Shown here in pieces: positions 1-64,000 of a stretch of 64,000 nucleotides of DNA. Numbering within the stretch: the first letter of the stretch is position 1; each line of letters opens with the position of its first letter. The position numbers and the translations under genes were made by a program. The stretch is from IMG/VR virus record IMGVR_UViG_3300042453_005404, positions 62,001 to 126,000 of that record; one strand, given 5' to 3'. Below the pieces are notes generated by a model. That model had not been told where the DNA came from. It saw only the letters and a list, made by a program, of their open reading frames with translations, and made no database searches.

Positions 1-80
1 AGACAACATAAAAAGTATATACTTGAACACTTTAATCCCGCATTGGTTACATTTGGAAAAGAATATCTTGGAGATATAAA

Positions 81-665
81 ATGAAAACGTTTCGAGTCGA
101 TGATGTTAGTGTTAATACAAATCAAGAAAAACTATTGGAAATGATTGCGTTGCTAAATCAACGTTACAACAATTCACGTTTTCTGCTGGGTATTTCTCCT
201 CTTGTCTGTGATATGAAGGAGTTTAGTGACAAAAGAAACGAACGAATATTTCCTTCTATTTTTAACGCTTATAGCGATCATAGAGTTTTTTACAAGGTAG
301 ACAAGTGTGGTGTACCAGCAGTTGTTTCTGAGTTAATAAAGCTTTATGGTAGCAAGATTGACTTGGCTGGTCACGGTTTGATTCATGTTGATCATCGTCT
401 TCTAACAAAAGAAGTACAAGAACTCAGTATTCTTTCTTCATGTAACTTGATTGGTGCAAAAACTTATATTCCACCTTTCAATAAATGGAACAAACACACT
501 GAAGAAATATGCAAAGAGTTTGGTATTAACTTGGTGAAATTTGAAGATGGTTGGCGGCACCTTGGATTCGAACCTATCAATGACAACTCAAGAAACTACT
601 ATTTTCATACCCATGACTTTGATATGGAAAAGTTCAAAATGATTGTTGCTGGGAGCGGTAAATGA
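81..665 (+). CDS. Polysaccharide deacetylase-like (NodB/DUF2334-type) protein
   Basis: FRVDD near the N-terminus, GHGLIHVDH metal motif, YIPPFNKWN motif; sits in a glycan cluster. Confidence 0.55.
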   Translation: MKTFRVDDVSVNTNQEKLLEMIALLNQRYNNSRFLLGISPLVCDMKEFSDKRNERIFPSIFNAYSDHRVFYKVDKCGVPAVVSELIKLYGSKIDLAGHGLIHVDHRLLTKEVQELSILSSCNLIGAKTYIPPFNKWNKHTEEICKEFGINLVKFEDGWRHLGFEPINDNSRNYYFHTHDFDMEKFKMIVAGSGK

Positions 666-1213
666 TTGTTGCCATACATCAGCCGAACTTTTTTCCTTGG
701 TTGCCTTTTTATGAAAAGATAAAAGCCGCTGATGTGTTCGTTTTTCTTCGTAACTGTCAGTTTGAGAAAAACAACTATCAAAATCGATTTCATTACCGTG
801 ATCGATGGCATACCATGAGCGTCAACAAAGGTTTGGAACCTATCGTTGACAAGCGATATGTAAGCCATGAAAAAGATTGGAACAAAATCAAAGTTAACTT
901 AAAAGACAAGTTTGTGTTAAACGAGTATGACGAATGCATTAGTGATCACTTGTACGAAACCAATCACAAGATCATTCTTAAAACGCTGAAAAAGTTAAAT
1001 ATCAACACTGCGATTGAGTACGATAGCCCTACAGATCTTACTAACACTGATAGACTTGTTGAAATATGCAAAGCTTTAAAGGCCACTACATACCTTGCTG
1101 GGCGTGGTGGTACAAAATACATGGATATGAGTAAGTTTGAAGCCGCTGGAATAAAGGTTGACATTCAAAAGGTTTCTGTTGAACAATCCATCCATGTTCT
1201 TGATATTCTATAG
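662..1213 (+). CDS. wbqC: WbqC-like protein
   Basis: AIHQPNFFPWLPFYEKI, QFEKNNYQNR and ATTYLAGRGG are WbqC hallmarks. Confidence 0.85.
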   Translation: MIVAIHQPNFFPWLPFYEKIKAADVFVFLRNCQFEKNNYQNRFHYRDRWHTMSVNKGLEPIVDKRYVSHEKDWNKIKVNLKDKFVLNEYDECISDHLYETNHKIILKTLKKLNINTAIEYDSPTDLTNTDRLVEICKALKATTYLAGRGGTKYMDMSKFEAAGIKVDIQKVSVEQSIHVLDIL

Positions 1214-1216
1214 GCC

Positions 1217-2035
1217 ATGCCACAGAAACTTTTTGATCGTATTGTTGTAAGCTCCGACGATTCTCCTACCTTTTTGAACTTTTGGCCTTGCGTATCACAA
1301 GCATGGCAAAAATTCTTCGATGTAAAGCCAACACTAGCATTGGTAACAAACAGATCACCAGACGATTCGTTGTTTGCAACTTTGCAAAAATACGGTGATG
1401 TTTGTACCGTTCCTTATATCCAAGGCATACCAACAGCCAATCAAGCTAAAATAGCTCGTTTTCTTGTTGCTAGTAAGATGGGCGACGACGTTTGCATGAT
1501 CGAAGACATTGATACTGTTCCTTTACAGCGAACGTTTTTCGAAAACAGATTAAAAATGCGTGAACCTAATCGTATTTTGGCCGTAGGGCATGAAGTTTTG
1601 GCAAATACTGTTGATACTGGTAAGTTTCCGATCAGCAATATCACAACTGAGGGCCGAAACTTTAAACTACTGTTTAACCCAAACGATCTTAGCCATGAAG
1701 AATTATTGAAATCGTATGTTGGTATGCGTGTTGTTGATCATAAAGAAAACATTGCAAACAATCCGTCCCATTTTTCTGACGAATCAATGATTCGTGGATT
1801 GATTCATAAACACAACTTGCATCACATGGTTCAAAAAGTTGAAAGAGGAGCAGACATTCATAGAGATTGGGTTGATCGATCATGGTGGGGGATCGATGAA
1901 AACAAGTTGAAAAATGGAGGATACGTTCTTTGCAACTTTTTACGTCCGTGCAGAGAAAACGCACAACATTTTATTCCAATCTATGAATATTTGTACGGAT
2001 ATTTGCCGAAACCTAGCGAGTTGTTTGTTCTATGA
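1217..2035 (+). CDS. Putative glycosyltransferase
   Basis: AKIARF followed by a DxD-like EDID motif; cluster context. Confidence 0.45.
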   Translation: MPQKLFDRIVVSSDDSPTFLNFWPCVSQAWQKFFDVKPTLALVTNRSPDDSLFATLQKYGDVCTVPYIQGIPTANQAKIARFLVASKMGDDVCMIEDIDTVPLQRTFFENRLKMREPNRILAVGHEVLANTVDTGKFPISNITTEGRNFKLLFNPNDLSHEELLKSYVGMRVVDHKENIANNPSHFSDESMIRGLIHKHNLHHMVQKVERGADIHRDWVDRSWWGIDENKLKNGGYVLCNFLRPCRENAQHFIPIYEYLYGYLPKPSELFVL

Positions 2036-2595
2036 TCAACATCATCGAAGAGTTATACAGCGATCCAAAACATAGCGACTACAGCGAGAAATCATCAAAC
2101 GTTCGCTTCGAACATCTTGTGAGAGATTTGAGTGTTCCGAATGTTTCTATTCTGGACTATGGCTGCGGGCCGGGAAATATGGTGTCTTGGTTTTTGTCGA
2201 ACAAACAAACTCCAAAATACTATTATGGCTATGATGTTCGGGAAAAAACCATAGCGTTTGCCAAGCAAATTCTTCCTAGTTTTAAGTTTGAAACAACATT
2301 GCCAACTGACGAACTGTTTGATATGGCACTGTTCGCTGGCACTATAAGTTATGCTTTCGATGAAGATATCGATTTGTGTAAAAATTTTTATCGACAAGAA
2401 ATCGATAAAGCAATGGGTTTGTTGAAAACTGATGGCATAATTCGAGGTACTGTGCGTAAAGTCGGTTATGAATATGCCAAAAACAACAAACGTATGATCA
2501 CATATACGGAAAACGAGCTACAAAACTTGGGAGCAAAAACCGTGTACAATATATTCGATCATGAATGGTTTTTCGAAATAACAAAACAAAGGTGA
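2032..2595 (+). CDS. Class I SAM-dependent methyltransferase
   Basis: ILDYGCGPG motif I, YYGYD motif II. Confidence 0.85.
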   Translation: MINIIEELYSDPKHSDYSEKSSNVRFEHLVRDLSVPNVSILDYGCGPGNMVSWFLSNKQTPKYYYGYDVREKTIAFAKQILPSFKFETTLPTDELFDMALFAGTISYAFDEDIDLCKNFYRQEIDKAMGLLKTDGIIRGTVRKVGYEYAKNNKRMITYTENELQNLGAKTVYNIFDHEWFFEITKQR

Positions 2596-2599
2596 AAAG

Positions 2600-3064
2600 A
2601 TGGCTGATTTTGGTGGATCGGGAATAACACAAGAGTTGTTTGATTGGATTGTTGCAAACATTCCACAAGGTTCTACAATGTTGGAGTTGGGAGCTGGGCA
2701 TGTAAGCACAAAGTTCCTATCGCAGAGATATAAGCTTCATTCAGTAGAAGATAAGGCAGAGTTTCTAAACGTATATCCCAGCACTTACATATATGCACCC
2801 ATTGATACAAGAAAAAACTGGTATTATCGTAAAGCTTTAGAAGAAAATCTACCAAAGGAATATGATTGCATACTGGTTGATGGACCTACTGGGGAGGGTA
2901 ATCGATGGGGTTTTCTAGAAAACCTAGATTTGTTTCGGCAGGATGTTCCAATTGTTGTTGATGATACATGGAGGAAGGCAGAAAAAGATCTTTTGTTGGA
3001 AGTTGCTAAAAAAACTGGTAAAGAATATAAGCTGTTCGAAAACTTTGGGGTTATATACCGGTAA
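2600..3064 (+). CDS. SAM-dependent methyltransferase-like protein
   Basis: MLELGAG, ILVDGP, IVVDD motifs. Confidence 0.65.
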   Translation: MADFGGSGITQELFDWIVANIPQGSTMLELGAGHVSTKFLSQRYKLHSVEDKAEFLNVYPSTYIYAPIDTRKNWYYRKALEENLPKEYDCILVDGPTGEGNRWGFLENLDLFRQDVPIVVDDTWRKAEKDLLLEVAKKTGKEYKLFENFGVIYR

Positions 3065-3113
3065 ACATTCGGCTCCGATATCGATAAGCTAAATCTCTTC
3101 GAAAGGCCAACAT

Positions 3114-4409
3114 ATGTCAGAAACACAAAAGCTTGATTTAACAACTCCTACTCGCAAACACAAGATTATAATGCTTTCTGATCACCCACTGTGCACTTCT
3201 GGTGTGGGTGTTCAAGCAAGGTTCCTTATCCAAGGTCTTTTAAACACCGGTAAATATTCATTTCGTTGTTTGGGAGGAGCAATAAAGCACCCAAACTACG
3301 ATACGGTCATGGTAAATCCAGATTTTGTCATTAAACCGGTTGATGGATTTGGTAATCACGAAATCGTTCGCAACATTCTAATCAACGAACGTCCTGATGC
3401 CATTCTTTTATTCACAGATCCTCGTCAGTTTATGTGGCTTTGGGAAATTGAAGACGAGATTCATCAAATCTGTCCAATAACTTATTGGCATGTTTGGGAT
3501 AATGATCCATATCCAGCATTCAATGATGTTTGGTATAAATCAACCGATCTTATCAACTGTCTTTCTTATAAGACTTTTGAGCTTGTGAAGCCAAACTTCC
3601 CAGAACGTACACGCTATATTCCTCACGCATTTCCAAAGCAAGTATACTTTCCGATGCCAGAACAAACCAAAGAAGAAATTCGTAAGAAAAACTTTGGTGA
3701 TCGAGCAGATTGGTTTATTGGCACATGGGTAAATCGTAACGCTACCCGTAAAATGCCAAACGATGTTCTTAACGCATTCCGTGTTTTTCTAGATCGTCTG
3801 GAAAAAGAAGAAGGTCATCGCAAAGCTATGCTTATCATGCACACCGATCCAAACGATAGTGAAGGCCCCAATCTTCTTGCAGTGTCAGAAACGCTCGGCA
3901 TTGCCAACAATGTTATGTTTTCTGTGCAAAAAGTAGACTTCAACGATATGAATGCTCTTTACAACATCACAGATTTTACCATCAACGTTTCAAAAGCAGA
4001 AGGCTTTGGTTTGGCGACGCTTTCATCGATGATGGTTGGTAAACCTATCATTGCGATTAAAACTGGTGGATTGACCAGACAAGTTGTTGATCACCGTGAT
4101 GGTTCAGAAAATGGTATTGCTATCGAGCCCGCAGCACGTACAATGGTTGGCAGCCAAATGGTACCATATATTTACGATGATCATGTAAACTATCTTGATG
4201 TTGCTGAAGCTTACTGGAAGCTATACAAGATGAGCCCAGAAGAACGTAAAGCTCTTGGAGAAAAAGCTCGCTTGTATTGTGATTTTGAGTTTGATTATGA
4301 CAACGTAATCAAAGCTTGGGATGAAAGTTTGCATGAATGCATCACAAACTGGAAGACAAACAAACCAAAACAATGGACTTGTGAACAACTTCGTCCGTTC
4401 GGTAAATGA
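3114..4409 (+). CDS. GT4 (GT-B) glycosyltransferase
   Basis: SGVGVQ N-terminal motif, YIPHAF, KAEGFGLATL E-x7 motif. Confidence 0.9.
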   Translation: MSETQKLDLTTPTRKHKIIMLSDHPLCTSGVGVQARFLIQGLLNTGKYSFRCLGGAIKHPNYDTVMVNPDFVIKPVDGFGNHEIVRNILINERPDAILLFTDPRQFMWLWEIEDEIHQICPITYWHVWDNDPYPAFNDVWYKSTDLINCLSYKTFELVKPNFPERTRYIPHAFPKQVYFPMPEQTKEEIRKKNFGDRADWFIGTWVNRNATRKMPNDVLNAFRVFLDRLEKEEGHRKAMLIMHTDPNDSEGPNLLAVSETLGIANNVMFSVQKVDFNDMNALYNITDFTINVSKAEGFGLATLSSMMVGKPIIAIKTGGLTRQVVDHRDGSENGIAIEPAARTMVGSQMVPYIYDDHVNYLDVAEAYWKLYKMSPEERKALGEKARLYCDFEFDYDNVIKAWDESLHECITNWKTNKPKQWTCEQLRPFGK

Positions 4410-4428
4410 TAGGAAGAAAGGTAAAACA

Positions 4429-5607
4429 ATGAAAACAGTTCTTTTAAGAGCCCCACTTCTTACTCATTCCGGCTACGGTGTTCATGCACGTCAAATCGCA
4501 AAATGGTTGTTTCGTGTTGCATCAGAAACACACGAACTAGACATTACCACAGAGTCTCTGCCATGGGGCAGATGCCATCTCATTGTTGACCCAGAAGCCG
4601 AAGATGGTATTATTGGACAAATCATACAAGCTTCGAACAATAAAAAGAACTTTTATGATATAACCATTCAACTACAACTACCAAACGAGTGGAACCCATT
4701 CCTTGGCAACTTCAACATTGGTGTAACTGCCGGTGTTGAAACAGACATATGCAATCCAGCTTGGATTGATTGTATTAATCGTATGGATATGATTGTTGTA
4801 CCCAGCGAGTTCACAAAGCAAACGTTTCTAAACACTGGCGAGATAAAAGTTCCACTTGTTGTTGTACCAGAAGCGTTCCCAGAAACGTTTGCAAGTAATC
4901 CTGTTAAGTTGGACCTTGGTTTAAAAACAAAGTTCAATTTTTTGCTTGTTGGTCAACTCACAGGCAACAACACAGAAAATGATCGCAAGAACTTGCCATA
5001 CTCAATAAAGTGGTTTGCAGAAACGTTTGCTGGTTGTCCTGATGTTGGTGTTATAATCAAAACAAACAGTGGCGCATTAACACAAGTTGACAAGCGTAAC
5101 GTTACAGGAATTTTTTCCAAGCTTGTTGGAGAAGTTTCAAAACCTAACGGTCCAACGTTTTACCTTCTTCACGGACATATGTCGGACGAAGAAATGCATG
5201 GACTATACACACACCCAGATATCAAAGCTCTTGTAACGCTTACACACGGCGAAGGTTATGGATTACCGATCTTAGAAGCTGCTGCTTGTGGTTTGCCTGT
5301 AATTGCTACCAACTGGAGCGGGCATCTAGAGTTTTTAAAACACGGTAAATTTATCGCTATCGAGCACACGTTGGCTACAATTCCAACAAGCCGAGTTGAC
5401 AATCAAATATTCATGCCTACAGCGAAATGGGCAATGCCTTTAGAAGCAGATGTGAAATATCGTTTGAAGAAGTTTTATAGTGGTTCCGTTATGCCAAAGC
5501 AATGGGCAACAGAACTTGCAGCAAAAATAAAAGAACTATATTCGTTTGAAGCTGTTGCACGTACTTATTCATCATTGCTAGATAAAACTTTGAAAGCAGA
5601 ACAATGA
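4429..5607 (+). CDS. GT4 (GT-B) glycosyltransferase
   Basis: SGYGVHAR, DRKN, GEGYGLPILEAAACGLPVI; start moved to MKTVLL at 4429. Confidence 0.9.
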   Translation: MKTVLLRAPLLTHSGYGVHARQIAKWLFRVASETHELDITTESLPWGRCHLIVDPEAEDGIIGQIIQASNNKKNFYDITIQLQLPNEWNPFLGNFNIGVTAGVETDICNPAWIDCINRMDMIVVPSEFTKQTFLNTGEIKVPLVVVPEAFPETFASNPVKLDLGLKTKFNFLLVGQLTGNNTENDRKNLPYSIKWFAETFAGCPDVGVIIKTNSGALTQVDKRNVTGIFSKLVGEVSKPNGPTFYLLHGHMSDEEMHGLYTHPDIKALVTLTHGEGYGLPILEAAACGLPVIATNWSGHLEFLKHGKFIAIEHTLATIPTSRVDNQIFMPTAKWAMPLEADVKYRLKKFYSGSVMPKQWATELAAKIKELYSFEAVARTYSSLLDKTLKAEQ

Positions 5608-5927
5608 TTGGATACTTGCTATCGATATTGCTGTTGACCGCTCTTTGCGTTGTAACATTTTACGCAATTCGTTGGGCCAAGATAATTTTTATTTTAGAAG
5701 ATGATCTTGCTGACGCTATTGAAGTACATGAACGCACCGCAAAAGCTTTGGAAGCGATTATAAAAACACCAATGTTTTTTGATAATCCTCAAGTAAAAGC
5801 TACTGTTGACGAAGCAATGGAAAACGTAAAAATCTGTCAAACAGCAACACACAAATTGATTCAGAACTTTACGCAACGCAGCAAACAACGTTATATACGG
5901 CTTATAGATCAAGACGAGGACGAATGA
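5604..5927 (+). CDS. Hypothetical membrane-anchored protein
   Basis: N-terminal hydrophobic helix; ATGA-coupled to neighbours. Confidence 0.6.
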   Translation: MIGYLLSILLLTALCVVTFYAIRWAKIIFILEDDLADAIEVHERTAKALEAIIKTPMFFDNPQVKATVDEAMENVKICQTATHKLIQNFTQRSKQRYIRLIDQDEDE

Positions 5928-6661
5928 CTCCTAAAGGCAAAAAGCTTATCAAACGTAAACCAAAGGGCGGGGCTGCGCCGCAAGAGTTTTACTTCAACGA
6001 TAACACTCAACAAGCAATTGTTGACTATAAATTAGAAACAAATTCTACCAAAAAAAATGATATATACGTTCGTGAGATTCTTCCAGCTTTTAACAAGCTT
6101 GTAGAAAATCTCATCAACGTATATGGTTTTCAAATTCAATACGAAACCAAAGCTGATTTACAAAACGAATGCATTGAGTTTCTTTATGGTGTTATAACCA
6201 AGTTCGATGCTTCGAAAGGTACCAAAGCTTTTTCTTATTTCAACGTTGTTGCAAAGCATTGGCTAATCATTAAGAGCAAACAAAGTGTTAGAAATGTGCA
6301 TGTGTTTACCAGCATCGATGACACAGAATCCATGTCTCAACATGATTTAGAAACCATTGAAAATTATAGTGTTTCTCCTTCACCCGAAGAAACAATGATC
6401 GATTTTACCAAAAAACAAAAAATTCGAACAATCTTGGATTTGATAGCTTCCAAGGCTATAACAGAAAATGAAATTGAGTGCCTTAAAGGAATCAACTTGT
6501 TGTTTAGCAATATCAACGAACTTGATTTTCTCAACAAACGAGCTGTAATGTTGTATCTAAGAGAAATAACATCTCTTTCACCCAAACAATTAAGCGTTGT
6601 GCTTTCTTTGATGAAAAAACATTACAAGTTATCCAAGCAGGAATACGAGCAAGAAGAATGA
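5924..6661 (+). CDS. Phage sigma70-family (late, gp55-like) sigma factor
   Basis: Region-2-like DLQNECIEFLYGVITKFDASKGTKAFSYFNVVAK; lies before the virion operon. Confidence 0.65.
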   Translation: MTPKGKKLIKRKPKGGAAPQEFYFNDNTQQAIVDYKLETNSTKKNDIYVREILPAFNKLVENLINVYGFQIQYETKADLQNECIEFLYGVITKFDASKGTKAFSYFNVVAKHWLIIKSKQSVRNVHVFTSIDDTESMSQHDLETIENYSVSPSPEETMIDFTKKQKIRTILDLIASKAITENEIECLKGINLLFSNINELDFLNKRAVMLYLREITSLSPKQLSVVLSLMKKHYKLSKQEYEQEE

Positions 6662-7077
6662 GCAATCAATCTTTTGAAGAAGAAATAATCCAGATGGACA
6701 ACAATCCATCTGGCCAACAACTTATCAAAAAAGCCGACCAAGATCTTGCAACGTTTGTTGAATTGCTTGATTCTATCACTACTATCGATGAACGTTTAAA
6801 GCTTTTGTGGAAGCAAATTTACGAAAATGCATTAATCGATAGACGCAACGCTTACATGATTTGGACCGATTTATATTTGCAAGTTCACGGAAATCCAGAA
6901 CAACATGTTATTCATGGTGATCATTTATCCAAATACATGGAACGTATGGAAAAAGCTAACACTCAGTTGTTAAAACTAGCAGAGTTAGTTTATAAAGCCA
7001 AAGACAAGCAAGAAGCAGAAGAAATACCAGACAGTAAATCGATATTCGATAGAATAAAACGTGGCAGCAGAGGATAG
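6658..7077 (+). CDS. Hypothetical helical protein
   Basis: Coupled ORF in the operon; no recognisable motif. Confidence 0.6.
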   Translation: MSNQSFEEEIIQMDNNPSGQQLIKKADQDLATFVELLDSITTIDERLKLLWKQIYENALIDRRNAYMIWTDLYLQVHGNPEQHVIHGDHLSKYMERMEKANTQLLKLAELVYKAKDKQEAEEIPDSKSIFDRIKRGSRG

Positions 7078-7079
7078 CT

Positions 7080-8849
7080 ATGCCAAATGAAAACCTAAAC
7101 GTTGGTAGAATATTAGCGGGTGCAACTAATCCATCACTAGATCCAACAAAACTAATATTGAACAGCCAAATGGCTGGGTCACCACCAACTTTTCAACGTG
7201 CTACAGTTGAAGAAGTTATATACAATCCAAAAGAATTGTCAACCACAGATCGTGACAGACTAAAAAGCTTGGTAGTAAACCCAGAAGAAGTAAATCAAGC
7301 GCCTGCAAACAGCGTTATCGCCACCGTGATATCTGATGGTGTAAGTGACGCCACACCAACCAAAGTGCTTATCGCTCCATTTTTTCAAAGCCATTTCATG
7401 CTTCCGGTTCAAGTTGGAGAACAAGTCACCATTGTATTTGAAGATTTTCAAAAATACGGCTTTAAAGGTGGTAAATGGATCACAAGAGCATCTGAAGGTT
7501 TGCCGGTTGAAGATCCTAACTTTACTCACAACGACAGAAGATTCAATATTGAATATAATTCTGACCAGCGAGCAAGTCAATCTTTAAACAGAACCAGTTA
7601 TACTCCTAATTTTCCAAATGGTGGTGACACCATCGGCACTAGAACTCTTCCTCAAGACACCACTACAAATCCATACGACACGATATATCAACAATCACGT
7701 TCTGGAGATTTACAACACGCTTATGAGGTAGTTCCACGCTGGACAAAACGTCCACAAGAGTTTGTGATTCAAGGCATGAACAATGCTCTTATCATGCTGG
7801 GCAGAGATCGTGTGGGTTACGTAACAAGTTCAGCAGTCGAACAGAAAAACTATGCAGGAACAATTGATCTTGTAACAGGTCGAAGCCGCTATTTGCTTAC
7901 GCCCGCAGACAGCACGGTCACAGAGCATAAAAAAACTAGTCCGTTTGTTATTATAAACTCAAGAAGCCTTAACGAAGTTGATAAAGCACCTCGATTAAAT
8001 GGCAAGGTAGAACAAACAAAAGAAGGAGATCCTGATTTTGTTCATGATGCTGCCCGCATATACATGAGCATGAAAACTTTGGGTGACACCAACTTCAAAA
8101 CAGCCAAAACAACTCAAGGTGCTGTTAACAATGCATTGCAACCTTCTGGCATCAACTATTCTCCTAACAGCTTATATCCCACACAGTTTAGTTCTTCAAG
8201 TGCCAACGTTGGGTCTTCATACGTTGTAACTAAAGCCGATCATATAAGATTGATTGCAAGAAGATCTGTTCCAGCAGAAGACAATCTAGATCCTATTATA
8301 TCTGGCTCTGTGTTGATTCTTAAAGAAGGCAAGAATCGTACTCCAGAAGATATGAACGCACAAGCTGCCGCAGCAGATCATTTGGCTTATCTATACATGA
8401 GCCCAGAAGGTAGAGTTCAAGTAGATGGTTTGCAAATATTTCTTGGTGGGGCCGCAATAAACACCAACCCTGCACCAGCAAATCCTCAAGCACCGGCACC
8501 TGATGTTCCAAGAAACCAAGATGGCGCAACAGCTGAATTGTCTGTTGGTGATCAAAACACTTTTGCTGGTGCAGAACCTTACATCAAATGGAGTGAGTTC
8601 AAAAAGGTTGTTGAAGGTTTGCAACGTCAAATAGACGCTCTACAAACAGCTTACAGCGGTTTGGTTGATGATTTAAACATAGCTACCAATAATGTTTGTG
8701 TACATGGTGGGCCTAACAGTGCTTGGATACCTTTATACACTGCAAGCAATGTTAAACGAACCACTCTTAGTAATGCTATTAGTGAGGCTAGAACCAAAAC
8801 AAATCAAGCTGTATACAAAAGCCGTAGCACTAAAATATTTGGGCAATGA
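7080..8849 (+). CDS. Baseplate hub/spike protein (gp5-like)
   Basis: OB-fold-like APFF...LPVQVGEQVTIVF; IQG.NN.LIMLG.DR; ADHIRLIAR; upstream of gp25-like gene. Confidence 0.6.
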   Translation: MPNENLNVGRILAGATNPSLDPTKLILNSQMAGSPPTFQRATVEEVIYNPKELSTTDRDRLKSLVVNPEEVNQAPANSVIATVISDGVSDATPTKVLIAPFFQSHFMLPVQVGEQVTIVFEDFQKYGFKGGKWITRASEGLPVEDPNFTHNDRRFNIEYNSDQRASQSLNRTSYTPNFPNGGDTIGTRTLPQDTTTNPYDTIYQQSRSGDLQHAYEVVPRWTKRPQEFVIQGMNNALIMLGRDRVGYVTSSAVEQKNYAGTIDLVTGRSRYLLTPADSTVTEHKKTSPFVIINSRSLNEVDKAPRLNGKVEQTKEGDPDFVHDAARIYMSMKTLGDTNFKTAKTTQGAVNNALQPSGINYSPNSLYPTQFSSSSANVGSSYVVTKADHIRLIARRSVPAEDNLDPIISGSVLILKEGKNRTPEDMNAQAAAADHLAYLYMSPEGRVQVDGLQIFLGGAAINTNPAPANPQAPAPDVPRNQDGATAELSVGDQNTFAGAEPYIKWSEFKKVVEGLQRQIDALQTAYSGLVDDLNIATNNVCVHGGPNSAWIPLYTASNVKRTTLSNAISEARTKTNQAVYKSRSTKIFGQ

Positions 8850-8891
8850 TTTGTAAAACCTCCCCTCTCTAGTTACCAACAGGACTACACA

Positions 8892-9677
8892 ATGGCTATA
8901 GAAGACGGCATCAGAAACAGTAAAGCAACAACAGCAGAAAATCAAAAGTTGGTTAATGACCTAACAAACAAAGCTATAACAGCAGGAAAAGTAACTCTTA
9001 TTGAGGGAATCGTTAATGGCTTACCAGCTCCTGTCAACTTTGCTGCAAGAGCTCTTGGAGAAGGTTTACATGCAGCGTTCAAGGTTCAGCCAGATGCGAT
9101 ATTGCAACCAGCAGACGGAAATCAAGACCCACGCAAGCTAATGGCATATGCCATGGCTTTTGCCATCATAAAAGCCATATGGTGTTTTATAAAAAGCATC
9201 TTGAATCCTTTGCCAATAATCGGTTCATTTTTTTCTCTTTGCATTGAAGAAGCATTAAGTGAAAACAACAGGGCCGACGTTGCCGCTTCGAATAACGACA
9301 ACAGCAATCAAGCATTAGCATCAGCAGTTAATAGCTACAATAACTTTCGTGATCAAAATATCGAGGTTGTTCCAAACAGCGATTTAGAAAGAGCCAGACA
9401 AAACTTACGAAATTCTTCACAGAATGATTCACGTTCTACTGAGATGACAAGTGGACCTGCTGGCATAACATTTGATCAGTTTGTTGCTAGCACCGCAACT
9501 GCCGCACCTTCTGGCACTTCCACAGATTCGGATGCAGTAACATCATTGCAATCACAAATTAACCAAGGAACAACCTCGGCAAACGTACCACCGGCCTCGC
9601 CTCAAATAGAATCACCGGAATGGCGGCCATCAGAAGTTAGCAGGTATCAAGAAGCTCGCAAGTTGTTTGGTCTATAG
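8892..9677 (+). CDS. Hypothetical virion-associated protein
   Basis: Long ORF in the structural operon. Confidence 0.55.
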   Translation: MAIEDGIRNSKATTAENQKLVNDLTNKAITAGKVTLIEGIVNGLPAPVNFAARALGEGLHAAFKVQPDAILQPADGNQDPRKLMAYAMAFAIIKAIWCFIKSILNPLPIIGSFFSLCIEEALSENNRADVAASNNDNSNQALASAVNSYNNFRDQNIEVVPNSDLERARQNLRNSSQNDSRSTEMTSGPAGITFDQFVASTATAAPSGTSTDSDAVTSLQSQINQGTTSANVPPASPQIESPEWRPSEVSRYQEARKLFGL

Positions 9678-9686
9678 TTATATAAC

Positions 9687-10163
9687 ATGATAAGCTTTAA
9701 AAGTGTAGGTATTACATCAGCCGAGTTAACTGCGCAGCAAAGAGCCATAGAACCAACTCCTATACCAATTGGGATTGTAACGCCATTACGTTTAGGAACA
9801 AGTGACGACGGATTGTTGAGTATGCACTACACTGTTGGTGATACCATGAAAAACAATCTACGTGATTTGATTATGACTAACTGGGGTGAAAGACTTGCTT
9901 TATACGATTACGGGGCAAATCTTGGTCCATTGGTTACTGAGTACGAACTAGGCAAAGAAGCATTCGATGATGCCGCAATGCAAAGAATCATGAACGCTGT
10001 TGGCAAATATATGCCTTATGTGGAGTTGGAAGGATTTGATAGTTCACAAACGTTTTATGCGCAAGATCCCGGTTTAGGTGTTGTAGCCATAGTGATTGAT
10101 TACAGTATACCAAGAGCATCGGTTCCTACAACAAGATTGCAAATAACGTTTGCAGTTACGTAA
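9687..10163 (+). CDS. Baseplate wedge subunit (gp25/GPW-like)
   Basis: NNLRDLIMTNWGERL..YDYGANL motif, ~150 aa. Confidence 0.85.
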   Translation: MISFKSVGITSAELTAQQRAIEPTPIPIGIVTPLRLGTSDDGLLSMHYTVGDTMKNNLRDLIMTNWGERLALYDYGANLGPLVTEYELGKEAFDDAAMQRIMNAVGKYMPYVELEGFDSSQTFYAQDPGLGVVAIVIDYSIPRASVPTTRLQITFAVT

Positions 10164-10201
10164 AATAACACTGATCCATATCTAACATAAGGTGAAACAC
10201 A

Positions 10202-12067
10202 ATGCCGGTTGATTCCAGACGAACAATAAACCAACTCGTCAAGTCAAGAAAGTATCTTAACAAAGACTTTGATGCTTTTCGTAACGATCTTGAAGAATAT
10301 GCTCGAATATTTTTTCCAAATCGTTTGCAAGACTTTTCTGCCAATGGATTTGGTGGTTTGTTATTAGAGTTAGCGTCATATATTGGTGACGTTCAAAGCT
10401 TTTATCTCGATCATCAGTTTGGTGAAATAAATGCCGAAACAGCTGTTGAATCAAAAAATCTTGAAAAGCTTTTAAGAGAAGCCAATGTACAAATTGTTGG
10501 TGCGTCTCCAGCGGTTTTACCGGTAACTTTTTATTTTCGCATTCCTGTGAACTCTCAAGGAACATACAACACAACTGCTTTGCCTGTTGTAAAAGAAGGA
10601 ACCATAGTTAGCTCCAATCGTGGAGTGCAATTTCAACTTGTTGAAGACATTGATTTTACTGTTACAAAAAGCGATGGAACACCGGCAAAAAACATTAGCT
10701 ACGTCAGAGGTGAGGTTGACAACACCAACAATCCAGTTAACTGGATATTTTCAGCTACCGGAGATTGTTTAAGCAGTGTTACTTCTACAGAATCTTTTAC
10801 TGTTAACGGCTTTGAACCATTCAAACGTTACACTATTCAAAACCGAGATGTAACAGATATAATCTCGGTTGTTGATAGCGATGGTAACAATTATTATGAA
10901 GTTGATTATCTAACACAAGATACAGTGTTTAGATCGGTCAGAAATAGAAATCCTGTAACAGCTGTGGCTCCAAATGAACAATACGTTGAAGCAAACTTAG
11001 AAATTCTACCGGCACCATTTAGATTCTATAGAACAACCGAACTAGCTACAAGACTAACAACATTAACCTTTGGTGGAGGATCTGGTCAAACAATGGATAA
11101 TGATCTTGTACCTGATCCATCCGAAGCGGCTTTGCCTTTATATGGTCGTAAAAATTTCTCTAGATTTGCTATTGATCCAAACAACTTGCTTAGAACTTCG
11201 ACTCTTGGTGCTATAGCTCCAAACGTTACAATCACTGTTACATATCGTGCTGGTGGTGGTTTAAGTCACAACATTCCAAACCAAAGCATTACCGAAATAG
11301 CCACTTTGATTACTGACTTTCCCAATAGCCCAACAAACGCTATAGCGGCAGCAGTGAGAGCATCAGCAGATGCAAACAACAACGCTAGCGGGCGAGGTGG
11401 TGCAGATGCTCCAACTCTTGACGAGCTTCGTTTGCAAATACCTTCAGCAAGAGCATCACAAAGCCGCATTGTAAGCAAAGAAGATTTAATGGCAAGAATA
11501 TATTCATTACCAGCAAACTTTGGCAGAGTGTATCGTGCTTCAGTGCAAAACAATCCAGACAACCCCAACGCTGCATTGCTTTACATTCTTTGCAGAAACG
11601 ATCTAAATCAACTTATTCTTGCTCCAGATCTTCTTAAGAGAAATTTGCAAGTGTATCTAAATCAATATCGTATGATATCAGATGCTATTGATATTCTGGA
11701 TGGCAGAATTGTTAACTTGCAAATCAACTATGACATAACTGTTGATCCTACATTCAATCGTCAACAAGTGCTGCAAAACGTGCAAGGAAAACTAGTACAG
11801 TACTTTAATGTTGGCAACTTTCAAATGGATCAACCTTTGATTCTTGATGACGTAAGAAACATCATATACAACAACGTTGGTGTGCTAGCAGTTAGAGGTA
11901 TCACCGCAACCAATATCACAGGAACAGTTGGTGACAGAACATACAGCAACGTTCGTTATGACATAACAACAAATTTAATCAATAACTCTATCATGATACC
12001 TCCACCGGGAGGTATGTTCGAAATAAAGTATACTAACTTCGATCTTGTAGGTCGAACAGCTGCTTAG
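10202..12067 (+). CDS. Baseplate wedge protein (J/gp6-like)
   Basis: YLNKDFDAFRNDL, LLELASYIGDV.SFYLD, GGAD..TLDELR, RIVSKED. Confidence 0.85.
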   Translation: MPVDSRRTINQLVKSRKYLNKDFDAFRNDLEEYARIFFPNRLQDFSANGFGGLLLELASYIGDVQSFYLDHQFGEINAETAVESKNLEKLLREANVQIVGASPAVLPVTFYFRIPVNSQGTYNTTALPVVKEGTIVSSNRGVQFQLVEDIDFTVTKSDGTPAKNISYVRGEVDNTNNPVNWIFSATGDCLSSVTSTESFTVNGFEPFKRYTIQNRDVTDIISVVDSDGNNYYEVDYLTQDTVFRSVRNRNPVTAVAPNEQYVEANLEILPAPFRFYRTTELATRLTTLTFGGGSGQTMDNDLVPDPSEAALPLYGRKNFSRFAIDPNNLLRTSTLGAIAPNVTITVTYRAGGGLSHNIPNQSITEIATLITDFPNSPTNAIAAAVRASADANNNASGRGGADAPTLDELRLQIPSARASQSRIVSKEDLMARIYSLPANFGRVYRASVQNNPDNPNAALLYILCRNDLNQLILAPDLLKRNLQVYLNQYRMISDAIDILDGRIVNLQINYDITVDPTFNRQQVLQNVQGKLVQYFNVGNFQMDQPLILDDVRNIIYNNVGVLAVRGITATNITGTVGDRTYSNVRYDITTNLINNSIMIPPPGGMFEIKYTNFDLVGRTAA

Positions 12068-12075
12068 GAGACACC

Positions 12076-13671
12076 ATGTATCGCATTCTTAAAGCTGATA
12101 AGGACGGATACGTCACCAACAAACTGATTTTTAGCAGCAAAACTGCTATGTCACGCAGCACTGATGCCAACGTAGGTCAAGCTGGTACCATCGATTTGTT
12201 CAAGTTATATGATGTAACTCCTGTTGCGTCGGGCACTTCTGGTATCGAAATATCTCGTGGCGTTATTCACTTTGATTTAAACACTCTTAAAGCTTTAACA
12301 AGTTCTTTGTTGGACGTAACCGATTCAAGCTTTAAAGCTTATTTGTCGATGAAAAACGTTTACGGAGGTCAAACAGTTCCTTCAAACTTTGTGCTTGCTG
12401 TTAATCCTCTTGGAAAAGATTTTACTGAAGGCAGAGGCAACGATGTTATCGGTTACCGTGATTTGGATGCTGTAAATTGGTTCACAGCTTCTATTAACGG
12501 TGCAAACATAACAACATGGGCAAGTGGAGGAATAACATACGGCGGTGACACAGCAGATGTTAATGCTGATTATTACCTATCGGGGTCTGCTCTTCTTGGT
12601 TATGTTCCACTATCATTCTCTCAAAGCTTTGCCAGAGGAGATGAAGACCTTTTTATTGACGTTACAACAGCTGTTTCTGCCGCAATAACAGGAAAAATAC
12701 CTGATTATGGTTTTCGTATAGCTTATTCTGGTTCACAAGAAACAGATACAGTTACACGCTTTGTGAAACGTTTTTCTTCAAGACAATCAAGAAACACAAA
12801 CATACACCCAGCGTTGGTGATTAAGTACAACGATAGTTTTATTGACAACCAAGCACAAACGTTTTTTGATTACAACAACAAAATAGGTTTGTACTATTCT
12901 CCATTTGGAACACCAGCAAACTTTATGTCTGGCAGCACTGAAATAGCTGGTTCTGGTAGCGTCATGTTGGAACTTGTTGCTTCAAAGAGTGTTTATGTTA
13001 CTGCTGCAACATACAGTTTAAGCCATAGTGCTTCAATCAGTTACACATCAGCAAGTTGGAACTATTTTTCTCAAAGCTTTACAGGTTCGCAAATAAGTTT
13101 TGGTGGTTTGTATCAAACAGGAAGCTATTATGCTGATGTGTTTATTCCTTTGAATATAACAGGATTATCCGGGGTTCTTGATTCTGGCAACTCTACCACA
13201 TTTAAAACTGTTTGGAAGTCTGTGGATAATACTGTTATATTCGCTACAGGCCCATCTTTGACCTTCAAGCCGCTTCAAGGTAGCAAAAGCTTGGTACCAA
13301 CAAGAAACTACGGAATAAACATAACCAATCTACAAGATTCATATATCAACACTGACTCAACAAAGCTGCAAGTTTTTGTGTATGACTATGACACAACGCT
13401 TGAAAGCTTTTATTTGCCATACAATATAAAGCCAAAGATTTTTCCAACAATGTACTGGAGATTGATCGATCCTTTTTCCAAAGAAATATTGATTCCGTTT
13501 GATGATGTTGGAACAAAGTTGTCGGCTGACGGTGCCGGTATGTATTTTACTTTGTATATGCAAGATCTTCCAATCAACAAACCATTAGAAATACAGTTTT
13601 TGATCAAAGAAAATCGAGAAACATATTTGATTGAAAATCAAGGATTTAAGTTCAAGGTTGTAACAGCATGA
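12076..13671 (+). CDS. Virion structural protein
   Basis: Beta-rich, S/G/T-rich 531-aa ORF after the baseplate wedge; AGGAG RBS at ~12066. Confidence 0.55.
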   Translation: MYRILKADKDGYVTNKLIFSSKTAMSRSTDANVGQAGTIDLFKLYDVTPVASGTSGIEISRGVIHFDLNTLKALTSSLLDVTDSSFKAYLSMKNVYGGQTVPSNFVLAVNPLGKDFTEGRGNDVIGYRDLDAVNWFTASINGANITTWASGGITYGGDTADVNADYYLSGSALLGYVPLSFSQSFARGDEDLFIDVTTAVSAAITGKIPDYGFRIAYSGSQETDTVTRFVKRFSSRQSRNTNIHPALVIKYNDSFIDNQAQTFFDYNNKIGLYYSPFGTPANFMSGSTEIAGSGSVMLELVASKSVYVTAATYSLSHSASISYTSASWNYFSQSFTGSQISFGGLYQTGSYYADVFIPLNITGLSGVLDSGNSTTFKTVWKSVDNTVIFATGPSLTFKPLQGSKSLVPTRNYGINITNLQDSYINTDSTKLQVFVYDYDTTLESFYLPYNIKPKIFPTMYWRLIDPFSKEILIPFDDVGTKLSADGAGMYFTLYMQDLPINKPLEIQFLIKENRETYLIENQGFKFKVVTA

Positions 13672-16600
13672 CAACATTAATGTCTCCGATACAAAGATTG
13701 TTTCGTGTTCGACCGGGTGTATTTAGTCCATCGATTGTTCGTGGCATTACATCACCAGATGGAGGTTTATCTTCTTTCGAAACAGAAAACGGAGAATTTT
13801 TAACTCAAACATCTGTGGCAGAAACAGGTTCATTTAGATATGACCCAATAGGCTCTGGTATCAAAAGCACTCAACAGTTGAATGTTGATTGGAGTTTGTT
13901 CGAAAACCATGTATTTTTCAACAGTGCTCAAGTAAAAGTAAACAGTGCTTTCAACAAAATCTTTGACAGATACCCTTTTGATGGTACACGCAAAGAAACC
14001 GAGTTGTTTTTTGATCAAATGACTGGGTTCGAACGTTATGTTTATGACAACCTACCAAAAAACAAAGGTTATCTTTATTTTTCTGGAAGTAATGTTGGTG
14101 ATCCTGTTACAAAAGGTACGTGGGTAACAGTAAAAGACGCTGCGGGCACAACCTTTCCTTTTCTTACCAAAGATCCTAACGGTGCAAGTAGACTTGATCC
14201 TATCACAAGTTCAATATCTTTACAATTTCAAATATATGCAGCAACAGGGTCAAATGCCAATCAAGTTGTATTTCAAAAACTTCAAACTTTGAGTGCTACC
14301 GAGCAACATGGATTTGGTTGCTTTCTATCGAGTTCTACAGGGCCAACAGCCGATCTAACTTTCTTTGTAGCCTCTGGGTCAACAAATGTAATGTCGGCCT
14401 CTATAAGCCTTGTAAAAGGCAACTGGGCACCTGTTACGTTTATATGGGATAGAACAAGTGGTGTCAATCAATTGTTTGGTTACGTAAGCGGAACGTTGGT
14501 TGCAACAAGCAGTCAAACAACAATAAGAAACTTGAATTTTGCAACTGCTAGTATGTTTATTGGAACAGGCAGCAACATAACTGCACCCTTTTTTACTCCA
14601 CAAACAACCTTTTCTGGTGCTTTGGATGAACTACGTTACTACAAACGTATTGTTTCAACAAATGAAATGCTAGCATACCAAAGCAGCAGCGTGTACGCAG
14701 AATCAGACTTAGCTCTTTATTTTAAATTCAATGAAGCTTCTGGGTCAATAAGCAACCTTGTGTTGGATCATTCTGGCAAAGGTATGCATGGAACACTTAA
14801 CGGCTATGCACTCAATACTCTTAAAGTAAGAAACATTAACACTGGATCTTACATGGGTGCAAGTCCAATGATTTACGAAGACGTTAGAATGTGCCCGATA
14901 CTTTTCCCAGATCAACCAACTGTGGTCACATATCGTGAAAACCTTGTTGCTAATGGAGCTTCGTATGATAGCTATAACCCAAACATCATTACCAAGCTAG
15001 TACCAAAGCAATACTTTACATATGGTCAAGAACAAGCTGCTTTAGAAACTGAAGAAGGTGAACTCAATGAGTTGCAGTATGGTTCTGAGCCAAACACAGT
15101 AAACCTTGGCAGCACACAAACGCTGTTAAGCTTACTTTATATGTGGGCCAGCTTTTTTGACGAAATCAAACTGTTTCTTGATGCATTTTCAACGTTAAGA
15201 CATGTTGACTACCAACAATTTGATACGGTGCCTGATGCTTTCTTAAAACAACTTGCAGACTTTTACGGTTTAGATCTTCCACCATTGTTTATCGGTTCAG
15301 ATGTAAATCAATTCATCAACGGTAAAAATATAACACCAAACATCGTCAACAGTGAATATACTTTGCAATATCTGCAAAATCAAATATGGCGTAGAATATT
15401 GATCAATGCTAACGATATTCTTAAAAGCAAAGGTACCATTCATAGCATTAAATCGTTGCTTCGTGCGGTTGGTATTGATGGTGATAACATCTTTAGATTC
15501 AAAGAGTATGGCGGACCAACACAACGTACACTTGACTCTTTAAGAGAAAGTAGAAACGAAATCGGTACATCATTAAGCTTTAAAAATGGTGGTTATTTCA
15601 AATCTCCATATCTTTCTGGGAGCCGGGTAGAGCCGGGGTACCCACCCCCCCTTGGTTCATTTGTTGTTGATCCCGTTACAGGACATAACGCAAACACGAC
15701 AAATCCAAACGATGGTTTGTTTACAAGTGGATCATGGACATTCGAAGGCATATACAACTATAGTGGCGTTCCTTCTACGTCTTCTATTCAAAGTCTTGTA
15801 CGTATTATATCCTCTGGGTCAGCTAACACAGAAAACATACTAGCTAACTTGTATGCAATAAGCGGATCTGGTTTGACATTGTATGTGCAACCAAACTCTG
15901 CTGTTAACGCAACAGCACTCACAATGAGTATAACAACCCCAGACATTCTAGATGGGCAAGCTTGGAACATAAGCTTTGGTAGACAACGTGGAGACTCTAT
16001 TGGCCAAGTTTCATCTTCTTACTTTCTTCGCATAGGCAGAAATAACCTTGGAAACATTTCTGAAGAATATCTCACAAGTTCGTTGTATGACGATAACTTT
16101 GGCAGCAACTCTGCTAACAACTTGTGGCAAGTTCGTGATGCAACATACAACACTAGTGGTTCTTTTTTAGCTATTGGCAGTGGCAGCACAACCATTTCCA
16201 CAACTACAAAATTCGTTAACGAACATTTTTTGCAAACGTTTGATGGCAAGGTTTCTCAGCTTCGTTGGTGGAGCAAAGCTCTTACAGTAGATGAATGGAG
16301 AGAACACGTTAGAGATTACAAGTCTCTTGGTGTTGAAGATCCAAGAGTTAACTTCAACTTTGAAAACTTTAGAAGCGGTTCATTCGAAAAGCTTAGAGCT
16401 GATTGGTCAACAGATCAAATCGATTTAACAACAGATTCTACTGGTTTTATTCAAGTGTTTGATTTTTCACAACATTATCTTCATGCTAGCGGAACTGGAT
16501 TTGGTAACAATCAAACCGTTATCGTTCCCGAACGTTTTTATTACTCGTTTATCTCTCCAAACTTTGACGAAGCTGTTACCAATCAAAAGGTGCGTGTAAG

Positions 16601-17123
16601 AAGCTATCAAAGCTTGGACTTTGTTGAACAAGATGTTGGAGCGTATTCGCAGGCTGCGCCAGTATACGAGATTCAACAAGAACAAATTCCAGAAGACAAC
16701 GCTAAGTTCAGCATAGACTTTTCTATTGTTGATTCTCTTAACCAAGACATGATGGGTATGTTTTCTTCTTTAGATGTGTTCAACAACATACTAGGCGATC
16801 CTAATATGATGTTCTCGCAAGACTATCCAGACCTTGAAACACTTAGAGACATTTACTTCAACCGACTAACAGACAAACTAAACGTTCGTGGGTTCTTTGA
16901 TTTTTATCAATGGTTCAATACAAACATGGGCAAGTTTATCGAACAACTACTTCCCAGAAAAACAAAGTTTTTAGGCATCAACTACGTGATTCAATCTCAC
17001 ATGCTTGAACGTCCCAAGCTTGAATATCACTTCGAAGATCAGTACGTCGGGACTAACAACAGAAATCGTCAAAAAGAAGTGATTTTGTTGCAACTTTTAA
17101 CAGGCATACTCAACAAGTATTAA
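13668..17123 (+). CDS. Baseplate/tail protein (gp7/gpI-like) with LamG-like domains
   Basis: FSGALDELRYY...LALYFKFNE and FDGKVSQLRWW LamG-like motifs; ILKSKGT..SIKSLLRAVG. Confidence 0.65.
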   Translation: MTTLMSPIQRLFRVRPGVFSPSIVRGITSPDGGLSSFETENGEFLTQTSVAETGSFRYDPIGSGIKSTQQLNVDWSLFENHVFFNSAQVKVNSAFNKIFDRYPFDGTRKETELFFDQMTGFERYVYDNLPKNKGYLYFSGSNVGDPVTKGTWVTVKDAAGTTFPFLTKDPNGASRLDPITSSISLQFQIYAATGSNANQVVFQKLQTLSATEQHGFGCFLSSSTGPTADLTFFVASGSTNVMSASISLVKGNWAPVTFIWDRTSGVNQLFGYVSGTLVATSSQTTIRNLNFATASMFIGTGSNITAPFFTPQTTFSGALDELRYYKRIVSTNEMLAYQSSSVYAESDLALYFKFNEASGSISNLVLDHSGKGMHGTLNGYALNTLKVRNINTGSYMGASPMIYEDVRMCPILFPDQPTVVTYRENLVANGASYDSYNPNIITKLVPKQYFTYGQEQAALETEEGELNELQYGSEPNTVNLGSTQTLLSLLYMWASFFDEIKLFLDAFSTLRHVDYQQFDTVPDAFLKQLADFYGLDLPPLFIGSDVNQFINGKNITPNIVNSEYTLQYLQNQIWRRILINANDILKSKGTIHSIKSLLRAVGIDGDNIFRFKEYGGPTQRTLDSLRESRNEIGTSLSFKNGGYFKSPYLSGSRVEPGYPPPLGSFVVDPVTGHNANTTNPNDGLFTSGSWTFEGIYNYSGVPSTSSIQSLVRIISSGSANTENILANLYAISGSGLTLYVQPNSAVNATALTMSITTPDILDGQAWNISFGRQRGDSIGQVSSSYFLRIGRNNLGNISEEYLTSSLYDDNFGSNSANNLWQVRDATYNTSGSFLAIGSGSTTISTTTKFVNEHFLQTFDGKVSQLRWWSKALTVDEWREHVRDYKSLGVEDPRVNFNFENFRSGSFEKLRADWSTDQIDLTTDSTGFIQVFDFSQHYLHASGTGFGNNQTVIVPERFYYSFISPNFDEAVTNQKVRVRSYQSLDFVEQDVGAYSQAAPVYEIQQEQIPEDNAKFSIDFSIVDSLNQDMMGMFSSLDVFNNILGDPNMMFSQDYPDLETLRDIYFNRLTDKLNVRGFFDFYQWFNTNMGKFIEQLLPRKTKFLGINYVIQSHMLERPKLEYHFEDQYVGTNNRNRQKEVILLQLLTGILNKY

Positions 17124-17135
17124 AAGGAAACGTCG

Positions 17136-18170
17136 ATGGCATACTGGGTTATAGATCAATCTTACAAGCCGTTTGTTGACATAGAAAATTACTATGGCAG
17201 AACCAATCGTAATCTTGTTGTAACTGATGGAATGTCAACCAAAGCCATTGACATATATCGTGAAGGTGTGAACTTACGAACCGTACAAGATGTATACAGT
17301 TCCAATCAACCAAAAATTATCGTTCAAGACGGCACACAAGACAGTATAGCTCGCCCAAATGGTGAAATAATTCATGAATCATCATTTATCACTTACGGTC
17401 AAGCCGTAGATTTAACGCAATATACTTCGAATAAAATGTTCAATGATTCACATGTTGGTGTGGAAGGTACAACGTTGAATGGTAATGGTGTTCGTATCAG
17501 CAAAACCACAAACTACTTGATTGAATCTGGTCTTATCGTCGAAGGATACATTAACGCTGATGATGTGTATCCAATATACATGAATGGCGGGCCTCAGTTT
17601 TATGAAGAATCGATTATAGAACCTTTTCCTTTGCCGTTTCGTCTTGCAACCAACGAAAGTCCACAAGAACAAATACGTGGAGTATATGCCTTTTTAGAAG
17701 CTGGCAACATTGGTGAAGAACGTAGATTTGGCACAAATATCACAGAACAAATGATTTATAAAGATCAACCAGCAATGGTTAGATCGTTTTTGGAATATGG
17801 GGCGAGTTATTTGATTGTTACAAACTCGCTGGGAACTGTTATTGGTGTTGTTGATACAAGACCAAACGCTATTATGGATCAAACAGTGCAACCAAAACTT
17901 AAACCTTGGGTTGATCAAGCAAACGGTGAGTATTTTCCAGCACTAACAAATACAATCGATCTGCTTGGTGTTACTGTTACTTCTAGCATTGTTAATTTAA
18001 ATGGAGAAGTTGTTGGCTCAACAACTCAACCATTCTTTAGTGAGAACTATGATATATCAGATTCATATCTGCAAACAAGAGATCAAAAAAGTGCAACAGC
18101 TGGATTTACATATGGTAATGGATTGTATGGCACCGATAGTGTTGCCTTTGGTGGCATGTACAGGGGATAA
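17136..18170 (+). CDS. Hypothetical virion protein
   Basis: Operon context. Confidence 0.55.
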   Translation: MAYWVIDQSYKPFVDIENYYGRTNRNLVVTDGMSTKAIDIYREGVNLRTVQDVYSSNQPKIIVQDGTQDSIARPNGEIIHESSFITYGQAVDLTQYTSNKMFNDSHVGVEGTTLNGNGVRISKTTNYLIESGLIVEGYINADDVYPIYMNGGPQFYEESIIEPFPLPFRLATNESPQEQIRGVYAFLEAGNIGEERRFGTNITEQMIYKDQPAMVRSFLEYGASYLIVTNSLGTVIGVVDTRPNAIMDQTVQPKLKPWVDQANGEYFPALTNTIDLLGVTVTSSIVNLNGEVVGSTTQPFFSENYDISDSYLQTRDQKSATAGFTYGNGLYGTDSVAFGGMYRG

Positions 18171-18178
18171 CTAACATC

Positions 18179-20479
18179 ATGGCAAAAACACTTAAAGGTA
18201 CAAGAGCAAGAGGTCTTCCACCAAAACTTTTACTATCCCGCAAACAGGATGCAACAGGTAGCTTTCCTACTGTATGGAGAACAGCAAGCGATAATCGTAC
18301 AGGAAAATATCCTGTGTTCTTCAATGACAACAAGGTTGTTTCATTCAATCAACCAGTGACCGATGCCGGTTTTTTCGTTACAACATATCCAGAATATGAA
18401 GAAAAAGTTGTCGTTGTGGGAAGTCCCGGTAATCCGACAAATGAATCTGATCCTATAGTTTTTGACAATTCGTTTTCTGGGACTCCTATTGTTGTCATAA
18501 CAGAAATAACGAGCAATCCGAACACTCCAATGGTGAATGCATTTGTTTCTGTTATGTCAGCCACGGGTTCTATAATCGGGTTTTCCGCTCCATTTGAAGG
18601 TACTTTTGTATACCGAGCGATATACCAGCCTGCTTATGGCAACCCAGTAAACGTACTTCGCTCACCAAGATATACCGATCAATACTCTTTAGTTGTTGCA
18701 GAAAACAACATAATGAGCAGCAACACATCATATGTAACGTTTTCCGATTTTGGTTCTACACCAACAGAAAACTATGTAACGTTTTGGGATTATAATGGCC
18801 CTCCAAACAATACAGGAGCCAACCTATCTGGTAGCGTTAATAGTACATATATCACAAACACATCAGTTCAAGTTACGGCTAGTGCTCAAGGTGGTGGTTC
18901 TACTGTTTTGCATTATATGGGTGTTGGAACATCAACTGCTAGTATCGATGTAAAAGGTATTGTTTACCCTCTTGTGATGACACCACAAGCTATTAATGCA
19001 GGACTGTCAACAGAAGATATATCTGCTTTATATAAGCAACCGTATTTCTCTGGGTCAGAGATTGTTAATCAACCTATTGTTGCCTCTGGTAGCATGGTTA
19101 AAGGCGTATCTGACACTTTTGTTACTTTTACTCCCGGTCAAGATGTTGAGCCATTTATGGATATTGCAAATCCAGAAGGTGATGCCAAGTCTCTTCCTGT
19201 AACAAGTTCAACGTATCAATTTTATGCAACAGGAAGTGCTGTAACAACAACTGGTTTAGGTTTTCAACAGCCTCTTTGGAGCAAAAACAAGATCGAAATC
19301 GATATAACGCCAGCAGCGGAACAAACAATCACGATGTATCAAAGTGCCAGTGTTGGCAGTTATCCCATGTATTATTGGAATTTGAATACCAAACAATACG
19401 ATGGAGTTGGCACAGGAAAAGGTTTGAATAGCTATCCAAACACTCTTAATGGTTTAAAACAGTTTTTAGAAGAGCAAACGTTTGGATTTGCGCCAAGTAT
19501 GGACAACGCAGGTTCTCCTACCGGCTTCCCAGAAGGCCAGTATAACGTAAAAGGCCGACAAATCAGTAGCCTTGGTTTTCCATATCATTCAAAGTTTAAA
19601 CCAAACAACAACCAGCAAATACTCATGTCGAACTATTTGTCCGAGCCGTTTTTGTTGGAAAAAGTGGTGATCGAGTTTGCTGGCAAGCTGCTTCCTTCGG
19701 ATTATGGAAACACAGCGATTTGGACATTCTTTCTCTTAAACAACCGTCCTGCTTTGAGTGGGGCCAGATCCCCCGCTCAAACCGTAGTATACCAAACAAA
19801 CAATGTTTCAACGCCTCCTCCAACGTTTGTCACTAGTTCATTACTAACGTCTACAATACTCGATTTGGTAGATCATATGCAGATTTGTTTGTCTGCGAGC
19901 GGTGACGTTAAAGGTTACTTGCAACGAGAACTTTTGATAACAACCGACAAATTGGTTGGGCCTGAAAACAGTTCAAAACAGTTCGTTTTATCTTCCAGTG
20001 TTAAATCTAGTTTAGCGTATGAAGCTGGTATGTATACGATTTTTACGGGATCAGCTGATGGTGGTTTTATACCATCTCTTGATTTTTCTGGTCGCAATCA
20101 ACTTGACCAAACAAACGGCAGGGATTGGGTTTCCACGTTCGAAAATCCAGTTGTTGCAGGACAAGCCTCGCAATATATTGCAAGTTACAACTATGCATTT
20201 AACGTTAATGCCGCATACACGAAAATCAATCCGTATGTGTTGCTACCAACAGACAAGCTTGTTTTTGGTTTTCAACTACCTTGGTGGGAGGGTGCTGGGG
20301 GGACAACATGGAACGATGGGAAAACCGAGGTATTGTTTTCTCCTAGCTACGTTAATAAAATCATTCTTTACGGCTCTACCCTAAGACTCAATCCAGAAAC
20401 AAGTCAACTTGAAGAACATCACGACACGCTCAATCAACTTCTTTCTTCAAACAGTATTCATGAAGTGATCGGAGAATAG
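18179..20479 (+). CDS. Hypothetical virion/tail protein
   Basis: 766 aa, S/T/G-rich beta protein in the operon. Confidence 0.55.
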   Translation: MAKTLKGTRARGLPPKLLLSRKQDATGSFPTVWRTASDNRTGKYPVFFNDNKVVSFNQPVTDAGFFVTTYPEYEEKVVVVGSPGNPTNESDPIVFDNSFSGTPIVVITEITSNPNTPMVNAFVSVMSATGSIIGFSAPFEGTFVYRAIYQPAYGNPVNVLRSPRYTDQYSLVVAENNIMSSNTSYVTFSDFGSTPTENYVTFWDYNGPPNNTGANLSGSVNSTYITNTSVQVTASAQGGGSTVLHYMGVGTSTASIDVKGIVYPLVMTPQAINAGLSTEDISALYKQPYFSGSEIVNQPIVASGSMVKGVSDTFVTFTPGQDVEPFMDIANPEGDAKSLPVTSSTYQFYATGSAVTTTGLGFQQPLWSKNKIEIDITPAAEQTITMYQSASVGSYPMYYWNLNTKQYDGVGTGKGLNSYPNTLNGLKQFLEEQTFGFAPSMDNAGSPTGFPEGQYNVKGRQISSLGFPYHSKFKPNNNQQILMSNYLSEPFLLEKVVIEFAGKLLPSDYGNTAIWTFFLLNNRPALSGARSPAQTVVYQTNNVSTPPPTFVTSSLLTSTILDLVDHMQICLSASGDVKGYLQRELLITTDKLVGPENSSKQFVLSSSVKSSLAYEAGMYTIFTGSADGGFIPSLDFSGRNQLDQTNGRDWVSTFENPVVAGQASQYIASYNYAFNVNAAYTKINPYVLLPTDKLVFGFQLPWWEGAGGTTWNDGKTEVLFSPSYVNKIILYGSTLRLNPETSQLEEHHDTLNQLLSSNSIHEVIGE

Positions 20480-20487
20480 TTACTATC

Positions 20488-21648
20488 ATGCCAATCTACG
20501 ATGTAGAAAACAGATTCTCCTACTACAAAAACTACTCTGACAACATTCTTGTTGGCCCACCTAAACCAACAATGGGATCTTCTGTATGGCAACGTTCTGT
20601 TTCTGGAAGCGTTGTAAGTGGATCAGAAGAATATAAGGCAGCCACAACTTTAACCGAATATTATTTTGTAAAGAACAATCCATTTCTTCGTTCTGGCGAG
20701 GTTCGGTATTTAAGGCTCGTCAGTGCTGCTCAAACGTTAATAGACAGCATTGTTCCAAATATTTTCTCATTATATAAAACTGGATCATTTGGAACTGGCT
20801 CGTTCGTTTATTCAACGAAAGATTTTGCAGCAACTGACGTTTATCTTAAAATGTACTGGAGTTTGGACGGCTATCCAGTTACGGCAAGTTATAGTGACCC
20901 TAATATCGTAAACAACATAAACTTTTGCAAAGCAAGTCCTTTCGAAAAACAATACAGCGAAGTACCTCGATTTTACACCGAAAATTTGAACTTGATAGCA
21001 GATTTTAAAGAATTTGGAACGTATTTTGGTAGCAACACAGTTCCTTTCAAAGTTACAAAAAATAAGCTGATCATATGTTTGACTACTGGCAGCGCAGCGG
21101 GCGTTGGATTGATCAATAATATCGACGCAATAGGAATAGGTGGAGTAAGTACATTCACGGTAACAGACTATACTGGCAGTTTTGCCAACCCTGTACTTGC
21201 ACCAAAGTTAGTTTTTGGAATCAATCCAAGACCAATCTCAACAAATGATTCTGGAAATACGATCTCTGGTTACGTTGTTTCAAACATGACAGGGGCGTAT
21301 ATTGAAGGTTGGAAATACGGATTGTACAACGGCATCCCAGCCAACTTTTCTTGTGTGTTTCGTCAAAACCATTACGGTCAACCAAGAGATATGCTTGAAG
21401 GCAGAATCTACACCAAAACATATAACAATCCTGCTATTGGTGGACCATTAGATGAAGCAGGCGGTATCAATTTTATATCTGGGAGCGCATTGCGTGGTGA
21501 AAGTGATAACTGGCTCACCGCAAGCATATACGGCAGTACAAATGTTGCCGCTGCTTATACAGTTAATCCATATGGATCTGGTATATTCGACAAAGAATAT
21601 AGAGCATCTCAACCTTGGTTTGATAACGATCCAAGAGTAGGAACATAA
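20488..21648 (+). CDS. Hypothetical virion protein
   Basis: Operon context. Confidence 0.55.
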   Translation: MPIYDVENRFSYYKNYSDNILVGPPKPTMGSSVWQRSVSGSVVSGSEEYKAATTLTEYYFVKNNPFLRSGEVRYLRLVSAAQTLIDSIVPNIFSLYKTGSFGTGSFVYSTKDFAATDVYLKMYWSLDGYPVTASYSDPNIVNNINFCKASPFEKQYSEVPRFYTENLNLIADFKEFGTYFGSNTVPFKVTKNKLIICLTTGSAAGVGLINNIDAIGIGGVSTFTVTDYTGSFANPVLAPKLVFGINPRPISTNDSGNTISGYVVSNMTGAYIEGWKYGLYNGIPANFSCVFRQNHYGQPRDMLEGRIYTKTYNNPAIGGPLDEAGGINFISGSALRGESDNWLTASIYGSTNVAAAYTVNPYGSGIFDKEYRASQPWFDNDPRVGT

Positions 21649-21649
21649 C

Positions 21650-22726
21650 ATGGGATTACTCGATAACAAACAGCGTATCATGGACACTATCATCACAGAT
21701 GAAGGCCGCCGCCAACTTGGTACCGGACGCTTTATTCCTGCCTTTTATTCGTTTAGTGATGCTGGTGCTGTGTATTCAATATCAGACACATATGTTACTG
21801 GAACTGTTCCAGATAGTTCTATAGCAACGCTTTTATCTTTTGAAGCTTTTCCATTGCCACAAGATCAAGTTTCATATGAAGCTGATGACAGTGGTGGATT
21901 AAGAGTGTTTAGCAACAACAACTATTTTAGTTCGTCGCAAGGTGTTGTTCGTGTTATTGGTGGGCAGTTGGTTAGAGGTTGGGAAAGAGGTACACCAGAG
22001 ATTTTATCGAGCTCGGCAACGTTTGCTTCGGTTGCATCAACAGTTTTAGGTGACAACACAAACAACTTTCGTAAGTTGATGATTCTCAAAAGTCCAGACT
22101 TGCTATACACCAACCGTGATGAATTTATTCTCAGCACAAACTCTGCATCTTTTTACATTAACGATAGAACCACGTTGGCTGGTGGTGTAACTGTTGGAAG
22201 TTTGGAAGCAACTGAAGACCTATATTTCGACCGTAGATTGTCACACATCGACAATTTTACGTTTCTTCCTCCTATAAACAAATCAGATGCTCTTTCTGCT
22301 CGCTCTCAACCTATCGGAAACTATGCTGGTGCGGTTAATGGAAACCGTCAAATACTAACATTTGAAGATCTTAAAAACGAGTTTAACAACGTTGTTGTTG
22401 CCAATGGTACAACACAACAACGTGTGCAGTTACAACGTACAACCGTTCGTTTCAGCGAAACTACAATCACCAACAGAATTGTTGGTCAAATGTTCGAAAT
22501 GGCAAACGGCAAAGTGACAAAACTAGACGTTGTTGACTTTGGCGTGTTTGGAGTGCAAAACAACTCGCCGTTACTTCCGTTATTTCCTGATGCAGTGCCG
22601 GTGCCTTTGAATCCTGATCTTGTTACCGCTACAACCAGAATTCATGTTTATTTCATTGGTAAGGTGCTAACAGACTCACAAGGTCACAACAAGTTCATCA
22701 ATATGTTCACTCTTGTCTTCCAATAG
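21650..22726 (+). CDS. Tail/baseplate-associated protein (N-terminus paralogous to 30697)
   Basis: MDTIITDEGRRQLG...F....FSD motif. Confidence 0.55.
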   Translation: MGLLDNKQRIMDTIITDEGRRQLGTGRFIPAFYSFSDAGAVYSISDTYVTGTVPDSSIATLLSFEAFPLPQDQVSYEADDSGGLRVFSNNNYFSSSQGVVRVIGGQLVRGWERGTPEILSSSATFASVASTVLGDNTNNFRKLMILKSPDLLYTNRDEFILSTNSASFYINDRTTLAGGVTVGSLEATEDLYFDRRLSHIDNFTFLPPINKSDALSARSQPIGNYAGAVNGNRQILTFEDLKNEFNNVVVANGTTQQRVQLQRTTVRFSETTITNRIVGQMFEMANGKVTKLDVVDFGVFGVQNNSPLLPLFPDAVPVPLNPDLVTATTRIHVYFIGKVLTDSQGHNKFINMFTLVFQ

Positions 22727-22801
22727 TTTGTAAAACGTTACCTCTACTTGTCTATTCTGATTTGTGCAAAGCACTATATATTGAATAGGTTTTAAAGCAC
22801 A

Positions 22802-25192
22802 GTGGAAGTAAGAATCAACACCGTTCAAGTTATATCCGCAACCGATGATTTTGCTTCTCTTGAAGAAGCAACCTCAACAAAATATGTATATCGATTTAGC
22901 TTGAATGTAAGCAAAACGGCAACAAACAACGCAGCGGCAACAAGGTTGGTAATTCGAGCCTATACCGAAGACCCGAAAAATGCCGTGCAATTGTCTTTGT
23001 TCAATCAAAACACGCAACAAACGCTAAACATCTCAAATCAAAACGCAGCGCAGTTGGTTAGCAGCATTCAAAGACGTGCTTTCGATATCACAACAAACAT
23101 AACAGCCACCAGAAACAATGCGTTGGCAACACAAACATATACACTAAAGGATTTGATTGTTCGTTTCAATCATGGAGTGGGATACACAGTTATAACCAAT
23201 TCTACGAAGCCCGCTGTGAGAAACGAAATATATGTGGCATCAAACACAATCAACCAGCAACCATTGAATGAAGATCGTAGTATTGCGCAACTAAGCAAAG
23301 AACTTCTCCAGCAATATAAAATCGACCCAGCTAATTCAATCAAACGAACATATGCAGAAAACACCGCATATGAAACAAATAACGGCTTGATTGTGAATTA
23401 CTACGAAAGTCAAAACAACACTGAAAAAATGATTGCATCAAACTTGATGACAACAAACAATACACAAACAGCAATAACCGCTAGAGTACAAACGTATAGT
23501 ATCGCAGATCGAGACGTTATAACAATTCATCCAGAATTTACATTCCCAGCAGAAACCATTCAAACACAAGATTTTTATGCAATGTTTTCGTTGTATGATT
23601 TACGAAACAACTTGGTACAAGAATTTGTTAAGTTGGTTAGACACCAAACAAATGTAGCACGCATAAAACGAGTTATAACACCACCTGATTTTACTGTTTC
23701 GAAACTGGGTGGTGGTCAACTAATGTTAACGTTAAAACAAAAAGATCTTAATGCCACAGGAGTCAAGATCTATAAAACAGTTTACAACTCTAGTGTTAAA
23801 ACAAGAAGCAAAATACAAGATGTTGTTGGGAACTATGATTTGCTGGCTGGGGAAACAAAAACAATTGTTATACAAAACACAGACCTTGGTTTGTTGTTGT
23901 TTCGTGCTTTGAGTTACAACGCAAGTTCAGATATTAGCAGTGATTTTACAAGTCAAATTGTTGAAGGCAACGAAAGCGTTGACACCAAAGCCAATGTTTA
24001 TGTCAGCATAAACCATGAATACAATCGCAGAGATGTAAGAATCGTGATAAATGATATACCGGATGACATAGCTTTTTTGCAGCTATATCGTACCAACTTA
24101 TCAATAGATCCATATTCAGAAACGTTGTTAACCACTTTTTTCGTTGGAGGCCAAGGCAGCAATTCAAGCTATGCATATATAGAAAACGTTTTAGACCAAA
24201 ACAAATCTTACCGTTATCGTTGTGCTTTAACGGATATCAAAGGTCAACGATATGAAGCTTCTGGAATGATCGAGTTTGTGTATATACCACAAGCACAAGA
24301 TTATGCAGCAATCACTGTGTCGTCACCAACCATTACACCCGTACAGTTACCGGGCAGCAGCACGCAATATTTCGATGTTAGCTTTAACGTCAGTTATGCT
24401 ATAACCAATCGTTTAGAAGACAACTTAAGACAACTTCTTACCAACCAAAATTTAATTTCGTTTTATGGCAACGATATTAGCCCAGAACGCTTAAGAGATT
24501 TGCTTGTAACAAAAGTTGAGTTACGTGATTTAGAAACCAATGACAAACTGCTCATGGGTTATACTGATGGCAACTACGTTCAAAGCTTAACAAGATATGG
24601 ATTGTTGAGTCGTAGCTCAAGATACACATATGAATTAACGACATATGTAAGAAAACCAGCAACGTTGTTAGAAGCAACAGTTCTAAATAAAGTTTCTACA
24701 CCAAGAAACAATGGCGATCAATCTCCACCAACATATTCTTATAAGCCTTACAACGTTAATAACCCATACGGTTTACTTACAGGAACCAATCCACAAAAAA
24801 ATGGTAACGAATTCGTAGCACAATATGGATTCGATCAATTTGAGTTTTCTGAAATCACTGGCATCAATTATGTCAACGTTGATCTTAAACCACCAATAGC
24901 AAGAATCAACGGATTAAAAGCAAACGTTTTCAACAGTAAAAACGTAGACTTAACTTGGAGTGTTAACGGAGATCAATCAAACATAAGTCATTTCATTATT
25001 CGTAGGCAAAACGTTGCAACCGGCAAGTTAGACTTGATTGGAAAGGCACACGGCATCAACACTCAAAACAAATATGTTTTTACGGACAACGTTCGTTACA
25101 CAGATTCTGGGGTGTATGCGTACATTGTTACAATGCAATTTTTCAACTTTAATTTAAGTCCAAATTACACCAGCAATGAGGTGATACTGTAA
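22802..25192 (+). CDS. Large virion protein with Ig/FN3-like domains
   Basis: GTG start; LTWSV...FIIRR...YVFTD...Y.Y.V FN3-like pattern. Confidence 0.5.
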   Translation: MEVRINTVQVISATDDFASLEEATSTKYVYRFSLNVSKTATNNAAATRLVIRAYTEDPKNAVQLSLFNQNTQQTLNISNQNAAQLVSSIQRRAFDITTNITATRNNALATQTYTLKDLIVRFNHGVGYTVITNSTKPAVRNEIYVASNTINQQPLNEDRSIAQLSKELLQQYKIDPANSIKRTYAENTAYETNNGLIVNYYESQNNTEKMIASNLMTTNNTQTAITARVQTYSIADRDVITIHPEFTFPAETIQTQDFYAMFSLYDLRNNLVQEFVKLVRHQTNVARIKRVITPPDFTVSKLGGGQLMLTLKQKDLNATGVKIYKTVYNSSVKTRSKIQDVVGNYDLLAGETKTIVIQNTDLGLLLFRALSYNASSDISSDFTSQIVEGNESVDTKANVYVSINHEYNRRDVRIVINDIPDDIAFLQLYRTNLSIDPYSETLLTTFFVGGQGSNSSYAYIENVLDQNKSYRYRCALTDIKGQRYEASGMIEFVYIPQAQDYAAITVSSPTITPVQLPGSSTQYFDVSFNVSYAITNRLEDNLRQLLTNQNLISFYGNDISPERLRDLLVTKVELRDLETNDKLLMGYTDGNYVQSLTRYGLLSRSSRYTYELTTYVRKPATLLEATVLNKVSTPRNNGDQSPPTYSYKPYNVNNPYGLLTGTNPQKNGNEFVAQYGFDQFEFSEITGINYVNVDLKPPIARINGLKANVFNSKNVDLTWSVNGDQSNISHFIIRRQNVATGKLDLIGKAHGINTQNKYVFTDNVRYTDSGVYAYIVTMQFFNFNLSPNYTSNEVIL

Positions 25193-25193
25193 C

Positions 25194-28100
25194 ATGGTAG
25201 CCACAAGAAACGGAAATCCGATAAGAACAGGTGGTGTGTCAATACAACCTGCATATACACCAATACTTGTTCCTTTCGCAGCCACAACAACAACAGACAC
25301 ACCACAAATGGCAACAGCTCCAATACAGTTTGCAGCAAGTGTGGTACCATCTTCGCTAACAAGCGCACCAATAATATCTGTTCCAATTGGTCCATCTCCG
25401 ATTGCTAGCACCATATCAACTGCTAACGTTCCGTTGCCTATGATGTCTATTGGCACAACAACTATAACTCCTACAGTTAGAGCCGTAGGCGAAGGTGCTC
25501 CAAATCCCAGTTCCAGACAAGCAACAGTGCTCGATCCTATTATAGTTTTAACTGGAGAAGCAGAACCTTTTGTTGCTCCACCCATCGCATTTACACTAAG
25601 AGCTAGTCCTGTTAGGTTGCTATCTCAAAACGGCTTGACTGAAGAAACGTTGTCATTAGATACACACACCATTGTTAATGGTCAGCCAGTTTTGGATGTA
25701 TCAAGTCTTCGTGGTGACATTATTTCGCTACTTGATTATAAGCCAATTTACACTCCATCTGCTGTTGTACCAAATTTTCAATTATATTTTGACCATTTAT
25801 ATCAAACTAGCTTGGTAAGAGACACGCTTCGAAAATATTTGCTTCTCAACCGCACAATAACAAATCCACAATTAAACTCTGTGTTGGGTTCAATATCAAC
25901 AAGAATCAACAACGATATCAACAATTCAAGAACAACACTTCGAACGCTGGATGACTTAATACGAAAAATCAGGACCATCAACAACGTATTGAGTTTGAAA
26001 AGCACCATGAACACGTCAGATGCTTTATATACACCTTTTATCGGACTTAGAAATTTTGTAACGCAACGTATGTTGTTTTCTGAACAATCTTACGATTTAT
26101 TTGCTGATACAAAAATATTGTATCAGCTTTTGTTTGATCTTGGTGGTGTTTTAGAAAAATGTTCGTTTAATCTTTTATCTGACTTCACAGATGCCGCTCG
26201 ATCTGCTTACGTAAGCTCACCAATTGATGCCAGACAACAAAACGTACAAGATTCGATAACAATCGACTTAACTTATGGGGATAACCTTGCATATACGCCA
26301 GCAGCGATTCGAAGCAAATACGTTAAAGACTATATCACATTTAACGGTATCCTAAACGTATTACCAGCCAGCAGCACTGATAGGTTTAAATTTTTGGTCA
26401 ATTTACTATCAAAAGAATTCAGAGTATCAAAAGGATTAGGCAAATATCAGCTAACAGAAGAAAAAACGTTTTTTGGTTTTGGATCTCAAGGAAATCCTTT
26501 TGACAATGTTATCGGGGGAATTCCTTCAGATATTTTCATTGCTCCTCTTGGCAACAACAGTTTGTCTACCTTGTTTTATCTTAAAACAAGCACACAAAAT
26601 GCTGTTGTTTTACCTTTCGAAAGTCGGCAAGTAATGGGCGACGGTGAAACAGTATTTGTGCCGGGAACAAACTATTTTTCTGACGGTATATTGAACGGTG
26701 ACCTTTCTGCGTTTAACAGCTATCGAGAAACGTTTTCTGAACGAGTGACAAAAGCAATCAACGTTTTCAACAGTTTGTTATTGCATCAAGATGCTGAAGA
26801 TAGTACTTCTAGAACTTTAAAGCCCGAAGAAATGCTTAAGTCCATATTGCAATATTACGCTACATCGCAAGATCTTATACGTAGCGTCAATAATGATCCA
26901 ACAAACACATTAAGTTTTGTATTGTTTTCTTTGGGAAACTCCAACCCAACGATAAAATTTGAAGTATACAAGTTGTTGCTTTTGATTGCTTTGTATGATA
27001 CACGTTCCACTGTAACAATAGATTTTCCTCAAACAGACAAATTTCGATCTTTGTTGTTGGGCGAGCTAACACAACAAAGAATACAAGGTTTTTCCGAACT
27101 TTTAACCGAAAACAACATTCCCGATCTTTTAAACAATCAAATCTTGGTAATAAAACAACTGATTCTTGCAAACGTAGCGCCGTTTCCGCCAGAAAGTGCG
27201 ATCAATAGTAACATAAACAACAACGCAGCATTGGTTCAAATACAACAACTTTCCAACTTGATTTACACGTTACGTGGCAAAGACAACTTGTTTAAAAACG
27301 TATTAGATATGTGCTCGCAAATGTTTGCCGCAGCAAGCAGCAATGAAATAACATATCATTTATTGAACGGTACATCAGCAACACGATATAATGGTTTAAC
27401 TTTATCTGGCTTTATTTTGCTGGTGTTTGAAATATTTTCAAGTCTTGTGGAACAGTTTGCAGCAAATAAAATAACCTATGGATTAGTTGATAGCGATCAA
27501 GATCCAACAAAAGCTACCACACGGTACGTTCAAGTCAACTTTATTAGAAATGCATTGTCACGATTGTCAACAGATATAAACAACTTTTTGAGTGGGCAAA
27601 CATACGACAACAACATTATTGCGGACTATGAAAGCAAATTGCAGCAAGAAGATCAAATCATAGCTAATATCTTGAAATATTTCGAGATTCTAAACAATCG
27701 CATGACTGGCATCAGCAACATATCAGAAGAACAAGCAAGATTGCTAAGAGAGATCAACACAAACAATCCAAACTCATTAAGCAACACACGCACAGCAAAA
27801 AGTATACTTCGAAGCATTGTTGACAAAAAAGCTGTATACAACCCAAACAATGTCCAAGGTTTAGATTTCTATTTACCTGCTGGCAAAGTTGTAAGCGACA
27901 AAAACTGGAAAGCAATAAAAATAGCATTAAGACAATATCCAGCTTTTACTAGTACTGGATTGGACGCAGAAACAAAAGTCAAAATTGTTACGGTGGGTAT
28001 ACCACATGGCTTTGTTGAATCTGCGTTAGGTGCCCGGTTGAACAAGAATGCAGTAAACAGCGGTCAACTTGAAGAAGCAACCAGCGATTTGATCAACATC

Positions 28101-28871
28101 AAGCTTTACAAGCTTGATAGAAACAACGATGGAATCATTTATAAGCCTCAACAGTTTAAGTTCGACTTGTCTTTGTTTGCAAAAGGTTTTGATGCATATT
28201 CATTGCAACAGCTAGAAAATGAAGATTATTACACACTCAGAGACATGTTTGAGTTCTACGATTTTGATGAGGATCAAAGTTATAACTCTGTCAGAGCATC
28301 AACTAGAAACAACTTCATTACAAACGATTCTTACTACAACCGTTCAGAGGAACGAAGAAACTTGGGCTTAGAAGTTACTGAAAATTTATTTCGTAGCTTT
28401 GTGTTGGATATGTATCTTCACATCACCACTGGGTTGAATACCAGTGAAGAAACGTTTATATCGTATACAGAAGCCGAAACTACACAGTTTATAACAGAAA
28501 TGCAAAAAATTCAACTTGGAACAGCTGATTTGACAAAAGTCAAGTTCATGACACCAGAATATCGTGATCTGTTGGCGGCTTTTCAAGATGATCGTGACTA
28601 TTCCAAACTGATGTTGACTCTTTGCAATGACATTACCAAAACTGTATTTCGTCAAAAAGACTATGATCGTGTTTTCAACATAATGTACGGAACAGATAAA
28701 TTTCCCATAGATGTTAATGCAATGAGTCAAAAAAGAGAAACAAATGCATTGTTGCAAACGTTAGCTAACACCAATCAACTTTATACCGATAACAACGAAA
28801 CTTACAAAATAGCAGAGGATAACAGTTTGTTGCTTGATTCATATTTTATAAACGTGGAGATTGTGAGATAA
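25194..28871 (+). CDS. Large hypothetical virion protein (1225 aa)
   Basis: P/T/A-rich N-terminus, helical body; operon context. Confidence 0.55.
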   Translation: MVATRNGNPIRTGGVSIQPAYTPILVPFAATTTTDTPQMATAPIQFAASVVPSSLTSAPIISVPIGPSPIASTISTANVPLPMMSIGTTTITPTVRAVGEGAPNPSSRQATVLDPIIVLTGEAEPFVAPPIAFTLRASPVRLLSQNGLTEETLSLDTHTIVNGQPVLDVSSLRGDIISLLDYKPIYTPSAVVPNFQLYFDHLYQTSLVRDTLRKYLLLNRTITNPQLNSVLGSISTRINNDINNSRTTLRTLDDLIRKIRTINNVLSLKSTMNTSDALYTPFIGLRNFVTQRMLFSEQSYDLFADTKILYQLLFDLGGVLEKCSFNLLSDFTDAARSAYVSSPIDARQQNVQDSITIDLTYGDNLAYTPAAIRSKYVKDYITFNGILNVLPASSTDRFKFLVNLLSKEFRVSKGLGKYQLTEEKTFFGFGSQGNPFDNVIGGIPSDIFIAPLGNNSLSTLFYLKTSTQNAVVLPFESRQVMGDGETVFVPGTNYFSDGILNGDLSAFNSYRETFSERVTKAINVFNSLLLHQDAEDSTSRTLKPEEMLKSILQYYATSQDLIRSVNNDPTNTLSFVLFSLGNSNPTIKFEVYKLLLLIALYDTRSTVTIDFPQTDKFRSLLLGELTQQRIQGFSELLTENNIPDLLNNQILVIKQLILANVAPFPPESAINSNINNNAALVQIQQLSNLIYTLRGKDNLFKNVLDMCSQMFAAASSNEITYHLLNGTSATRYNGLTLSGFILLVFEIFSSLVEQFAANKITYGLVDSDQDPTKATTRYVQVNFIRNALSRLSTDINNFLSGQTYDNNIIADYESKLQQEDQIIANILKYFEILNNRMTGISNISEEQARLLREINTNNPNSLSNTRTAKSILRSIVDKKAVYNPNNVQGLDFYLPAGKVVSDKNWKAIKIALRQYPAFTSTGLDAETKVKIVTVGIPHGFVESALGARLNKNAVNSGQLEEATSDLINIKLYKLDRNNDGIIYKPQQFKFDLSLFAKGFDAYSLQQLENEDYYTLRDMFEFYDFDEDQSYNSVRASTRNNFITNDSYYNRSEERRNLGLEVTENLFRSFVLDMYLHITTGLNTSEETFISYTEAETTQFITEMQKIQLGTADLTKVKFMTPEYRDLLAAFQDDRDYSKLMLTLCNDITKTVFRQKDYDRVFNIMYGTDKFPIDVNAMSQKRETNALLQTLANTNQLYTDNNETYKIAEDNSLLLDSYFINVEIVR

Positions 28872-30661
28872 TGACAGTAACAATAGGCGAATCTTTACCT
28901 TCTTTACCGGTAACCGTTGCAGACGTACCAGAGATTACAACGTTTGAAGCAACGTTTTTCTATAATTTTTATCGACCGGATGAACTTATCAATTCAAGCG
29001 TGGCAACTGCTGCTCAACCAAACACTGTTGATTTTTCTAGAAACGTTCCTCGTTATGTTCGTCTTTCATGGAACAAAGTAAACGTTACCTCGGGTGATGT
29101 TAGCAGGCAAGAATTTGTCAACATATCGATTGCTGCAAATGCAGACAAGATTCTAAATGAAGACGATTTGTCTCTAGCTTACTTTGATACGTTCAACCAA
29201 CAAGAATCAAGCTTTAAAACTCAGCAACAATTGTACTTAAGCCGTTTGCTTGCGCAAATCAACTACAATCGTGTTGATATAGGACTAACAGATGCAATAA
29301 GAGCATTGCATGAAACAACAAGCGAAAACGTTACTCAAGAATATCTTAATTCCAATTTAAATTATGCCAGAGCCAGAACACCACCGGATGGTGAAAACAC
29401 AACCATCATGCCTGTATCAAACAAAGTTTTTGGTACTTTGTTTCATGAAAAACTTGTAAACGATTCCATGATTGGTATCACACCAAATATGGTTAGCGGC
29501 CTCGATAATTTGTTTGCAACACAACATTCAATCAAAGCATACGCAAACAGATTAAATGGCTCGCAATATGATCTTTCGTTAGAAAATCCAATAACAACAA
29601 CAGTTAGTGAATTGCAAACTGATTTTGGTTTAGTCTTTCAATCAACTGGATATGTTATTGATCGATATCGCAGACTCAGCAGCGGAGAACTTGTAGAACG
29701 AACAACATTTTATGTCGAAAACCCAGATACCACAGAGTTTTTTGACACAAAAGTACTTTATAATCAACGTTATGTGTATGACATAAAATCGATTACAGCT
29801 TTGCAAACATTAACTTTTGATCCAAATCTTCGTGTTAATGTTATATCAACGTTTTTGGTGGGCGGTAAGTTCAGAAGAACTTATGTGCTTTGTGAAGACA
29901 CTACACCACCCGAGCCTCCAACCGACTTTTTCATTCGCTGGGATTACGGTTTAAAGAAGCCTGTTCTTACATGGAACTTTCCCATAGACACAAGAAGGCA
30001 CATTAAATATTTTCAAGTGTTTAGACGAAAAAATGTTGGTGATGTTAGGCCAGCGCAACTTCCATTCGAACTTGTAAGAATGTACGATTTCAACGATTTA
30101 CAAAATGCGTTTGGAACATATTTTGTTTCTCCAGCGCCGGGAAGCTCAGGTTTGTTTCAATTCATACGAGGCGAAGCAAATATCGATGCAAACGTTGTTA
30201 TAAACCAATCAACAATAACAAGCTTGGATGTTTTTTCTCCAACATGTTACATTGACGAAGATTTCGATAAAAACACTTATTACATATACGCTGTTGCTTG
30301 CGTTGATGCACATGGAATAACAAGCAACTATAGCAATCAAATTGGCATAAAGTTTGATAAGCAACGCAACACAATTGATCGAATGGATGTATCAGCACCA
30401 AACGCACCAAAGCCTTACCCAAACCTGTATTTGAACAAAGATGCATTTGTTGACACAATAAAAAACGAAGGTTATTCTCAAATGACTGTTGTGTTTAACC
30501 CAGAATACTATGAACTAACTCCCCGAGCGAACGGTGGCGGAGACATGAGAATTCTAAACTTTGGACCTCAAAACAAATATCGAATTCAATTGATCAACAC
30601 AGACTTACAAACCGATCAATTTGTTGATATAACAGTTACGGATGACAGAAATCCGGTTTGA
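28871..30661 (+). CDS. Virion protein with FN3-like domain
   Basis: PPEPPTDF...LTW...YFQVFRR...YIYAVACVD.HG.TSNYS. Confidence 0.55.
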   Translation: MTVTIGESLPSLPVTVADVPEITTFEATFFYNFYRPDELINSSVATAAQPNTVDFSRNVPRYVRLSWNKVNVTSGDVSRQEFVNISIAANADKILNEDDLSLAYFDTFNQQESSFKTQQQLYLSRLLAQINYNRVDIGLTDAIRALHETTSENVTQEYLNSNLNYARARTPPDGENTTIMPVSNKVFGTLFHEKLVNDSMIGITPNMVSGLDNLFATQHSIKAYANRLNGSQYDLSLENPITTTVSELQTDFGLVFQSTGYVIDRYRRLSSGELVERTTFYVENPDTTEFFDTKVLYNQRYVYDIKSITALQTLTFDPNLRVNVISTFLVGGKFRRTYVLCEDTTPPEPPTDFFIRWDYGLKKPVLTWNFPIDTRRHIKYFQVFRRKNVGDVRPAQLPFELVRMYDFNDLQNAFGTYFVSPAPGSSGLFQFIRGEANIDANVVINQSTITSLDVFSPTCYIDEDFDKNTYYIYAVACVDAHGITSNYSNQIGIKFDKQRNTIDRMDVSAPNAPKPYPNLYLNKDAFVDTIKNEGYSQMTVVFNPEYYELTPRANGGGDMRILNFGPQNKYRIQLINTDLQTDQFVDITVTDDRNPV

Positions 30662-30696
30662 ACCATAACTACTAGTATACGAAAAGGAACTAAACA

Positions 30697-31407
30697 ATGG
30701 GTTTTTTGCAACAAGATACCAACAACATTATCGTGGATGCCGTTCTTACGGATGTAGGGCGTCAAAAGCTAGCTGCTGGCACATTCAATGTTATCAAGTT
30801 TGCTGCTGGTGATGATGAAGTAGACTACGGAATGATTGTTCGCTACGGTAGAACTGTAGGTCAAGAAAAGATCGAAAAGAACACACCAGTTTTTGAAGCA
30901 ATAACCAATAACAAACTAGCTTTGGTGCATCCTTTGGTGTCATTGCCTGATCCAAACCGTTACACGATGCCTCTTTTTACACTTTCTGCAACAGCCGGTT
31001 TAACTGACAATACTTTGGCTCTTGGTGTTAACAGCACAACCAGCACCGCTCCTCAACAACAAAACGTTACTGTTCAACAAACTCTTACAGGAGGAGAAAC
31101 AGTTCCACAAGAACTGGTAGATAATCAGTTTTTGGTTGTGTGCGACGATAGATTCTTGTTTATTGCAGGAAGCACTCCTGTTATTGATCGTAACCGTATG
31201 GCAACATATATTCTTACAAGAAACAGCACACCAAGTTCTCAAGGTGGAGCAAGCGTAAGCATTCCAATCACCGCAAAAGCTATTACAAATGCTCAGTTTC
31301 TCATATATGGACAACCCAGCAACAAAAACAATATCAGAACAGTTGTAAGAGTAACAGGTATGAGCAGCGGTGCCGTAAAAGAGTTTGTTGCTTCTATTAC
31401 CAAGTGA
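30697..31407 (+). CDS. Tail/baseplate-associated protein
   Basis: VDAVLTDVGRQKLA.G.F....FAAGDDEVDY; AAAAGGA RBS. Confidence 0.6.
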   Translation: MGFLQQDTNNIIVDAVLTDVGRQKLAAGTFNVIKFAAGDDEVDYGMIVRYGRTVGQEKIEKNTPVFEAITNNKLALVHPLVSLPDPNRYTMPLFTLSATAGLTDNTLALGVNSTTSTAPQQQNVTVQQTLTGGETVPQELVDNQFLVVCDDRFLFIAGSTPVIDRNRMATYILTRNSTPSSQGGASVSIPITAKAITNAQFLIYGQPSNKNNIRTVVRVTGMSSGAVKEFVASITK

Positions 31408-31427
31408 AATAAAAGGATCATACCAAA

Positions 31428-32675
31428 ATGGCTACATTTGAATTTTTCAATGCTCAAACAGATAAAAAAACTCAAGGTGATGTACTTGAACAACTTATCG
31501 ATGTTATCGGTAACGATGTGTCATCTTCCGTAACAAGAAGAAAATATCAAGTTTGGGTAACAGGTTCTGGAACTGGTCCCGGTGTTACGTCTTCTCTTTT
31601 CCAAACGATATTCGACCAAGATTATACCCTTCAAACTGCAAACCCCGTATTCGATGCAACAATCGGTTTGCACACAAGCTCACTTCTTGTGCAAACAATA
31701 ACAACATCATACGACGCAATAAACGATCAATATTACTTTCCAAGCACATCTTTGATGATGCGTGAAAAAATCGATATATATCGTACCTTTGCCCAACAAC
31801 TTCTTGGTAACGACACAAAACCTTTTACATTTATTTCTGGAAGCTTTAACGGAACATCTGTTGTTGGCTCTTCAATCAAAGAAGCTTTGTTCTTTTCGTT
31901 TAAACGTTTGTTTTCAAGAGATCAACTTAAAAACGATACGTATGCTCTTAGAATGTTTTATAGCGGATCAGCCATTTCTCCAACTCCTAGCGATTTGTCT
32001 TCAAGCGGTACAGCAGAAAATATTTATACCGATCTTGGTTCGTCAACAAACCGAGTGCAATTGCCCGGTGGCTTTGTTGGAACTCTTGTTGACACAGCAA
32101 CAACAAATGCAGTTGGACTTATTTGGCACGATCAAGGCATTATCGTGTTGGACGCCAGCAAGGTTTTTGACCCAACTCAAACAATCACAGGTTCCATTCA
32201 AAGCGTTACAACATTAACCGAACCGTTTAATGGTTCTCTTTTATACAGCGGTACAGGTGCCGTTAATGCATTGTTTGCTAGCGCATCCATTGATGATGTT
32301 CTAGACTATGTTTGTTCCACTCGTTTCACTGGATCAGATGCAACAGTGATGGCTTTCCAAAACCAAACAAACATCAACTCCAGTGTGTACTTCTGTAAGT
32401 TCTCTGCTGATAGATTCAACTACTCCAGCAATCCAACTTACACAGACAATGATGGACGTATTGTTGTAATAGATGCAGGCCAAGAAGACATTCAACGCAG
32501 CTTTGCATTCATCACAAGCATTGGTTTGTATGATGCTGACAACAATCTTTTGGCTGTAGCAAAAACCTCACGGCCTATTTTGAAAAATTTTCAGAGAGAA
32601 TATACTGTAAAGGTACGTTTGGACTACGCTCGTAAGAAAAACATTCGTTTTTGTTCGAAAAAATCGTCAAAATAG
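31428..32675 (+). CDS. Tail-associated protein (C-terminal domain paralogous to 33086)
   Basis: FNYSSNPT...ITSIGLYD..NNLLAVAK.SRP..K...VKVRLDY, resembling the tail-fibre/baseplate-joining motif. Confidence 0.6.
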   Translation: MATFEFFNAQTDKKTQGDVLEQLIDVIGNDVSSSVTRRKYQVWVTGSGTGPGVTSSLFQTIFDQDYTLQTANPVFDATIGLHTSSLLVQTITTSYDAINDQYYFPSTSLMMREKIDIYRTFAQQLLGNDTKPFTFISGSFNGTSVVGSSIKEALFFSFKRLFSRDQLKNDTYALRMFYSGSAISPTPSDLSSSGTAENIYTDLGSSTNRVQLPGGFVGTLVDTATTNAVGLIWHDQGIIVLDASKVFDPTQTITGSIQSVTTLTEPFNGSLLYSGTGAVNALFASASIDDVLDYVCSTRFTGSDATVMAFQNQTNINSSVYFCKFSADRFNYSSNPTYTDNDGRIVVIDAGQEDIQRSFAFITSIGLYDADNNLLAVAKTSRPILKNFQREYTVKVRLDYARKKNIRFCSKKSSK

Positions 32676-32739
32676 CCATTTTTACAACAGCAAATCATTG
32701 TATATCCTCAATGGTATTTGCCATTGAGGGATATATTTT

Positions 32740-33078
32740 ATGATTCTAAAAGTTGGCAATCGACGTTATAATATTGAGCAATGGTCTGATCAACAGATTG
32801 AAGAACTTACTGGAAAAGAAGCCAGTGAAGTTTGTGGGTTTACGGACTACTATCAAGGGAAGATCGTTATCAATAGTTGTATGGCAAAGGACGTTAGAGA
32901 AGAAACATTAATGCATGAGATATTGCATACTTTGCTGGATAACTCTGGGATAGAGGAAGTGTCGAGACAAGTTAAGGAAGGTGCAAACCTTTCTGAGTTA
33001 GTCGCTACCATTCTTGCTCCTAGATTACATTCGCTGATAAAAGAAAACAAAATGGAATACTTAGTTGAAAGTATTTAG
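32740..33078 (+). CDS. HEXXH zinc metallopeptidase-like protein
   Basis: CGFTD...KIVIN...EETLMHEILH. Confidence 0.7.
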   Translation: MILKVGNRRYNIEQWSDQQIEELTGKEASEVCGFTDYYQGKIVINSCMAKDVREETLMHEILHTLLDNSGIEEVSRQVKEGANLSELVATILAPRLHSLIKENKMEYLVESI

Positions 33079-33085
33079 GTAATGT

Positions 33086-35512
33086 ATGTCTATTCAACGT
33101 TTTGAGCCGGGAGATATCGAGTTTTTTACGATTCAAACGGTTCCCAGCACAACCTTTGTTTCTAGTAGTACAGGAGTAACTGGCGCTGCTTACGTTTATC
33201 CTCGTCGTTCAAATGCGATGAAAGATTATTACGTTAACTGGGCTGCTGTATCGGGAGCACCCACAGGTTCCTTTCAACAAATCAATGACATAGACGACGT
33301 TATTGCTTTCGCAAAACAATCAGAAAATCCAACACAACTTAATACCAGAATAAAAGACTATCTTTCTGTTGTAAAAAATCAACCAAAAAGCATTAGAAAT
33401 CAACAAAAACAAGAAGTTGTAAGATTTACTCCGGGTGTAAACCTTAACTTGGATATGACACGCAAGTTTGTTACAACAAACGTGCTTATGCCTTATTACA
33501 GCTTGTTTGGTACCAACTACAACTTTGCATTCACCAACTATAACTCTTTAAACTTTCTTACAGCAAGTGGTTTACCAACAGGATCAGCTTTGCTTTATCC
33601 CGCTTCTGGTTCTGCTTCTGGCGTGGGAACTCTTGTGTCTTCCAGCTATATTCCTAGTGGAGCGTTTTCTTTTGATTTTTGGATCAATCCAAAATACACA
33701 ATCGACACACAAACAAGTGAGTTTAAAGCTGGAACGATTCTGCACTTTTCTGGAGCTTATGCTTTGTCTCTTATCTCTGGATCAAGTCGAGATTCAAATG
33801 GTTTAACAGATGGCTATCGATTGCTTTTACAACTCAGCAGTTCAGCAACTAGTTTACCCTCAACAATAAATCCAGCAAACACAACCGGTTTAAGCTTTGT
33901 TTCAAACGATAACTGCTTAACAAGAAACACATGGCATCATGTAACAGTAAGATGGGGAACAAACAGTTATAACTTTGGTAGTGGTTCGTTTATGGTTAAC
34001 GGAATAGAACAAGGTACATTCTATATTCCGTCTGCCAGTGTTGCTCCTAAACAACAAACCGGTAAAGCATTTCAGTCAATCCTAGCAGTTGGAAACTTTT
34101 TAGAAACACCAGAAACAGGTACAGCTGGTTGGTTCTTTTCTGATATAGCTCAAACACGATTTGGTGTTCCTGTTTCCGAACCTGCATTTCTCTTAAATCC
34201 ACCAAACTATGATGAACCTCCAGCATATAAACTTGCACACCCTCTCAATGCAGAAGTGCATGAACTGAAAATCTATAACAAGTATCTTAGCCAAAATGAA
34301 ATAGCCTCAAGAAGCCTATCAGGAGCTCCATTAGGCGATCCAAATCTATTGTTCTATCTTCCCCCGCTATTCACAAAAGAATCGCCTACAAGGGCTGTAG
34401 ATAATACCGCCGCAGCCCTCGGAGGTGTGCTAGTGCATCCTTTCCAATGCATTGATGGAACAACCCAACATCCATTCAATGTCGATCTTAGCTTTGATAC
34501 AGGTGGACACTACATCAACCTAGAAAACTACACAAGAGACTTTGCTTCAGGAAACTATCCAAGACTGATAAACCTCACTGGAAGTGCTCTTGTTGGCAAC
34601 ACACAACAACTAACCGCAAATCAGTTTCTTTACAACACAGGCTCAGTTCGTAAAAACAGCTTAACTATTCTGCCAAACGATAACGGTCAGTTCACACCAA
34701 ACTATTATCAGTTACTAAACACACTTAGTTCAAGTGCGTTCGTTACCGATAAGGGCCAACAAGCCTTTAACTTGGTTACACTGCGAAATATGTATTCGTT
34801 GGAATCAATCTATGATCTTGTACCTCCAACTAGCGGAAGTGCAACTCTTAACACCGATCTAAATCCAAGAAGTATTATCGCTGCACTGTCTGGATTTGAT
34901 GTAACAAGTTCTCTTGGAACTCTTAACCCCCAACGCACGCCAACTATTCTTCAACGCACACAAGAAAACGGAAGTTTACAAGTTGTTATCTTTGACATAT
35001 CCAACTTGTTCTATGGCAACAAAATAGCTCCAAACACCTTTACAATCACCGATACAAACGTATCAAACAGTTATGGCAAGGTTGGTATCACTCTAAAAGA
35101 TGATGGCTTTGGAAGTCTTTATCGTGCTGATTGTTCTGGTTCACAAGCTTTAAACAACTCTGTTGGCAACATCTTTTATGACAACGGTATTGTGCTAATC
35201 AAAAATCCAAGCCTTTATTGGTTTGGAGAAAACGGTTTTGAATGCACCTTTCAAGGTGAACGTAACATCCACGTTATGAAGGCAGATTTGTACGCTAACC
35301 CTCTTGAACTTGTAAGCTCCAGTAATCCAAGTTGGAATCGTGACTTGGAAGCAACAGACTTTGCTAGTGATTTTGATAAGCGTTATGTGTATATCACCGA
35401 TCTATATCTTCATGACGATAATCTCAATGTCATCGCAAAGACAAAAATGGCTCAACCGGTTTTGAAACGTTCCGGCGATAAGCTCAAGTTTACGGTTAAG
35501 ATGGACTTTTGA
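33086..35512 (+). CDS. Tail-associated protein with LamG-like domain
   Basis: FSFDFWINP, WHHVTVRW, ELKIYNKYLS; C-terminal LYLHDD.LNVIAK.K.AQPV.K...KMDF. Confidence 0.6.
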   Translation: MSIQRFEPGDIEFFTIQTVPSTTFVSSSTGVTGAAYVYPRRSNAMKDYYVNWAAVSGAPTGSFQQINDIDDVIAFAKQSENPTQLNTRIKDYLSVVKNQPKSIRNQQKQEVVRFTPGVNLNLDMTRKFVTTNVLMPYYSLFGTNYNFAFTNYNSLNFLTASGLPTGSALLYPASGSASGVGTLVSSSYIPSGAFSFDFWINPKYTIDTQTSEFKAGTILHFSGAYALSLISGSSRDSNGLTDGYRLLLQLSSSATSLPSTINPANTTGLSFVSNDNCLTRNTWHHVTVRWGTNSYNFGSGSFMVNGIEQGTFYIPSASVAPKQQTGKAFQSILAVGNFLETPETGTAGWFFSDIAQTRFGVPVSEPAFLLNPPNYDEPPAYKLAHPLNAEVHELKIYNKYLSQNEIASRSLSGAPLGDPNLLFYLPPLFTKESPTRAVDNTAAALGGVLVHPFQCIDGTTQHPFNVDLSFDTGGHYINLENYTRDFASGNYPRLINLTGSALVGNTQQLTANQFLYNTGSVRKNSLTILPNDNGQFTPNYYQLLNTLSSSAFVTDKGQQAFNLVTLRNMYSLESIYDLVPPTSGSATLNTDLNPRSIIAALSGFDVTSSLGTLNPQRTPTILQRTQENGSLQVVIFDISNLFYGNKIAPNTFTITDTNVSNSYGKVGITLKDDGFGSLYRADCSGSQALNNSVGNIFYDNGIVLIKNPSLYWFGENGFECTFQGERNIHVMKADLYANPLELVSSSNPSWNRDLEATDFASDFDKRYVYITDLYLHDDNLNVIAKTKMAQPVLKRSGDKLKFTVKMDF

Positions 35513-35559
35513 TCTATACCCACTATTTATCATCACCTATACTACAATAGAGGTGAAAA

Positions 35560-36543
35560 ATGATAATAGAAGACAGAGTTGAATCGATTGCTGGTAAGCC
35601 AAAACAAAAACACAGAGTTGTTGTTTACGAATGTGATTTTTGTCACATTATTTTTACTCCAAAAAAGCTTGAGTATAAGCAACTAAAAAACAAAAACCAC
35701 TACTGTAAGCTTGAGTGTGCGTATGCTCATCGGAGATCGATGGAAAAAAGCTATAAAGCTTCTCCTAGAAAAGCAGAAGTTGAATGTTTTTATTGCAAGA
35801 AAGTTGTCCTGCAATGGAAAAATCAGATTGCTAAGTTCGAACATCATTTTTGTAGCAAACCTTGCCGTGGCGCAGCGATTAGAGAAGGTTTGATTGCTAA
35901 TAATGCACGAATGGATGAAGGAATAAAACAGAAGCTTCGTGAAGCTGCTTTGGAGAGATATAAGGACAAAGAAAATCATCCTATGCTTGGCAAGCATCAC
36001 ACAGAAGAAGCCAGAGAAAAAATTTCAAAACATCATAAAGAAACAGGTTGTTTCAACGGAGAAAAAAACCCTATGTATGGCAAAAACCATACAACAGAAA
36101 CCAGACAGAAAATGTCGGAGATCGTATCTTCTGAGATGATATCAGGCAAACGTAGGGCTTACGGGAAGAACTTCCATGAAAAGGGATATATTTTTTCTGA
36201 GAAGTTGAGCAAAGAAGTTTTCTATAAATCGTCTTGGGAAAAAGCAACGGTTGAATGGCTGGAAAAAGAAATAACAGTGAAAACGTTCACGTATGAGCCA
36301 TTTGCAATCACTTATAAACTAAATGAAGGAAACAGAGAGCACGTTCGCCGTTACATTCCAGATTTTCTCGTTGAATATGTCGATGGTCGCAAAGAACTTT
36401 GGGAAATCAAACCAGCAGTTTATTCAGAATCAGCCAAAGTAAAACAAAAACAGTCAGCTGCTGAAGAGTATTGCCAAACACATGGCATCGATGCTTATAA
36501 GCTACTGACAAAGCAATCATTAGAAGAGATGAACATCCTCTGA
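35560..36543 (+). CDS. Putative homing endonuclease: Zn-finger + NUMOD3 + TnsA-like PD-(D/E)xK
   Basis: CDFC/CFYC..FCS..C; two NP/HPM.GK.HT.E.R.K.S repeats; YKSSWE...YIPDFLV...WEIKP. Confidence 0.75.
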   Translation: MIIEDRVESIAGKPKQKHRVVVYECDFCHIIFTPKKLEYKQLKNKNHYCKLECAYAHRRSMEKSYKASPRKAEVECFYCKKVVLQWKNQIAKFEHHFCSKPCRGAAIREGLIANNARMDEGIKQKLREAALERYKDKENHPMLGKHHTEEAREKISKHHKETGCFNGEKNPMYGKNHTTETRQKMSEIVSSEMISGKRRAYGKNFHEKGYIFSEKLSKEVFYKSSWEKATVEWLEKEITVKTFTYEPFAITYKLNEGNREHVRRYIPDFLVEYVDGRKELWEIKPAVYSESAKVKQKQSAAEEYCQTHGIDAYKLLTKQSLEEMNIL

Positions 36544-36646
36544 GTTGATGTAACTAGCCCTTGAGATAAAATCCTTCCCTTCAAAAAGAAGAATGACTGT
36601 CTTTACACTCTTCTATTGGTTATCTTCCACACCGCTACTTATGGTT

Positions 36647-37378
36647 ATGATTAGATTATATCATTTTTTATTTGAGAACACACAACAGACTGTTTTTATA
36701 AATGCGTTGAAAACATTCATGGAAAAAAACCCAGATTCAATATTGACCAATGCAATCGGTGATCCACAAGAGTTTTACGAAGCCAACAAGAATAAAATTG
36801 ATGGTATACTGAGCGACACTACCAACTTCAGCTTTCTTGGTGCTGGAATGAATGGTGCTGCGTTCAATCTTGGTGATAGAGTGCTAAAGTTACAACAACA
36901 AGATATTCGAGCAAAAAAAATCTTAAAAACTTACAGCGGCAAAGAAAAAAAAGGTTTGCACTATCCCATGATATACGATCATGGTACCTTGATTGCTCCA
37001 ACAACCAAAAAATCGATTGATTATACTGTTTTAGAAAAGTTTGAAACCAGCTTTGTTAAAGATCCTGATATAAGATGGCTGATTGACAGACTTGTTTTAA
37101 CAACCAACATGAAAATCACACAGCAAAACCCAGCCACAAAAAAACCTTATACCCAAGATGAACTAAAAGAAACAATAAAAAACAGTATACTCAACAATGA
37201 GCGAGCAAGCGAAATATACCCAAAATTAACCGAAAAGCTAAGACTAAAAGCAGATTGGTTGGAACGTTTGATCGAGGATATGGTGGCTTTGCAAAATGAA
37301 GAAATTCTTGACAGTGTTGGCGCAAATCTAGGAGTGAGAAGATTAGGGTCTGAAGGTTATTTGGTTTTCTTTGACTGA
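36647..37378 (+). CDS. Protein kinase/APH-like protein
   Basis: FLGAGMNGAAF...VLKL Gly loop and lysine; D..GANLG...LVFFD; start inferred at MIRLYHFLFE. Confidence 0.5.
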   Translation: MIRLYHFLFENTQQTVFINALKTFMEKNPDSILTNAIGDPQEFYEANKNKIDGILSDTTNFSFLGAGMNGAAFNLGDRVLKLQQQDIRAKKILKTYSGKEKKGLHYPMIYDHGTLIAPTTKKSIDYTVLEKFETSFVKDPDIRWLIDRLVLTTNMKITQQNPATKKPYTQDELKETIKNSILNNERASEIYPKLTEKLRLKADWLERLIEDMVALQNEEILDSVGANLGVRRLGSEGYLVFFD

Positions 37379-37415
37379 GGTGTTGTCCACGATTCAACTA
37401 TATATATTATATCGT

Positions 37416-38420
37416 ATGAAGAGGATAAAAGAAGCAACACGTTACAAGAGAGAAACAGGATTAACCTTGCCTCGTTGGCAAGATCAAATAATAAAGTATG
37501 AAAAAGAAGGTGGATACTTTATTCACTTTTCTATTGTTCCAAGAATGAACTTGTATATTGTCAACAAATACAATACACCTATTGGATTTTACGCATATGC
37601 GTTAGATAAATCAAAGATAGAAAATTTTGCCGCTGATAGACCTTACGCTATTATTTTCAAACCTAAATCCGAAGCAAGAATTTTAGAACTTAAAACATAT
37701 AGCGAAACTGATTTAAAAAAAGATATTGATAAGCTTGTAGAAATGGGGTATCCGTTAGAAACCATCGAAAAAGCAGAGAAAGAAGCCCGAGTTAAATCTC
37801 CCGGCGGAAAGATTTGGAATGTCACAAGAGTTTTAAGTGGTAGTGCTGGGATACAAAACCGTGAAAGAACAAGAGGAGGTGGAGAGACAGGTAAATGGTC
37901 AGTGCTTTTAAAAAAGCTTGGTTATGATGGAGTAAATGACGATTGTTTGCGTGTGATTGACGTTCAAGAATCATGTCAAGCTGTATTTTTTGATACCACC
38001 AAACTTGATTTAGTAAAAATTGTTGATCTTAAAGGTGCTAAAATAAAATTTCACACAGATTTGTTTGATGTTGAATCTAGAGAACTGAAAACGGCTCTAA
38101 AGGTATCAAAACTTGGAAAAGGCACAAAAGATCTTGTAAATCACAAATCCAAAGAGGTTCGTAGGAATCTAGCAACGAAAACAACCGACCCAGAGATCTT
38201 AAGACTTTTGGCTGACGATACCGTTGACGATGTTGTTTGGGACGTTGCAGAAAATCTAAAAACTCCGCCCGACGTTTTAAGAGATATAGCAAACAATACC
38301 CATCGTCGCCATTTAGGTGGTGTTCGTCAAGCGGCAAAAGATACACTTGAAAAACTTAACCTTAATCTAGAAGAAGCTTTGATTATGGAAAAGTTATTGT
38401 GGAAACTACTAAAACGATAA
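37416..38420 (+). CDS. Hypothetical protein, possible ART-like N-terminal domain plus C-terminal HEAT/LRV repeats
   Basis: FIHFS...YNTP.G.YAY...LGYDGV.D...E..QAVFF; VRRNLA.KT..PEIL..LADD....VWDVAEN.KTP..VL. Confidence 0.45.
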   Translation: MKRIKEATRYKRETGLTLPRWQDQIIKYEKEGGYFIHFSIVPRMNLYIVNKYNTPIGFYAYALDKSKIENFAADRPYAIIFKPKSEARILELKTYSETDLKKDIDKLVEMGYPLETIEKAEKEARVKSPGGKIWNVTRVLSGSAGIQNRERTRGGGETGKWSVLLKKLGYDGVNDDCLRVIDVQESCQAVFFDTTKLDLVKIVDLKGAKIKFHTDLFDVESRELKTALKVSKLGKGTKDLVNHKSKEVRRNLATKTTDPEILRLLADDTVDDVVWDVAENLKTPPDVLRDIANNTHRRHLGGVRQAAKDTLEKLNLNLEEALIMEKLLWKLLKR

Positions 38421-38836
38421 AGAAACCTGTAAAACGTAGACGTAAGCGCCATTACATCACAGGCATTCATCACTCTCCTAAGTGTTCAACTCCAATAAAA
38501 TATCGCTCTGGGTGGGAATACACGGTTGCGCTCTATCTTGATCAAGATCCAAACGTATTATCCTACGAATATGAGAGCATTAACATTCGATATGCAGTGG
38601 CTGGGAAGTACAGAACCTATACCCCAGACTTTCTCATCCTTTATAAAGACGGTAAAAAGGTTATTGTTGAAGTTAAGCGTGCAGACAAGCTTACTGATCG
38701 TAAGGTTATTGCCAAGGCTACCGCAACAAGAAAATGGTTAAAAGAGAATAAGTTGGATGATTATAGCTACGAGTTTTGGACTAATGCTGTGATAGAGGGA
38801 TTTACGAAGTTGTTAGAAGCAAAGACTAAGACTTAG
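38399..38836 (+). CDS. TnsA-N/T4 gp4-like (head completion) endonuclease
   Basis: YRSGWE...LD.DPNV..YEYE...Y.PDFL......EVK. Confidence 0.75.
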   Translation: METTKTIKKPVKRRRKRHYITGIHHSPKCSTPIKYRSGWEYTVALYLDQDPNVLSYEYESINIRYAVAGKYRTYTPDFLILYKDGKKVIVEVKRADKLTDRKVIAKATATRKWLKENKLDDYSYEFWTNAVIEGFTKLLEAKTKT

Positions 38837-39728
38837 TTTTCAAAAGATTTCTTGCGATTGAGAGTTTACGTTCAGCGGTTTCTCTGTTTTCTGAACGCTC
38901 TTTTTCTGCTTTTTGTTCTTGTTGTTTTCTAAGGTCTGGAAGGTACCGAGAATATATTTCTCTCTCGATGCGACTACCAGCTCTTGCTTTATATTTTGTT
39001 ATAGCTGCATATTTTTTGATTTTTTGTTCGATCCAATCTGGAGAAAGGAAATATTCAAGTTTATCAACAACGTTTTCTAGTTCTTGTTTGTTAAGAAGCT
39101 TGAGAGATTCATCTGAAGCTTGTAGGATTCTTTCGAACGACGCAGGCTGTAGACTGTAGGCTGTTACAGTTTTCTCTAGTTCGCCTGTGGGGCTAACAGT
39201 ATATTGAGTTTCATGCGTGGTTTTTTGACCGCCACGGTAGTTTTGATCATCAGTTATGCCCTTAAAGAACTCTTCAACTTTACCTGTTTTTTTACCAGCA
39301 ATGTGCACATGCTGCAACAGTTCTTTGGGTATAAACGTTTCAATATCCCATCCCCACGCTCCTAATGCTGAATCAGGATGTTGCTCTATGGATTCTTCTG
39401 CTCTTGCCTCATGTTCTTTTTTTGCTTGATCTAAAACCCATTTAGGCAACGCAAGTTTGTAAAGGGTAACGTTTTTGTATTTCTGGCCTTCTGTTGCCCC
39501 GAATCTACCTTTGTTTGCTGCCCACGCCGCCCAACTGTTTTTTATGGCATTTAGTGGAGCGGTAAACAAGCCTAGATTTTCGAACTTTGGACTATACACA
39601 CCAGCTTGGATTTGTCTGTCTGACATGTTGGCATTATCTGATATGTGATAAGTGTATACTGTTTTGGTATTGAGTTTAGCTTCTAGAATCAACGTTTCGA
39701 TCAAAAGCTTTAAGTTCGATATTGTCAT
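38826..39728 (-). CDS. Hypothetical protein (possible ART-like fold)
   Basis: Start inferred at MTISNLKLLIE; YHIS...GLF...W...E.FIP pattern. Confidence 0.5.
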   Translation of the reverse strand: MTISNLKLLIETLILEAKLNTKTVYTYHISDNANMSDRQIQAGVYSPKFENLGLFTAPLNAIKNSWAAWAANKGRFGATEGQKYKNVTLYKLALPKWVLDQAKKEHEARAEESIEQHPDSALGAWGWDIETFIPKELLQHVHIAGKKTGKVEEFFKGITDDQNYRGGQKTTHETQYTVSPTGELEKTVTAYSLQPASFERILQASDESLKLLNKQELENVVDKLEYFLSPDWIEQKIKKYAAITKYKARAGSRIEREIYSRYLPDLRKQQEQKAEKERSENRETAERKLSIARNLLKTKS

Positions 39729-39791
39729 ATTCGTAAATATTGTTTGAGAACAAAAAACGTGTGTGGTAATCTGGCAAAAGGAGTTGCAACC

Positions 39792-40295
39792 ATGCAATAT
39801 TACGTTTCAGTTGGCAACAAAGACAAAACCATTACTTCAACCAAGTTTTATTCCTCACTTGAAACTGCTCTTGTGGTAGGTAAAAGTATGATGGCTCATT
39901 GCGAGCCCAACGATCATTATTTTCAAATCGGAAATCGCACAAAGGTTTTCACATCAGCTTATCAACGTAACGCACAAAACGAATGGATTGCGCTGTATAA
40001 TCCTGTGTGGTCAAACGAAATGTTGCAAAAGCAACAGCGATATCTTTATATCAAAGTTCCTCGTACCAAAGACATGGCATTCAAAACAGGTTGGGGCTGG
40101 ACCAATGCTGTTGTTGAACAGTTTCAAACCAAGTTTGGTGTTGAGTTTCTTGATTTGAAAGAAAAGTGGCAAGACCACGCAGAGCGATCAACAAATCATA
40201 AAACGTATTATCGTTTGAAATACTCATGCATTATTCCAGAGCAATCACTTGATTCTCTTCGCCGTGCATATGGTTGCGAGGTATCCGAGCGATGA
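39792..40295 (+). CDS. Hypothetical protein
   Basis: AAGGAG RBS and sigma70-like promoter (TTGAGA 39744, 17 nt, TAATCT 39767). Confidence 0.6.
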   Translation: MQYYVSVGNKDKTITSTKFYSSLETALVVGKSMMAHCEPNDHYFQIGNRTKVFTSAYQRNAQNEWIALYNPVWSNEMLQKQQRYLYIKVPRTKDMAFKTGWGWTNAVVEQFQTKFGVEFLDLKEKWQDHAERSTNHKTYYRLKYSCIIPEQSLDSLRRAYGCEVSER

Positions 40296-40375
40296 TTATG
40301 TTTGTTGCGATGTGGGGATTTATGGGTTTAGGTTTTTACGTTGATACGCTAAAATACAAAAGAAGGTGATGTGAA

Positions 40376-40636
40376 ATGAACAACGAAGAACCAGATTTCA
40401 TCTATGGTTGTGGACACAGTTGCGTGTTTAGATTTCCTAAAGTTGGTGGAGTTGCAACCAATGGCTCATGTCATTGTGTGCCTCGCAGTATGTCTCCAAT
40501 GGAGCAAGTGGAGCTACGTAAAAAGATTCGTGATCTTGTAAACTATGCTTCTGTTCTAAGGTTGGAACACAAACAACGACAAGAGCTTTATGCCTCGTCG
40601 CCATCTGATCCGAACGAAGTGATTTTAGGTTGTTAA
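40376..40636 (+). CDS. Hypothetical protein
   Basis: GAAGGTG RBS-like sequence; C/H-rich N-terminus. Confidence 0.5.
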   Translation: MNNEEPDFIYGCGHSCVFRFPKVGGVATNGSCHCVPRSMSPMEQVELRKKIRDLVNYASVLRLEHKQRQELYASSPSDPNEVILGC

Positions 40637-40646
40637 AGGAAACACT

Positions 40647-41207
40647 ATGAAGTATTATTTGGGTTTAGATATTTCCACAAGCTGTACTGGAATATGCTTG
40701 ATTGACGAAAACGAACAAGTTATTGTTCTTGATGCTGTGAAATTGACTTCGACCACACTAAGTAATATGTGGGAAAAGGCAGACAGAGGTATTGAAGAGA
40801 TAAAAAAACTTGTTGGTGATAAAAAGATCGAGCGCATATTTGTTGAAGCAAATGCTAAGATGTTTAGCACAGGTTTCAGCAGTGCAGATACGCTACTTAC
40901 ACTAGCCAAGTTTAACGGTTTGATATCATATCTTTCCCATAAAGCTTATAAGGCAGAAGTTGTTGATGTTAACGTAACATCTGCACGCAAGGCTGTTGGG
41001 TTCAAGAATACCAAAGTCGATAAACGTCCCGTAAAAGAAAAGGTATTTGACCATGTTAAAGCTTTGCATCCAGAACTTCCTTGGAAACGCCATGTTGCCA
41101 AAACGGGCAAAAGCCAAGGACAAGAAGTCTACAACCCAGAATGCAAAGACATGAGCGACGCTTATGTTATTGCAGTAGGTGGAAAAAGATTAATACCATT
41201 CCTATAG
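40647..41207 (+). CDS. ruvC: RuvC-like Holliday junction resolvase
   Basis: LGLDISTSCTG, IFVE, SARK, DMSDAYVIA. Confidence 0.85.
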   Translation: MKYYLGLDISTSCTGICLIDENEQVIVLDAVKLTSTTLSNMWEKADRGIEEIKKLVGDKKIERIFVEANAKMFSTGFSSADTLLTLAKFNGLISYLSHKAYKAEVVDVNVTSARKAVGFKNTKVDKRPVKEKVFDHVKALHPELPWKRHVAKTGKSQGQEVYNPECKDMSDAYVIAVGGKRLIPFL

Positions 41208-41211
41208 CTGA

Positions 41212-41916
41212 TTAAGCAACTTTCTTCGCAGCTTTTGCAAGTGACCCGCTAGCATATTTTCCCCCAGAAGAACCTATGAAATAAGCAAAACCGTCATACT
41301 CAACAGGTCCAACAGAAATAGTTTCCTTTTCGCTTGCAAAGGATGAGGCTACGACCCTTGCAAGTTTTCCCGGTGCTCCAAAGAAGTTATTTCCTTCTGC
41401 ATATGTTCTAGCAGCAAATATTATGCTGACCGTTTCTCCCGGAGGTATCCCGTGGAGGCCGCCTCTACTATCACTAAAGTCTGCGGCACGATTCACATTA
41501 GTACTCCAACTTTGGAGCAGTTTGCCTTTTGATGGCTTAAGCTTATTTGGTAAATTCATGGTAACGTATTTGTTATACTTAATTTCTTCACCATAAGGCT
41601 TTATTAAACCTGACAATCTTTCTCTGGATATTACCATGCCTCGGTATACTTTTATATCGCCGGAAGAAAGAAGCGTAGTGTATTTGTTTTGATTTAACAA
41701 ATTCAATATTTTTTGCGAATATTTTTTTAGAGATTTTTGATCGTTGCCTTGAAACATGTCTAAGAGCGCATAGTAGAGTAACTCTTCTTCTCTTGTATTT
41801 CCTTCTTTGGGTACTGGAACATCTGTTCGTTGTGGAGCAAACAAATATTCTCCATAAGGATCACTTTTATTCGCTTCCGGTTTTATAGCTTCATATAAAA
41901 ATTTATCAAGCTTCAT
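41212..41916 (-). CDS. R-S-E type ADP-ribosyltransferase-like protein
   Basis: KVYRGM, QSWST, SEKETISVG. Confidence 0.6.
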   Translation of the reverse strand: MKLDKFLYEAIKPEANKSDPYGEYLFAPQRTDVPVPKEGNTREEELLYYALLDMFQGNDQKSLKKYSQKILNLLNQNKYTTLLSSGDIKVYRGMVISRERLSGLIKPYGEEIKYNKYVTMNLPNKLKPSKGKLLQSWSTNVNRAADFSDSRGGLHGIPPGETVSIIFAARTYAEGNNFFGAPGKLARVVASSFASEKETISVGPVEYDGFAYFIGSSGGKYASGSLAKAAKKVA

Positions 41917-41919
41917 GTT

Positions 41920-42534
41920 TCATGACTCCTCAAAAGACAAAACAAGTGATTTTAGTTTTCTGATATCTACAGAATGTGGATCTCGCCCTAAAAAGCTTTT
42001 GGGTGGTATTGCCATAACGAATCCTTCGTGTTGAACTTTACCAATAGATATGGTTTCCATTTCACTAGCACGTTCCGGCATCACGGTTTTTGCTAGTATT
42101 CCCGGCTTGCCAAAGAATTTGCCTTTTGTTGCTGTTGCAATAAACACAACAGGTATTTCTCCTTCTACATCTGGATCAACCGCAAACTGTATTCCTACAT
42201 TTGGATCTGCTGACCAACTTTGAATAATGCGCTTGGTTGGAATATCACCAGAACCTTTAAACGTTCGATATATCACACCACTTTTACTGGTTTCTTCTGT
42301 GTAGTTTTTACCATTGCAAAGCTTTTCTGCGTCATCATAGAAAAGCTTCATGCCACGGTAAACCACGACCCCAGCTGGATCGATTATTTCAGAATATTCA
42401 TGAGAAGCAATAAGCTTTTCAATCTCAGGCATCGCTGCTTCTAGTTTGTCAGTTTTGTTGCTGGCAACAAATGACTTAAGAGCATCAAACAATTCTGGAG
42501 AAAACTGCTCATATAAAAGCGAGGTGAGTTTCAT
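41920..42534 (-). CDS. R-S-E type ADP-ribosyltransferase-like protein (paralogue of 41212)
   Basis: VVYRGM, QSWSA, SEMETISIG; start at MKLTSLLYE. Confidence 0.6.
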   Translation of the reverse strand: MKLTSLLYEQFSPELFDALKSFVASNKTDKLEAAMPEIEKLIASHEYSEIIDPAGVVVYRGMKLFYDDAEKLCNGKNYTEETSKSGVIYRTFKGSGDIPTKRIIQSWSADPNVGIQFAVDPDVEGEIPVVFIATATKGKFFGKPGILAKTVMPERASEMETISIGKVQHEGFVMAIPPKSFLGRDPHSVDIRKLKSLVLSFEES

Positions 42535-42535
42535 T

Positions 42536-43030
42536 TCAACCTGCTGCACGAACACGTTGTTCTAGAAGATAAATGTGCTCTTCGTGCTTGTCTAGAACAT
42601 TGCCAAGCATTTGCTCTAAACCTCTTGTAAGCAATCCAGCTTGTTCTAGCTGATCCATGAGTTCTCCACCCATACGCACATAGGTTAGTTCAGCGTCATG
42701 ACTTACAACAATGTATGGTTGATCGCTGTGTGTAACAGCTTTCAAAAGCATTTCCATAGCTTTAACACGCTTGAAGTAGTTGGTAAGAGAAACGTCATGA
42801 CTAACGCCAATAAGCTTTTCACCAATCAAATCAATCTCTGGTAGGATTGCTTCGTAAAGGCGTTGATAGAGAAGATGATCACCGTAGAAGTTCTCTCCTT
42901 TGGTTTGCCAGTGGTGTGAGTGATGGACTACTTGAAGACCTTCTGTAACGGCAAGGAAGGCAGCAAGAGGTGCCCATTCAGAGTCACCAAATACAGAACA
43001 GCATTGTTCTAAAGATAGTTTGTCGTGCAT
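42536..43030 (-). CDS. Dps/ferritin-like protein
   Basis: HHSHHWQTKG.NFYGDHLLYQRLY...D..GEK; C-terminal D.HEEH.YLL. Confidence 0.75.
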   Translation of the reverse strand: MHDKLSLEQCCSVFGDSEWAPLAAFLAVTEGLQVVHHSHHWQTKGENFYGDHLLYQRLYEAILPEIDLIGEKLIGVSHDVSLTNYFKRVKAMEMLLKAVTHSDQPYIVVSHDAELTYVRMGGELMDQLEQAGLLTRGLEQMLGNVLDKHEEHIYLLEQRVRAAG

Positions 43031-43094
43031 GATAGTTGTCCTTTTTGTAGGTTATCTATAGTTATGAGCATATCTACAAAAAGGAATATATATC

Positions 43095-43514
43095 ATGCAA
43101 TGGCCAGAACCCGGTTACAATCATATGCCAGCCTATCAAGTGTCCGGCTTACCATATGCTCTCTCAGACACAGCGACAGCAACTCCACCATATCGTGTGC
43201 AGTTCCCATATGTCACAAAGTTCATCACCATCAGGGCAGATGGTGGAGCTTTAGATATTGGTTTTACGGCTAATGGTGTGCTGGGGGTGAATCACTTCAC
43301 GCTTCCCAACAACGGGGTGATTACAATGGAAGTCAGAGTGAAAGAAATATATTTGGGCGGCACAAACACATTTCACATCATTGCTGGATTGACAGGAATA
43401 CCAACGGCAAGCATTCCAACCTTAACTGGTTCATATGCTTGGAGTGCATCAGATCCATATCATACAGGATCAAATGCCTATGCCAACGTTATTGTATATG
43501 ACGGTGTTGGTTGA
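43095..43514 (+). CDS. Hypothetical beta-rich protein (possibly virion)
   Basis: AAAAAGGA RBS; beta-strand pattern. Confidence 0.55.
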   Translation: MQWPEPGYNHMPAYQVSGLPYALSDTATATPPYRVQFPYVTKFITIRADGGALDIGFTANGVLGVNHFTLPNNGVITMEVRVKEIYLGGTNTFHIIAGLTGIPTASIPTLTGSYAWSASDPYHTGSNAYANVIVYDGVG

Positions 43515-43535
43515 TTAACGAAAAACGTGACTTCC

Positions 43536-43979
43536 TCACTGTTCTTGGCCTAAAATACCAAACATGGTATTTAACACAGGGCCAGCTTCCAAATGAACAA
43601 TAACAGCATTTGCTAGTTGCTTCATGTGGTTGCGTACCTTGGGATTGCTTAACACAAGACTGTTTTCAAACACAACTTGATCCAAACGATCAACGATTCG
43701 ATCAAGTTCTCGAATATAGTTTTCGAAAACCAACTCACCAGTTTCTAGTTTTTGCTTTAAGGTTCTCATAGGCAAAAATAGTTCTGCTCCAAGATGAATA
43801 ACCTCGCAGCCTTTCATTCTTTCTTTTTCTGGATTTTCAATTCGTGTTGTTATGTCTTCTAACGTTGCAGCAATACCCATACCCATGTCTTGAAGCCATT
43901 CCAAATCATTTTCATCCATGTCACGCATGGACGACAACATAATAGCTGCTTGCTTTGATGGTTTGAATGAATCACTCAT
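43536..43979 (-). CDS. Hypothetical protein
   Basis: Coupled to the 43976 ORF. Confidence 0.55.
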   Translation of the reverse strand: MSDSFKPSKQAAIMLSSMRDMDENDLEWLQDMGMGIAATLEDITTRIENPEKERMKGCEVIHLGAELFLPMRTLKQKLETGELVFENYIRELDRIVDRLDQVVFENSLVLSNPKVRNHMKQLANAVIVHLEAGPVLNTMFGILGQEQ

Positions 43980-44179
43980 CGTCTCACCGTGTTTTGCATT
44001 TTAGCTTTTTCCTTGGCCGCATCAACCATGGTTTGAACCCAACCGGGAATCTCGTTACGAATATGCTGCACAACATAGTTCCCAGCACAAGCCTGAGCAT
44101 GAGCCGCCGCATCTTCACGATATCGATAAACACCCGCCAATCGGGTACCATCCATCACAACAAATACTTCGTTATTCAT
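43976..44179 (-). CDS. Hypothetical protein
   Basis: GAGG RBS; V.VV.....GVY.....A pattern of small phage proteins. Confidence 0.55.
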   Translation of the reverse strand: MNNEVFVVMDGTRLAGVYRYREDAAAHAQACAGNYVVQHIRNEIPGWVQTMVDAAKEKAKMQNTVRR

Positions 44180-44195
44180 AGTTTATTACCTCTTG

Positions 44196-44291
44196 TTAGT
44201 TACCAACGTGATATGCCAAAACAATCATGAACGGGACAACCATACACATGTATAGCCCCATAACCAAATCATCTAAATCTTCTGTTTTCAT
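44196..44291 (-). CDS. Small membrane peptide (31 aa), not in the ORF track
   Basis: MKTEDLDDLVMGLYMCMVVPFMIVLAYHVGN; ATG lies 6 nt after a minus-strand -10 box. Confidence 0.5.
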   Translation of the reverse strand: MKTEDLDDLVMGLYMCMVVPFMIVLAYHVGN

Positions 44292-44326
44292 GTATACATT
44301 ACATCACGTTTTATTCGAGATTTAAA
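44292..44326 (-). promoter_or_regulatory. Leaderless sigma70-like promoter (minus strand)
   Basis: TTTAAA-17-TGTAAT-6-ATG. Confidence 0.5.
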
Positions 44327-44340
44327 GCGTTTTTAATACG

Positions 44341-44375
44341 TTTAGATTTTTGCTGTTGTATGATATTCTATATAC
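44341..44375 (+). promoter_or_regulatory. Leaderless sigma70-like promoter
   Basis: TTTAGA-17-TATTCT-6-ATG(44376), TG extended -10. Confidence 0.8.
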
Positions 44376-44582
44376 ATGAAAGCGAAAGAGATGACAAAGA
44401 TCGTGAAAGCAAAAGACCTCCAGCCCGGCGACACCGTGCTTAAGACTCTGGGCCACGTCCTCCTGCGGCGCACCGTGCGTAGCGTGACTCGGCTTGAGGC
44501 CGATCCCACTGCTATAAGGGTGGCATACACTGACCATACCACTATGTTGTGTGACGACAATCACACGGTTACAACAGTCTGA
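44376..44582 (+). CDS. Small beta-barrel hypothetical protein
   Basis: VKAKDLQPGDTV pattern; starts at the promoter-defined ATG. Confidence 0.65.
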   Translation: MKAKEMTKIVKAKDLQPGDTVLKTLGHVLLRRTVRSVTRLEADPTAIRVAYTDHTTMLCDDNHTVTTV

Positions 44583-45043
44583 TGACGAAGACCGTATACA
44601 TTATGATGGGCATCCCCGGCGGCGGCAAGTCAACGTGGATTCGTAACAACGTACCTTCTGATGCAGTGATTTGTTCCGCAGATCACTTCTTCGAAGATGC
44701 CAACGGCAACTATAACTGGAAGGCAGAGCTCTTGTTTCCTGCACACAAGACTTGCTTTCGCAAGTACATCAAGGCACTGGACAATCCGGCTGTACAAAAC
44801 ATCGTGGTGGACAACACCAATACCAAGCGTGCATTCATGCAAGACTATGTGCATGAAGCAAACCTACGTGGTATCGATGTGACGATTGTAACCATTGTTG
44901 CTGATCCGGCTGTTGCCGCTCTCCGTAACGTGCATGGTGTACCTGCCGAAACCGTTAACAAGATGCACAACGAGCTTCTCAACACTTTGCAACTAGGTTT
45001 TAGTTCCGATTGGGGAATCAAGCAGCATATCAAGGTTATTTAA
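44582..45043 (+). CDS. AAA_33 P-loop kinase (PNK kinase-like)
   Basis: GIPGGGKST, ICSAD, VVDNTN, RNVHGVP. Confidence 0.85.
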   Translation: MTKTVYIMMGIPGGGKSTWIRNNVPSDAVICSADHFFEDANGNYNWKAELLFPAHKTCFRKYIKALDNPAVQNIVVDNTNTKRAFMQDYVHEANLRGIDVTIVTIVADPAVAALRNVHGVPAETVNKMHNELLNTLQLGFSSDWGIKQHIKVI

Positions 45044-45064
45044 TTTATGCCGCCGCCTTATTCA

Positions 45065-45280
45065 ATGAAACAAGGTAAGCTATATCGTGTGAGGGCATCA
45101 TTTCCTACTGACGCAGAAGCCTTTAGATTTACCCATCTTGGTGATGTTGTGGTTGCGATTGAAACGATGGAAGATCATAACAACGTTATTTATTGGAAGG
45201 TTCTTACAGCGAACGCAGAGTTGGTAGCAATTGCTGAGAGGAACGTTCAATATTTTCTGGAGGATATGAAAAATGACTGA
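45065..45280 (+). CDS. Divergent SH3-like family member
   Basis: QGKLYRV...VVAIE...WKVLT.N. Confidence 0.55.
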   Translation: MKQGKLYRVRASFPTDAEAFRFTHLGDVVVAIETMEDHNNVIYWKVLTANAELVAIAERNVQYFLEDMKND

Positions 45281-45345
45281 GCCACGAACAGGCAAAGATC
45301 GTTTCTATTTCGCTTGTCACGGTACTTCAAACAAGTAGGAACAGC

Positions 45346-45570
45346 ATGATCGATCATTTGAAACTAGGTATGCTATTCGAATCAAAATGCGATTTCAAAT
45401 GTCTCGCAAGCACAAGTAATACACCAGTTCCACCAGTAGTTACCATTGAAAAAGGAGATCTTTTGGTTTTGATTGATTTCGAGGGTTATGAACATTATAG
45501 GTTTCTAGCCCCTGATGGTTCTACTGTGACAATGTATGGAACTTACAACTTAAAGAAAGTAGAAGAATGA
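45346..45570 (+). CDS. Divergent SH3-like family member
   Basis: LKLGMLF...IEKGDLLVLID...RFLAPDG. Confidence 0.5.
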   Translation: MIDHLKLGMLFESKCDFKCLASTSNTPVPPVVTIEKGDLLVLIDFEGYEHYRFLAPDGSTVTMYGTYNLKKVEE

Positions 45571-45767
45571 TTCATAAAGTATACATCGTTCGTTGTTCGT
45601 ATTGTCAAACTCCATTGTGTGAACCTCACGGTTTGGATCATCGACCCAGATATTTTTATCAACTTGATAGTATTCCACAAGCTATGAGTGAAGCAAACTG
45701 GGGTACAGTAAACGGATTGCAAGTTTGCAATCGTTGCCTAGAACGGCATCAACGATCAGAGTTTTAA
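45567..45767 (+). CDS. Small Zn-finger protein
   Basis: CSYC...CNRC. Confidence 0.55.
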   Translation: MIHKVYIVRCSYCQTPLCEPHGLDHRPRYFYQLDSIPQAMSEANWGTVNGLQVCNRCLERHQRSEF

Positions 45768-45770
45768 ACC

Positions 45771-45805
45771 TTTATATTTAACAAAACATCTGATATCCTA
45801 ACATC
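45771..45805 (+). promoter_or_regulatory. Leaderless sigma70-like promoter
   Basis: TTTATA-17-TATCCT-6-ATG(45806). Confidence 0.7.
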
Positions 45806-46960
45806 ATGGCAAAGATCATCACACATCGTACCCTTTTCACCCGTGATTCTCGTGGTTCCATTCGTACTTGGTACATGGAAACCAAAGGAGATAGCTATCG
45901 TACCGTTTCTGGTATTCTTGATACTCCTAGCTCTGTTGTTACATCAGAATGGACTGTGTGCGCAGGAAAGAATACTGGCCGTGCAAACGCTACAACTCCC
46001 GAGCAACAAGCTCTAAAGGAAGTAGAAAGCCGCTATACCAAGCAGCTTAAAACCGGTTACTTTGAGAATCAAAGCAACGTTGATGTTGCTCAATATGTCG
46101 AACCCATGCTAGCAAAGAGCTACGAAGATTATCGTGGCAAGCTAGACTTTTCTCCCGGTACTTGGTTTCTCAATGTCAAGTACAATGGTCTGCGTATGAT
46201 CGCAACCAAGGATGGACTGTTCACCCGTAAAGGTGAACGTTTCCTTTCAATCCCTCATATCGAAGAATCCCTTAAGCCATTCTTCCAGCAATATCCCAAC
46301 GCTGTTCTGGACGGTGAATGCTTCAACGAGCAGTATCGTCAAGAACTCAACGAGATTGTAAAGCTTGCTCGAAAGACCAAGAAAATCACCAAGGCAGACC
46401 TTGCCGAGAGTGAGCGTCTTATTCGTTATTACGTTTATGACGGTTATGGTTTTACTCCAGAACTAGGAGAAGATGCAGCATATCATAAGCGTAGGCTTTG
46501 GATCAACAGCAACGTTGTCAAGAAGTATGCTTATGTGGAAAAGATCGAGGATTGGCTTGTTAAGGATGAAGCACACATGATGGAGCTTTACAACAACATT
46601 GTGTCCCGTGGCCATGAAGGCGCTATTCTGCGTCTTGTTCGTATGCCTTATGAACACAAACGCAGCAAGAATCTTCTCAAGGTGAAGCCGTTGGAAGATG
46701 CTGAGTTTACGATTACCAACGTTCAAGAGGGTACAGGCAACTGGAGCGGTAAGGCTAAGATCATTTCTTTGCGTGATAGCAATGGCAAAGAGTTTGACGC
46801 TACCTTCAAGGGTACAATGGAAGATGCAGCGTACTTCTTGACCGTCAAGGATCAATGGATTGGCAAGGAAGTAACCGTGCAGTTTAATGGTTATACTGGT
46901 CTTGGTACCCCACAGTTTGCGCAACTAGACTACAAAAACATGGTTAAGGGTGACCGCTAA
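45806..46960 (+). CDS. lig: ATP-dependent DNA ligase
   Basis: EPMLA, KYNGLR (motif I), LDGE, YYVYD, EGAILR, LLKVKP, OB-fold C-terminus. Confidence 0.9.
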   Translation: MAKIITHRTLFTRDSRGSIRTWYMETKGDSYRTVSGILDTPSSVVTSEWTVCAGKNTGRANATTPEQQALKEVESRYTKQLKTGYFENQSNVDVAQYVEPMLAKSYEDYRGKLDFSPGTWFLNVKYNGLRMIATKDGLFTRKGERFLSIPHIEESLKPFFQQYPNAVLDGECFNEQYRQELNEIVKLARKTKKITKADLAESERLIRYYVYDGYGFTPELGEDAAYHKRRLWINSNVVKKYAYVEKIEDWLVKDEAHMMELYNNIVSRGHEGAILRLVRMPYEHKRSKNLLKVKPLEDAEFTITNVQEGTGNWSGKAKIISLRDSNGKEFDATFKGTMEDAAYFLTVKDQWIGKEVTVQFNGYTGLGTPQFAQLDYKNMVKGDR

Positions 46961-47011
46961 ACCCTTGAAATCATAGAGAAAAAACGTTAACAAAAAAAGG
47001 TAAAAAATACC

Positions 47012-47046
47012 TTTAGATATTCGTTAACGTTTGGTATTCTATGAGT
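47012..47046 (+). promoter_or_regulatory. Leaderless sigma70-like promoter
   Basis: TTTAGA-17-TATTCT-6-ATG(47047). Confidence 0.8.
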
Positions 47047-48117
47047 ATGAAGATCGGAATCGAAATCGAGTTCTACAGTCCCAAAAACATCACCGACACC
47101 ATTGCGGCTCTTCGTCGCAAGGTTCGTGGTCTTTCTATTGGTAGCTACGGTAGCTCTGGTTGGAAGATCGTGAGTGATGGTTCTCTTGCAACCATCGATA
47201 GCTTTCACGGCATGGAGCTTGTGTCTCCTGTGCTTGATACCGACAAGGCTGCTAACCTGCGCATGGTTCGCAAGGTGTGCGCTGCGTTGCAAGCTATGGG
47301 TAGCACGGTGAATAACTGCTGCGGTCTGCATGTTCATGTGGATGGTACCGATCTGTCGGTTGAGCAGATTAAGACGATTTTTCATCGCTATACCAAGTTT
47401 GAGGGTATGATCGATCTCATGGTTCCTGCTAATCGGCGTGGTACTAACGTGTACTATACCAAGGGTGGTACCAACATCATCAACAATGTGGAAAACTGTC
47501 AAACCATGAACGCTCTTATGCGTGTGCTGCCTGATCGTTACTACAAGGTGAACCTGTGTGCTCTGGGTCGTCATGGCACGATTGAGTTTCGGCAACACTC
47601 TGGGTCGATCAATGCGGATACCATTCTTAACTGGGTTGAGTTTCTTACTTCGTTTGTCGAAGCTTCCAAGATCACTCCTGCGGCTCCGCAACGTGCTCTT
47701 CGTGGTCGTCCGGCTTCTGGTACGGGCATGGCTGCTGGTTGCCGCAAGGTTTACGATGTGTTCATGGCTTCATACAACAACGGTGGTGGTACCTTGTACC
47801 TTGCCACGATTGCTAACCGTACCGGTCTTGCCATTAACAGCGTAAAGGTTGCAATCTCGACTCTTAAGACCAAGCACGGGATTGTGATTAAGAAGACTGC
47901 TGGACAGCAGCGTGGTGCTACCAACCCGATGTACACGATTGCAAACCCTCATGCGCAGCCTCGTTTGAATCCTGTGCGTTCTACTCGTAGCACTGCCAGT
48001 GCTCCCGCTACTCCTACTGACACGATTTGGCGTGGTGTTAGCAAGACTCTCAAGGCTTACTACGTCGAGCGCATTCAAGAGCTTTCGGGCTTCGGTGTTC
48101 AGAACGTTTCGCTGTGA
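47047..48117 (+). CDS. Putative amidoligase (Amidoligase_2/COOH-NH2 ligase) with C-terminal wHTH-like domain
   Basis: IGIEIEF, WKIVSDGSL, ELVSPVL, CGLHVHV, RYYKVN, TIEFRQHSG. Confidence 0.85.
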   Translation: MKIGIEIEFYSPKNITDTIAALRRKVRGLSIGSYGSSGWKIVSDGSLATIDSFHGMELVSPVLDTDKAANLRMVRKVCAALQAMGSTVNNCCGLHVHVDGTDLSVEQIKTIFHRYTKFEGMIDLMVPANRRGTNVYYTKGGTNIINNVENCQTMNALMRVLPDRYYKVNLCALGRHGTIEFRQHSGSINADTILNWVEFLTSFVEASKITPAAPQRALRGRPASGTGMAAGCRKVYDVFMASYNNGGGTLYLATIANRTGLAINSVKVAISTLKTKHGIVIKKTAGQQRGATNPMYTIANPHAQPRLNPVRSTRSTASAPATPTDTIWRGVSKTLKAYYVERIQELSGFGVQNVSL

Positions 48118-48449
48118 TGGTTGATGAAATGAACAATCTGCAACTTGGCAAAATGTATTTGGTTAAAGAGCTTTTCTGGCTTCTTTATCCAACGAAAGGT
48201 CTGGCAGGAGGGGCTGCGGACGGCTTCGGGGGGCATGGTTGGCGGTTGAAGAAGCTGACGACTGCTTATGAAACTGCAAAATGGGAGAGCGAAAGTTTCA
48301 ACTGCAATGTTGATGTTGTTGAAGAAAACACTTGCTTTGTTTTGCTTGAAGTAGACAACGGTTATTTCAAACTTCTTAACTCAAACGGTAACATTGGTTG
48401 GACTTGGGGTAGGGATTTCTTCGAGCATTTCGAACTTGTCAAGGAATAA
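48114..48449 (+). CDS. Hypervariable SH3-like protein, subfamily A copy 1
   Basis: LGKMYLVKE.FW.LYPTK-[variable]-CNV.VVEENTC.VLLE...GNIGW...FELVKE. Confidence 0.85.
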   Translation: MMVDEMNNLQLGKMYLVKELFWLLYPTKGLAGGAADGFGGHGWRLKKLTTAYETAKWESESFNCNVDVVEENTCFVLLEVDNGYFKLLNSNGNIGWTWGRDFFEHFELVKE

Positions 48450-48452
48450 GCA

Positions 48453-48767
48453 ATGAACAATCTGCAACTTGGTAAGATGTATTTGGTTAAAGAGTTTTTC
48501 TGGTTTCTTTTTCCAACAAAAGAACTAGCGGAGCGCCAGTGCAGGTGGTCGAGGGCGGGGGCCTCGACATCGGGGGCGACGGGGGTGGCAAAAGTGTTAA
48601 GCCAAAATTTTAAATGCAACATTTTTGTTGTTGAACCAAAGACTTGCTTTGTTTTGCTTGAAGTAGATGATGATTATTACAAGCTTCTTGACTCAAATGG
48701 TAACATTGGTTGGATTTTTAGTTGGGATTTCTCTGGTTGTTTCGAACTTGTAAAGGATTTATGTTGA
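48453..48767 (+). CDS. Hypervariable SH3-like protein A2
   Basis: Same framework; G-rich insert 48528-48587. Confidence 0.85.
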   Translation: MNNLQLGKMYLVKEFFWFLFPTKELAERQCRWSRAGASTSGATGVAKVLSQNFKCNIFVVEPKTCFVLLEVDDDYYKLLDSNGNIGWIFSWDFSGCFELVKDLC

Positions 48768-48798
48768 GAATATTTTCAGAGTATGATATACTTTTGAT
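48764..48798 (+). promoter_or_regulatory. Leaderless sigma70-like promoter (duplicated at 49431)
   Basis: TTGAGA-17-TATACT-6-ATG(48799). Confidence 0.8.
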
Positions 48799-49116
48799 AT
48801 GCTACAAATCGGTAAGATGTATTTGGTTAAAGAGTATTTCTGGTTTCTTTTTCCAACAAAAGAACTGGCGGTGGGGGCGATCGATCGCTTCGAGGGGCGG
48901 GCGTCGCAGGGCTGGGCGGCGACGGGGGCGGTGGTGGCAAAAGTGTTAAGCGAACGTTATAAATGCAACATTTTTGTTGTTGAACCAAAGACTTGCGTTG
49001 TTTTGCTTGAAATGGATGAAACCGAACATTGCTATAAGCTTCTTGATTGTAATGGAAACATTGGTTGGACTCGTTGTTGGAGTTTCGCCTCCTATTTCGA
49101 GCTTGTAAAGGAATAA
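48799..49116 (+). CDS. Hypervariable SH3-like protein A3
   Basis: Same framework; insert 48865-48936 is 57/72 GC. Confidence 0.85.
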   Translation: MLQIGKMYLVKEYFWFLFPTKELAVGAIDRFEGRASQGWAATGAVVAKVLSERYKCNIFVVEPKTCVVLLEMDETEHCYKLLDCNGNIGWTRCWSFASYFELVKE

Positions 49117-49122
49117 GCAACA

Positions 49123-49434
49123 ATGCAACTTGGTAAGATGTATTTGGTTAAAGATTGGTTTTGGTTTCTTTATCCAACAAAAGAACTGGCAAGGACGCCT
49201 GCGGCGAAGGCGAGCAGGGCGATGCGGCCCACGAGGGCGAGGGCGGGGATGGATGCGAAATGGTTGAGCCAAGAATTTAAATGCAACGTTGGTGTTGTTG
49301 AACCAAACACTTGCGTTGTGTTGCTTGAAGTAGATAATGGTTATTTTAAGCTTCTTGATTCGAATGGTAACATTGGTTGGATTATTTGTTGGAATGTCTC
49401 CAAAAATTTCGAACTTGTAAGGGATTTATGTTGA
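49123..49434 (+). CDS. Hypervariable SH3-like protein A4
   Basis: Same framework; insert 49191-49258. Confidence 0.85.
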   Translation: MQLGKMYLVKDWFWFLYPTKELARTPAAKASRAMRPTRARAGMDAKWLSQEFKCNVGVVEPNTCVVLLEVDNGYFKLLDSNGNIGWIICWNVSKNFELVRDLC

Positions 49435-49465
49435 GAATATTTTCAGAGTATGATATACTTTTGAT
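49431..49465 (+). promoter_or_regulatory. Leaderless sigma70-like promoter
   Basis: TTGAGA-17-TATACT-6-ATG(49466). Confidence 0.8.
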
Positions 49466-49711
49466 ATGCTACAAATCGGTAAGATGTATAAAGTTCCGTG
49501 GTATGTTGAAGCTGACGAGTACATAGCTGGACGACTGATTGAGCGAATCAAACTAAAAGATGGCGATCTTGTTGTTGTTGTTAGCATGGAAGAATACCGT
49601 ATGGGCGGGGAGATTCGTTGGGACACAAAACTGCTGACAGGTGACGGAAGACTTGTATACGTTTCGATATCGCAACCGGGGTCTGCATACTGGAAAAAAG
49701 CACATGAATAG
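49466..49711 (+). CDS. Divergent SH3-like family member
   Basis: MLQIGKMY...LKDGDLVVVV...KLLTGDG. Confidence 0.7.
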   Translation: MLQIGKMYKVPWYVEADEYIAGRLIERIKLKDGDLVVVVSMEEYRMGGEIRWDTKLLTGDGRLVYVSISQPGSAYWKKAHE

Positions 49712-50003
49712 AAATCTTCAAATCGGAAAGCTGTATAAAACACCTTGGAAGACTTCTTCTTACGGAGCTTACATCAAGTTTGATGATCATGGCATGGTGC
49801 CTGACTACAACAGAAGCATCGACCTTCCAGATGGCGCATATGTTGTTTTGCTTGAAGTTAACGTGAATAAAGCTGAATATTTCTATAACAATAGAAAAGC
49901 CAACACATACGTTCTTAAGGTTCTAACAGAGGATGGTGCTGTTGCATATGTTACGTGCACAGAAGCTGGTTTGGATTACTGGAAAAAGGTTGTTCGTCCA
50001 TAA
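49704..50003 (+). CDS. Divergent SH3-like family member
   Basis: LQIGKLY...VVLLEV...KVLTEDG; start at MNRNLQ. Confidence 0.7.
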   Translation: MNRNLQIGKLYKTPWKTSSYGAYIKFDDHGMVPDYNRSIDLPDGAYVVLLEVNVNKAEYFYNNRKANTYVLKVLTEDGAVAYVTCTEAGLDYWKKVVRP

Positions 50004-50017
50004 AACTTAGTTAATCC

Positions 50018-50052
50018 TTTAGATATTCATATTCTTATGGTATTCTATATAT
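50018..50052 (+). promoter_or_regulatory. Leaderless sigma70-like promoter
   Basis: TTTAGA-17-TATTCT-6-ATG(50053). Confidence 0.8.
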
Positions 50053-50427
50053 ATGAAGCAGAAGAAGGCTGTTGTTCGTCGCAAAGGTTCGGTTTCCAGC
50101 AAAGTCAAACAACTGGATTGGATCATGCAGTTTATCATTCGCATGAATCCTTGTGCGATTTGTGGTGGTTCCTTGGCTGATGGGTACAATCCTCGTTATC
50201 CGGGTAAAAGCATCACGCTGCATCATTCCATCGGAAGCCGTGAAGTTGACGATTGGGAGAATCTGGAGTATGTAGCTGGTATGGTGCTGTGTCATTCTAC
50301 ATGCCACAAGAGCTATCATTTGAAGCGCAGACACATGGATGCGGGCAAGGATGTAAACGAGGGCGAGGTTGCGATCATGGAAAGCAATATTGCCAAGGTT
50401 GTGAAGAAGCAGAGGAAAGTAAAATGA
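50053..50427 (+). CDS. HNH endonuclease-like protein
   Basis: CAICG...TLHH...LCH..CH..YH. Confidence 0.7.
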   Translation: MKQKKAVVRRKGSVSSKVKQLDWIMQFIIRMNPCAICGGSLADGYNPRYPGKSITLHHSIGSREVDDWENLEYVAGMVLCHSTCHKSYHLKRRHMDAGKDVNEGEVAIMESNIAKVVKKQRKVK

Positions 50428-50642
50428 ATCACACGATTGGAAAAATGCATCAGTTTGTAGCCGTTCAACTACCGATTTATAATAGGATCGGAGACGTTCC
50501 GTTTGCTTACTTGGTACAGAATGAAGTTGTTGTTTTTCTTTCGAAAACAGATAAATACGTAAAGGTACTATTTGACGATGGCACCGTTGGAATAGTGCCT
50601 TATTTTCCAGAACGTGATCATTGGGTTGAATACACCGGTTAG
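50424..50642 (+). CDS. Divergent SH3-like family member
   Basis: TIGKMH...VVVFLS...VKVLFDDG.VG; start at MNHTIG. Confidence 0.65.
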   Translation: MNHTIGKMHQFVAVQLPIYNRIGDVPFAYLVQNEVVVFLSKTDKYVKVLFDDGTVGIVPYFPERDHWVEYTG

Positions 50643-50656
50643 GAGAACGTAAAACA

Positions 50657-50986
50657 ATGTCCGAATATATTGAATCCGAGACAAACTGTTGGAACAAATC
50701 ACCAATGAAACAAGGTAAACTGTATTACGGGCTTTGTGATCGAGAGGTGATCGAAGAAAAGCTTTTACCTCATTTTTTTGATGCTCATGAGATCAATGAT
50801 GTGATTGAGGTAGTAGACGCAGCATCACCGGTTGTATTCTTGGAAAAGACAATCACAAGGCGAGAGGATGGATACGGTGGTAGAGAAAGGTATCAAACCT
50901 TTATAAAGATTCTTACACCTGCTGGAAATATTGGTTGGGTTGTTTGGTTTGAAGGCGATTGGAAGGAAGTAAAATCATGTCAATAA
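50657..50986 (+). CDS. Divergent SH3-like family member
   Basis: QGKLYY...VVFLEK...KILTPAGNIGWV. Confidence 0.7.
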   Translation: MSEYIESETNCWNKSPMKQGKLYYGLCDREVIEEKLLPHFFDAHEINDVIEVVDAASPVVFLEKTITRREDGYGGRERYQTFIKILTPAGNIGWVVWFEGDWKEVKSCQ

Positions 50987-51321
50987 CATTCTACGATCAG
51001 AACAATCCAGCAAAGTACAACGATGATGGAGATCAAATCGGTGGTGGTATCGAAGTAAACTTCGCAAACGGCAACGCATACACTGTGCTTTCTCTCATGG
51101 GTTTGTGCGGCAAAGATAATCCCGATCTTTGTGGAGAAATGAACGGTCACGACTTTCGTAAATGCGCATATCGTGCGTTAGCAACGTTGGATATGATAAA
51201 TGATGAAAGTCGATTTAACGTTGATCCCATCGATGTAGCACAACATTGGGGATACGCAAAAGAACGAATCAAACGGCTTTTAACGGTTTTTGCCGACGCT
51301 GAAACTGTTTGTTGGGGGTAA
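50977..51321 (+). CDS. Hypothetical protein
   Basis: EVNFANGNA..VL..MGL pattern; coupled start. Confidence 0.6.
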   Translation: MSITFYDQNNPAKYNDDGDQIGGGIEVNFANGNAYTVLSLMGLCGKDNPDLCGEMNGHDFRKCAYRALATLDMINDESRFNVDPIDVAQHWGYAKERIKRLLTVFADAETVCWG

Positions 51322-51323
51322 AG

Positions 51324-51486
51324 GTGGCATACTTTACCATAGGTAAACTGTATCAAAACGTTACAAAAAACGAAGCTTCTTGCTGATGATGGCACAGTTT
51401 ATCAGGCAGCGATTTTGAAAAACACACGTTACATACAAATCTGGTTTAAACCCGTTTCGTCATTTTCGGACATAGTTAAGTTATGA
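51324..51486 (+). pseudogene. Possible deleted/frameshifted SH3-like family remnant
   Basis: Frame 1 TIGKLYQ joins, after an A6 run (51365-70), frame 2 KLLADDGTVY; middle of the domain absent. Confidence 0.4.
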
Positions 51487-51828
51487 ATGATAAAAATATT
51501 GACAGGTGCCGAGCTAGTTCCCGGCAAAATGTATACTATTTGGGGGCGTTTGAATCGTGATACGTGGCCCGCATATCATCAACGACCAACTCTTCAATCA
51601 CCATCAACTGTTGCAACTGTTGCTCCATTGTTTCCATTGGAGCCATTTGTGTTTTTAGAACGCACGCCAAGTGAGTTTAGATGGAATGAAACCGATCCAA
51701 TGTATGACTACAAAATATTGACTTGTGACGGCGTTGTGGGCTGGCTATGCTTTCATGACGATGATTTGTCTGCTTTGGGTATTGGTTTTCGTGAATATGA
51801 TCCAAAAGACTTTGAAGTAAACCTTTAA
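51487..51828 (+). CDS. Divergent SH3-like family member
   Basis: LVPGKMY...FVFLE...KILTCDGVVGWL. Confidence 0.7.
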   Translation: MIKILTGAELVPGKMYTIWGRLNRDTWPAYHQRPTLQSPSTVATVAPLFPLEPFVFLERTPSEFRWNETDPMYDYKILTCDGVVGWLCFHDDDLSALGIGFREYDPKDFEVNL

Positions 51829-51868
51829 ATCGTAGCAACAACTTGATATACTAAAACTAGTTAAACCT

Positions 51869-51979
51869 ATGAGCATTCAAAGCATAATTTCTGCCACAGT
51901 GTTTGCAAGTGTTTTCTTTTTGTGGATATTCACTTGTCCAATGATAACACACAAAAAGTGTTGCTGTTGTAAAAACTAA
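51869..51979 (+). CDS. Small membrane peptide with Cys-rich tail (36 aa)
   Basis: Hydrophobic helix then KKCCCCKN; promoter TTTAAA(51824)-17-TATACT upstream. Confidence 0.4.
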   Translation: MSIQSIISATVFASVFFLWIFTCPMITHKKCCCCKN

Positions 51980-51995
51980 CAAAAGGAAGCAAATC

Positions 51996-52193
51996 GTGCG
52001 TAACTATGAAAAACAAAAAGATCTTGTTAATGCCAATCTTGTTGAAGGTGAGTTGATCAACTACAAAAACAAAGTTTGCAGAGTTTCTATATCCCGTGGT
52101 GGCCCTTTAGACAAACCAAAAGTAAGTGTTGTTTTAACTCCTATGCCTCAAATCACAATCACAGAAGACACAGAAATCATTGTTTCTACATAA
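51996..52193 (+). CDS. Hypothetical protein
   Basis: AAGGA RBS, GTG start. Confidence 0.5.
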   Translation: MRNYEKQKDLVNANLVEGELINYKNKVCRVSISRGGPLDKPKVSVVLTPMPQITITEDTEIIVST

Positions 52194-52328
52194 ACGTTTA
52201 TGACTTTCCGCCATGAGCTTTATGTTGTTTTTTGGATTGTTGTTGTTTTGTACGCATATGCGTTAGGTTTCGCACTCGCAAAATGCTAATATGCCTTGAT
52301 TACAAGCACAAACAAAAAATAAAATACC

Positions 52329-52363
52329 TTTAGATGTTCATGAACATATGATATTCTATATGC
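52329..52363 (+). promoter_or_regulatory. Leaderless sigma70-like promoter
   Basis: TTTAGA-17-TATTCT-6-ATG(52364). Confidence 0.8.
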
Positions 52364-53503
52364 ATGATGAACGTTCACCCGGCTCTTCGTTTCTCGTTTG
52401 ACCATCTTCGCACGGCTCTTATGACCCGTGTGGATTCTGGTGCAATCAACATCACTCGCAAGGGTTCTCTGGCCCTTTTCAACTATTCCAAGGATTGTCA
52501 GTTTGAGCATCTTTGGGATGATTATACCATCATGGCCCGTGGTCTTATTCTCGACATGGAGAATGAGTCTATTGTGGCTCTTCCTTTTCCCAAGTTCTTC
52601 AATGCGTCGGAGAAGGAGGGTGCTAGTGTTGTCAAGTTTGATGCTCCCTTTGATGCGTATACCAAGATGGACGGATCGCTGGGTATCGTGTATTTCCACA
52701 ATGGTTCATGGCACGTTGCAACCCGTGGTTCGTTTACGTCCGAACAGTCTGTGTGGGCAGAGAAGTGGCTGCACGATAACCTCAAGCCTTATCACCAGCT
52801 TGATCAGAATGTGACATATCTTTGTGAGATTATCTATGACAGCAACCGTATTGTTATCAACTACCCTTTTGAGGGTTTGGTGATGCTTGGTGCTTATAAC
52901 CGTGTTACCGGCATTGAGCTTGACTATGATCGTGATTTGCGTCCGTTGTGTGAGCGTATCGGTATGATGCTTGCAGAGCGTCACCAGTTCACTTCATTTG
53001 TTGCTGCACAGGAGTTTGTCAAGACTCTTCCCGGCAACGAGGAAGGTTTCGTTATTCGTTTTCGGGATTCTGGCGAGCGTGTAAAGCTCAAGGGTTCTGA
53101 ATATTGCTCTTTGCACAAGATGATTAGCAACATTACTCCTTTGGCTATCTGGGAGCTTTTGTGTGCGGGTTACTCCATTGAAGATTACAAGAAGGCTTTG
53201 CCGGAAGAGTTTTGGGATGAGGTTGACGAGATTGTTGGTCATTTCCAGCGTCGTGCTGCTTGTGTTATGCTGGATGTTGTGAACCTTTATTCCGAGGTTT
53301 CTGATTTGTCTGACAAGGATCTTGGTTTGAAGCTGGCTGGCGAGTTCAAGCGTCGTGAGAATGCTTCGTTGCTGTTCCCTTATCGTAAGAAGGGAACGGC
53401 TTTGGTTCACGGTTTGGTGATGAAGTCTTTGCGGCCTACTGGAAACGTGATTGAGGGATATGTGCCGTCTGCCATGCTCCAGCGTTCTCAGTCGGAGGAA
53501 TGA
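52364..53503 (+). CDS. RNA ligase (T4 Rnl1-like)
   Basis: ARGLI...PFPKFFN, KMDGSLG, ATRGSF, EGFVI, VKLKG.EY. Confidence 0.9.
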   Translation: MMNVHPALRFSFDHLRTALMTRVDSGAINITRKGSLALFNYSKDCQFEHLWDDYTIMARGLILDMENESIVALPFPKFFNASEKEGASVVKFDAPFDAYTKMDGSLGIVYFHNGSWHVATRGSFTSEQSVWAEKWLHDNLKPYHQLDQNVTYLCEIIYDSNRIVINYPFEGLVMLGAYNRVTGIELDYDRDLRPLCERIGMMLAERHQFTSFVAAQEFVKTLPGNEEGFVIRFRDSGERVKLKGSEYCSLHKMISNITPLAIWELLCAGYSIEDYKKALPEEFWDEVDEIVGHFQRRAACVMLDVVNLYSEVSDLSDKDLGLKLAGEFKRRENASLLFPYRKKGTALVHGLVMKSLRPTGNVIEGYVPSAMLQRSQSEE

Positions 53504-53505
53504 TC

Positions 53506-53811
53506 ATGCAACTCGGCAAGATGTATTTGGTTAAAGAGCTTTTCTGGTTTCTTTATCCAACAAAAGAACGGGCGGAGTATGGGCGTGCGAGGGCGGCGTC
53601 CGTTGCGGCGATGGCGTGGCGGTGGGCGGCGAATAATGCAAAAGTGTTAAGCGAACGTTATAAATGCAACGTTTTTGTTGTTGAAGAAAACACTTGCGTT
53701 GTTTTGCTTGAAGTAGATGATGATTATTACAAGTTTCTTGATTGTAATGGAAACATTGGTTGGATTATTTGTCGGGATTTCTCCAACTATTTCGAGATTG
53801 CAAAGGAATAA
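53506..53811 (+). CDS. Hypervariable SH3-like protein A5
   Basis: Same framework; insert 53569-53631. Confidence 0.85.
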   Translation: MQLGKMYLVKELFWFLYPTKERAEYGRARAASVAAMAWRWAANNAKVLSERYKCNVFVVEENTCVVLLEVDDDYYKFLDCNGNIGWIICRDFSNYFEIAKE

Positions 53812-53817
53812 GCAACA

Positions 53818-54138
53818 ATGCAACTTGGTAAGATGTATTTGGTTAAAGAGCTTTTCTGGCTTCTCTTTCCAACAAAAGAAGTAGCGTGCGACCTTATGGC
53901 GATAGGCTGGGACAGCCCACTGGAGGCAACAGTGGAGAAGGGGCAGGCTTATCAAGAAGCAGACTATATAAGTGAACATATGTGTTGCGACGTTGCTGTG
54001 GTGGAAGAAAATACTTGTTTTGTGTTGCTTGAGCAAGATGAAAAGCTTTTCAAACTTCTTGATTGCAACGGTAACATTGGTTGGATATGGTGTAGGTGTT
54101 TGTCTTTTTCCAAGTATTTCGAACTTGTAAAGGAATAA
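53818..54138 (+). CDS. Hypervariable SH3-like protein A6
   Basis: Same framework; insert less GC-rich. Confidence 0.85.
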   Translation: MQLGKMYLVKELFWLLFPTKEVACDLMAIGWDSPLEATVEKGQAYQEADYISEHMCCDVAVVEENTCFVLLEQDEKLFKLLDCNGNIGWIWCRCLSFSKYFELVKE

Positions 54139-54144
54139 GCAACA

Positions 54145-54447
54145 ATGCAACTTGGTAAGATGTATTTGGTTAAAGAGTATTATTGGTTTATGTTTCCAAC
54201 AAAAGAACTAGCGGAGGCCATCGCCGCTGGACGGCGGGCGCTGGCCGCACTCGATGCGGGCGCTGCGGGACGGAGGGTGGCGAGCGAAGATTATAACTGC
54301 AACAACGTTTCTTTTGTTGAAGAAAACACTTACGTTGTTTTGCTTGAACAAGACAATGATTATATCAAAATTCTTGACTCAAATGGAAACATTGGTTGGA
54401 TTGTTTGTTGGGATTTTTCCGACTTTTTCGAACTTGTAAAGGAATAA
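54145..54447 (+). CDS. Hypervariable SH3-like protein A7
   Basis: Same framework; insert from 54211. Confidence 0.85.
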   Translation: MQLGKMYLVKEYYWFMFPTKELAEAIAAGRRALAALDAGAAGRRVASEDYNCNNVSFVEENTYVVLLEQDNDYIKILDSNGNIGWIVCWDFSDFFELVKE

Positions 54448-54453
54448 GCAACA

Positions 54454-54750
54454 ATGCAACTTGGTAAGATGTATCGTTTTACAGAAAGAGCAAAACGAGC
54501 TTGCATAAGGTATGCAATCAAAAACCGTTGGCCTCTCACGTTCTCTTCCGAGGTTAGTCTCGCAAAAGGTCGAGTGCGGGCGCAATATCCATTGGATTCA
54601 TGCATTGTTGTGTTAGAGTCTCACGAAACAACAACTTCTGGAAAGCTTTTGTCTGGTAAAACATCACGCAGACTTAAGGTTTTACTTCCTGATGGTAAGA
54701 TTGGTACGATGTATGTGGATACAACAGAATGGGAACAGGTAACTGAATGA
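54454..54750 (+). CDS. Divergent SH3-like family member sharing only MQLGKMY with the array
   Basis: Identical upstream junction, then divergent; KVLLPDGKIG. Confidence 0.7.
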   Translation: MQLGKMYRFTERAKRACIRYAIKNRWPLTFSSEVSLAKGRVRAQYPLDSCIVVLESHETTTSGKLLSGKTSRRLKVLLPDGKIGTMYVDTTEWEQVTE

Positions 54751-54814
54751 TTATGGTACTTTGCTTTGCTGCTAGCCTTTGTTTGGCGATTTGCTCACGA
54801 AAGCAAATCGTTCG

Positions 54815-54994
54815 ATGAAAACCATTAAACTACCAGAAACCATTGAACGTTCAACAGTGCTACTTGTTTTTGGCTTAATCGTGTTTTCTGGCATGATCGG
54901 TTTTGCTTTTGGTGCTGATGCCGGTTATGCCAAAGGATTCCAAGATGGTTCACAAAGCCGCACTGTTTCTCCCATACCTCTTCAAATGCCCTAA
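54815..54994 (+). CDS. Small membrane protein
   Basis: TM helix followed by GY.KG..DG. Confidence 0.5.
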   Translation: MKTIKLPETIERSTVLLVFGLIVFSGMIGFAFGADAGYAKGFQDGSQSRTVSPIPLQMP

Positions 54995-55026
54995 AATCCA
55001 GCGGTTTAAGAAAAAGCAATAATACG

Positions 55027-55061
55027 TTTAGATATTCGTGAACGTATGCTATTCTAAAAGC
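55027..55061 (+). promoter_or_regulatory. Leaderless sigma70-like promoter
   Basis: TTTAGA-17-TATTCT-6-ATG(55062). Confidence 0.8.
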
Positions 55062-55256
55062 ATGAAGAACAACACGGTTTCTGCTCGTCGTCTCGCTCGT
55101 TCGATGGAGTCTAGCGTCAAGCTTATCGCTCGCAAGTTTGCACGCTTGAACGAAGCACAGCGTCTTCGTGCAATGCAGATTATTGCGAACATGGATGATC
55201 TTAGGTCGTTTGAGTCCATCGTTCGTAACTCGTTTGTGTGCAACACGGAGCTCTGA
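55062..55256 (+). CDS. Hypothetical protein
   Basis: Start defined by promoter geometry (MKNNTV). Confidence 0.6.
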   Translation: MKNNTVSARRLARSMESSVKLIARKFARLNEAQRLRAMQIIANMDDLRSFESIVRNSFVCNTEL

Positions 55257-55259
55257 AAC

Positions 55260-55466
55260 ATGGGATACGTAAAAGACATGGTGCTTCACAAGCAAGAAGA
55301 GCTTGCTGGTGAGATTCACGAAGATGCTTTTCTCGCTTATCTGGAAGAGATGGAGCAGATTCAAAACAATCACATTCTGGCAGATCATGTGATTCTTAGC
55401 AATGGCAAGCGTTGCTATATTCAAGCGAACTGTTATCCTGCTGACGGTGTGTGTGAGTGCAAGTAA
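55260..55466 (+). CDS. Hypothetical protein
   Basis: MGYVKDM.. N-terminus; TAATG-coupled to A8. Confidence 0.6.
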   Translation: MGYVKDMVLHKQEELAGEIHEDAFLAYLEEMEQIQNNHILADHVILSNGKRCYIQANCYPADGVCECK

Positions 55467-55741
55467 TGCAACTCGGTAAGATGCATTTGGTTAAAGAGTG
55501 GTTTTGGTTTCTTTATCCAACAAAAGAAAAGACGTGGCGCTCGGGGCCAGCGGCGAGGGCGGATAATGCAAAATTGTTAAGCGAACATGTCCAATGCAAC
55601 GTTTTTGTTGTTGAACCAAACACTTGTGTTGTTTTGCTTGAAGTAGATAATGGTTATTTTAAGCTTCTTGATTCAAACGGAAACATTGGTTGGATTCGTT
55701 GTTGGAGTTTCGCCTCCTATTTCGAGCTTGTAAAGGAATAA
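55466..55741 (+). CDS. Hypervariable SH3-like protein A8
   Basis: Same framework; shortest insert 55529-55561. Confidence 0.85.
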   Translation: MQLGKMHLVKEWFWFLYPTKEKTWRSGPAARADNAKLLSEHVQCNVFVVEPNTCVVLLEVDNGYFKLLDSNGNIGWIRCWSFASYFELVKE

Positions 55742-55747
55742 GCAACA

Positions 55748-56047
55748 ATGCAACTTGGTAAGATGTATTTGGTTAAAGATTGGTTTTGGTTTCTTTATCC
55801 AACAAAAGAACTGGCGATGCGTGGGCGGAGCTCGGGGGAGGGGGCGATGACGCTGGCGAACGGGCGGCTGGGCGCAGAATGGTTGAGCCAAGAATTTAAA
55901 TGCAACGTTGGTGTTGTTGAACCAAACACTTGCTTTGTCTTGCTTGAAGTAGATGAAGTATATTTCAAGGTTCTTGATTGTAATGGAAACATTGGTTGGA
56001 CTTATTGCTTTGATTTCTCTGGTTATTTCGAACTTGTAAAGGAATAA
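55748..56047 (+). CDS. Hypervariable SH3-like protein A9
   Basis: Flanks identical to A4; insert 55816-55877. Confidence 0.85.
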   Translation: MQLGKMYLVKDWFWFLYPTKELAMRGRSSGEGAMTLANGRLGAEWLSQEFKCNVGVVEPNTCFVLLEVDEVYFKVLDCNGNIGWTYCFDFSGYFELVKE

Positions 56048-56051
56048 AGCA

Positions 56052-56351
56052 ATGAACGATCTTCAACTCGGTAAGATGTATTTGGTTAAAGAGTGGTTTT
56101 GGTTTCTTTATCCAACAAAAGAACTGGCGGCGGGGTTCTCGTCGCCGTCGAGGGCGGAGTGGTGGTGTAATGCAAAAGTGTTAAGCGAACGTTATAAATG
56201 CAACGTTTTTGTTGTTGAACCAAACACTTGCGTTGTTTTGCTTGAAGTAGATAATGGTTATTTTAAGCTTCTTGATTCAAACGGTAACATTGGTTGGATA
56301 TGGTGTAGGTGTTTGGCTTTTTCCAAGCATTTCGAACTTGTCAAGGAATAA
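56052..56351 (+). CDS. Hypervariable SH3-like protein A10
   Basis: Insert 56124-56165, 13/14 codons NNG. Confidence 0.85.
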   Translation: MNDLQLGKMYLVKEWFWFLYPTKELAAGFSSPSRAEWWCNAKVLSERYKCNVFVVEPNTCVVLLEVDNGYFKLLDSNGNIGWIWCRCLAFSKHFELVKE

Positions 56352-56355
56352 AGCA

Positions 56356-56688
56356 ATGCAACTTGGTAAGATGTATTTGGTTAAAGAGTATTGTTGGTTT
56401 CTTTATCCAACAAAAGAACTGGCCTCGACGACGGGGCCACGGTGGTCGAGCGTGAGGCGGTGGCCCTCCGACGAGGAGCGCACGGTGGCTTATCGAGATG
56501 CAAAATGGTTGAGCCAAGCATTTAAATGCAACGTTGGTGTTGTTGAACCAAAAACTAGTTTTGTCTTGCTTGAACAAGACAAGGATCATTTCAAGGTTCT
56601 TGATTCAAACGGAAACATTGGTTGGATTCGTAGCGATGATTTTTCGAAAAATTTCAAGGTTTTGAATGAAAAGAAGAATAACCTTTAG
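56356..56688 (+). CDS. Hypervariable SH3-like protein A11
   Basis: Start at MQLGKMY (56356); insert from 56419. Confidence 0.85.
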   Translation: MQLGKMYLVKEYCWFLYPTKELASTTGPRWSSVRRWPSDEERTVAYRDAKWLSQAFKCNVGVVEPKTSFVLLEQDKDHFKVLDSNGNIGWIRSDDFSKNFKVLNEKKNNL

Positions 56689-56718
56689 ATATGTCAAATA
56701 TTTTGGTATTATAGAAGT
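56684..56718 (+). promoter_or_regulatory. Leaderless sigma70-like promoter
   Basis: TTTAGA-17-TATTAT-6-ATG(56719). Confidence 0.8.
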
Positions 56719-57477
56719 ATGAAGCGAACGATTGTAATCGGTGATGTACATGGTTGCCTTGCAGAGCTCAAGGAGCTTGTTGACGAGGTTGGATATGTTC
56801 GTGGTGAGGATCGATTGATTCTTGCTGGTGATCTTGTGGATCGTGGTGTAGATTCTGCTGGAGTTGTTCGTTATGCAATGAAGATTGGTGCCGAGGCTGT
56901 TTGCGGCAATCATGACAACAAGCTTTTGCGTCGTTCCAAGCACCTTGCACGGCAGCGTAGCAATCCCGCATACGTCAACCCGATGAAGCCTTGCGAAGAC
57001 CAAGAAAACACTCTTGCGAGTCTTGGTGATGCAGAGTTGGCGTGGCTTGGATCTTTGCCTTATCATATCAAGCTTGACGAGTTTAACGCTGTTGTGGCTC
57101 ATGCTGGCATTGTTCCCGGTGTTCCTCTTGTTCGTCAACGTGATGAAGCGTTTATGATGGTTCGTTACGTTGATAAGGATAACGGCAAGATGAAGCATAT
57201 GGTTATGCCGGGATATCTTCGTCCAGAAAACAGTGATTACTGGGCAGATAAGTTTGACAGCAGCTTTGATGTTATCTTTGGCCACAACGTTGTTGGATTG
57301 AAGGATATCAAGGTTTGGGAAAACACTAACGGTGGTCGTTGCTTTGGTATCGATACTGGTTGTGTGTTTGGAGGACGCTTGAGCGCCCTTGTTATGCAAG
57401 CTCGCAGCAAGCCTTATGAGGTTATTCAAGTACAAGCACACAAGCAACACTGCGTTTCTGATCTATTTTCAGAGTGA
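56719..57477 (+). CDS. Metallophosphoesterase (ApaH/PrpA/Pnkp-phosphatase-like)
   Basis: GDVHG, GDLVDRG, GNHD, HAG, FGH, DTGC. Confidence 0.9.
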   Translation: MKRTIVIGDVHGCLAELKELVDEVGYVRGEDRLILAGDLVDRGVDSAGVVRYAMKIGAEAVCGNHDNKLLRRSKHLARQRSNPAYVNPMKPCEDQENTLASLGDAELAWLGSLPYHIKLDEFNAVVAHAGIVPGVPLVRQRDEAFMMVRYVDKDNGKMKHMVMPGYLRPENSDYWADKFDSSFDVIFGHNVVGLKDIKVWENTNGGRCFGIDTGCVFGGRLSALVMQARSKPYEVIQVQAHKQHCVSDLFSE

Positions 57478-57489
57478 AAAGAGCATAAT

Positions 57490-57883
57490 ATGGAAAACAA
57501 ACATAAGCACTTTACAGTATTCAACAATCGATGGTTTATGCTGTTTCGAGAGCAAGCAGGAGTGATTAGCGAAAGCCCTTGTTGGGTTTTGTTTTACGAC
57601 TGTTATTCGCATTACAACGAATCTTTGATCAAGCTTTTGATTGAAGCTGCAAGAGAATACAAAAGCGATAGACACCTAGCAATGTAAGTCAAAAATGAAC
57701 AACGACGAAAAGCAAAAACTTATCGACGATTTCGAAAAAGCTATTAGCGAGATTCGTGTGTTGCGTTACACTTCTCCAGATGAAGAGCTAAAAGGTCTTA
57801 GAGTTCATTTGTTTGAGAATGAATGGGATAGGTTGGAGCACACTATTAGAGAACTAAGAAAGAATGAAACCGAAGAAAGGTAA
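57490..57883 (+). CDS. Two small hypothetical proteins (57490-57687, 57695-57883)
   Basis: Consecutive co-directional ORFs. Confidence 0.5.
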
Positions 57884-58148
57884 GCTTTACACACTAGAGC
57901 TTAAATGGAACACAGATCCTGCGAATATCAGATCTGTTGCTGTATGGAATCGCAGACTTGATGTTGGTGACTTTATGGATAAATCATTAGTGATAGGCAG
58001 AATCGAATACAACAAAGATATGTTTATCTTTTTGGAAGATGGAACAAACGGATTTAGCCAAAAGAGTCCAAAGATTTTGACCAGCGATGGAGTTGTTGGG
58101 TATATTGTGCCAAACTATGATATCTGTTCGATGAAACGGGTTAAGTAG
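57864..58148 (+). CDS. Divergent SH3-like family member
   Basis: KKGKLYTL...FIFLEDG...KILTSDGVVGYI. Confidence 0.7.
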   Translation: MKPKKGKLYTLELKWNTDPANIRSVAVWNRRLDVGDFMDKSLVIGRIEYNKDMFIFLEDGTNGFSQKSPKILTSDGVVGYIVPNYDICSMKRVK

Positions 58149-58161
58149 AAAGAAGACGACT

Positions 58162-59364
58162 ATGAGCGAACGTTATCAGATTATAATCAAGGCTGGGGAG
58201 CATACTTTTCATTTCAAAACCAAGACAAGGGTTGGGGAGTTTTGGAACTTCTCAGAGGAGATGAAGGAGCATATTGATTGGGAGCAGATGGCTATTGGAT
58301 TGGACAAAAAGACCAAGGAAGTTTTGGACTCTGTGAGTTGTCCTAAGTGTAAGTCTAGCACACAGGAAACATTTATGGAGGGTCAGTATCTTGTTCCTTC
58401 TAGTGACAGGGATGCTATTATCAAGGCTTGCACTAAATGTCAGTGGTCTAGGTTGGAGCGACTATGAGTGATATAAAGTTTCCAGTTGTATCAAAAGAAA
58501 TTATTGACAAAGTTTTTACTTCTGATGATGGATGGACTACTGTATATGAGGGTCCAACCATCGTAAGCAGTGCAAGTATTATGCCACAGATTTATGTGCC
58601 GCTTCAAGTTTCTCATATATTCAAGAAGGAAGATAAAGAATGAAACGCTATTATGCCAAGGCTGACACATGGTTCAAGGAAGGAACGGAAGCGTTTAGAG
58701 AAGAAGAGATGTTTCCTTATGGTAGTTTGACTGATGGTGAAACTGGAGAGAAAACGGGCTCAGCGATTTATCGTGGGATTTACGTTATTGGATCTGGTGG
58801 CAGCTATCTTGATAAATCATACAAAGAAGGGGAAGAAGTTGAGATGCGAGAACATTGCTCGGACGATGAGTTTCTTGTGGTAGAGGAATAGGTTATGGGA
58901 ATAAATGGGGATACCAAGGATATTGGTTGGATTCAATGTAGCCAATGTGGGTGGGGTTGTGAAGTACATCGTTCAGAAGTTGAGATTGGGGATTATGTAG
59001 ATCGGCAATCATGTCCTGATTGTGGTCTTGGGCCATGTGAGATTGATTGGGATTATCCAGATGGTAAGGGTTGGGTAGCAGAAAAAGTTTGACTTATTGA
59101 TAATGGTATGATAGTTTAAACCTATCGAAAGCAAAGGAAAATATGAAAGCAACGTTTAAGTCATTTGTCGAAGGCGAGAAGCGATTCATTGTAGTAGGTG
59201 AGCCTCATGTATATCAGAATGGATTCCTTGTCACTTGTATTGATACAAGCACTGGAGAAACCGAAAGCAAAACTATCGCAAGCTCTGAGAGACTTGATCT
59301 ATGTGAGTTCGAACTAAAATGCCTTGGTAAAGTTGTTTGGGAAAAGAAGCTTATCCCAGTATGA
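58162..59364 (+). CDS. Run of five small hypothetical proteins (58162-58467 Zn-ribbon, 58464-58643, 58640-58891, 58895-59092 Zn-ribbon, 59143-59364)
   Basis: Coupled ORFs; CxxC pairs in two; 58464-58643 read manually. Confidence 0.55.
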
Positions 59365-59756
59365 CAGAGATAGAAGAAGAAAGAATGTGGCTCAAGTGTT
59401 TGGAGCTGGAACGAGAGAATAAACGTCTTCGTGAAATAATGAACATCGGATCGCTTTATACAGTGAAGAAGTATTTTTGGTTGCTTTTTCCAACAAAAGC
59501 CCTCACCGTGGGTGACGAACTGCACGCCGATGGCCACGGCCACGCCATCCCCTTCGCCGCCTTCGCCTCCATCGCCGCCGATTATTGGAGCAGACGATAC
59601 AACTGTGAAGTTACTTATTTTTGTCCTGATTCAATCGTTGTTTTCCTTGAAGAAGATGGAAATTACAAGAAAGTTCTGACTTCAGATGGAAAGATTGGTT
59701 GGATTTGGTTTGCTGAAGAATACTACAACGATTGCTTTGAGGAAGTAAATCCATGA
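59361..59756 (+). CDS. Hypervariable SH3-like protein, subfamily B copy 1 (with 26-aa N-terminal extension; core starts 59439)
   Basis: MNIGSLY.VKK.FW.LFPTK-[C-rich insert 59499-59579]-YWS...CEV.YF.PDS..VFLEEDG...KVLTSDGKIGW. Confidence 0.85.
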   Translation: MTEIEEERMWLKCLELERENKRLREIMNIGSLYTVKKYFWLLFPTKALTVGDELHADGHGHAIPFAAFASIAADYWSRRYNCEVTYFCPDSIVVFLEEDGNYKKVLTSDGKIGWIWFAEEYYNDCFEEVNP

Positions 59757-60052
59757 ACATTGGAAGCCTTTATAGGGTTAAGAAGTTTTATTGGTTGCTT
59801 TTTCCAACAAAAGAAATCGCCGCTGTAGCAGAACACCCCGCCTCCTCCCCCAGCGCCGCCGCCCTCGCCGCCGCCAGCGCCTATTGGAGCGGCCAGCTGA
59901 ACTGTGAAGTAACTTGTTTTTCTCCTGATTCCATTATTGTATTTCTTGAAGAAGATGGGAAATACAAGAAGGTTCTGACTTCTGAAGGAAGAATCGGATG
60001 GACTTGGTTTATTGAATCATATAACGAATGCTTTGAGGAAGTAAATCCATGA
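59753..60052 (+). CDS. Hypervariable SH3-like protein B2
   Basis: 16 consecutive NNC codons at 59834-59881. Confidence 0.85.
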   Translation: MNIGSLYRVKKFYWLLFPTKEIAAVAEHPASSPSAAALAAASAYWSGQLNCEVTCFSPDSIIVFLEEDGKYKKVLTSEGRIGWTWFIESYNECFEEVNP

Positions 60053-60363
60053 ACATTGGATCGCTTTATACAGTGAAGAAGTATTTTTGGTTTCTTTTTT
60101 CAACAAAAGCCGTCGCCGCCGCCGCATCCGACCCACCGTCCACCGCCGCATCCGACGCACCGTCCGCCGCCGCCGCCGGAGAAGCCGCTGCTTATTTGAG
60201 CAGACGATACGACTGTGAAGTTACTTATTTTTCTCCTGATTCCATCGTTGTTTTCCTTGAAAATGATGGAAAACTCAAGAAAGTATTGACTTCTGATGGA
60301 AAGATTGGTTGGACTTGGTTTAGTGAAACCTATAACGAATGCTTTGAGGAAGTAAATCCATGA
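60049..60363 (+). CDS. Hypervariable SH3-like protein B3
   Basis: C-rich insert with an internal 24-nt duplication. Confidence 0.85.
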   Translation: MNIGSLYTVKKYFWFLFSTKAVAAAASDPPSTAASDAPSAAAAGEAAAYLSRRYDCEVTYFSPDSIVVFLENDGKLKKVLTSDGKIGWTWFSETYNECFEEVNP

Positions 60364-60665
60364 ACATTGGATCGCTTTATACAGTGAAGAAGTGGTCTTG
60401 GTCACTTTTTCCAACAAAGGAAACTGCCGCCGCCGCCGCCGCAAGCAGCCCCGCCGCCGCAGGAGCCGCTCCCGACGCCGCTCCCGCCGCTGATTATTGG
60501 AGCAAACAGTTAAACTGCAATGTAACCTACTTTTCTCCTGATTCCTATATTGTCTTCTTGGAAGAAGATACGAAGTTCAAGAAAGTTCTTACTTCTACTG
60601 GAAAGCTTGGTTGGGTTTGGTTTGATGAAAGTTATAATCATTGTTTTGAGGAAGTATCGTCGTGA
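60360..60665 (+). CDS. Hypervariable SH3-like protein B4
   Basis: (GCC)5 run and GCCGCTCCC duplication in the insert. Confidence 0.85.
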   Translation: MNIGSLYTVKKWSWSLFPTKETAAAAAASSPAAAGAAPDAAPAADYWSKQLNCNVTYFSPDSYIVFLEEDTKFKKVLTSTGKLGWVWFDESYNHCFEEVSS

Positions 60666-60925
60666 GGATTCTTCAAGGTGCAACAGCCGTAGATGTTAAC
60701 GATGTGATACTGGATATAGGTGGATTATATCATTATCCATACAGCGTATGTCTTCGTGAAAACGATTGCAAAGCACACGGCTCAGTTGTTGATCAATACA
60801 CTCCATTTGTTGTATTAGAGTTTATTGAAGGGCTTTCCGGCAAGTATCTAAGAATTCTTACCACAACTGGAGAGATTGGTCTTGTACAATACAACTCAAG
60901 ATACTTGAAGCAGATTGAGAAGTAA
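60662..60925 (+). CDS. Divergent SH3-like family member
   Basis: IGGLYHY...FVVLEF...RILTTTGEIGLV; GTG start. Confidence 0.6.
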   Translation: MRILQGATAVDVNDVILDIGGLYHYPYSVCLRENDCKAHGSVVDQYTPFVVLEFIEGLSGKYLRILTTTGEIGLVQYNSRYLKQIEK

Positions 60926-60929
60926 TATC

Positions 60930-60964
60930 TTGATATTCAGATTAACGTTTGCTATACTGTATTC
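60930..60964 (+). promoter_or_regulatory. Leaderless sigma70-like promoter
   Basis: TTGATA-17-TATACT-6-ATG(60965). Confidence 0.8.
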
Positions 60965-61552
60965 ATGAACAATCAAGTTATGAACTATCTTGCTCTCGAT
61001 CTAGAACTCAACACCAACGAACTTGGCAACACAACCAAAATCATTCAAGTTGGCGTGGCCTTTGGTAGCAATGTTTCTAACATTGAAACTCGTAAATGGT
61101 ATGTTGATCCAAAAGAGCCGCTGTCAACACATATCATTGGTCTAACAGGTATCACACAAGAAGATATTGACACCAAAGCTGTTCCTCTATCACAAGTTGC
61201 AGCCGAGCTTGGTCAAATCATTGAAGCTAATCAAACGTTTGTGAATCCTATTCAATGGGGTGGTGGAGACGATCAAGAACTCAAAGCCGAGTTTGAAGAA
61301 AACGGCATCGAGTTTCGCTGCTTCGGACATAGAGCTATTGACGTGAAAACGCTTTTTGTGTTTCTCCAGATGGCCAAGGGGAACAGTTGGAAGGGTGGAC
61401 TACGAGCTTGTATGAGCAAGTATAAGCTTGACTTCAAGGGTGAACCACACCGAGCAGACGTTGATGCTTACAACACGCTTGTATTCTACTTTGAACTAAT
61501 GAAACGTCAAGCTAAGATTGAAGAAATGATTAGGACGGCTAAAGAACTATGA
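60965..61552 (+). CDS. DEDDh 3'-5' exonuclease
   Basis: LDLEL, IIQVG, LTGIT, D..L, H.A.VDA. Confidence 0.85.
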   Translation: MNNQVMNYLALDLELNTNELGNTTKIIQVGVAFGSNVSNIETRKWYVDPKEPLSTHIIGLTGITQEDIDTKAVPLSQVAAELGQIIEANQTFVNPIQWGGGDDQELKAEFEENGIEFRCFGHRAIDVKTLFVFLQMAKGNSWKGGLRACMSKYKLDFKGEPHRADVDAYNTLVFYFELMKRQAKIEEMIRTAKEL

Positions 61553-62890
61553 GGCGCAAGACTGCAACAACCAAGAAGATTCCTCGCCTAACTTCTGTTG
61601 AAGAGGCGATGGAAGTTGTATCAGATTATCTAAACACTGAACGTTTTAGGGCTGATCCATACGCAGAGGATGTGACACCAGAGCAGCTACGTGGATTGAT
61701 TGAGCGTATCTGGGCTGATGCATATGCGGAGGGAGTAGCCAGTGGATATGAGCAAGGTTTGGGTGAGAGTGATGAATAATAGTTTGAGATTCCAAAAACC
61801 GTATGATATTCTTTATATGTGGCAGTCAAATGAGAAGCTTGACGCTGGTGAAAGGACAAGGATAAAGTGATGCTAAAGAACACATGGACTCCAGAAGATG
61901 TTATTTCAGAAATGAAGGTTGGCATTCGTGAGTTTGGTCGTTATACATTTTCGGACAAGGGACCAGAAGAGGTTATGGATATTCACAGTATTGCTAAATA
62001 TCTTGTAACGCTACCTACCGAAGCTGTTTATGGTTTTATCAAGGAGCTTCGTGGTAAGACTAAGATCAACTCTGATAGGGAGCGAGTGGCACGAAGTTTG
62101 CTTGTAGCGATTGATACAGGCCCTTGGACAGAACAAGAGTTTCTTCATATCTGTGAAGCTTCTCCCGGCAGCTACTGAGGATAGAATCATGAAAACGTTT
62201 ACGATTCGTTATGAGTTGAATGTAGATCTAACCGAGAATGAGCTTTATCCAGATGGAACGGATGGAGTTGGAGAGGTTACACCGAAAAAGGTAGCTGCTC
62301 TTATTCAGAGTTCTGGAGGGATGAAGGAAGTTCTGAAAGAATGGGATCTATATCCTTATGGTGTTCTAACTGTTACAGAGAAGAAATGATATCATGAAAA
62401 AGATGGACATTTATCACTTCGTTGATGAAGTTTCTAGTCTCGCAAGAGACTTCGCTCATTATGAGCAAGACACATATCCAGCAGAAGATGTTCGTATGAC
62501 CTTCGCTGAGTGGCTTCCATTGCTTTTGAAGTTTATGGATGAACAGGTTGAAGATGCTGGTGGACTAACCGCTACTTCTCCAGAGTTCAAGGAGTTTCTA
62601 AAGACTGTGAAGCCTTGGAATGGACGTATGCCGGGAGGGTGGCGATGAAGCGTTATTTATTGATTGCTGGATATTATTATTATCCTAAAGGTGGAACAGC
62701 CGATTGGGTTGGTTGTTTTGAAACCTGTGAAGAGGCAGAAGCAAAAGTTGTAAGAACTCAAGAACATGAGTTATTTAGCCGTGGGCCTCGTAAGGGACAG
62801 ATTAAATCAACCAGCGAATATTATTCTGTTGACGGTAGTAAGCGTGATTGGTATGAAGTGATTGATCTGATGGAATGGATGGAACGGTAG
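61549..62890 (+). CDS. Run of five small hypothetical proteins (61549-61779, 61867-62178, 62189-62389, 62394-62648, 62645-62890)
   Basis: Co-directional coupled ORFs; promoter TTGAGA(61784)-17-TATTCT inside the run. Confidence 0.55.
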
Positions 62891-62984
62891 TCTAATGTTC
62901 AACACATCAAAAGACGAGTTTTACACTCTTATTATCAACGAAGAAGACTTCAAAAACCCCTAAATATCCAGCAAAAAGAATATC

Positions 62985-63019
62985 TTTACTTCTCTGGGGC
63001 AGGGTGATATACTGTTTCC
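62985..63019 (+). promoter_or_regulatory. Leaderless sigma70-like promoter
   Basis: TTTACT-17-TATACT-6-ATG(63020). Confidence 0.8.
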
Positions 63020-63199
63020 ATGAAGAACGAAGAAGTGGATCTTCTGTTGGAGTCCATTCGTAAGAATCTGGAAGAGATTGCTATGGTTGAGCCTGACCTG
63101 CGTTCTTATCGGGATTGGAAGACTCGTTTGGAGTGTCTTGCTGAGTCCTTGGATAGGGATCTGCGGCAAGCAAAGCGTTGGGCGTCTTTCAAGGAATAA
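63020..63199 (+). CDS. Hypothetical protein (59 aa, not in the ORF track)
   Basis: MKNEEVDLLLESIRKN...; start fixed by promoter geometry. Confidence 0.65.
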   Translation: MKNEEVDLLLESIRKNLEEIAMVEPDLRSYRDWKTRLECLAESLDRDLRQAKRWASFKE

Positions 63200-63203
63200 T
63201 CCC

Positions 63204-63238
63204 TTTACTTCTCTTCTCCAGTAAGATAGAGTAGAAAC
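63204..63238 (+). promoter_or_regulatory. Leaderless sigma70-like promoter
   Basis: TTTACT-17-TAGAGT-6-ATG(63239). Confidence 0.75.
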
Positions 63239-63733
63239 ATGACTAACATTGACACTCTGTTCTCGTTTGCCTTGAACAAGCTTACGGCAGACCGTGAGCG
63301 GCTCAATAGCCTTCTTGAAAAGCAGAAGGGGACCGATATCGGTCGTTTCATGGAGAGGGCTCTGGAATGGCGTACAGAGGCTTCCAAGATGCAACTTCTG
63401 TGGGAGCTCTTTCATGAAGTGATTGATATGTCTGATCTTGGGTTTATTGGGAGTTTTGTGAAGTTTGTAGTAAACGACCTTCTCGACGACGGTGCCTTTA
63501 GGGTTGAGTGGCGCAAGGCTTTTCTTGACGAAAACAAGCGTCTTGTTTGGCTTGGTGGGGATTTCAAGACTGTTTTGACGGACAAGGATGATCCCAAGGC
63601 TGAACCTGTTGTTGTTTACGATGTTGACGAGGGAACGCAGGATGTTGCTTTGTTGATGGAGGCTATGGATCACAAGGAGTGGGAAGTTTTGCAGCGGCAA
63701 GAACTTGAAGCTTCTTGCCAAGATGCGGAATAA
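63239..63733 (+). CDS. Hypothetical protein
   Basis: Promoter-defined start. Confidence 0.7.
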   Translation: MTNIDTLFSFALNKLTADRERLNSLLEKQKGTDIGRFMERALEWRTEASKMQLLWELFHEVIDMSDLGFIGSFVKFVVNDLLDDGAFRVEWRKAFLDENKRLVWLGGDFKTVLTDKDDPKAEPVVVYDVDEGTQDVALLMEAMDHKEWEVLQRQELEASCQDAE

Positions 63734-63737
63734 TCTT

Positions 63738-63772
63738 TTTACTTCCAAGTGATGTTGTGGTAGAGTAAAACC
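63738..63772 (+). promoter_or_regulatory. Leaderless sigma70-like promoter
   Basis: TTTACT-17-TAGAGT-6-ATG(63773); another TTTACT at 63977 is truncated by the window edge. Confidence 0.75.
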
Positions 63773-63973
63773 ATGAACCACAACGAGATGCAGAACTTCG
63801 CAACGAACAACGGTCTTGGTACGATCCATTTTGAGACTCGTATTGCTCTCAACACGGGTCGTCCCATCGAGGTTGGATATGTCTGGGTGAACGGGCATCG
63901 TGAGCTCTTTTGCAAGCGTAGCCAGAACACCGAGTTTCACCTCTGCAACGACTACAGGAAACTCGCAGAATAA
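63773..63973 (+). CDS. Hypothetical protein
   Basis: Promoter-defined start. Confidence 0.65.
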   Translation: MNHNEMQNFATNNGLGTIHFETRIALNTGRPIEVGYVWVNGHRELFCKRSQNTEFHLCNDYRKLAE

Positions 63974-64000
63974 TCCTTTACTCTTCCAGAACGCTCTGAT

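What the first reader, a model, noticed from the sequence alone, without database searches (positions are those of the whole stretch)
44341..63772. At least 12 stereotyped sigma70-type promoters placed exactly 6 nt before ATG: systematic leaderless early genes
Seen: -35 (TTTAGA, TTTATA, TTGAGA, TTGATA or TTTACT), a 17-nt spacer, -10 (TATTCT, TATACT, TATCCT, TATTAT or TAGAGT, often TG-extended), then exactly 6 nt and ATG at 44376, 45806, 47047, 48799, 49466, 50053, 52364, 55062, 56719, 60965, 63020, 63239 and 63773. None has a Shine-Dalgarno, whereas structural genes often have AAGGA or AGGAG. Established: sigma70 starts about 7 nt after the -10 box, which here is the A of ATG. Inference: early genes are leaderless. 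This could keep them translated when mRNA leaders or 16S anti-SD are attacked, and it hints at a host lineage rich in leaderless mRNAs. The geometry also revealed ORFs missing from the track (63020, 44291).
Basis: partly seen in the sequence, partly recalled or inferred. Interest (0 to 1): 0.7.

Follow-up and report, generated by a model that had tools for sequence, protein, structure and literature searches.

The report
Leaderless early-gene promoters in a jumbo phage
A 260-kb freshwater phage places about thirty near-identical bacterial-type promoters exactly six bases before the ATG of its replication and early-region genes, so these messages should start at the start codon with no ribosome-binding leader; this is a known trick, here used on an unusual scale and kept across a whole group of uncultured phages.

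Summary
All 13 sites are as described. In the whole 260,466-bp phage contig a loose -35/17/-10 pattern has ATG exactly 6 nt after the -10 box 34 times, against 1-6 at any other offset. No site with an ORF of 40 aa or more lies at offset 4, 5, 7 or 8. The 29 good sites share an A/T-rich block, CC, TTTAGA, a 17-nt spacer, TGnTATTCT, a pyrimidine at -1 (29/29), then ATG.

They head genes for the DnaE polymerase, DNA ligase, two RNA ligases, a phosphatase and many small ORFs. Domain and paralog alignments begin at these ATGs. Structural genes use Shine-Dalgarno leaders instead.

The same design appears in six related metagenomic contigs (GC 36-54%). More distant relatives and Microcystis phage Mel-JY01 lack it.

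About a third of same-class promoters have short SD-bearing leaders or drive tRNAs, so "systematic" means a majority, not all.

No transcript 5' ends could be obtained. "Early" timing, the host and the "anti-SD attack" rationale remain inference, and the last is poorly supported.

Verdict: a new member of a known kind (leaderless phage mRNAs, as in Thermus phage phiYS40 and actinophages). Moderate interest.

The parts
44332..44378 (+). Promoter (TTTAGA-17-TGATATTCT-6) abutting the ATG at 44376; 68-aa ORF 44376-44582
   Evidence: PWM 32.3
45762..45808 (+). Promoter (TTTATA-17-TGATATCCT-6) abutting the ATG at 45806; ATP-dependent DNA ligase 45806-46960
   Evidence: The ortholog is leaderless in L064, L068, L065 and L078.
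47003..47049 (+). Best-scoring promoter (CCTTTAGATATTC...TGGTATTCT-6) abutting the ATG at 47047; amidoligase 47047-48117
   Evidence: PWM 43.2. Pfam Amidoligase_2 begins at residue 2. A near-identical promoter heads the L068 and L078 orthologs.
48755..48801 (+). Promoter (TTGAGA-17-TGATATACT-6) abutting the ATG at 48799; 105-aa member of the MQLGKMY paralog family. The upstream gene's TGA stop lies inside the -35 box.
49422..49468 (+). Duplicate of the 48799 promoter, abutting the ATG at 49466; 81-aa paralog
50009..50055 (+). Promoter (CCTTTAGATATTC...TGGTATTCT-6) abutting the ATG at 50053; 124-aa ORF
   Evidence: Orthologs are leaderless in L064, L065 and L078.
52320..52366 (+). Promoter abutting the ATG at 52364; T4 Rnl1-type RNA ligase 52364-53503
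   Evidence: The L064 and L078 orthologs are leaderless. A relative's contig keeps the boxes and the 17-nt spacing although its spacer sequence differs.
55018..55064 (+). Promoter abutting the ATG at 55062; 64-aa ORF
   Evidence: PWM 40.9. The L064 and L078 orthologs are leaderless.
56675..56721 (+). Promoter (TTTAGA-17-TGGTATTAT-6) abutting the ATG at 56719; metallophosphatase 56719-57477. The upstream TAG stop lies inside the -35 box.
   Evidence: (Metallophos from residue 3). Homology to L064 and L078 starts exactly at this ATG.
60921..60967 (+). Promoter (TTGATA-17-TGCTATACT-6) abutting the ATG at 60965; 195-aa ORF
62976..63022 (+). Promoter of the TTTACT subclass (TTTACT-17-TGATATACT-6) abutting the ATG at 63020; 59-aa ORF 63020-63199
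63195..63241 (+). Promoter of the TTTACT subclass (-10 box TAGAGT, no TG) abutting the ATG at 63239; 164-aa ORF
63729..63775 (+). Promoter of the TTTACT subclass (TGGTAGAGT) abutting the ATG at 63773; 66-aa ORF. Two more of this subclass follow just beyond the window, at genome 126012 and 126267.
39735..39795 (+). Same-class promoter with a short leader. The predicted +1 at 39779 begins AGGAG, and the ATG is at 39793.
51815..51871 (+). Same-class promoter (TTTAAA-17-TGATATACT). Predicted +1 at 39779-style geometry is A at 51859; first ATG 10 nt downstream.
59080..59145 (+). Same-class promoter with a 19-nt SD-bearing leader (+1 at 59124, AAAGGAAAAT, ATG at 59143)
61775..61869 (+). Same-class promoter whose +1 (61819) is the G of a 4-codon GTG frame. 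It is probably leadered, serving GTG 61867 behind GAAAGGACAAGGA.
44289..44335 (-). Weak divergent candidate: TTTAAA-17-TGTAAT-6-ATG with a 31-aa hydrophobic ORF
   Evidence: It is not found by the pattern or PWM scans.

Best explanation
These sites are a family of about 45 promoters for a sigma70-family holoenzyme, most probably the host's RNA polymerase with its primary sigma factor. Each has an A/T-rich upstream block, CC, a -35 box TTTAGA (or TTGAGA, TTTACT), a 17-nt spacer, and an extended -10 box TGnTATTCT.

In 27-31 of them the -10 box ends exactly 6 nt before an ATG. Transcription then starts on the A of the start codon and gives a leaderless mRNA. Its 5'-terminal AUG would be bound directly by the ribosome, without Shine-Dalgarno pairing.

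Each such promoter heads a short operon. Its first gene is leaderless and the following genes are SD-led or overlap the preceding stop. The genes served are replication, repair and nucleotide genes and many small ORFs of the variable region, that is, an early or middle programme. Virion genes use leaders with SD and a different, TATATAT-like upstream motif.

The promoter often fills the whole gap between genes, and the upstream stop codon can sit inside the -35 box. The design is therefore also the most compact way to give a gene its own promoter.

Shown: the motif, its exact spacing, its statistics, its conservation, and the N-termini.
Inferred: the transcription start point, the polymerase and sigma factor used, the timing, and the mode of ribosome binding.
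For: Spacing and statistics. There are no sites at offset 4, 5, 7 or 8 with an ORF of 40 aa or more.

Promoter anatomy beyond what the search pattern demanded: TG at -15/-14 in 27-28 of 29 sites, CC at -37/-36, an A/T block at -44 to -38, and no purine at -1. The pyrimidine at -1 holds in 29/29 sites, against 57% of SD-led starts, and in 24/24 sites in relatives. This is the classic Y(-1)/R(+1) start-site context.

Same-class promoters without an ATG also put an A after a pyrimidine at the same distance. They open AGAAAG... leaders or sit 15-18 nt before tRNA clusters.

The start codon at +1 is ATG in 27 sites and GTG in only 2, neither convincing.

N-termini: Pfam and PHROG matches start at residues 1-3 of the amidoligase, phosphatase, DnaE polymerase, QueC-like protein, Rnl2-like ligase and endonuclease. 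Seven paralogs share the N-terminus MQLGKMY whether they are SD-led (5 copies) or promoter-abutted (2 copies).

SD use: 46% of ordinary starts, 9% of leaderless starts, 8% of random positions.

Conservation: the same +6 peak appears in L064, L068, L065, L076, L077 and L078, whose ligases are 56-92% identical and whose GC is 36-54%. The ligase, amidoligase, Rnl1, orf124 and orf64 orthologs are leaderless there.

No multisubunit RNA polymerase gene was found. The only sigma-like ORF has region 2 but no region 4, so it cannot read a -35 box.

Precedent for the geometry: a -10 motif 6-7 bp before ORFs gives leaderless mRNAs in Deinococcus-Thermus (PMC12340547).
Against: No 5'-end data exist. The runs labelled RNA that hold the phage are probably DNA. 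The three true metatranscriptomes hold only a relative's Rnl1 region, as contigs that continue upstream through the promoter. That fits read-through transcription or DNA carry-over.

Intrinsic terminators are not enriched between the operons (20 found, 16.1 expected), so read-through transcripts must exist.

The -35 box TTTAGA and -10 box TATTCT differ from TTGACA and TATAAT. The conserved block from -44 to -25 is longer than a plain -35 element, so a phage factor may take part.

The contig is about 70% complete by CheckV, so missing genes cannot be excluded. The search for a T7-type polymerase had no working control.

The 5' ends of the leaderless messages are no less structured than other coding starts.
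Confidence: 0.8

Rival explanations
1. The promoters are real, but they are read by host polymerase re-programmed by a phage factor (an activator or sigma appropriator bound at the extended -44 to -25 block), or by a phage sigma. They would then be middle rather than immediate-early promoters. The messages would still be leaderless.
For: The conserved block AATAnCC-TTTAGA-TATTC is longer than a -35 hexamer, and the hexamers deviate from TTGACA and TATAAT. The genes served (polymerase, ligases, nucleases) are middle genes in many phages. There are two promoter subclasses, TTTAGA/TATTCT and TTTACT/TAGAGT. The phage encodes a sigma70 region-2 protein.
Against: The 17-nt spacer plus TG-extended -10 box is the standard primary-sigma layout. 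The phage sigma lacks region 4 and fits the single-box TATATAT motif of the SD-led genes better. One relative (L077) uses canonical TTGACA in the same layout.
Confidence: 0.25
2. The promoters are real, but most translation of these genes comes from longer read-through transcripts. The exact abutment to ATG would then reflect genome compaction or cassette structure rather than a leaderless translation mode.
For: There is no terminator enrichment. RNA contigs of a relative span the promoter. Upstream stop codons lie 30-41 nt before 16 of the 29 ATGs, so the promoter simply fills the gap between genes.
Against: On a read-through transcript these ATGs have no SD (9%) and no overlap with the upstream stop, so they would be poorly translated. 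Compaction alone does not predict zero sites at 5 or 7 nt, the invariant pyrimidine at -1, or ATG rather than GTG or TTG. TTG and GTG make up 21% of SD-led starts.
Confidence: 0.1
3. The repeated 45-nt unit is mainly a recombination module, like the PeSL promoter-terminator cassettes of T4-type phages. Its conservation would reflect cassette shuffling more than selection on expression.
For: The amidoligase promoter is nearly identical in G000 and L068, while the proteins are 66% identical. 5 of 30 synteny break ends against L078 and L064 fall on a promoter or its ATG, against 0.93 expected (P about 0.003). The promoters lie in a region of many small variable ORFs. PeSL precedent: PMC2839356, PMC4122927.
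Against: There is no stem-loop or terminator partner. Spacer sequences differ freely between copies while the boxes and distances are fixed, which is the signature of selection for promoter function. The apparent recombinant ends at 50015 and 50047 were only cross-mapping of the 67595 promoter. This reading adds to the promoter explanation and does not replace it.
Confidence: 0.05
4. The pattern is chance, or an artefact of ORF or start-codon choice.
For: A generic E. coli-consensus scan finds no excess of promoter-like sites in the region (42 found, 36.4 expected).
Against: (P about 1e-21). The control in unrelated viral contigs gave 0/52. The design is conserved in relatives.
Confidence: 0.01

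Closest known systems
Thermus thermophilus phage phiYS40 (leaderless middle and late transcripts)
   Same: It is a large lytic myovirus in which most transcripts of a temporal class begin at the start codon and are translated by the host without SD (as summarised in PMC3594737; the primary paper is recalled from memory).
   Different: In phiYS40 the leaderless class is middle/late, and the host belongs to a phylum where leaderless genes are the rule. Infection there is reported to raise IF2 and lower IF3. In the present phage the class looks early or middle, the promoters have a strong -35 box, the virion genes are SD-led, the host is an unknown freshwater mesophile, and no initiation-factor gene was found.
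-10 motif adjacent to ORFs in Deinococcus-Thermus (PMC12340547)
   Same: A TAnnnT box 6-7 bp before the start codon gives leaderless mRNA. The motif also allows mis-annotated starts to be corrected.
   Different: Those promoters mostly lack a -35 element and are cellular. Here a conserved -35 box, a 17-nt spacer and a TG extension are all present, and the distance is strictly 6.
SigA-like promoters of actinobacteriophages predicted to give leaderless mRNAs (Cluster O mycobacteriophages, PMC4351075)
   Same: [quoted passage not shown]
   Different: There are only a few per genome (3 of about 8 promoters), in siphoviruses of a known leaderless-rich host. Here there are about 30 per genome in a T4-superfamily jumbo phage.
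T4-type early promoters and PeSL cassettes (PMC2839356, PMC4122927)
   Same: Many stereotyped strong sigma70 promoters, with an A/T-rich upstream part, a TTTAC-like -35 box and a TG-extended -10 box (from memory), scattered through variable regions of small ORFs in phages with gp23-type capsids. A link to indel boundaries is possible.
   Different: T4 early messages have leaders with SD, and PeSLs include a stem-loop terminator. Here there is no leader and no terminator partner.
Lambda cI from PRM and other single leaderless phage genes
   Same: A 5'-terminal AUG made by a sigma70 promoter.
   Different: Those are isolated regulatory genes, weakly translated in E. coli. They are not the main expression mode of a gene class.
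Jumbo phages with mapped transcription start sites (phiKZ, AR9)
   Same: Large genomes with stereotyped early promoters.
   Different: phiKZ has no leaderless transcript (PMC8244752) and AR9 leaders are 26-491 nt (PMC5312081). Both use phage polymerases.

Membership tests
Sigma70-family -35/-10 promoters (extended -10 class) | -10 hexamer TAnnnT | tested here: met
   T at -12, A at -11 and T at -7 were demanded by the pattern. The consensus is TATTCT, with T at -10 in 22/29 sites and C at -8 in 20/29.
Sigma70-family -35/-10 promoters (extended -10 class) | TG one base upstream of the -10 hexamer | tested here: met
   T at -15 in 28/29 and G at -14 in 27/29 sites. The pattern used to collect the sites did not demand this.
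Sigma70-family -35/-10 promoters (extended -10 class) | -35 hexamer related to TTGACA at 17 +/- 1 nt | tested here: met
   TTTAGA, TTGAGA, TTTACT or TTGACT, with a spacer of 17 nt at every site. Spacers of 15, 16, 18 and 19 show no ATG peak. The relative L077 has TTGACA itself.
Sigma70-family -35/-10 promoters (extended -10 class) | Initiation by a sigma70 holoenzyme about 7 nt after the -10 box | not testable with these tools
   Only the sequence context is available: pyrimidine at -1 and A at +1 in 29/29 sites. The RNA contigs were uninformative.
Leaderless mRNAs | Transcript 5' end coincides with the start codon | tested here: inconclusive
   The geometry predicts it. No read-level RNA data could be had, and the contigs of runs X27-X29 run through the promoter of a relative.
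Leaderless mRNAs | No Shine-Dalgarno sequence serving that start codon | tested here: met
   The 6 nt before the ATG are promoter discriminator. An SD-like core is found at 9% of these starts, against 46% of ordinary starts and 8% of random positions.
Leaderless mRNAs | The AUG at the 5' end is the real N-terminus | tested here: met
   Domain matches begin at residues 1-3. Ortholog alignments begin at residues 1-6. The paralog family has the same N-terminus behind either an SD or the promoter.
Leaderless mRNAs | AUG rather than GUG or UUG | tested here: met
   Of class promoters found without demanding a start codon, 27 have ATG at +1, 2 have GTG (one a 4-codon frame) and 0 have TTG. Among SD-led starts 21% are TTG or GTG.
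T4-type PeSL cassettes | Early promoter joined to a stem-loop terminator | tested here: not met
   Terminator-like hairpins are not enriched (20 found, 16.1 expected), and none sits next to the promoters.
T4-type PeSL cassettes | Indel boundaries between close relatives coincide with the motif | tested here: inconclusive
   5 of 30 HSP ends fall on a promoter or ATG, against 0.93 expected. Only two relatives were compared.
Deinococcus-Thermus / phiYS40-type -10-only leaderless promoters | -10 box 6-7 nt before the ORF without a -35 element | tested here: not met
   The distance is met (6 nt), but a strongly conserved -35 box is present.

The most novel reading that the evidence does not exclude
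A whole clade of abundant freshwater jumbo phages splits its gene expression by mode of translation initiation. The early and replication programme would run almost entirely on 5'-terminal-AUG (70S-type) initiation from promoter-ATG cassettes, and the virion programme on SD leaders. This would give the phage a translational switch, perhaps coupled to changes it makes in initiation factors or ribosomes. The cassettes would also serve as the units of gene gain and loss in the variable region.
Probability: 0.2. Interest if true: 0.7.

Novelty: new member of a known kind. Interest (0 to 1): 0.45.

Why it matters
The motif gives a simple rule (promoter box plus 6 nt) that fixes the true start codons of about 30 genes per genome. 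Public gene calls for relatives get some of these starts wrong.

It defines the early or middle regulon of an uncultured, widespread lake phage group without any culture. It also narrows the host: a bacterium that uses SD, so not Bacteroidota, yet must translate leaderless messages well enough for a phage to trust its DNA polymerase and ligase to them.

If confirmed, this would be the first T4-superfamily or jumbo phage lineage known to rely on leaderless messages for a whole gene class. It would also be a natural system for comparing SD-led and leaderless initiation of the same protein family, through the MQLGKMY paralogs.

Tried and rejected
- RNA evidence. Runs X19, X20 and X25, labelled RNA-Seq, behave as DNA. 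The metatranscriptomes X27-X29 hold only contigs of a relative's Rnl1 region and gave no 5' ends.
- Apparent recombinant ends at 50015 and 50047. These turned out to be the 67595 locus cross-mapping on the near-identical promoter core, so they are not used as evidence.
- Close relatives by DNA. There was no megablast match in the phage collection, and the ligase peptide scan of IMG/VR found nothing. The promoter-core scan of IMG/VR gave 52 chance singletons. The 21-base promoter pattern gave nothing in genome contigs or metagenome contigs. The ligase profile found no relative in GTDB genomes. Relatives came only through the search for homologous proteins plus look-up of encoding contigs.
- Host. 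There are only weak leads to Actinomycetota: the best phage hits of Rnl1 and DnaE are actinophages and Firmicutes phages, and the RecA atlas neighbours are actinobacterial. The structural genes point elsewhere, to Microcystis phage Mel-JY01, Flavobacterium phage immuto and Rhodothermus phage RM378. Mel-JY01 has no +6 peak.
- The generic E. coli-consensus promoter scan is blind to this class.
- The folding energy of the first 40 nt does not differ between leaderless and SD-led genes.
- No phage IF3, S21 or multisubunit polymerase gene was found in the 260 kb available. The T7-type polymerase search had no positive control.

Full report
**What the window is**

The window is bases 62001-126000 of a single 260,466-bp contig with 40.2% GC. 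IMG/VR lists it as a linear virus record, about 70% complete by CheckV. Many lake, reservoir, river and aquaculture metagenomes hold it nearly identically.

It is a myovirus with a gp23-type capsid protein, a portal, two sheath-like proteins and baseplate wedge proteins. Its replication set includes a DnaE-type polymerase, DnaB, RecA, ribonucleotide reductase, an ATP-dependent DNA ligase and two RNA ligases. It carries 13 tRNAs.

Its nearest cultured structural relatives share only 28-43% identity: Microcystis phage Mel-JY01, Flavobacterium phage immuto and Rhodothermus phage RM378.

**The observation**

Every one of the 13 listed ATGs is preceded by TT[TG]ANN, 17 nt, TANNNT and exactly 6 nt.

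- In window 44300-64000, 13 of the 23 matches to this loose pattern have ATG at +6. Simulated sequence gives a mean of 0.19 and a maximum of 2 in 200 runs.
- Over the whole contig there are 197 matches, 34 with ATG at +6, against 1-6 at every other offset. Other spacer lengths show no peak. P is about 1e-21.
- After five chance-looking hits with tiny ORFs are removed, 29 sites remain.
- No site with an ORF of 40 aa or more has the ATG at offset 4, 5, 7 or 8.
- A pattern with the TG extension and no ATG requirement finds 57 sites, where 7-17 are expected. Of these, 27 have ATG at +6.
- In unrelated viral contigs, 52 matches to the promoter core have none.

**Anatomy**

The 29 sites share much more than the pattern demanded:
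- an A/T-only stretch at -44 to -38;
- C at -36 (23/29) and C or T at -37;
- TTTAGA at -35 to -30;
- a preference for TATTC just after it;
- a spacer of free sequence;
- T at -15 (28/29) and G at -14 (27/29);
- TATTCT at -12 to -7;
- never a purine at -1.

A pyrimidine at -1 followed by A at +1, seven bases after the -10 hexamer, is the standard start-site context of sigma70 holoenzymes (established knowledge). SD-led genes of this phage have a pyrimidine at -1 in only 57% of cases.

A subclass around 63020-64267 has TTTACT or TTGACT as the -35 box and TAGAGT, TATACT or TAGGAT as the -10 box.

**Not all promoters of the class are leaderless**

A weight matrix covering -44 to -7 finds 47 sites above 12 bits, against 1-4 in shuffled sequence. 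About a dozen good ones have no ATG at +1. Some begin AGAAAG-type purine-rich leaders of 14-25 nt that end in an SD and an ATG or GTG (genome 18029-, 52427+, 219159-, 220114-, 132213+; window 39779 and 59124). Others lie 15-18 nt before tRNA clusters (genome 155554- and 157049-).

These sites matter for two reasons. They show the motif works as a promoter independently of an ORF. They also keep the same pyrimidine/A junction at the same distance, which supports the assumed +1. So roughly 60-70% of the class is leaderless.

**Is the ATG the real start?**

- All 29 ATGs open ORFs of 54-1227 aa.
- Family matches begin at residues 1-3 for Amidoligase_2, Metallophos, the DnaE polymerase, the QueC-like protein, the Rnl2-like ligase and an endonuclease.
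- Ortholog alignments begin at residues 1-6.
- A family of seven small paralogs (48453, 48799, 49123, 49466, 53818, 54145, 54454) gives an internal control. Five copies start behind AAGGAATAAGCAACA-ATG and two behind the promoter-6-ATG. The N-termini (MQLGKMY, MLQIGKMY) coincide.
- At +1 the codon is ATG in 27 sites and GTG in two doubtful ones. By contrast 21% of SD-led starts are TTG or GTG. This fits the known preference of leaderless initiation for AUG.
- The second codon is AAG or AAA in 45% of leaderless genes, against 16% of SD-led genes (P = 0.002).

**Contrast with the rest of the genome**

An SD-like core lies 4-12 nt before 46% of longest-ORF starts, 8% of random positions and 9% of the leaderless ATGs. 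Ten SD-led genes, several of them structural, have a TATATAT or TATAAATA box 23-49 nt upstream. This recalls T4 late promoters (from memory).

The phage encodes a 259-aa protein with sigma70 region 2 but no region 4, which would suit such one-box promoters. That assignment is inference. No multisubunit RNA polymerase was found. The -35/-10 promoters are therefore most simply read by the host holoenzyme.

**Compaction**

In 16 of the 29 cases the stop codon of the preceding ORF lies 30-41 nt before the ATG. It sits inside the -35 hexamer (TGA in TTGAGA, TAG in TTTAGA) or in the AATAAT block just upstream. Part of the 'UP-like' conservation is thus the TAA of the previous gene, and the intergenic space is nothing but the promoter. 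Downstream genes in each unit overlap the previous stop or have an SD.

**Conservation**

The ligase has a graded series of homologs in metagenomes. Contigs with ligases 92, 83, 79, 62, 61 and 56% identical (L078, L064, L068, L076, L065, L077), with GC from 36 to 54%, show the same +6 peak. All 24 strict sites in them have a pyrimidine at -1.

The ligase gene itself is leaderless in G000, L078, L064, L068 and L065. The amidoligase, Rnl1, orf124 and orf64 orthologs are leaderless in the relatives that have them. L077 uses canonical TTGACA as its -35 box. A relative seen in a metatranscriptome keeps TTTAGA, the 17-nt distance and TGATATTCT before Rnl1, although its spacer sequence is entirely different.

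Contigs with ligases 55-58% identical but a different gene order (L066, L069, L070, L071), and Mel-JY01, have no peak. The trait therefore marks a clade and is not universal among T4-like phages.

Public gene calls miss it. The L064 ligase is called from an ATG inside the -10 box, and the L078 amidoligase from an ATG 57 nt downstream.

**What could not be shown**

No transcript 5' ends were obtained. The temporal class is inferred from gene content.

The host is unknown. Clear SD use argues against Bacteroidota (established knowledge: they largely lack SD). Weak leads point to Actinomycetota: the Rnl1 and DnaE hits are to actinophages, and the RecA atlas neighbours are actinobacterial. However, the structural genes point to phages of cyanobacteria and Bacteroidota, and no WhiB was found.

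The suggestion that leaderless messages guard against attack on leaders or the anti-SD is not supported, because the phage's own virion genes need SD pairing.

**Comparison with what is known**

The mechanism, a promoter abutting the start codon so that the mRNA has no leader, is well known:
- lambda cI;
- phiYS40, where most middle and late messages are leaderless (PMC3594737);
- Deinococcus-Thermus, with a -10 box 6-7 bp before about a third of ORFs (PMC12340547);
- predicted leaderless SigA promoters in Cluster O mycobacteriophages (PMC4351075).

Jumbo phages with mapped start sites have none (phiKZ, PMC8244752; AR9, PMC5312081). My searches of the open literature found no report for cyanophages or T4-type phages.

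The stereotyped promoters in a variable region recall T4 early promoters and PeSL cassettes (PMC2839356, PMC4122927). Five of 30 synteny break ends against two relatives fall on a promoter or its ATG. However, there is no terminator partner, and the sample is small.

**Verdict**

The feature is real, strongly non-random and conserved. It is best explained as host-type promoters that make leaderless first-gene messages for the early and replication programme of a clade of freshwater jumbo phages.

It is a new member of a known kind. It is useful for annotation and as a lead to the host, and it would be moderately surprising to specialists because of its scale and lineage.

Noticed in passing
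window 48114-49711 and 53818-54750: There are seven or eight paralogous genes of about 100 aa (N-terminus MQLGKMY) in two tandem arrays with a period of about 320 nt. Some are SD-led and two are leaderless. The first array has 2-10 times the depth of its flanks in lake metagenomes, and its copy number differs between strains: the relative L078 has one copy where G000 has five.
   Followed up: partly
window 44366, 50011, 52346, 56719 (against L078 and L064): Blocks of homology with two relatives begin or end on a promoter edge, or exactly at the leaderless ATG (5 of 30 ends, 0.93 expected). For example, about 1.25 kb of small ORFs plus the promoter is present before the phosphatase ATG in G000 but absent in L078. 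This suggests promoter-bounded cassettes are gained and lost, like T4 PeSLs.
   Followed up: partly
genome 84775, 163915, 168827, 171994, 174235, 244674 (+) and 251600, 234935, 214708, 196445 (-); window 22775 for the first: A TATATAT or TATAAATA box lies 23-49 nt before SD-led, partly structural genes. It is a candidate late promoter.
   Followed up: partly
genome 162693-163472 (-), = L067:1102-1881: A 259-aa ORF has sigma70 region 2 only and no region 4. It is possibly the late sigma factor. It lies in an operon behind a 142-aa ORF whose upstream region has TTGACT and TATAGT 20 nt apart.
   Followed up: partly
L064:10001-11170 and L078:11298-12314: Public gene calls for relatives misplace the starts of leaderless genes. 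The ligase is called 15 nt too far upstream, from an ATG inside the -10 box. The amidoligase is called 57 nt too far downstream.
   Followed up: yes
genome 155285-157034 (-) and 172722-173210 (-): Thirteen tRNA genes lie in two clusters. Promoters of the same class sit 15-18 nt before tRNA-Ile(tat) and tRNA-Leu(caa).
   Followed up: partly
L003:2133-3902 (genome 42133-43902): A bacterial-type RecA of 589 aa carries an intein-like insert (weak Intein_splicing match at residues 291-327). Its nearest cellular atlas clusters are actinobacterial RecA proteins, many with inteins.
   Followed up: no
L010:15655-18420 (genome 235655-238420): A 921-aa protein combines an ATPase part with matches to terminase-large-subunit, DnaC and primase families and a C-terminal PhoH domain.
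   Followed up: no
L009:5991-7562 and L009:7678-10710: Two adjacent genes both match tail-sheath families. The second is twice as long (1010 aa).
   Followed up: no
window 44985-45567: A co-occurring strain, 3-5% diverged (runs X19, X20), has 57 other letters in place of these 581 bases, which hold small ORFs.
   Followed up: no
L077:19362 and L077:21022: A more distant relative (GC 36%) has two identical promoter-ATG units with a canonical TTGACA -35 box, heading duplicated ORFs. One ORF is followed by a pentapeptide-repeat protein. L068 also encodes a pentapeptide-repeat protein.
   Followed up: no
window 47041-47049: The longest-ORF rule picks an ATG (47041) that lies inside the discriminator, two codons before the leaderless ATG. 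ORF lists therefore give 358 aa instead of 356 aa for the amidoligase.
   Followed up: yes

What the first reader, a model, noticed from the sequence alone, without database searches (positions are those of the whole stretch)
45065..60925. About ten divergent members extend the family to ~25 genes in 16 kb, forming an apparent age series
Seen: ORFs at 45065, 45346, 49466, 49704, 50424, 50657, 51487, 54454, 57864 and 60662 retain G(K/M)(L/M)Y near the start, a V.(F/L)LE-like strand and K(V/I)L..DG..G near the end, with AT-rich unrelated loops. A1 and A6 have loops of intermediate GC. Inference: a continuum from new (GC-rich loop) to old (ameliorated loop) members, meaning long-term expansion of one scaffold.
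Basis: partly seen in the sequence, partly recalled or inferred. Interest (0 to 1): 0.6.

Follow-up and report, generated by a model that had tools for sequence, protein, structure and literature searches.

The report
Divergent members of phage SH3-like family
A lake-dwelling T4-like giant phage carries about 40 small genes built on one SH3-like barrel; nine, perhaps all ten, of the flagged odd ORFs belong to it, but they are stable single-copy relatives without the GC-rich variable hairpin, not a smooth age series.

Summary
The ten ORFs exist. Eight are paralogues of the 15 arrayed copies: profile-profile probability is 91.5-96.8%, against 0.7% or less for 18 of 19 control ORFs and 25% for one. 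ORF 45065 is probable (88-91% against a broader profile). ORF 45346 is borderline by sequence, but its model has the same seven-strand SH3-like barrel.

The family is unnamed in Pfam, PHROGs and NCBIfam. It is a distant branch of bacterial SH3 domains. It has about 40 members in this 260-kb T4-like lake phage, including two more arrays outside the window.

The arrayed copies carry a two-helix hairpin in what I take to be the RT loop. Its tip is a 36-78-nt segment of 57-86% GC, GC-rich at all codon positions, in a 36% GC framework. The divergent ORFs have a shorter connection there or none, and often a longer loop at another position, so their loops are not decayed versions of the GC-rich one.

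Framework score and loop GC fall into two classes with a wide gap. Loop GC survives the deepest split inside the array clade. It is no higher in strain-specific copies than in widely shared ones.

Long-term growth of one scaffold, with stable singletons and fast-changing arrays, is supported. Loop GC as a clock is not. Function is unknown; a repertoire of intracellular binders is my best guess.

The parts
45065..45280 (+). Divergent ORF (71 aa from this ATG; gene callers start at 45047, 77 aa). Probable family member.
   Evidence: Iterated HMM E 0.81, which is noise. hhalign gives 41% over 13 aa against the close copies, and 88-91% (E about 1e-6) over residues 1-53 against the broader profile. 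An orthologue in L002 is 87% identical.
45346..45570 (+). Divergent ORF, 74 aa. Borderline family member with an SH3-like fold.
   Evidence: hhalign 9% against close copies and 29-62% against the broader profile. It has the ordered motif triple. The AF2 model has pLDDT 83 and seven strands in the same order as the close copy, with a 9-aa loop where that copy has the hairpin. Its fold-search list is dominated by SH3 domains and overlaps the close copy's list.
49466..49711 (+). Divergent member, 81 aa; paralogue of 49704; lacks the helical hairpin.
   Evidence: HMM E 0.18, but hhalign gives 96.1% (E 4e-9) over its full length, with a 31-residue gap at the hairpin.
49704..50003 (+). Divergent member, 99 aa; long loop after the core strand.
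   Evidence: Iterated HMM E 2e-5. hhalign 95.2%. There are 20 aa between the core strand and the K.L..DG motif.
50424..50642 (+). Divergent member, 72 aa.
   Evidence: Iterated HMM E 5e-12. hhalign 93.7%. The orthologue in L018 is 98.6% identical.
50657..50986 (+). Divergent member, 109 aa, with a 16-aa N-terminal extension.
   Evidence: First-pass HMM E 1e-3, iterated 1e-8. hhalign 96.7%. Only 72% identical between near strains.
51487..51828 (+). Divergent member, 113 aa (some gene callers give 59 aa).
   Evidence: Iterated HMM E 2e-9. hhalign 96.2%. Counterparts in L002 and L008 are 40-47% identical.
54454..54750 (+). Divergent member, 98 aa, directly behind array B. Its first seven residues are the same as in the array copies.
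   Evidence: Iterated HMM E 1e-5. hhalign 96.8% over its full length. It has the same HMM score in L015, L017 and L018.
57864..58148 (+). Divergent member, 94 aa.
   Evidence: Iterated HMM E 9e-6. hhalign 94.6%. It has the same HMM score in L005, L006, L015 and L016.
60662..60925 (+). Divergent member, 87 aa, GTG start, directly behind array D.
   Evidence: Iterated HMM E 1e-9. hhalign 91.5%. Orthologues are 94% (L007) and 64% (L001) identical.
48117..49434 (+). Array A: four close copies (48117-48449, 48453-48767, 48799-49116, 49123-49434), downstream of an amidoligase gene.
   Evidence: HMM scores 139-157 bits. Loop GC is 0.61, 0.77, 0.78 and 0.76. Related strains have 2, 3 or 0 copies here.
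53500..54447 (+). Array B: three close copies (53500-53811, 53818-54138, 54145-54447), downstream of an Rnl1-type RNA ligase gene.
   Evidence: HMM scores 143-153 bits. Loop GC is 0.70, 0.57 and 0.80. Related strains have 2 or 1 copies here.
55466..56688 (+). Array C: four close copies (55466-55741, 55748-56047, 56052-56351, 56356-56688), upstream of a metallophosphatase gene.
   Evidence: HMM scores 142-156 bits. Loop GC is 0.72, 0.77, 0.67 and 0.69. The AF2 model of the second copy has pLDDT 90.4. Other strains have 2 to 8 copies, with the same first and last copies.
59439..60665 (+). Array D: four close copies of a distinct sub-clade (59439-59756, 59753-60052, 60049-60363, 60360-60665). The first may start at 59361.
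   Evidence: HMM scores 132-135 bits. Loop GC is 0.72, 0.79, 0.79 and 0.86, C-rich on the coding strand. The four form one clade, with support 97/100. Other strains have 6 or 10 copies.

Best explanation
The flagged region is the core of a large gene family specific to one phage lineage. Its proteins are about 100 aa, stand alone, and fold as an SH3-like beta-barrel distantly related to bacterial SH3 domains.

The family has two kinds of member.
1. Array copies. There are 15 in the region and 22 in the genome. They carry a two-helix hairpin inserted in what I take, from the order of strands, to be the RT loop. The hairpin tip is a short, GC-rich, highly variable segment.
2. Single-copy members. 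They share the barrel and the N-terminal strand. Their connection at the hairpin site is shorter or missing, and several have a longer loop at the site I take to be the n-Src loop.

Shown:
- homology of eight ORFs;
- the fold;
- the position of the variable segment;
- copy-number change between strains;
- stability of the singletons;
- two classes rather than a gradient.

Inferred:
- The arrays grow and shrink by unequal homologous recombination between the conserved frameworks.
- Loop variants are inherited as stable cassettes and are occasionally replaced.
- The singletons are the older, fixed layer of the family.
- The proteins act inside the host cell as a set of binders. Their specificity would lie in the two loops that flank the usual SH3 ligand groove. 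They would take part in host takeover or counter-defence, like the early-type repair genes they are mixed with.
For: Homology:
- hhalign gives 91.5-96.8% for eight ORFs, against 0.7% or less for 18 of 19 control ORFs and 25% for one.
- The iterated HMM reached 34 members with no reversed decoy.

Fold:
- The AF2 model has pLDDT 90.4. It has strands at 6-9 and 13-17, helices at 20-28 and 39-50, then four strands, a short helix and a last strand.
- SH3 domains fill nearly all of the Foldseek list (probability 0.97-0.99). Bacterial SH3 domains lead the VIA list (Z 7.4).
- The family profile matches the repeats of a protein made of 17 SH3_3 domains.

Variable segment:
- It covers residues 24-43 of the model, including the only stretch of lower confidence.
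- Loop GC at codon positions 1, 2 and 3 is 0.70, 0.68 and 0.76, against 0.43, 0.28 and 0.36 in the framework.

Turnover:
- There are 60 loop types among 82 distinct copies in about nine strain contigs, and array contents differ between strains.
- 19 of 32 between-strain pairs with 95% or higher framework identity have identical loops. A few have very different ones.
- One trio of alleles has flanks with no difference over most of the gene and a loop of about 55 nt full of substitutions and indels.

Context:
- The same strand carries genes for an AAA_33 kinase, DNA ligase, Rnl1-type RNA ligase, metallophosphatase and RNase_T-type exonuclease.
- The phage has a T4-type capsid gene.
Against: - No experiment or known relative bears on function. 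The fold matches have middling scores (Z below 8), and an SH3-like barrel is common.
- 45065 and 45346 are not supported by the close-copy profile alone.
- The assignment of the hairpin to the RT loop, and of the second variable site to the n-Src loop, rests on strand order in one model, not on an explicit superposition.
- Only one divergent member was folded. Its five models ranged from pLDDT 38 to 83.
- The strain contigs are metagenomic and partial, so an absent copy may be a gap in the assembly.
- The cause of the GC-richness is unexplained.
Confidence: 0.65

Rival explanations
1. Every new copy is born with a GC-rich loop, which then decays towards the AT-rich genome composition. Loop GC therefore dates the copies, and the ten divergent ORFs are the oldest, fully decayed end of one continuous series.
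For: Across all 37 members, framework score and loop GC correlate (rho 0.79). Among the 18 non-D close copies, loop GC rises with framework similarity (rho 0.61, p 0.007). The two lowest-GC loops of the 15 belong to two of the more isolated copies. In 204 metagenomic relatives, the share of G, A, R and P in the loop falls with distance from this phage's copies (rho 0.52).
Against: The overall correlation comes from two separate classes; within each it is not significant. The D clade is the most diverged array clade and has the highest loop GC. Shared and lineage-specific loops of array C have the same GC. No pair of copies is younger than 11% framework divergence, yet loop GC3 is 0.76. The nearest paralogues have loops at or close to the identity of shuffled sequence, so a GC-biased loop generator would have to be assumed, and no candidate was found. 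Divergent ORFs are 11-34 aa shorter at the hairpin site.
Confidence: 0.15
2. Loop GC is maintained by exchange between copies. Recombination between array members forms heteroduplex DNA that is mismatched mainly in the loops, and a GC-biased repair of those mismatches keeps the loops GC-rich. Members without partners (the singletons) drift to the genome composition. Under this model, GC reports how much a copy recombines, not its age.
For: GC-richness is at all three codon positions. It is confined to the clade that forms arrays. It tracks similarity to the other copies. The nearest framework relatives often lie in other arrays, which suggests exchange between arrays. Variable third positions of the framework are more GC-rich than invariant ones, 0.42 against 0.17.
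Against: The L008 lineage has a tandem array with loops of only 0.46-0.56 GC. Within L001, L007 and L015, best-partner identity does not predict loop GC. The rise at variable framework sites is far below the loop value. Strand skew is specific to each clade, which a symmetrical repair bias does not predict. GC-rich patches also occur in single-copy genes.
Confidence: 0.15
3. The divergent ORFs are unrelated small SH3-like proteins. Their likeness to the arrays would be a shared common fold plus a few chance motifs.
For: SH3-like barrels are frequent among small phage proteins. The first-pass HMM gives only E 1e-3 to 2. For five ORFs, only the C-terminal 26-43 residues align.
Against: Eight ORFs score 91.5% or more, while 18 of 19 neighbouring small ORFs score 0.7% or less and one scores 25%. 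The ordered motif triple occurs nowhere else in 1219 ORFs. All lie on the same strand among the arrays, and two directly abut an array.
Confidence: 0.07
4. The loops are diversified by a dedicated mutator: a diversity-generating retroelement, or untemplated synthesis at a break.
For: Variation is sharply bounded, with unchanged flanks. Loop change is all-or-none between strains. GC is high at silent positions.
Against: No reverse transcriptase, family X polymerase palm domain or NTP_transf_2 domain was found in the 260-kb record. No loop has a template copy elsewhere in the genome. Alleles differ by indels and at all four bases. Most orthologous loops are identical where their frameworks differ by 1-4%. 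The record is estimated to be about 70% complete, so absence is not proven.
Confidence: 0.05

Closest known systems
Bacterial SH3 domains (SH3b; Pfam SH3_3, PF08239), as in the N-terminal domains of NlpC/P60 peptidases and in phage endolysins
   Same: The barrel fold, and a C-terminal core with a hydrophobic strand, a tight Gly-containing turn and an aromatic residue. The top structural matches are 2evr, 3h41 and 4krt. The family profile matches a protein of 17 SH3_3 repeats.
   Different: These proteins stand alone, are about 100 aa, and have no catalytic or wall-binding partner domain. They carry a 31-residue helical hairpin insertion. They occur as about 40 paralogues in one phage. They score below the Pfam threshold (14.5 bits against 27).
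Variable proteins of diversity-generating retroelements (for example Bordetella phage Mtd)
   Same: They are phage-encoded, with a sharply bounded variable segment in an otherwise constant protein.
   Different: There is no reverse transcriptase or template repeat, and the fold is not a C-type lectin. Variation is spread over many paralogues and strains rather than regenerated in one gene. It includes indels and changes at all four bases.
Engineered SH3 binders with randomised RT and n-Src loops (Fynomers; a complex with chymase, 4afz, is in the Foldseek list)
   Same: A constant SH3 barrel whose variation is concentrated at the sites I assign to the RT loop (array copies) and the n-Src loop (several singletons). 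This is a likeness in how it may work, not in descent.
   Different: This is a natural family. The RT-site insert is a helical hairpin, not a short loop. Binding has not been shown.
Hyperplastic regions of T4-like phages (blocks of small early genes of unknown function that differ between relatives; from general knowledge of T4 genomics)
   Same: Small, same-strand genes interleaved with ligase, kinase and exonuclease genes, and variable between close strains.
   Different: Here most of the block is one family in tandem arrays, with a defined fold and a defined variable segment.
In-frame GC-rich or palindromic inserts in AT-rich genomes (yeast mitochondrial GC clusters, Rickettsia palindromic elements; from general knowledge)
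   Same: Short GC-rich stretches inside reading frames of an AT-rich genome, translated as surface segments.
   Different: The loops share no sequence with each other beyond what composition gives. They do not fold better than shuffled controls. They always sit at one structural site of one family.

Membership tests
The window's own array family (15 close copies) | Significant match to a profile of the close copies | tested here: met
   Met for eight of ten ORFs, at hhalign 91.5-96.8%. Seven of the ten also pass the iterated HMM. 45065 passes only against the broader profile, at 88-91%. 45346 reaches 29-62%.
The window's own array family (15 close copies) | Same strand order in the fold | tested here: inconclusive
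   Only 45346 was folded. Its seven strands are in the same order and the hairpin is replaced by a 9-aa loop, but the five models ranged from pLDDT 38 to 83.
The window's own array family (15 close copies) | Two-helix hairpin with a GC-rich variable tip between strand 2 and strand 3 | tested here: not met
   The divergent ORFs have 25-44 aa where the close copies have 55-59 aa. Their best 45-nt GC window is 0.42-0.56. They are family members of a different sub-type.
Bacterial SH3 domain (Pfam SH3_3, PF08239) | Score over the Pfam gathering threshold | tested here: not met
   The best is 14.5 bits against a cut-off of 27, for one close copy.
Bacterial SH3 domain (Pfam SH3_3, PF08239) | SH3-type barrel | tested here: met
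   Foldseek and VIA lists are dominated by SH3 and SH3b domains for both models. The scores are middling (Z 7.4 and 7.8).
Bacterial SH3 domain (Pfam SH3_3, PF08239) | Sequence link through intermediate proteins | tested here: met
   The family profile hits a protein of 17 SH3_3 repeats at E 2e-16, over 10 stretches at profile positions 53-88.
Diversity-generating retroelement target | Reverse transcriptase nearby or elsewhere in the genome | tested here: not met
   PF00078 has no match in the 260-kb record. The record may be incomplete.
Diversity-generating retroelement target | A template repeat that differs from the variable region at adenines only | tested here: not met
   No loop has a second copy in the genome. 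Alleles differ by indels and at all four bases.
In-frame mobile GC-rich or palindromic elements | Copies share sequence and form a hairpin | tested here: not met
   Loop identity between paralogues is at the level of shuffled controls (0.45-0.56 against 0.49). Folding z-scores run from -1.2 to +1.3.

The most novel reading that the evidence does not exclude
A widespread freshwater T4-like phage would keep a heritable repertoire of intracellular binding proteins that differs from strain to strain. It would consist of one SH3 scaffold in dozens of copies, each with its own helical-hairpin tip. The tips would be made or maintained by a GC-biased, site-restricted process that is neither a retroelement nor ordinary point mutation. 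The same process would also seed GC-rich linker segments in other genes of the phage.
Probability: 0.15. Interest if true: 0.85.

Novelty: new variant of a known kind. Interest (0 to 1): 0.6.

Why it matters
Phage gene families that vary in a bounded segment are few, and the best-known ones depend on retroelements. Here a common fold (SH3) makes up about 40 genes of one phage. The variation sits where SH3 domains usually meet their ligands. Gene content differs between strains found in many lakes.

If the proteins are binders aimed at host factors, the arrays would record an arms race. They would also be a natural library on a small, well-behaved scaffold.

The GC-rich composition of the variable segments in an AT-rich genome is a separate puzzle, and it may point to an undescribed bias in phage recombination or repair.

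For the scan itself, the lesson is narrower. Loop composition should not be read as age.

Tried and rejected
- Pfam, PHROGs and NCBIfam scans of close and divergent members gave nothing over threshold. A sequence profile against PDB chains gave nothing.
- GenBank phage collection: no match to the family as protein. No DNA match to a 2.3-kb stretch holding the DNA ligase and amidoligase genes, just upstream of array A.
- The viral-contig scan with the phosphatase found no relative.
- ESM Atlas look-ups for 45065 and 45346 returned only unnamed clusters.
- Word searches for 45065 and 45346 found only close orthologues, so their alignments stayed shallow.
- Diversity-generating retroelement: rejected.
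- Family X polymerase or nucleotidyltransferase: none found.
- RNA structure in the loops: none beyond composition.
- Foreign DNA captured in random orientation: unlikely, because 16 of the 17 loops measured in arrays A, B, C, E and F are G-rich on the coding strand and all four D loops are C-rich.
- Two apparent cases of the same loop in different frameworks come from copies cut off by contig ends, and I do not use them.
- The promoter and terminator scan was not above the shuffled expectation.
- Contigs laid from four lake runs cannot show variation within a population. They only show that the single-copy stretches are constant and the arrays are fragmented, with other loops joined to the same frameworks.
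- Three literature searches found no description of such a family.
- One genome-wide hhalign run timed out. I repeated it on the plus strand of genome positions 45,000-135,000 only.

Full report
SETTING

The window is bases 62,001-126,000 of a single 260,466-bp virus record of 40% GC. The record encodes a T4-type major capsid protein (PF07068, E 2e-64). It also carries 13 tRNAs, 12 of which have anticodons starting with U or G. Near-identical DNA is held by lake, freshwater and drinking-water metagenomes from 15 studies.

The flagged 16 kb lies in a block of small genes on one strand. Mixed in are genes for an AAA_33 kinase, an ATP-dependent DNA ligase, an amidoligase, an Rnl1-type RNA ligase, a metallophosphatase and an RNase_T-type exonuclease. 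Locus L004 is the same genome (100% identity over 17,997 bases), so I used it only for its gene calls.

THE OBSERVATION

All ten ORFs exist and are called as genes on identical or related contigs.

I built an HMM from the 15 close copies and scored all 2,767 stop-to-stop ORFs of the genome. The results were as follows.
- Seven more close copies appear outside the window: four at genome 49,532-50,767 and three at 129,967-131,199.
- There is then a wide gap, from 87.6 bits down to 29.3 bits.

Iterating with an inclusion threshold of 1e-3 converged at 34 members. No reversed-sequence decoy was included, and the best decoy scored E 0.02. Seven of the ten ORFs were taken in, at E 5e-12 to 2e-5.

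Profile-profile comparison used each ORF aligned with its orthologues from related contigs, against 79 non-redundant close copies. It gave 91.5-96.8% for eight ORFs. These include 49466, which the HMM had missed and which aligns over its whole length. Eighteen of 19 neighbouring small ORFs used as controls gave 0.7% or less, and one gave 25% over 14 residues.

Against a profile that also holds the divergent members:
- 45065 reaches 88-91% over residues 1-53;
- 45346 reaches 29-62%;
- the controls stay at 21% or less.

It is present in only two of 1,219 other ORFs, and those two are 49466 and 45346.

The count of about 25 genes in 16 kb therefore stands: 23 secure, one probable and one borderline. 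Genome-wide the family has about 40 members. Three further probable ones lie outside the window.

WHAT THE PROTEINS ARE

No curated library names the family, and the GenBank phage collection holds no relative. The word search found 65 relatives, all metagenomic and unnamed. The exhaustive profile search found 389 cluster representatives at E 1e-3 or better, nearly all about 100 aa.

An AlphaFold2 model of copy 55748-56047, made with 91 aligned sequences, is confident (pLDDT 90.4). Its elements, in order, are:
- two short strands;
- helix 20-28;
- a lower-confidence turn;
- helix 39-50;
- four strands;
- a short helix;
- a last strand.

SH3 domains fill nearly all of the Foldseek list. The exhaustive structural search is led by bacterial SH3 domains of NlpC/P60 peptidases and of a phage endolysin (Z 7.4, 6.5 and 6.3). 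Those values are middling but consistent.

There is also a link at sequence level. The family profile matches ten repeats of a 1,160-aa protein that Pfam reads as 17 SH3_3 domains.

Going by strand order, the helical hairpin sits in the RT loop. The conserved hydrophobic strand, the K.L strand and the Gly-rich turn are then strands b and c and the distal loop. This assignment is my inference, not a superposition.

THE VARIABLE SEGMENT

In the close copies, a stretch of 12-26 codons is 57-86% GC, against 32-39% in the rest of the gene. It corresponds to model residues 24-43: the end of helix 1, the turn and the start of helix 2. The excess is at all three codon positions (0.70, 0.68 and 0.76, against 0.43, 0.28 and 0.36). 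Amino-acid choice alone therefore does not explain it.

Twenty of the 33 islands of 70% GC or more in the genome are these loops. Others encode linkers rich in Ala, Gly, Pro and Arg in unrelated genes.

Further properties of the loops:
- They have no second copy in the genome.
- They have no secondary structure beyond what their composition gives.
- They are open in 3-6 of 6 reading frames, against a mean of 3 of 6 in the framework.
- They are G-rich on the coding strand in 16 of the 17 loops measured in arrays A, B, C, E and F, and C-rich in array D.

No reverse transcriptase, family X polymerase palm domain or NTP_transf_2 domain was found.

HOW THE ARRAYS BEHAVE

Related contigs show different copy numbers. 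L015-L018 and L005-L007 are 98-100% identical in the flanking phosphatase. L001-L003 are about 86% identical in flanking DNA. L008 is about 80% identical in the phosphatase.

| Array | Copies in this genome | Copies in related strains |
|---|---|---|
| A | 4 | 2, 3 or 0 |
| B | 3 | 2 or 1 |
| C | 4 | 7, 8, 5 or 2 |
| D | 4 | 6 or 10 |

Across these contigs, 82 distinct copies carry 60 loop types. In array C the first and last copies are shared, and the inner ones differ as blocks.

Loops are inherited stably. Nineteen of 32 between-strain pairs with 95% or higher framework identity have identical loops, even where the frameworks differ by 1-4%. A few pairs are very different. In one trio of alleles there is no difference over 93 bases upstream or over most of the gene downstream, yet a stretch of about 55 bases is full of substitutions and indels.

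Below about 90% framework identity, the loops are close to the identity of shuffled sequence.

Within this genome no two frameworks exceed 89% identity. Array D is one clade. Copies of arrays A, B, C, E and F are intermingled, and the nearest relative of a copy often lies in another array.

Contigs from four lake runs cover the single-copy stretches 54,445-55,514 and 56,602-58,200 mostly without a single difference. They break up in the arrays, and some join the same frameworks through other GC-rich letters. I kept the laid stretch at 4,801 letters. The standard code was used throughout.

THE DIVERGENT ORFS COMPARED WITH THE ARRAY COPIES

The spacer between the start motif and the core strand is 55-59 residues in close copies. 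It is 25-44 residues in the nine divergent ORFs where it could be measured. ORF 49466 aligns with a 31-residue gap exactly at the hairpin.

The model of 45346 has a best pLDDT of 83, but two of its five models were poor. It has seven strands in the same order, with a 9-residue loop in place of the hairpin. Its structural matches are again SH3 domains, several of them the same entries as for the close copy.

Five divergent ORFs have 14-20 residues between the core strand and the K.L strand, where the close copies have 6. By my assignment this is the n-Src loop.

The divergent ORFs are therefore a different sub-type of the family, not array copies whose loop has decayed. Those the HMM detects keep the same position and nearly the same score in every near strain that covers them. 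Several have counterparts in the L001 and L008 lineages, at 34-66% identity. This shows they are old, and also that they evolve fast.

THE AGE SERIES

Against a clock:
- The family falls into two classes, with no significant trend inside either.
- The deepest split within the array clade (D against the rest, 61-71% framework identity) has left both sides GC-rich.
- In array C, loops shared by three or four lineages are as GC-rich as lineage-specific ones (0.69 against 0.67; n = 3 and 11).
- One divergent member outside the window has a 0.71 GC patch.
- The L008 lineage has a tandem array with loops of only 0.46-0.56 GC.

For a graded relation:
- Among the 18 non-D copies, loop GC rises with framework similarity to the others (rho 0.61, p 0.007, not corrected for shared ancestry).
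- In 204 metagenomic relatives, the share of Gly, Ala, Arg and Pro in the loop falls with distance from this phage's copies.

Both trends fit decay in isolated copies. They fit equally well a GC bias that acts only where copies still exchange sequence. A weak hint for the second reading is that variable third positions of the framework are more GC-rich than invariant ones (0.42 against 0.17).

I conclude that GC-richness is maintained in the array clade. It cannot be read as youth. Its cause is open.

FUNCTION

Nothing here tests function. My reading is that this is a set of small cytoplasmic binders used in host takeover or counter-defence. It rests on five points:
- a fold that usually mediates binding;
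- variation at the two loops that flank the usual SH3 ligand site;
- no signal peptide by eye;
- turnover between strains;
- neighbours of early, repair-type function.

I give this functional part about one chance in three. The family assignment and its architecture are much firmer.

VERDICT

The broad inference of long-term expansion of one scaffold is supported. The specific continuum from new GC-rich loops to old decayed loops is not. The family itself is an undescribed, hypervariable, multi-copy use of the SH3 fold in a common lake phage, and it merits follow-up.

Noticed in passing
genome 49,532-50,767 and 129,967-131,199 (outside the window, about 12 kb before its start and 4-5 kb after its end): Two more tandem arrays of close copies (four and three), with GC-rich loops. 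Further divergent members lie at genome 50,763, 53,317, 126,538, 128,137 and 128,701. Probable ones lie at 50,984, 52,039 and 128,424.
   Followed up: partly
genome 174,010-174,146; 258,846-259,029; 47,000-47,087; 52,752-52,832; 212,136-212,190; window 44,444-44,509: GC-rich patches (70-84% GC). Several lie inside unrelated genes, where they encode stretches rich in Ala, Gly, Pro and Arg. The GC-rich insert phenomenon is therefore not confined to the SH3-like family.
   Followed up: partly
L006:4181-4513, L007:5516-5845, L015:13692-14009: Three alleles of one D-type copy. They are identical over 93 bases upstream and over most of the gene downstream, but differ by many substitutions and three indels in about 55 bases of the loop.
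   Followed up: partly
window 44582-45043, 45806-46960, 47041-48117, 52364-53503, 56719-57477, 60965-61552: Kinase (AAA_33), DNA ligase, amidoligase, Rnl1-type RNA ligase, metallophosphatase and RNase_T-type exonuclease genes are interleaved with the arrays. Each array abuts one of the last four. The set recalls the T4 nucleic-acid repair genes.
   Followed up: no
window 48764-48792, 49431-49459, 60930-60958: Three plus-strand promoter-like sites have near-identical hexamers and a TG extension, and sit in intergenic gaps next to arrays. The scan as a whole is not above chance.
   Followed up: no
window 41212-41916 and 41920-42555, minus strand: Two adjacent paralogous genes (234 and 211 aa). 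By eye their motifs resemble the Arg, Ser and Glu motifs of ADP-ribosyltransferases. Pfam gives no match.
   Followed up: partly
window 53647-54150, 48946-49272, 56605-57450, minus strand, and others: Long antisense or out-of-frame ORFs run through the arrays. Where they cross the loops they stay open because the loops lack stop codons in most frames. They are unlikely to be genes.
   Followed up: partly
window 59361-59756 and 51487-51828: Start-codon uncertainty. One gene caller starts the first D copy at 59361, giving 131 aa with a charged N-terminal extension. ORF 51487 is called at 113 aa on one related contig and at 59 aa on two others.
   Followed up: no
P0166 (metagenomic protein, 1,160 aa): A protein of 17 bacterial SH3 repeats is matched by the family profile. 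It gives the only sequence bridge from this family to a named domain.
   Followed up: partly

What the first reader, a model, noticed from the sequence alone, without database searches (positions are those of the whole stretch)
48114..60665. Repertoire of 15 SH3-like paralogues with a hypervariable GC-rich loop at a fixed site (candidate new diversification system)
Seen: 11 subfamily-A genes in three arrays (48114-49434, 53506-54447, 55466-56688) and 4 subfamily-B genes (59439-60665). They share an AT-rich framework (GKMYLVKE.FWFL.PTKE / C.V.VVE.NTC.VLLE.D / KLLD.NGNIGW / FELVKE) that is interrupted after the anchor CCAACAAAAG by a segment that differs in every copy. The segment is roughly 11-30 codons, always in frame and stop-free, and mostly ~80% GC (A3: 57/72) in a ~35-40% GC genome. 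Inference: the V.VLE...KV...DG..GW pattern resembles bacterial SH3 domains, which would place the variable segment in the RT-loop position, the ligand-specificity loop. The result would be a fixed scaffold with a diversified loop, like an antibody CDR. Arrays sit behind early-type promoters, so a role in binding or decoying host (for example defence) proteins is plausible but unproven.
Basis: partly seen in the sequence, partly recalled or inferred. Interest (0 to 1): 0.95.

Follow-up and report, generated by a model that had tools for sequence, protein, structure and literature searches.

The report
Phage SH3-like gene family, GC-rich loops
A jumbo phage from freshwater metagenomes carries over 20 tandem copies of a small, previously undescribed SH3-like protein, and each copy has its own GC-rich loop that is inherited stably and reshuffled by recombination, so this is a germline repertoire and not an active hypermutation system.

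Summary
There are 15 paralogues at the stated coordinates, plus at least 7 more on the same 260-kb contig. Each has an AT-rich framework interrupted at one site by a 33-75 nt core of 54-77% GC that is unalignable between copies.

AlphaFold models are confident (pLDDT 90-91). They match only SH3/SH3b folds, and the variable part is a helix-loop-helix inserted at the RT-loop region.

The family is large (331 clusters), found only in metagenomes, unannotated and absent from isolated phages.

The "diversification system" reading is not supported:
- No core has a template copy.
- The anchor is not a DNA signal.
- Orthologous cores in relatives 92-100% identical in flanking DNA are 99-100% identical.
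- Among close variants, cores vary no more than frameworks (15% vs 13% of columns).

Diversity comes from array gain and loss, chimeric genes and recombination inside the conserved frameworks, plus rare core-only remodelling or replacement.

The cores look like decayed triplet tracts: GCG in subfamily A (67% G at silent sites) and GCC in subfamily B (75% C), against 7-8% in the framework. Slippage signatures are present.

This is a novel family with unusual composition. Its function is unknown.

The parts
48114..48449 (+). A1 gene (ORF from GTG 48114; ATG 48129 is the likelier start). Variable core 48207-48275.
   Evidence: Core is 68/69 identical in relative L006.
48453..48767 (+). A2 gene. 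Variable core 48531-48587.
   Evidence: In L006 this array position holds an A7-type gene.
48799..49116 (+). A3 gene. Variable core 48871-48936.
49123..49434 (+). A4 gene. Variable core 49192-49254.
   Evidence: AF2 model. Core has 1 difference in L010 and L016. The same core sits in a different framework in P0152.
53506..53811 (+). A5 gene (an alternative ATG lies at 53500). Variable core 53575-53637.
   Evidence: Core is remodelled or replaced in L011, L010 and L020 while the N-terminal framework is identical.
53818..54138 (+). A6 gene. Variable core 53887-53958, the least GC-rich at 0.54.
54145..54447 (+). A7 gene. Variable core 54214-54270.
   Evidence: Compared with L019 the gene is identical except for a +1/-1 compensated frameshift and substitutions inside the core.
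55466..55741 (+). A8 gene. Variable core 55535-55567, the shortest.
   Evidence: Identical in L019. The position holds other paralogues in L007 and L008.
55748..56047 (+). A9 gene. Variable core 55817-55873.
   Evidence: The position holds other paralogues in L007 and L008.
56052..56351 (+). A10 gene. Variable core 56130-56171.
   Evidence: Core is 42/42 identical in L007, L008 and L009. A recombination breakpoint lies in the first ~25 nt of the gene.
56356..56688 (+). A11 gene. Variable core 56425-56499.
   Evidence: The whole gene is 100% identical in L007, L008 and L009.
59439..59756 (+). B1 gene (ORF is open from 59337; start uncertain). Variable core 59508-59576.
   Evidence: Identical in L023. 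A 9-nt tandem repeat lies at 59551-59579.
59753..60052 (+). B2 gene (ATGA stop/start overlap with B1). Variable core 59822-59875.
   Evidence: One difference in L027. Period-3 and period-12 repeats.
60049..60363 (+). B3 gene. Variable core 60118-60186.
   Evidence: AF2 model. Degenerate GCC x23 and a 24-nt duplication at 93% match.
60360..60665 (+). B4 gene. Variable core 60429-60488.
   Evidence: Degenerate GCC x21.7 and an 18-nt repeat. In L025 and L027 the alignment to the window begins at 60484, so a different N-terminus and core are joined to this C-terminus.
49466..49711 (+). Distant SH3-like paralogue without a GC core.
   Evidence: Shared G-K-M-Y start and V-V-V...G-x-x-V motifs seen by eye. 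No significant HMM hit.
50657..50986 (+). Distant SH3-like paralogue without a GC core.
   Evidence: Weak family-HMM hit at 50888-50947, E 0.006.
51487..51828 (+). Distant SH3-like paralogue without a GC core.
   Evidence: Weak family-HMM hit at 51685-51753, E 0.0045.
54454..54750 (+). Divergent paralogue directly after A7. It has the same MQLGKMY start but no GC core.
   Evidence: No Pfam or PHROG hit.
57864..58148 (+). Distant SH3-like paralogue without a GC core.
   Evidence: Motifs seen by eye. No family-level hit.
60662..60925 (+). Distant SH3-like paralogue directly after B4, without a GC core.
   Evidence: Weak family-HMM hit at 60776-60913, E 0.0095.

Best explanation
This is a large, previously undescribed multigene family of ~100-aa phage proteins.

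Structure: each protein is a small SH3-like barrel. A helix-loop-helix element is inserted in the RT-loop region (shown by prediction and fold matches).

Origin of the cores (inferred): the inserted element is encoded by a decayed, slippage-prone alanine-codon triplet tract. The founder codon is GCG in subfamily A and GCC in subfamily B and its relatives. That explains three things together: the GC island, the opposite G and C strand bias of the two subfamilies, and the fact that length changes stay in frame. Amino-acid-changing positions have drifted further from the founder codon than silent positions. This fits relaxed or diversifying selection on the loop.

Behaviour of the cores (shown): once formed, each core is a stable heritable cassette. 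Repertoires differ between strains mainly in three ways. Arrays expand and contract. Unequal crossing-over makes chimeric genes. Homologous recombination or gene conversion inside the conserved frameworks moves cores between frameworks and array positions and keeps the frameworks homogenised. Core-only remodelling or replacement is rare and episodic.

No dedicated mutator is involved.

Function (inferred, unproven): a germline-encoded repertoire of binding modules. The loop would set partner specificity, and the genes are probably expressed with the neighbouring nucleic-acid-metabolism and host-takeover genes.
For: Family and anatomy.

Fold: pLDDT 91.1 and 90.2. All top Foldseek matches are SH3/SH3b, with prob 0.9-1.0 and TM by target 0.52-0.67.

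Triplet origin:
- GCG is 42/295 codons in A cores and GCC is 37/112 in B cores. Codons within one change of the founder number 130 vs 90 +/- 7 (A) and 71 vs 40 +/- 4 (B).
- At four-fold sites, A cores are 67% G against 7% in the framework, and B cores are 75% C against 8%.
- Ala codons are 72% GCG in A cores and 81% GCC in B cores.
- Adjacent identical codons number 147 vs 120.9 +/- 8.6, reached by 3/1000 shuffles.
- TRF finds degenerate GCC x22-23 and 9-24-nt tandem duplications in B cores.
- Alleles differ by in-frame 6-, 18- and 21-nt indels.

Stability:
- Orthologous cores are 99-100% identical.
- In 10 clusters of close variants, 15.3% of core columns vary against 12.6% of framework columns, p=0.29.

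Recombination:
- A breakpoint lies in the first ~25 nt of A10.
- Arrays have 8 and 9 copies in L008 and L025 against 4 in the window, next to DNA that is 98.7-100% identical.
- The L010 gene at 6001 has an A5-like N-terminus and an A7-like C-terminus, read by eye from the alignments.
- The A4 core occurs in a different framework in P0152.
- Frameworks are less diverged than non-family flanks, 0-0.8% against 1.2-6.6%.
Against: - A-type cores are not detectable as tandem repeats, so for them the founder-tract model rests on codon statistics only.
- Four comparisons show cores 32-38% different beside frameworks that are 0-0.8% different, and in one case non-family flanks only 0.5% different. That is too much for ordinary neutral divergence. 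It needs either cassette import by recombination or a saltatory mutational event, and the data do not separate these.
- Why silent sites stay so GC-rich in a 40% GC genome over the apparent age of the paralogues is explained only qualitatively.
- There is no functional evidence at all.
- Only about 100 kb of the 260-kb contig was examined for accessory enzymes.
Confidence: 0.6

Rival explanations
1. A dedicated, non-DGR targeted diversification process. A break or nick at the framework/core junction would be followed by strand-specific, GC-biased untemplated or error-prone synthesis, similar to junctional N-addition. It would act episodically to create new cores.
For: - The compositional boundary at a fixed site is sharp.
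- Silent-site bias is extreme and strand-specific, G in A-type and C in B-type. Genome-wide mutational asymmetry cannot explain this, because both subfamilies lie on the same strand a few kb apart.
- Clustered changes are confined to the core in otherwise identical genes, including a +1/-1 frameshift pair.
- Neighbouring genes include DNA ligase, RNA ligase, exonuclease and an amidoligase, plus an ORF with an HNH-like motif seen by eye. This is circumstantial.
Against: - Most orthologous cores are unchanged between strains.
- The anchor codons vary synonymously across the family, so no conserved DNA target exists.
- There is strong three-base periodicity with a founder-codon excess and tandem duplications.
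- Some family members have AT-rich cores.
- No candidate enzyme was identified.
Confidence: 0.1
2. Cores are simply old and evolve at ordinary, unconstrained rates. The contrast with the framework would come entirely from gene conversion homogenising the frameworks and from balancing or diversifying selection keeping distinct cores, with no raised mutability of the core.
For: - Frameworks are more alike than non-family flanks.
- Framework variation among close variants consists of paralogue-type swaps.
- The same core occurs in different frameworks.
- Cores are stable in orthologues.
Against: - It does not explain GC-rich silent sites or codon homogeneity.
- It does not explain the excess of tandem codon duplicates and higher-order repeats.
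- It does not explain the in-frame indels between close alleles.

This rival overlaps largely with the best explanation and differs only on slippage-driven mutability.
Confidence: 0.2
3. The GC island has a nucleic-acid-level role, such as an mRNA structure, a translational pause site, or a recombination or packaging signal. The peptide it encodes would be incidental.
For: It is a GC island at a fixed distance, about 60 nt, from each start codon.
Against: - RNA folds are no more stable than dinucleotide shuffles, with z from -0.7 to +2.0, and B cores fold worse than shuffles.
- Cores share no motif beyond composition.
- Core length varies from 33 to 75 nt.
- The segment is modelled as an ordered helix-loop-helix.
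Confidence: 0.04
4. A diversity-generating retroelement (DGR) diversifies the loops.
For: There are hypervariable segments at a fixed site in a phage protein family.
Against: - No template-repeat copy of any core exists in about 100 kb of the contig.
- There are over 22 unrelated cores of different lengths.
- Alleles differ by indels and non-adenine changes.
- The target fold is SH3-like, not C-type lectin.

The hallmarks of DGRs are an invariant template region copied to the variable region with infidelity at adenines (PMC6182149, abstract).
Confidence: 0.01
5. Assembly artefact: chimeric joins across repeated frameworks create false core/framework combinations.
For: Frameworks share long identical stretches that short-read assemblers can mis-join. 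Some 'chimeric' genes could be of this kind.
Against: - The same cores recur base-for-base in independent assemblies from different samples.
- The GC-core architecture is present in hundreds of clusters from JGI, ENA, NCBI and Logan.
Confidence: 0.03

Closest known systems
Bacterial/phage SH3b domains (Pfam SH3_3, as in NlpC/P60 endopeptidases and phage endolysins) and eukaryotic SH3 domains
   Same: - The predicted fold matches these domains.
- All best Foldseek matches are SH3/SH3b.
- There are sub-threshold sequence echoes of SH3_3 and TIGR04211 over the C-terminal strands.
- The variable element lies at the loop that sets ligand specificity in SH3 domains.
   Different: - No profile reaches its threshold.
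- These are stand-alone ~100-aa proteins, not a module of a lysin.
- A ~30-40-residue helix-loop-helix is inserted.
- Copies are arranged in tandem arrays of 3-9.
- The ligand is unknown.
Low-complexity regions / alanine-repeat expansions that diversify duplicated genes through replication slippage
   Same: - Codon-homogeneous Ala-rich tracts.
- In-frame length changes and tandem duplications.
- Rapid divergence between paralogues beside conserved domains.

LCRs expand quickly through replication slippage (PMC3523016, abstract). Repeat expansions have been linked to diversification of duplicated transcription factors (PMC4540963, title and abstract).
   Different: - The system is a phage.
- The tract sits inside a folded domain at one fixed loop.
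- It is strongly decayed into diverse sequence.
- Two subfamilies use the two strands of the same CGG/CCG repeat class.
Cassette-type gene-conversion families (pilE/pilS, vlsE and similar contingency families; my own knowledge)
   Same: - Conserved flanks around variable cassettes.
- Recombination in the conserved parts reshuffles the cassettes.
- Repertoires are strain-specific.
   Different: - There is no single expression site with silent donors.
- Every copy is a complete gene with its own start. The end of one gene (GTAAAGGAATAA) supplies an AAGGA about 9 nt before the next ATG, and B genes overlap as ATGA.
Diversity-generating retroelements
   Same: A fixed scaffold with a hypervariable ligand-facing segment in a phage protein.
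   Different: - No template repeat.
- Variable length.
- No adenine-specific pattern.
- Cores are stable between strains.
- The scaffold is different.
Germline V-gene repertoires of adaptive immune receptors (analogy only)
   Same: Many tandem copies of one scaffold, each with its own specificity loop, and copy number that varies between haplotypes.
   Different: There is no evidence of any somatic or within-infection diversification step.

Membership tests
SH3 / SH3b domain (Pfam SH3_3 PF08239) | Sequence profile match above the curated gathering score | tested here: not met
   Best scores are 14.5 and 13.6 bits against a cut-off of 27 (E 0.04-0.08), in 2 of 10 proteins. TIGR04211 scores 14 bits against 65. 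A profile search against PDB sequences found nothing.
SH3 / SH3b domain (Pfam SH3_3 PF08239) | Five-stranded SH3 barrel topology with RT loop, distal hairpin and a 3-10 turn before the last strand | tested here: inconclusive
   The models are confident. Every top Foldseek match is SH3/SH3b, with prob 0.9-1.0, rmsd 2-3 A over 42-47 columns, and TM by target 0.60-0.67 for full-length alignments to 63-64-residue SH3 domains. But E-values are 0.014-0.7. The tools give no residue-level superposition.
SH3 / SH3b domain (Pfam SH3_3 PF08239) | Binding of a peptide or peptidoglycan ligand through the RT / n-Src loop surface | not testable with these tools
   Needs biochemistry.
Diversity-generating retroelement target | A near-identical template repeat elsewhere in the element | tested here: not met
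   No non-self match of 25 nt or more for any of the 15 cores in the window plus L002 and L003, about 100 kb of the contig.
Diversity-generating retroelement target | Variation restricted to template-adenine positions, with fixed length | tested here: not met
   Cores are 33-75 nt long. Alleles differ by 1-21-nt indels and by G/C changes.
Diversity-generating retroelement target | A reverse transcriptase gene nearby | not tested
   No search aimed at reverse transcriptases was run. About 160 kb of the contig was not held.
Slippage-derived coding low-complexity region | Codon homogeneity, meaning one synonymous codon dominates | tested here: met
   Ala codons are GCG 93/129 in A cores and GCC 220/270 in B cores, while the frameworks use mostly GCA and GCT.
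Slippage-derived coding low-complexity region | Tandem repetition and in-frame length polymorphism | tested here: met
   Adjacent identical codons number 147 vs 120.9 +/- 8.6. TRF arrays are found in B cores only. Alleles differ by 6-, 18- and 21-nt indels. A-type cores fall below TRF detection.
Phase-variable contingency locus | Repeat-length changes that switch the reading frame on and off | tested here: not met
   All 121 near-full-length copies in the window and loci are in frame. The one +1 change seen is compensated 20 nt later.
Cassette gene-conversion (expression site plus silent donors) | Silent, promoterless partial cassettes donating to one expressed gene | tested here: not met
   Every copy is a complete ORF with its own start codon.
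Cassette gene-conversion (expression site plus silent donors) | Recombination in conserved flanks that moves variable cores | tested here: met
   The A4 core occurs in another framework. There are chimeric genes and breakpoints in frameworks. Frameworks are more alike than the flanks.

The most novel reading that the evidence does not exclude
The cores are made by a dedicated mechanism not yet described in phages. A site-directed break at the framework/core junction would be repaired by strand-specific, GC-biased untemplated or error-prone synthesis. It would act rarely, giving variable-length, stop-poor, in-frame inserts that are then inherited stably. The opposite G and C bias of the two subfamilies would reflect which strand is extended.
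Probability: 0.1. Interest if true: 0.9.

Novelty: new variant of a known kind. Interest (0 to 1): 0.55.

Why it matters
The family is large, with 331 clusters at 50% identity. It has no entry in Pfam, PHROGs, NCBIfam or PADLOC and no relative among about 50,700 deposited phage genomes. Yet one jumbo phage invests more than 20 genes in it, and near-identical strains differ in how many copies they carry and which ones.

That pattern is typical of genes caught in an arms race: a fixed scaffold, a private loop per copy, and fast turnover of the repertoire. It makes the family a good candidate for host-interaction or counter-defence functions that can be tested by expression and pull-down.

The extreme within-gene switch at silent sites, from 64% T to 67% G or 75% C, is also a clean natural example of how a triplet tract can seed new protein sequence inside a folded domain.

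Tried and rejected
- Near-identity search of the 15-kb region against phage genomes: no match.
- tblastn of copy A4 against phage genomes: no match.
- Pfam, PHROGs, NCBIfam, PADLOC and PDB-sequence profile searches: nothing above threshold.
- DGR: rejected because no template repeat exists and the cores carry indels.
- Mosaic assembly of cores from a shared pool: rejected. The longest common substrings match codon-shuffled controls except for allelic pairs.
- RNA structure in the cores: rejected, z from -0.7 to +2.0.
- Anchor as a DNA recognition signal: rejected. Pro is CCA 75 / CCT 25 and Lys is AAA 68 / AAG 28, like other invariant residues.
- Frame-hopping as a main generator of new peptides: rejected. 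Shared 11-mers between cores lie in the same frame 188 times and in a different frame 8 times. Cores do have few out-of-frame stops, 1.7-2.0% against 3.8-9.4% in the framework.
- GC-biased gene conversion: considered and rejected by inference, because it is not strand-specific and would not give G-only and C-only silent sites in the two subfamilies.
- Continuous hypermutation: rejected by the orthologue and cluster comparisons.
- Synonymous against non-synonymous changes in allelic cores: 1 vs 7, compared with 15 vs 27 in frameworks. The numbers are too small to conclude anything.
- Host identification: only two MAG-binned contigs (Rhodoferax, Halieaceae), and they look like phage DNA.
- Literature searches found no description of this family.
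- The first genome-collection scan failed because the broad alignment had no conserved stretch.

Full report
**1. The observation**

The region holds 15 complete ORFs of 91-111 codons, all on the + strand, at the coordinates given. A1-A4 lie at 48114-49434, A5-A7 at 53506-54447, A8-A11 at 55466-56688 and B1-B4 at 59439-60665. They align as one family with 18 invariant columns. Identity to the first copy is 51-66% within subfamily A and 31-36% for subfamily B.

The anchor CCAACAAAAG is exact in 12 of 15 copies and occurs only once elsewhere in the 64 kb. After it comes a segment that is in frame and stop-free in every copy. It is 18-32 codons long between the PTK motif and a conserved Ser. Its GC is 0.54-0.77, against 0.31-0.37 for the rest of the gene and 0.40 for the window. 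A 100-nt composition profile shows one GC spike per gene. Almost all 60-nt windows of >=68% GC in the window are these cores.

In the most similar paralogue pairs the flanking framework is 86-98% identical at DNA level. The 33-75 nt core aligns no better than shuffled sequence. A6 is the weakest case, and "80% GC" holds only for local peaks.

**2. Where the window comes from and how big the family is**

The window is positions 62001-126000 of IMG/VR contig UViG_3300042453_005404, which is 260,466 bp long. It is a myovirus-like jumbo phage. The window carries a baseplate wedge protein, a head closure protein, glycosyltransferases, DNA and RNA ligases, an amidoligase and a NinI-like phosphatase. 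It has no close relative among deposited phages.

The same contig has 3 more copies just beyond the window end and 4 before its start. A profile search of 1.84 billion representative proteins found 331 clusters at E <= 1e-3 and 145 at E <= 1e-10. Nearly all are ~100 aa long and have the same architecture, including a variable Ala/Thr/Gly/Arg/Pro-rich segment at the same place. All named relatives are "hypothetical protein", none has a Pfam domain, and the sources are almost entirely metagenomes.

No Pfam, PHROG, NCBIfam, PADLOC or PDB-sequence match reaches threshold. tblastn against 50,697 phage genomes finds nothing.

**3. Fold**

AlphaFold2 with family alignments gives confident models for an A-type copy (A4: pLDDT 91.1, pTM 0.83) and a B-type copy (B3: pLDDT 90.2, pTM 0.81). 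Both have the same layout:
- two N-terminal strands;
- a short helix;
- a loop of lower confidence (block means 76-85);
- a long helix;
- four strands, with one more strand at the C-terminus (preceded by a short helical turn in the A4 model).

All best Foldseek matches in the PDB and in BFVD are SH3 or SH3b domains. They include NlpC/P60 enzymes, the phiSM101 endolysin, and the Hck, Lck, Lyn and Eps8 SH3 domains. Probabilities are 0.9-1.0 but E-values are weak, 0.014-0.7. Full-length alignments of the 103-residue model to 63-64-residue SH3 domains have TM by target 0.60-0.67. That implies a single ~40-residue insertion after the first strands, which is the RT-loop region.

It is not proven residue by residue. 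The insert is an ordered helix-loop-helix and not a floppy loop.

**4. Is the loop being actively diversified?**

The metagenome scan returned 34 loci, several from strains about 92-100% identical to the window.

Where a gene is orthologous (framework 99-100% identical), its core is too:
- A1: 68/69 identical.
- A10: 42/42 identical in three loci.
- A11: 75/75 identical in three loci.
- A8: 33/33, B1: 69/69, B2: 53/54 identical.
- A4: 62/63 identical, although its framework differs by 3-4% in L010 and L016.

Where the "same" position has a different core (A2, A8, A9), the framework also drops to paralogue level, 0.66-0.91. A different paralogue sits there. The breakpoint next to A10 lies in the first ~25 nt of the gene, inside the conserved N-terminal framework.

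Array size differs between strains. L008 has 8 copies where the window has 4, although the downstream 2,044 nt are 100% identical. L025 has 9 copies upstream of DNA 98.7% identical to the window. Chimeric genes occur: the L010 gene has an A5-like N-terminus and an A7-like C-terminus, read by eye from the alignments. The exact A4 core is found inside a different framework in P0152.

In ten 90%-identity clusters with 5-11 variants each, from many samples, 15.3% of core columns vary against 12.6% of framework columns (odds ratio 1.25, p=0.29). Framework variation consists largely of paralogue-type swaps such as exchanged C-terminal tails.

So cores are stable, inherited identities. Frameworks recombine around them.

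**5. The exceptions**

Four comparisons show genes identical outside the core but strongly changed within it:
- L009:4205 vs L007:5540: 13 mismatches and 4 small indels.
- L012:1126 vs L013:2742: a 21-nt indel plus 5 changes.
- Window A5 vs L011:770 and L010:6001.
- Window A7 vs L019:163: a +1/-1 compensated frameshift plus substitutions.

Against local flanks the contrast is large. Core divergence is 32-38%, framework 0-0.8% in two pairs, and non-family flank 0.5-6.6%. Frameworks being more alike than the flanks indicates homogenisation by recombination or gene conversion. The core differences are too large for ordinary divergence in the L011/L010 case.

They need either import of a diverged cassette by recombination in the frameworks, a process that is demonstrated here, or a saltatory local event. 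I cannot separate these two.

**6. What the cores are made of**

The bias is at nucleotide level, not just amino-acid level. At four-fold degenerate sites, A-type cores are 67% G where their own framework is 7% G and 64% T. B-type cores are 75% C where their framework is 8% C. This is measured over 74 distinct cores from many loci.

Ala codons are 72% GCG in A cores and 81% GCC in B cores. The frameworks use mostly GCA and GCT. Codons within one change of the founder codon are strongly over-represented. GCG and GCC are the two strands of one repeat class (CGG/CCG), each read in the alanine frame. A different founder codon therefore explains why the two subfamilies, which lie on the same strand a few kb apart, have opposite G/C skew. 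A genome-wide strand asymmetry or GC-biased gene conversion would not explain this.

Slippage signatures are present:
- There is an excess of adjacent identical codons, 147 vs 120.9 +/- 8.6.
- B cores contain degenerate GCC x22-23 arrays and 9-, 12-, 18- and 24-nt tandem duplications.
- Alleles differ by in-frame indels.
- Internal duplications are seen in relatives.

A-type cores are too decayed for TRF to detect.

The founder base is retained better at position 3 (0.61 in A, 0.72 in B) than at positions 1-2 (0.32-0.55). Under the founder model this means amino-acid-changing sites moved faster than silent ones. That fits diversifying or relaxed selection, and it is an inference. A few members have AT-rich cores, so the GC state is not obligatory.

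**7. Alternatives tested**

- No core has a second, template-like copy in ~100 kb of the contig. Lengths differ and changes are not adenine-specific. A DGR, defined by a template region copied with adenine infidelity (PMC6182149), is therefore excluded for the sequence held.
- Cores are not mosaics of shared pieces.
- Cores do not fold as RNA better than shuffles.
- The anchor is not a DNA signal, because its codons vary synonymously across the family like those of other invariant residues.
- Frame-hopping is rare.
- Promoter-like sites are not enriched, 33 vs 27.6 +/- 5.4. A 55-nt element with a good promoter-like site is repeated after A2 and A4.

**8. Verdict**

The "new diversification system" is not supported.

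The best account is a novel phage multigene family of SH3-like proteins. Its RT-loop insert derives from a decayed alanine triplet tract, is inherited stably, and is reshuffled by array turnover and recombination within the conserved frameworks. It is a germline repertoire and not a hypermutator.

Slippage-driven low-complexity regions that diversify duplicated genes are known (PMC3523016, PMC4540963). The phage setting, the fixed structural site, the paired GCG and GCC subfamilies and the cassette-like behaviour make this a new variant of that kind.

A rare dedicated mechanism is not excluded (about 10%). Function is unknown. My inference is a set of binding modules with loop-encoded specificity.

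Noticed in passing
window 48735-48805 and 49402-49472: A near-identical element of about 55 nt follows A2 and A4. It covers the gene end (…FELVKDLC), a promoter-like TTGAGA-17-TATACT with an extended -10, and TTGATATGCT. The motif TTGNTATRCT occurs 10 times in the window against 1.4 expected, and half the matches are on the minus strand inside structural genes.
   Followed up: partly
window 49466-49711, 49641-50003, 50253-50642, 50657-50986, 51487-51828, 54454-54750, 57864-58148, 60662-60925: Further small ORFs between the arrays have the same G-K-[ML]-Y … V-[VF]-L-E … G-x-[IV]-G-W pattern but no GC-rich core. Several give weak hits to the family HMM (E 0.002-0.01). The SH3-like superfamily in this phage is therefore wider than the 22 clear copies.
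   Followed up: partly
L003:6534-6634 (same contig, upstream of the window): A C-rich stretch (CATCAACACCCGCTCCATC…) appears to be repeated twice in tandem, judged by eye. It lies in what looks like a short ORF or non-coding DNA and is unrelated to the family.
   Followed up: no
window 44414-44486: This is the only GC island of >=68% in the window that is not a family core. It lies in a 72-codon ORF of unknown function.
   Followed up: no
window 56030-56060 and 59750-60365: Genes in the arrays look translationally coupled. The conserved gene end GTAAAGGAATAA supplies an AAGGA about 9 nt before the next ATG in A arrays. B genes overlap as ATGA.
   Followed up: no
window 50053-50427: A small ORF with Cys pairs and an HNH-like His motif sits between the first array and the RNA ligase. 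It may be a homing-type endonuclease.
   Followed up: no
L040 and L041 (MAG contigs labelled Halieaceae and Rhodoferax): These are the only hits in 185,579 species genomes. L041 (49% GC) has one clear family member with a GC core and several distant SH3-like ORFs. It looks like phage DNA binned into a MAG, so it is only a weak host lead.
   Followed up: partly
P0286 (cluster of the L002:10331-type copy): One source names a 104-aa family member 'ABC-type thiamine transport system substrate-binding protein'. This is almost certainly a spurious annotation.
   Followed up: no
window 3114-5607: Two adjacent, overlapping glycosyltransferase genes (PHROG 2170) lie upstream of the tail and baseplate genes.
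   Followed up: no
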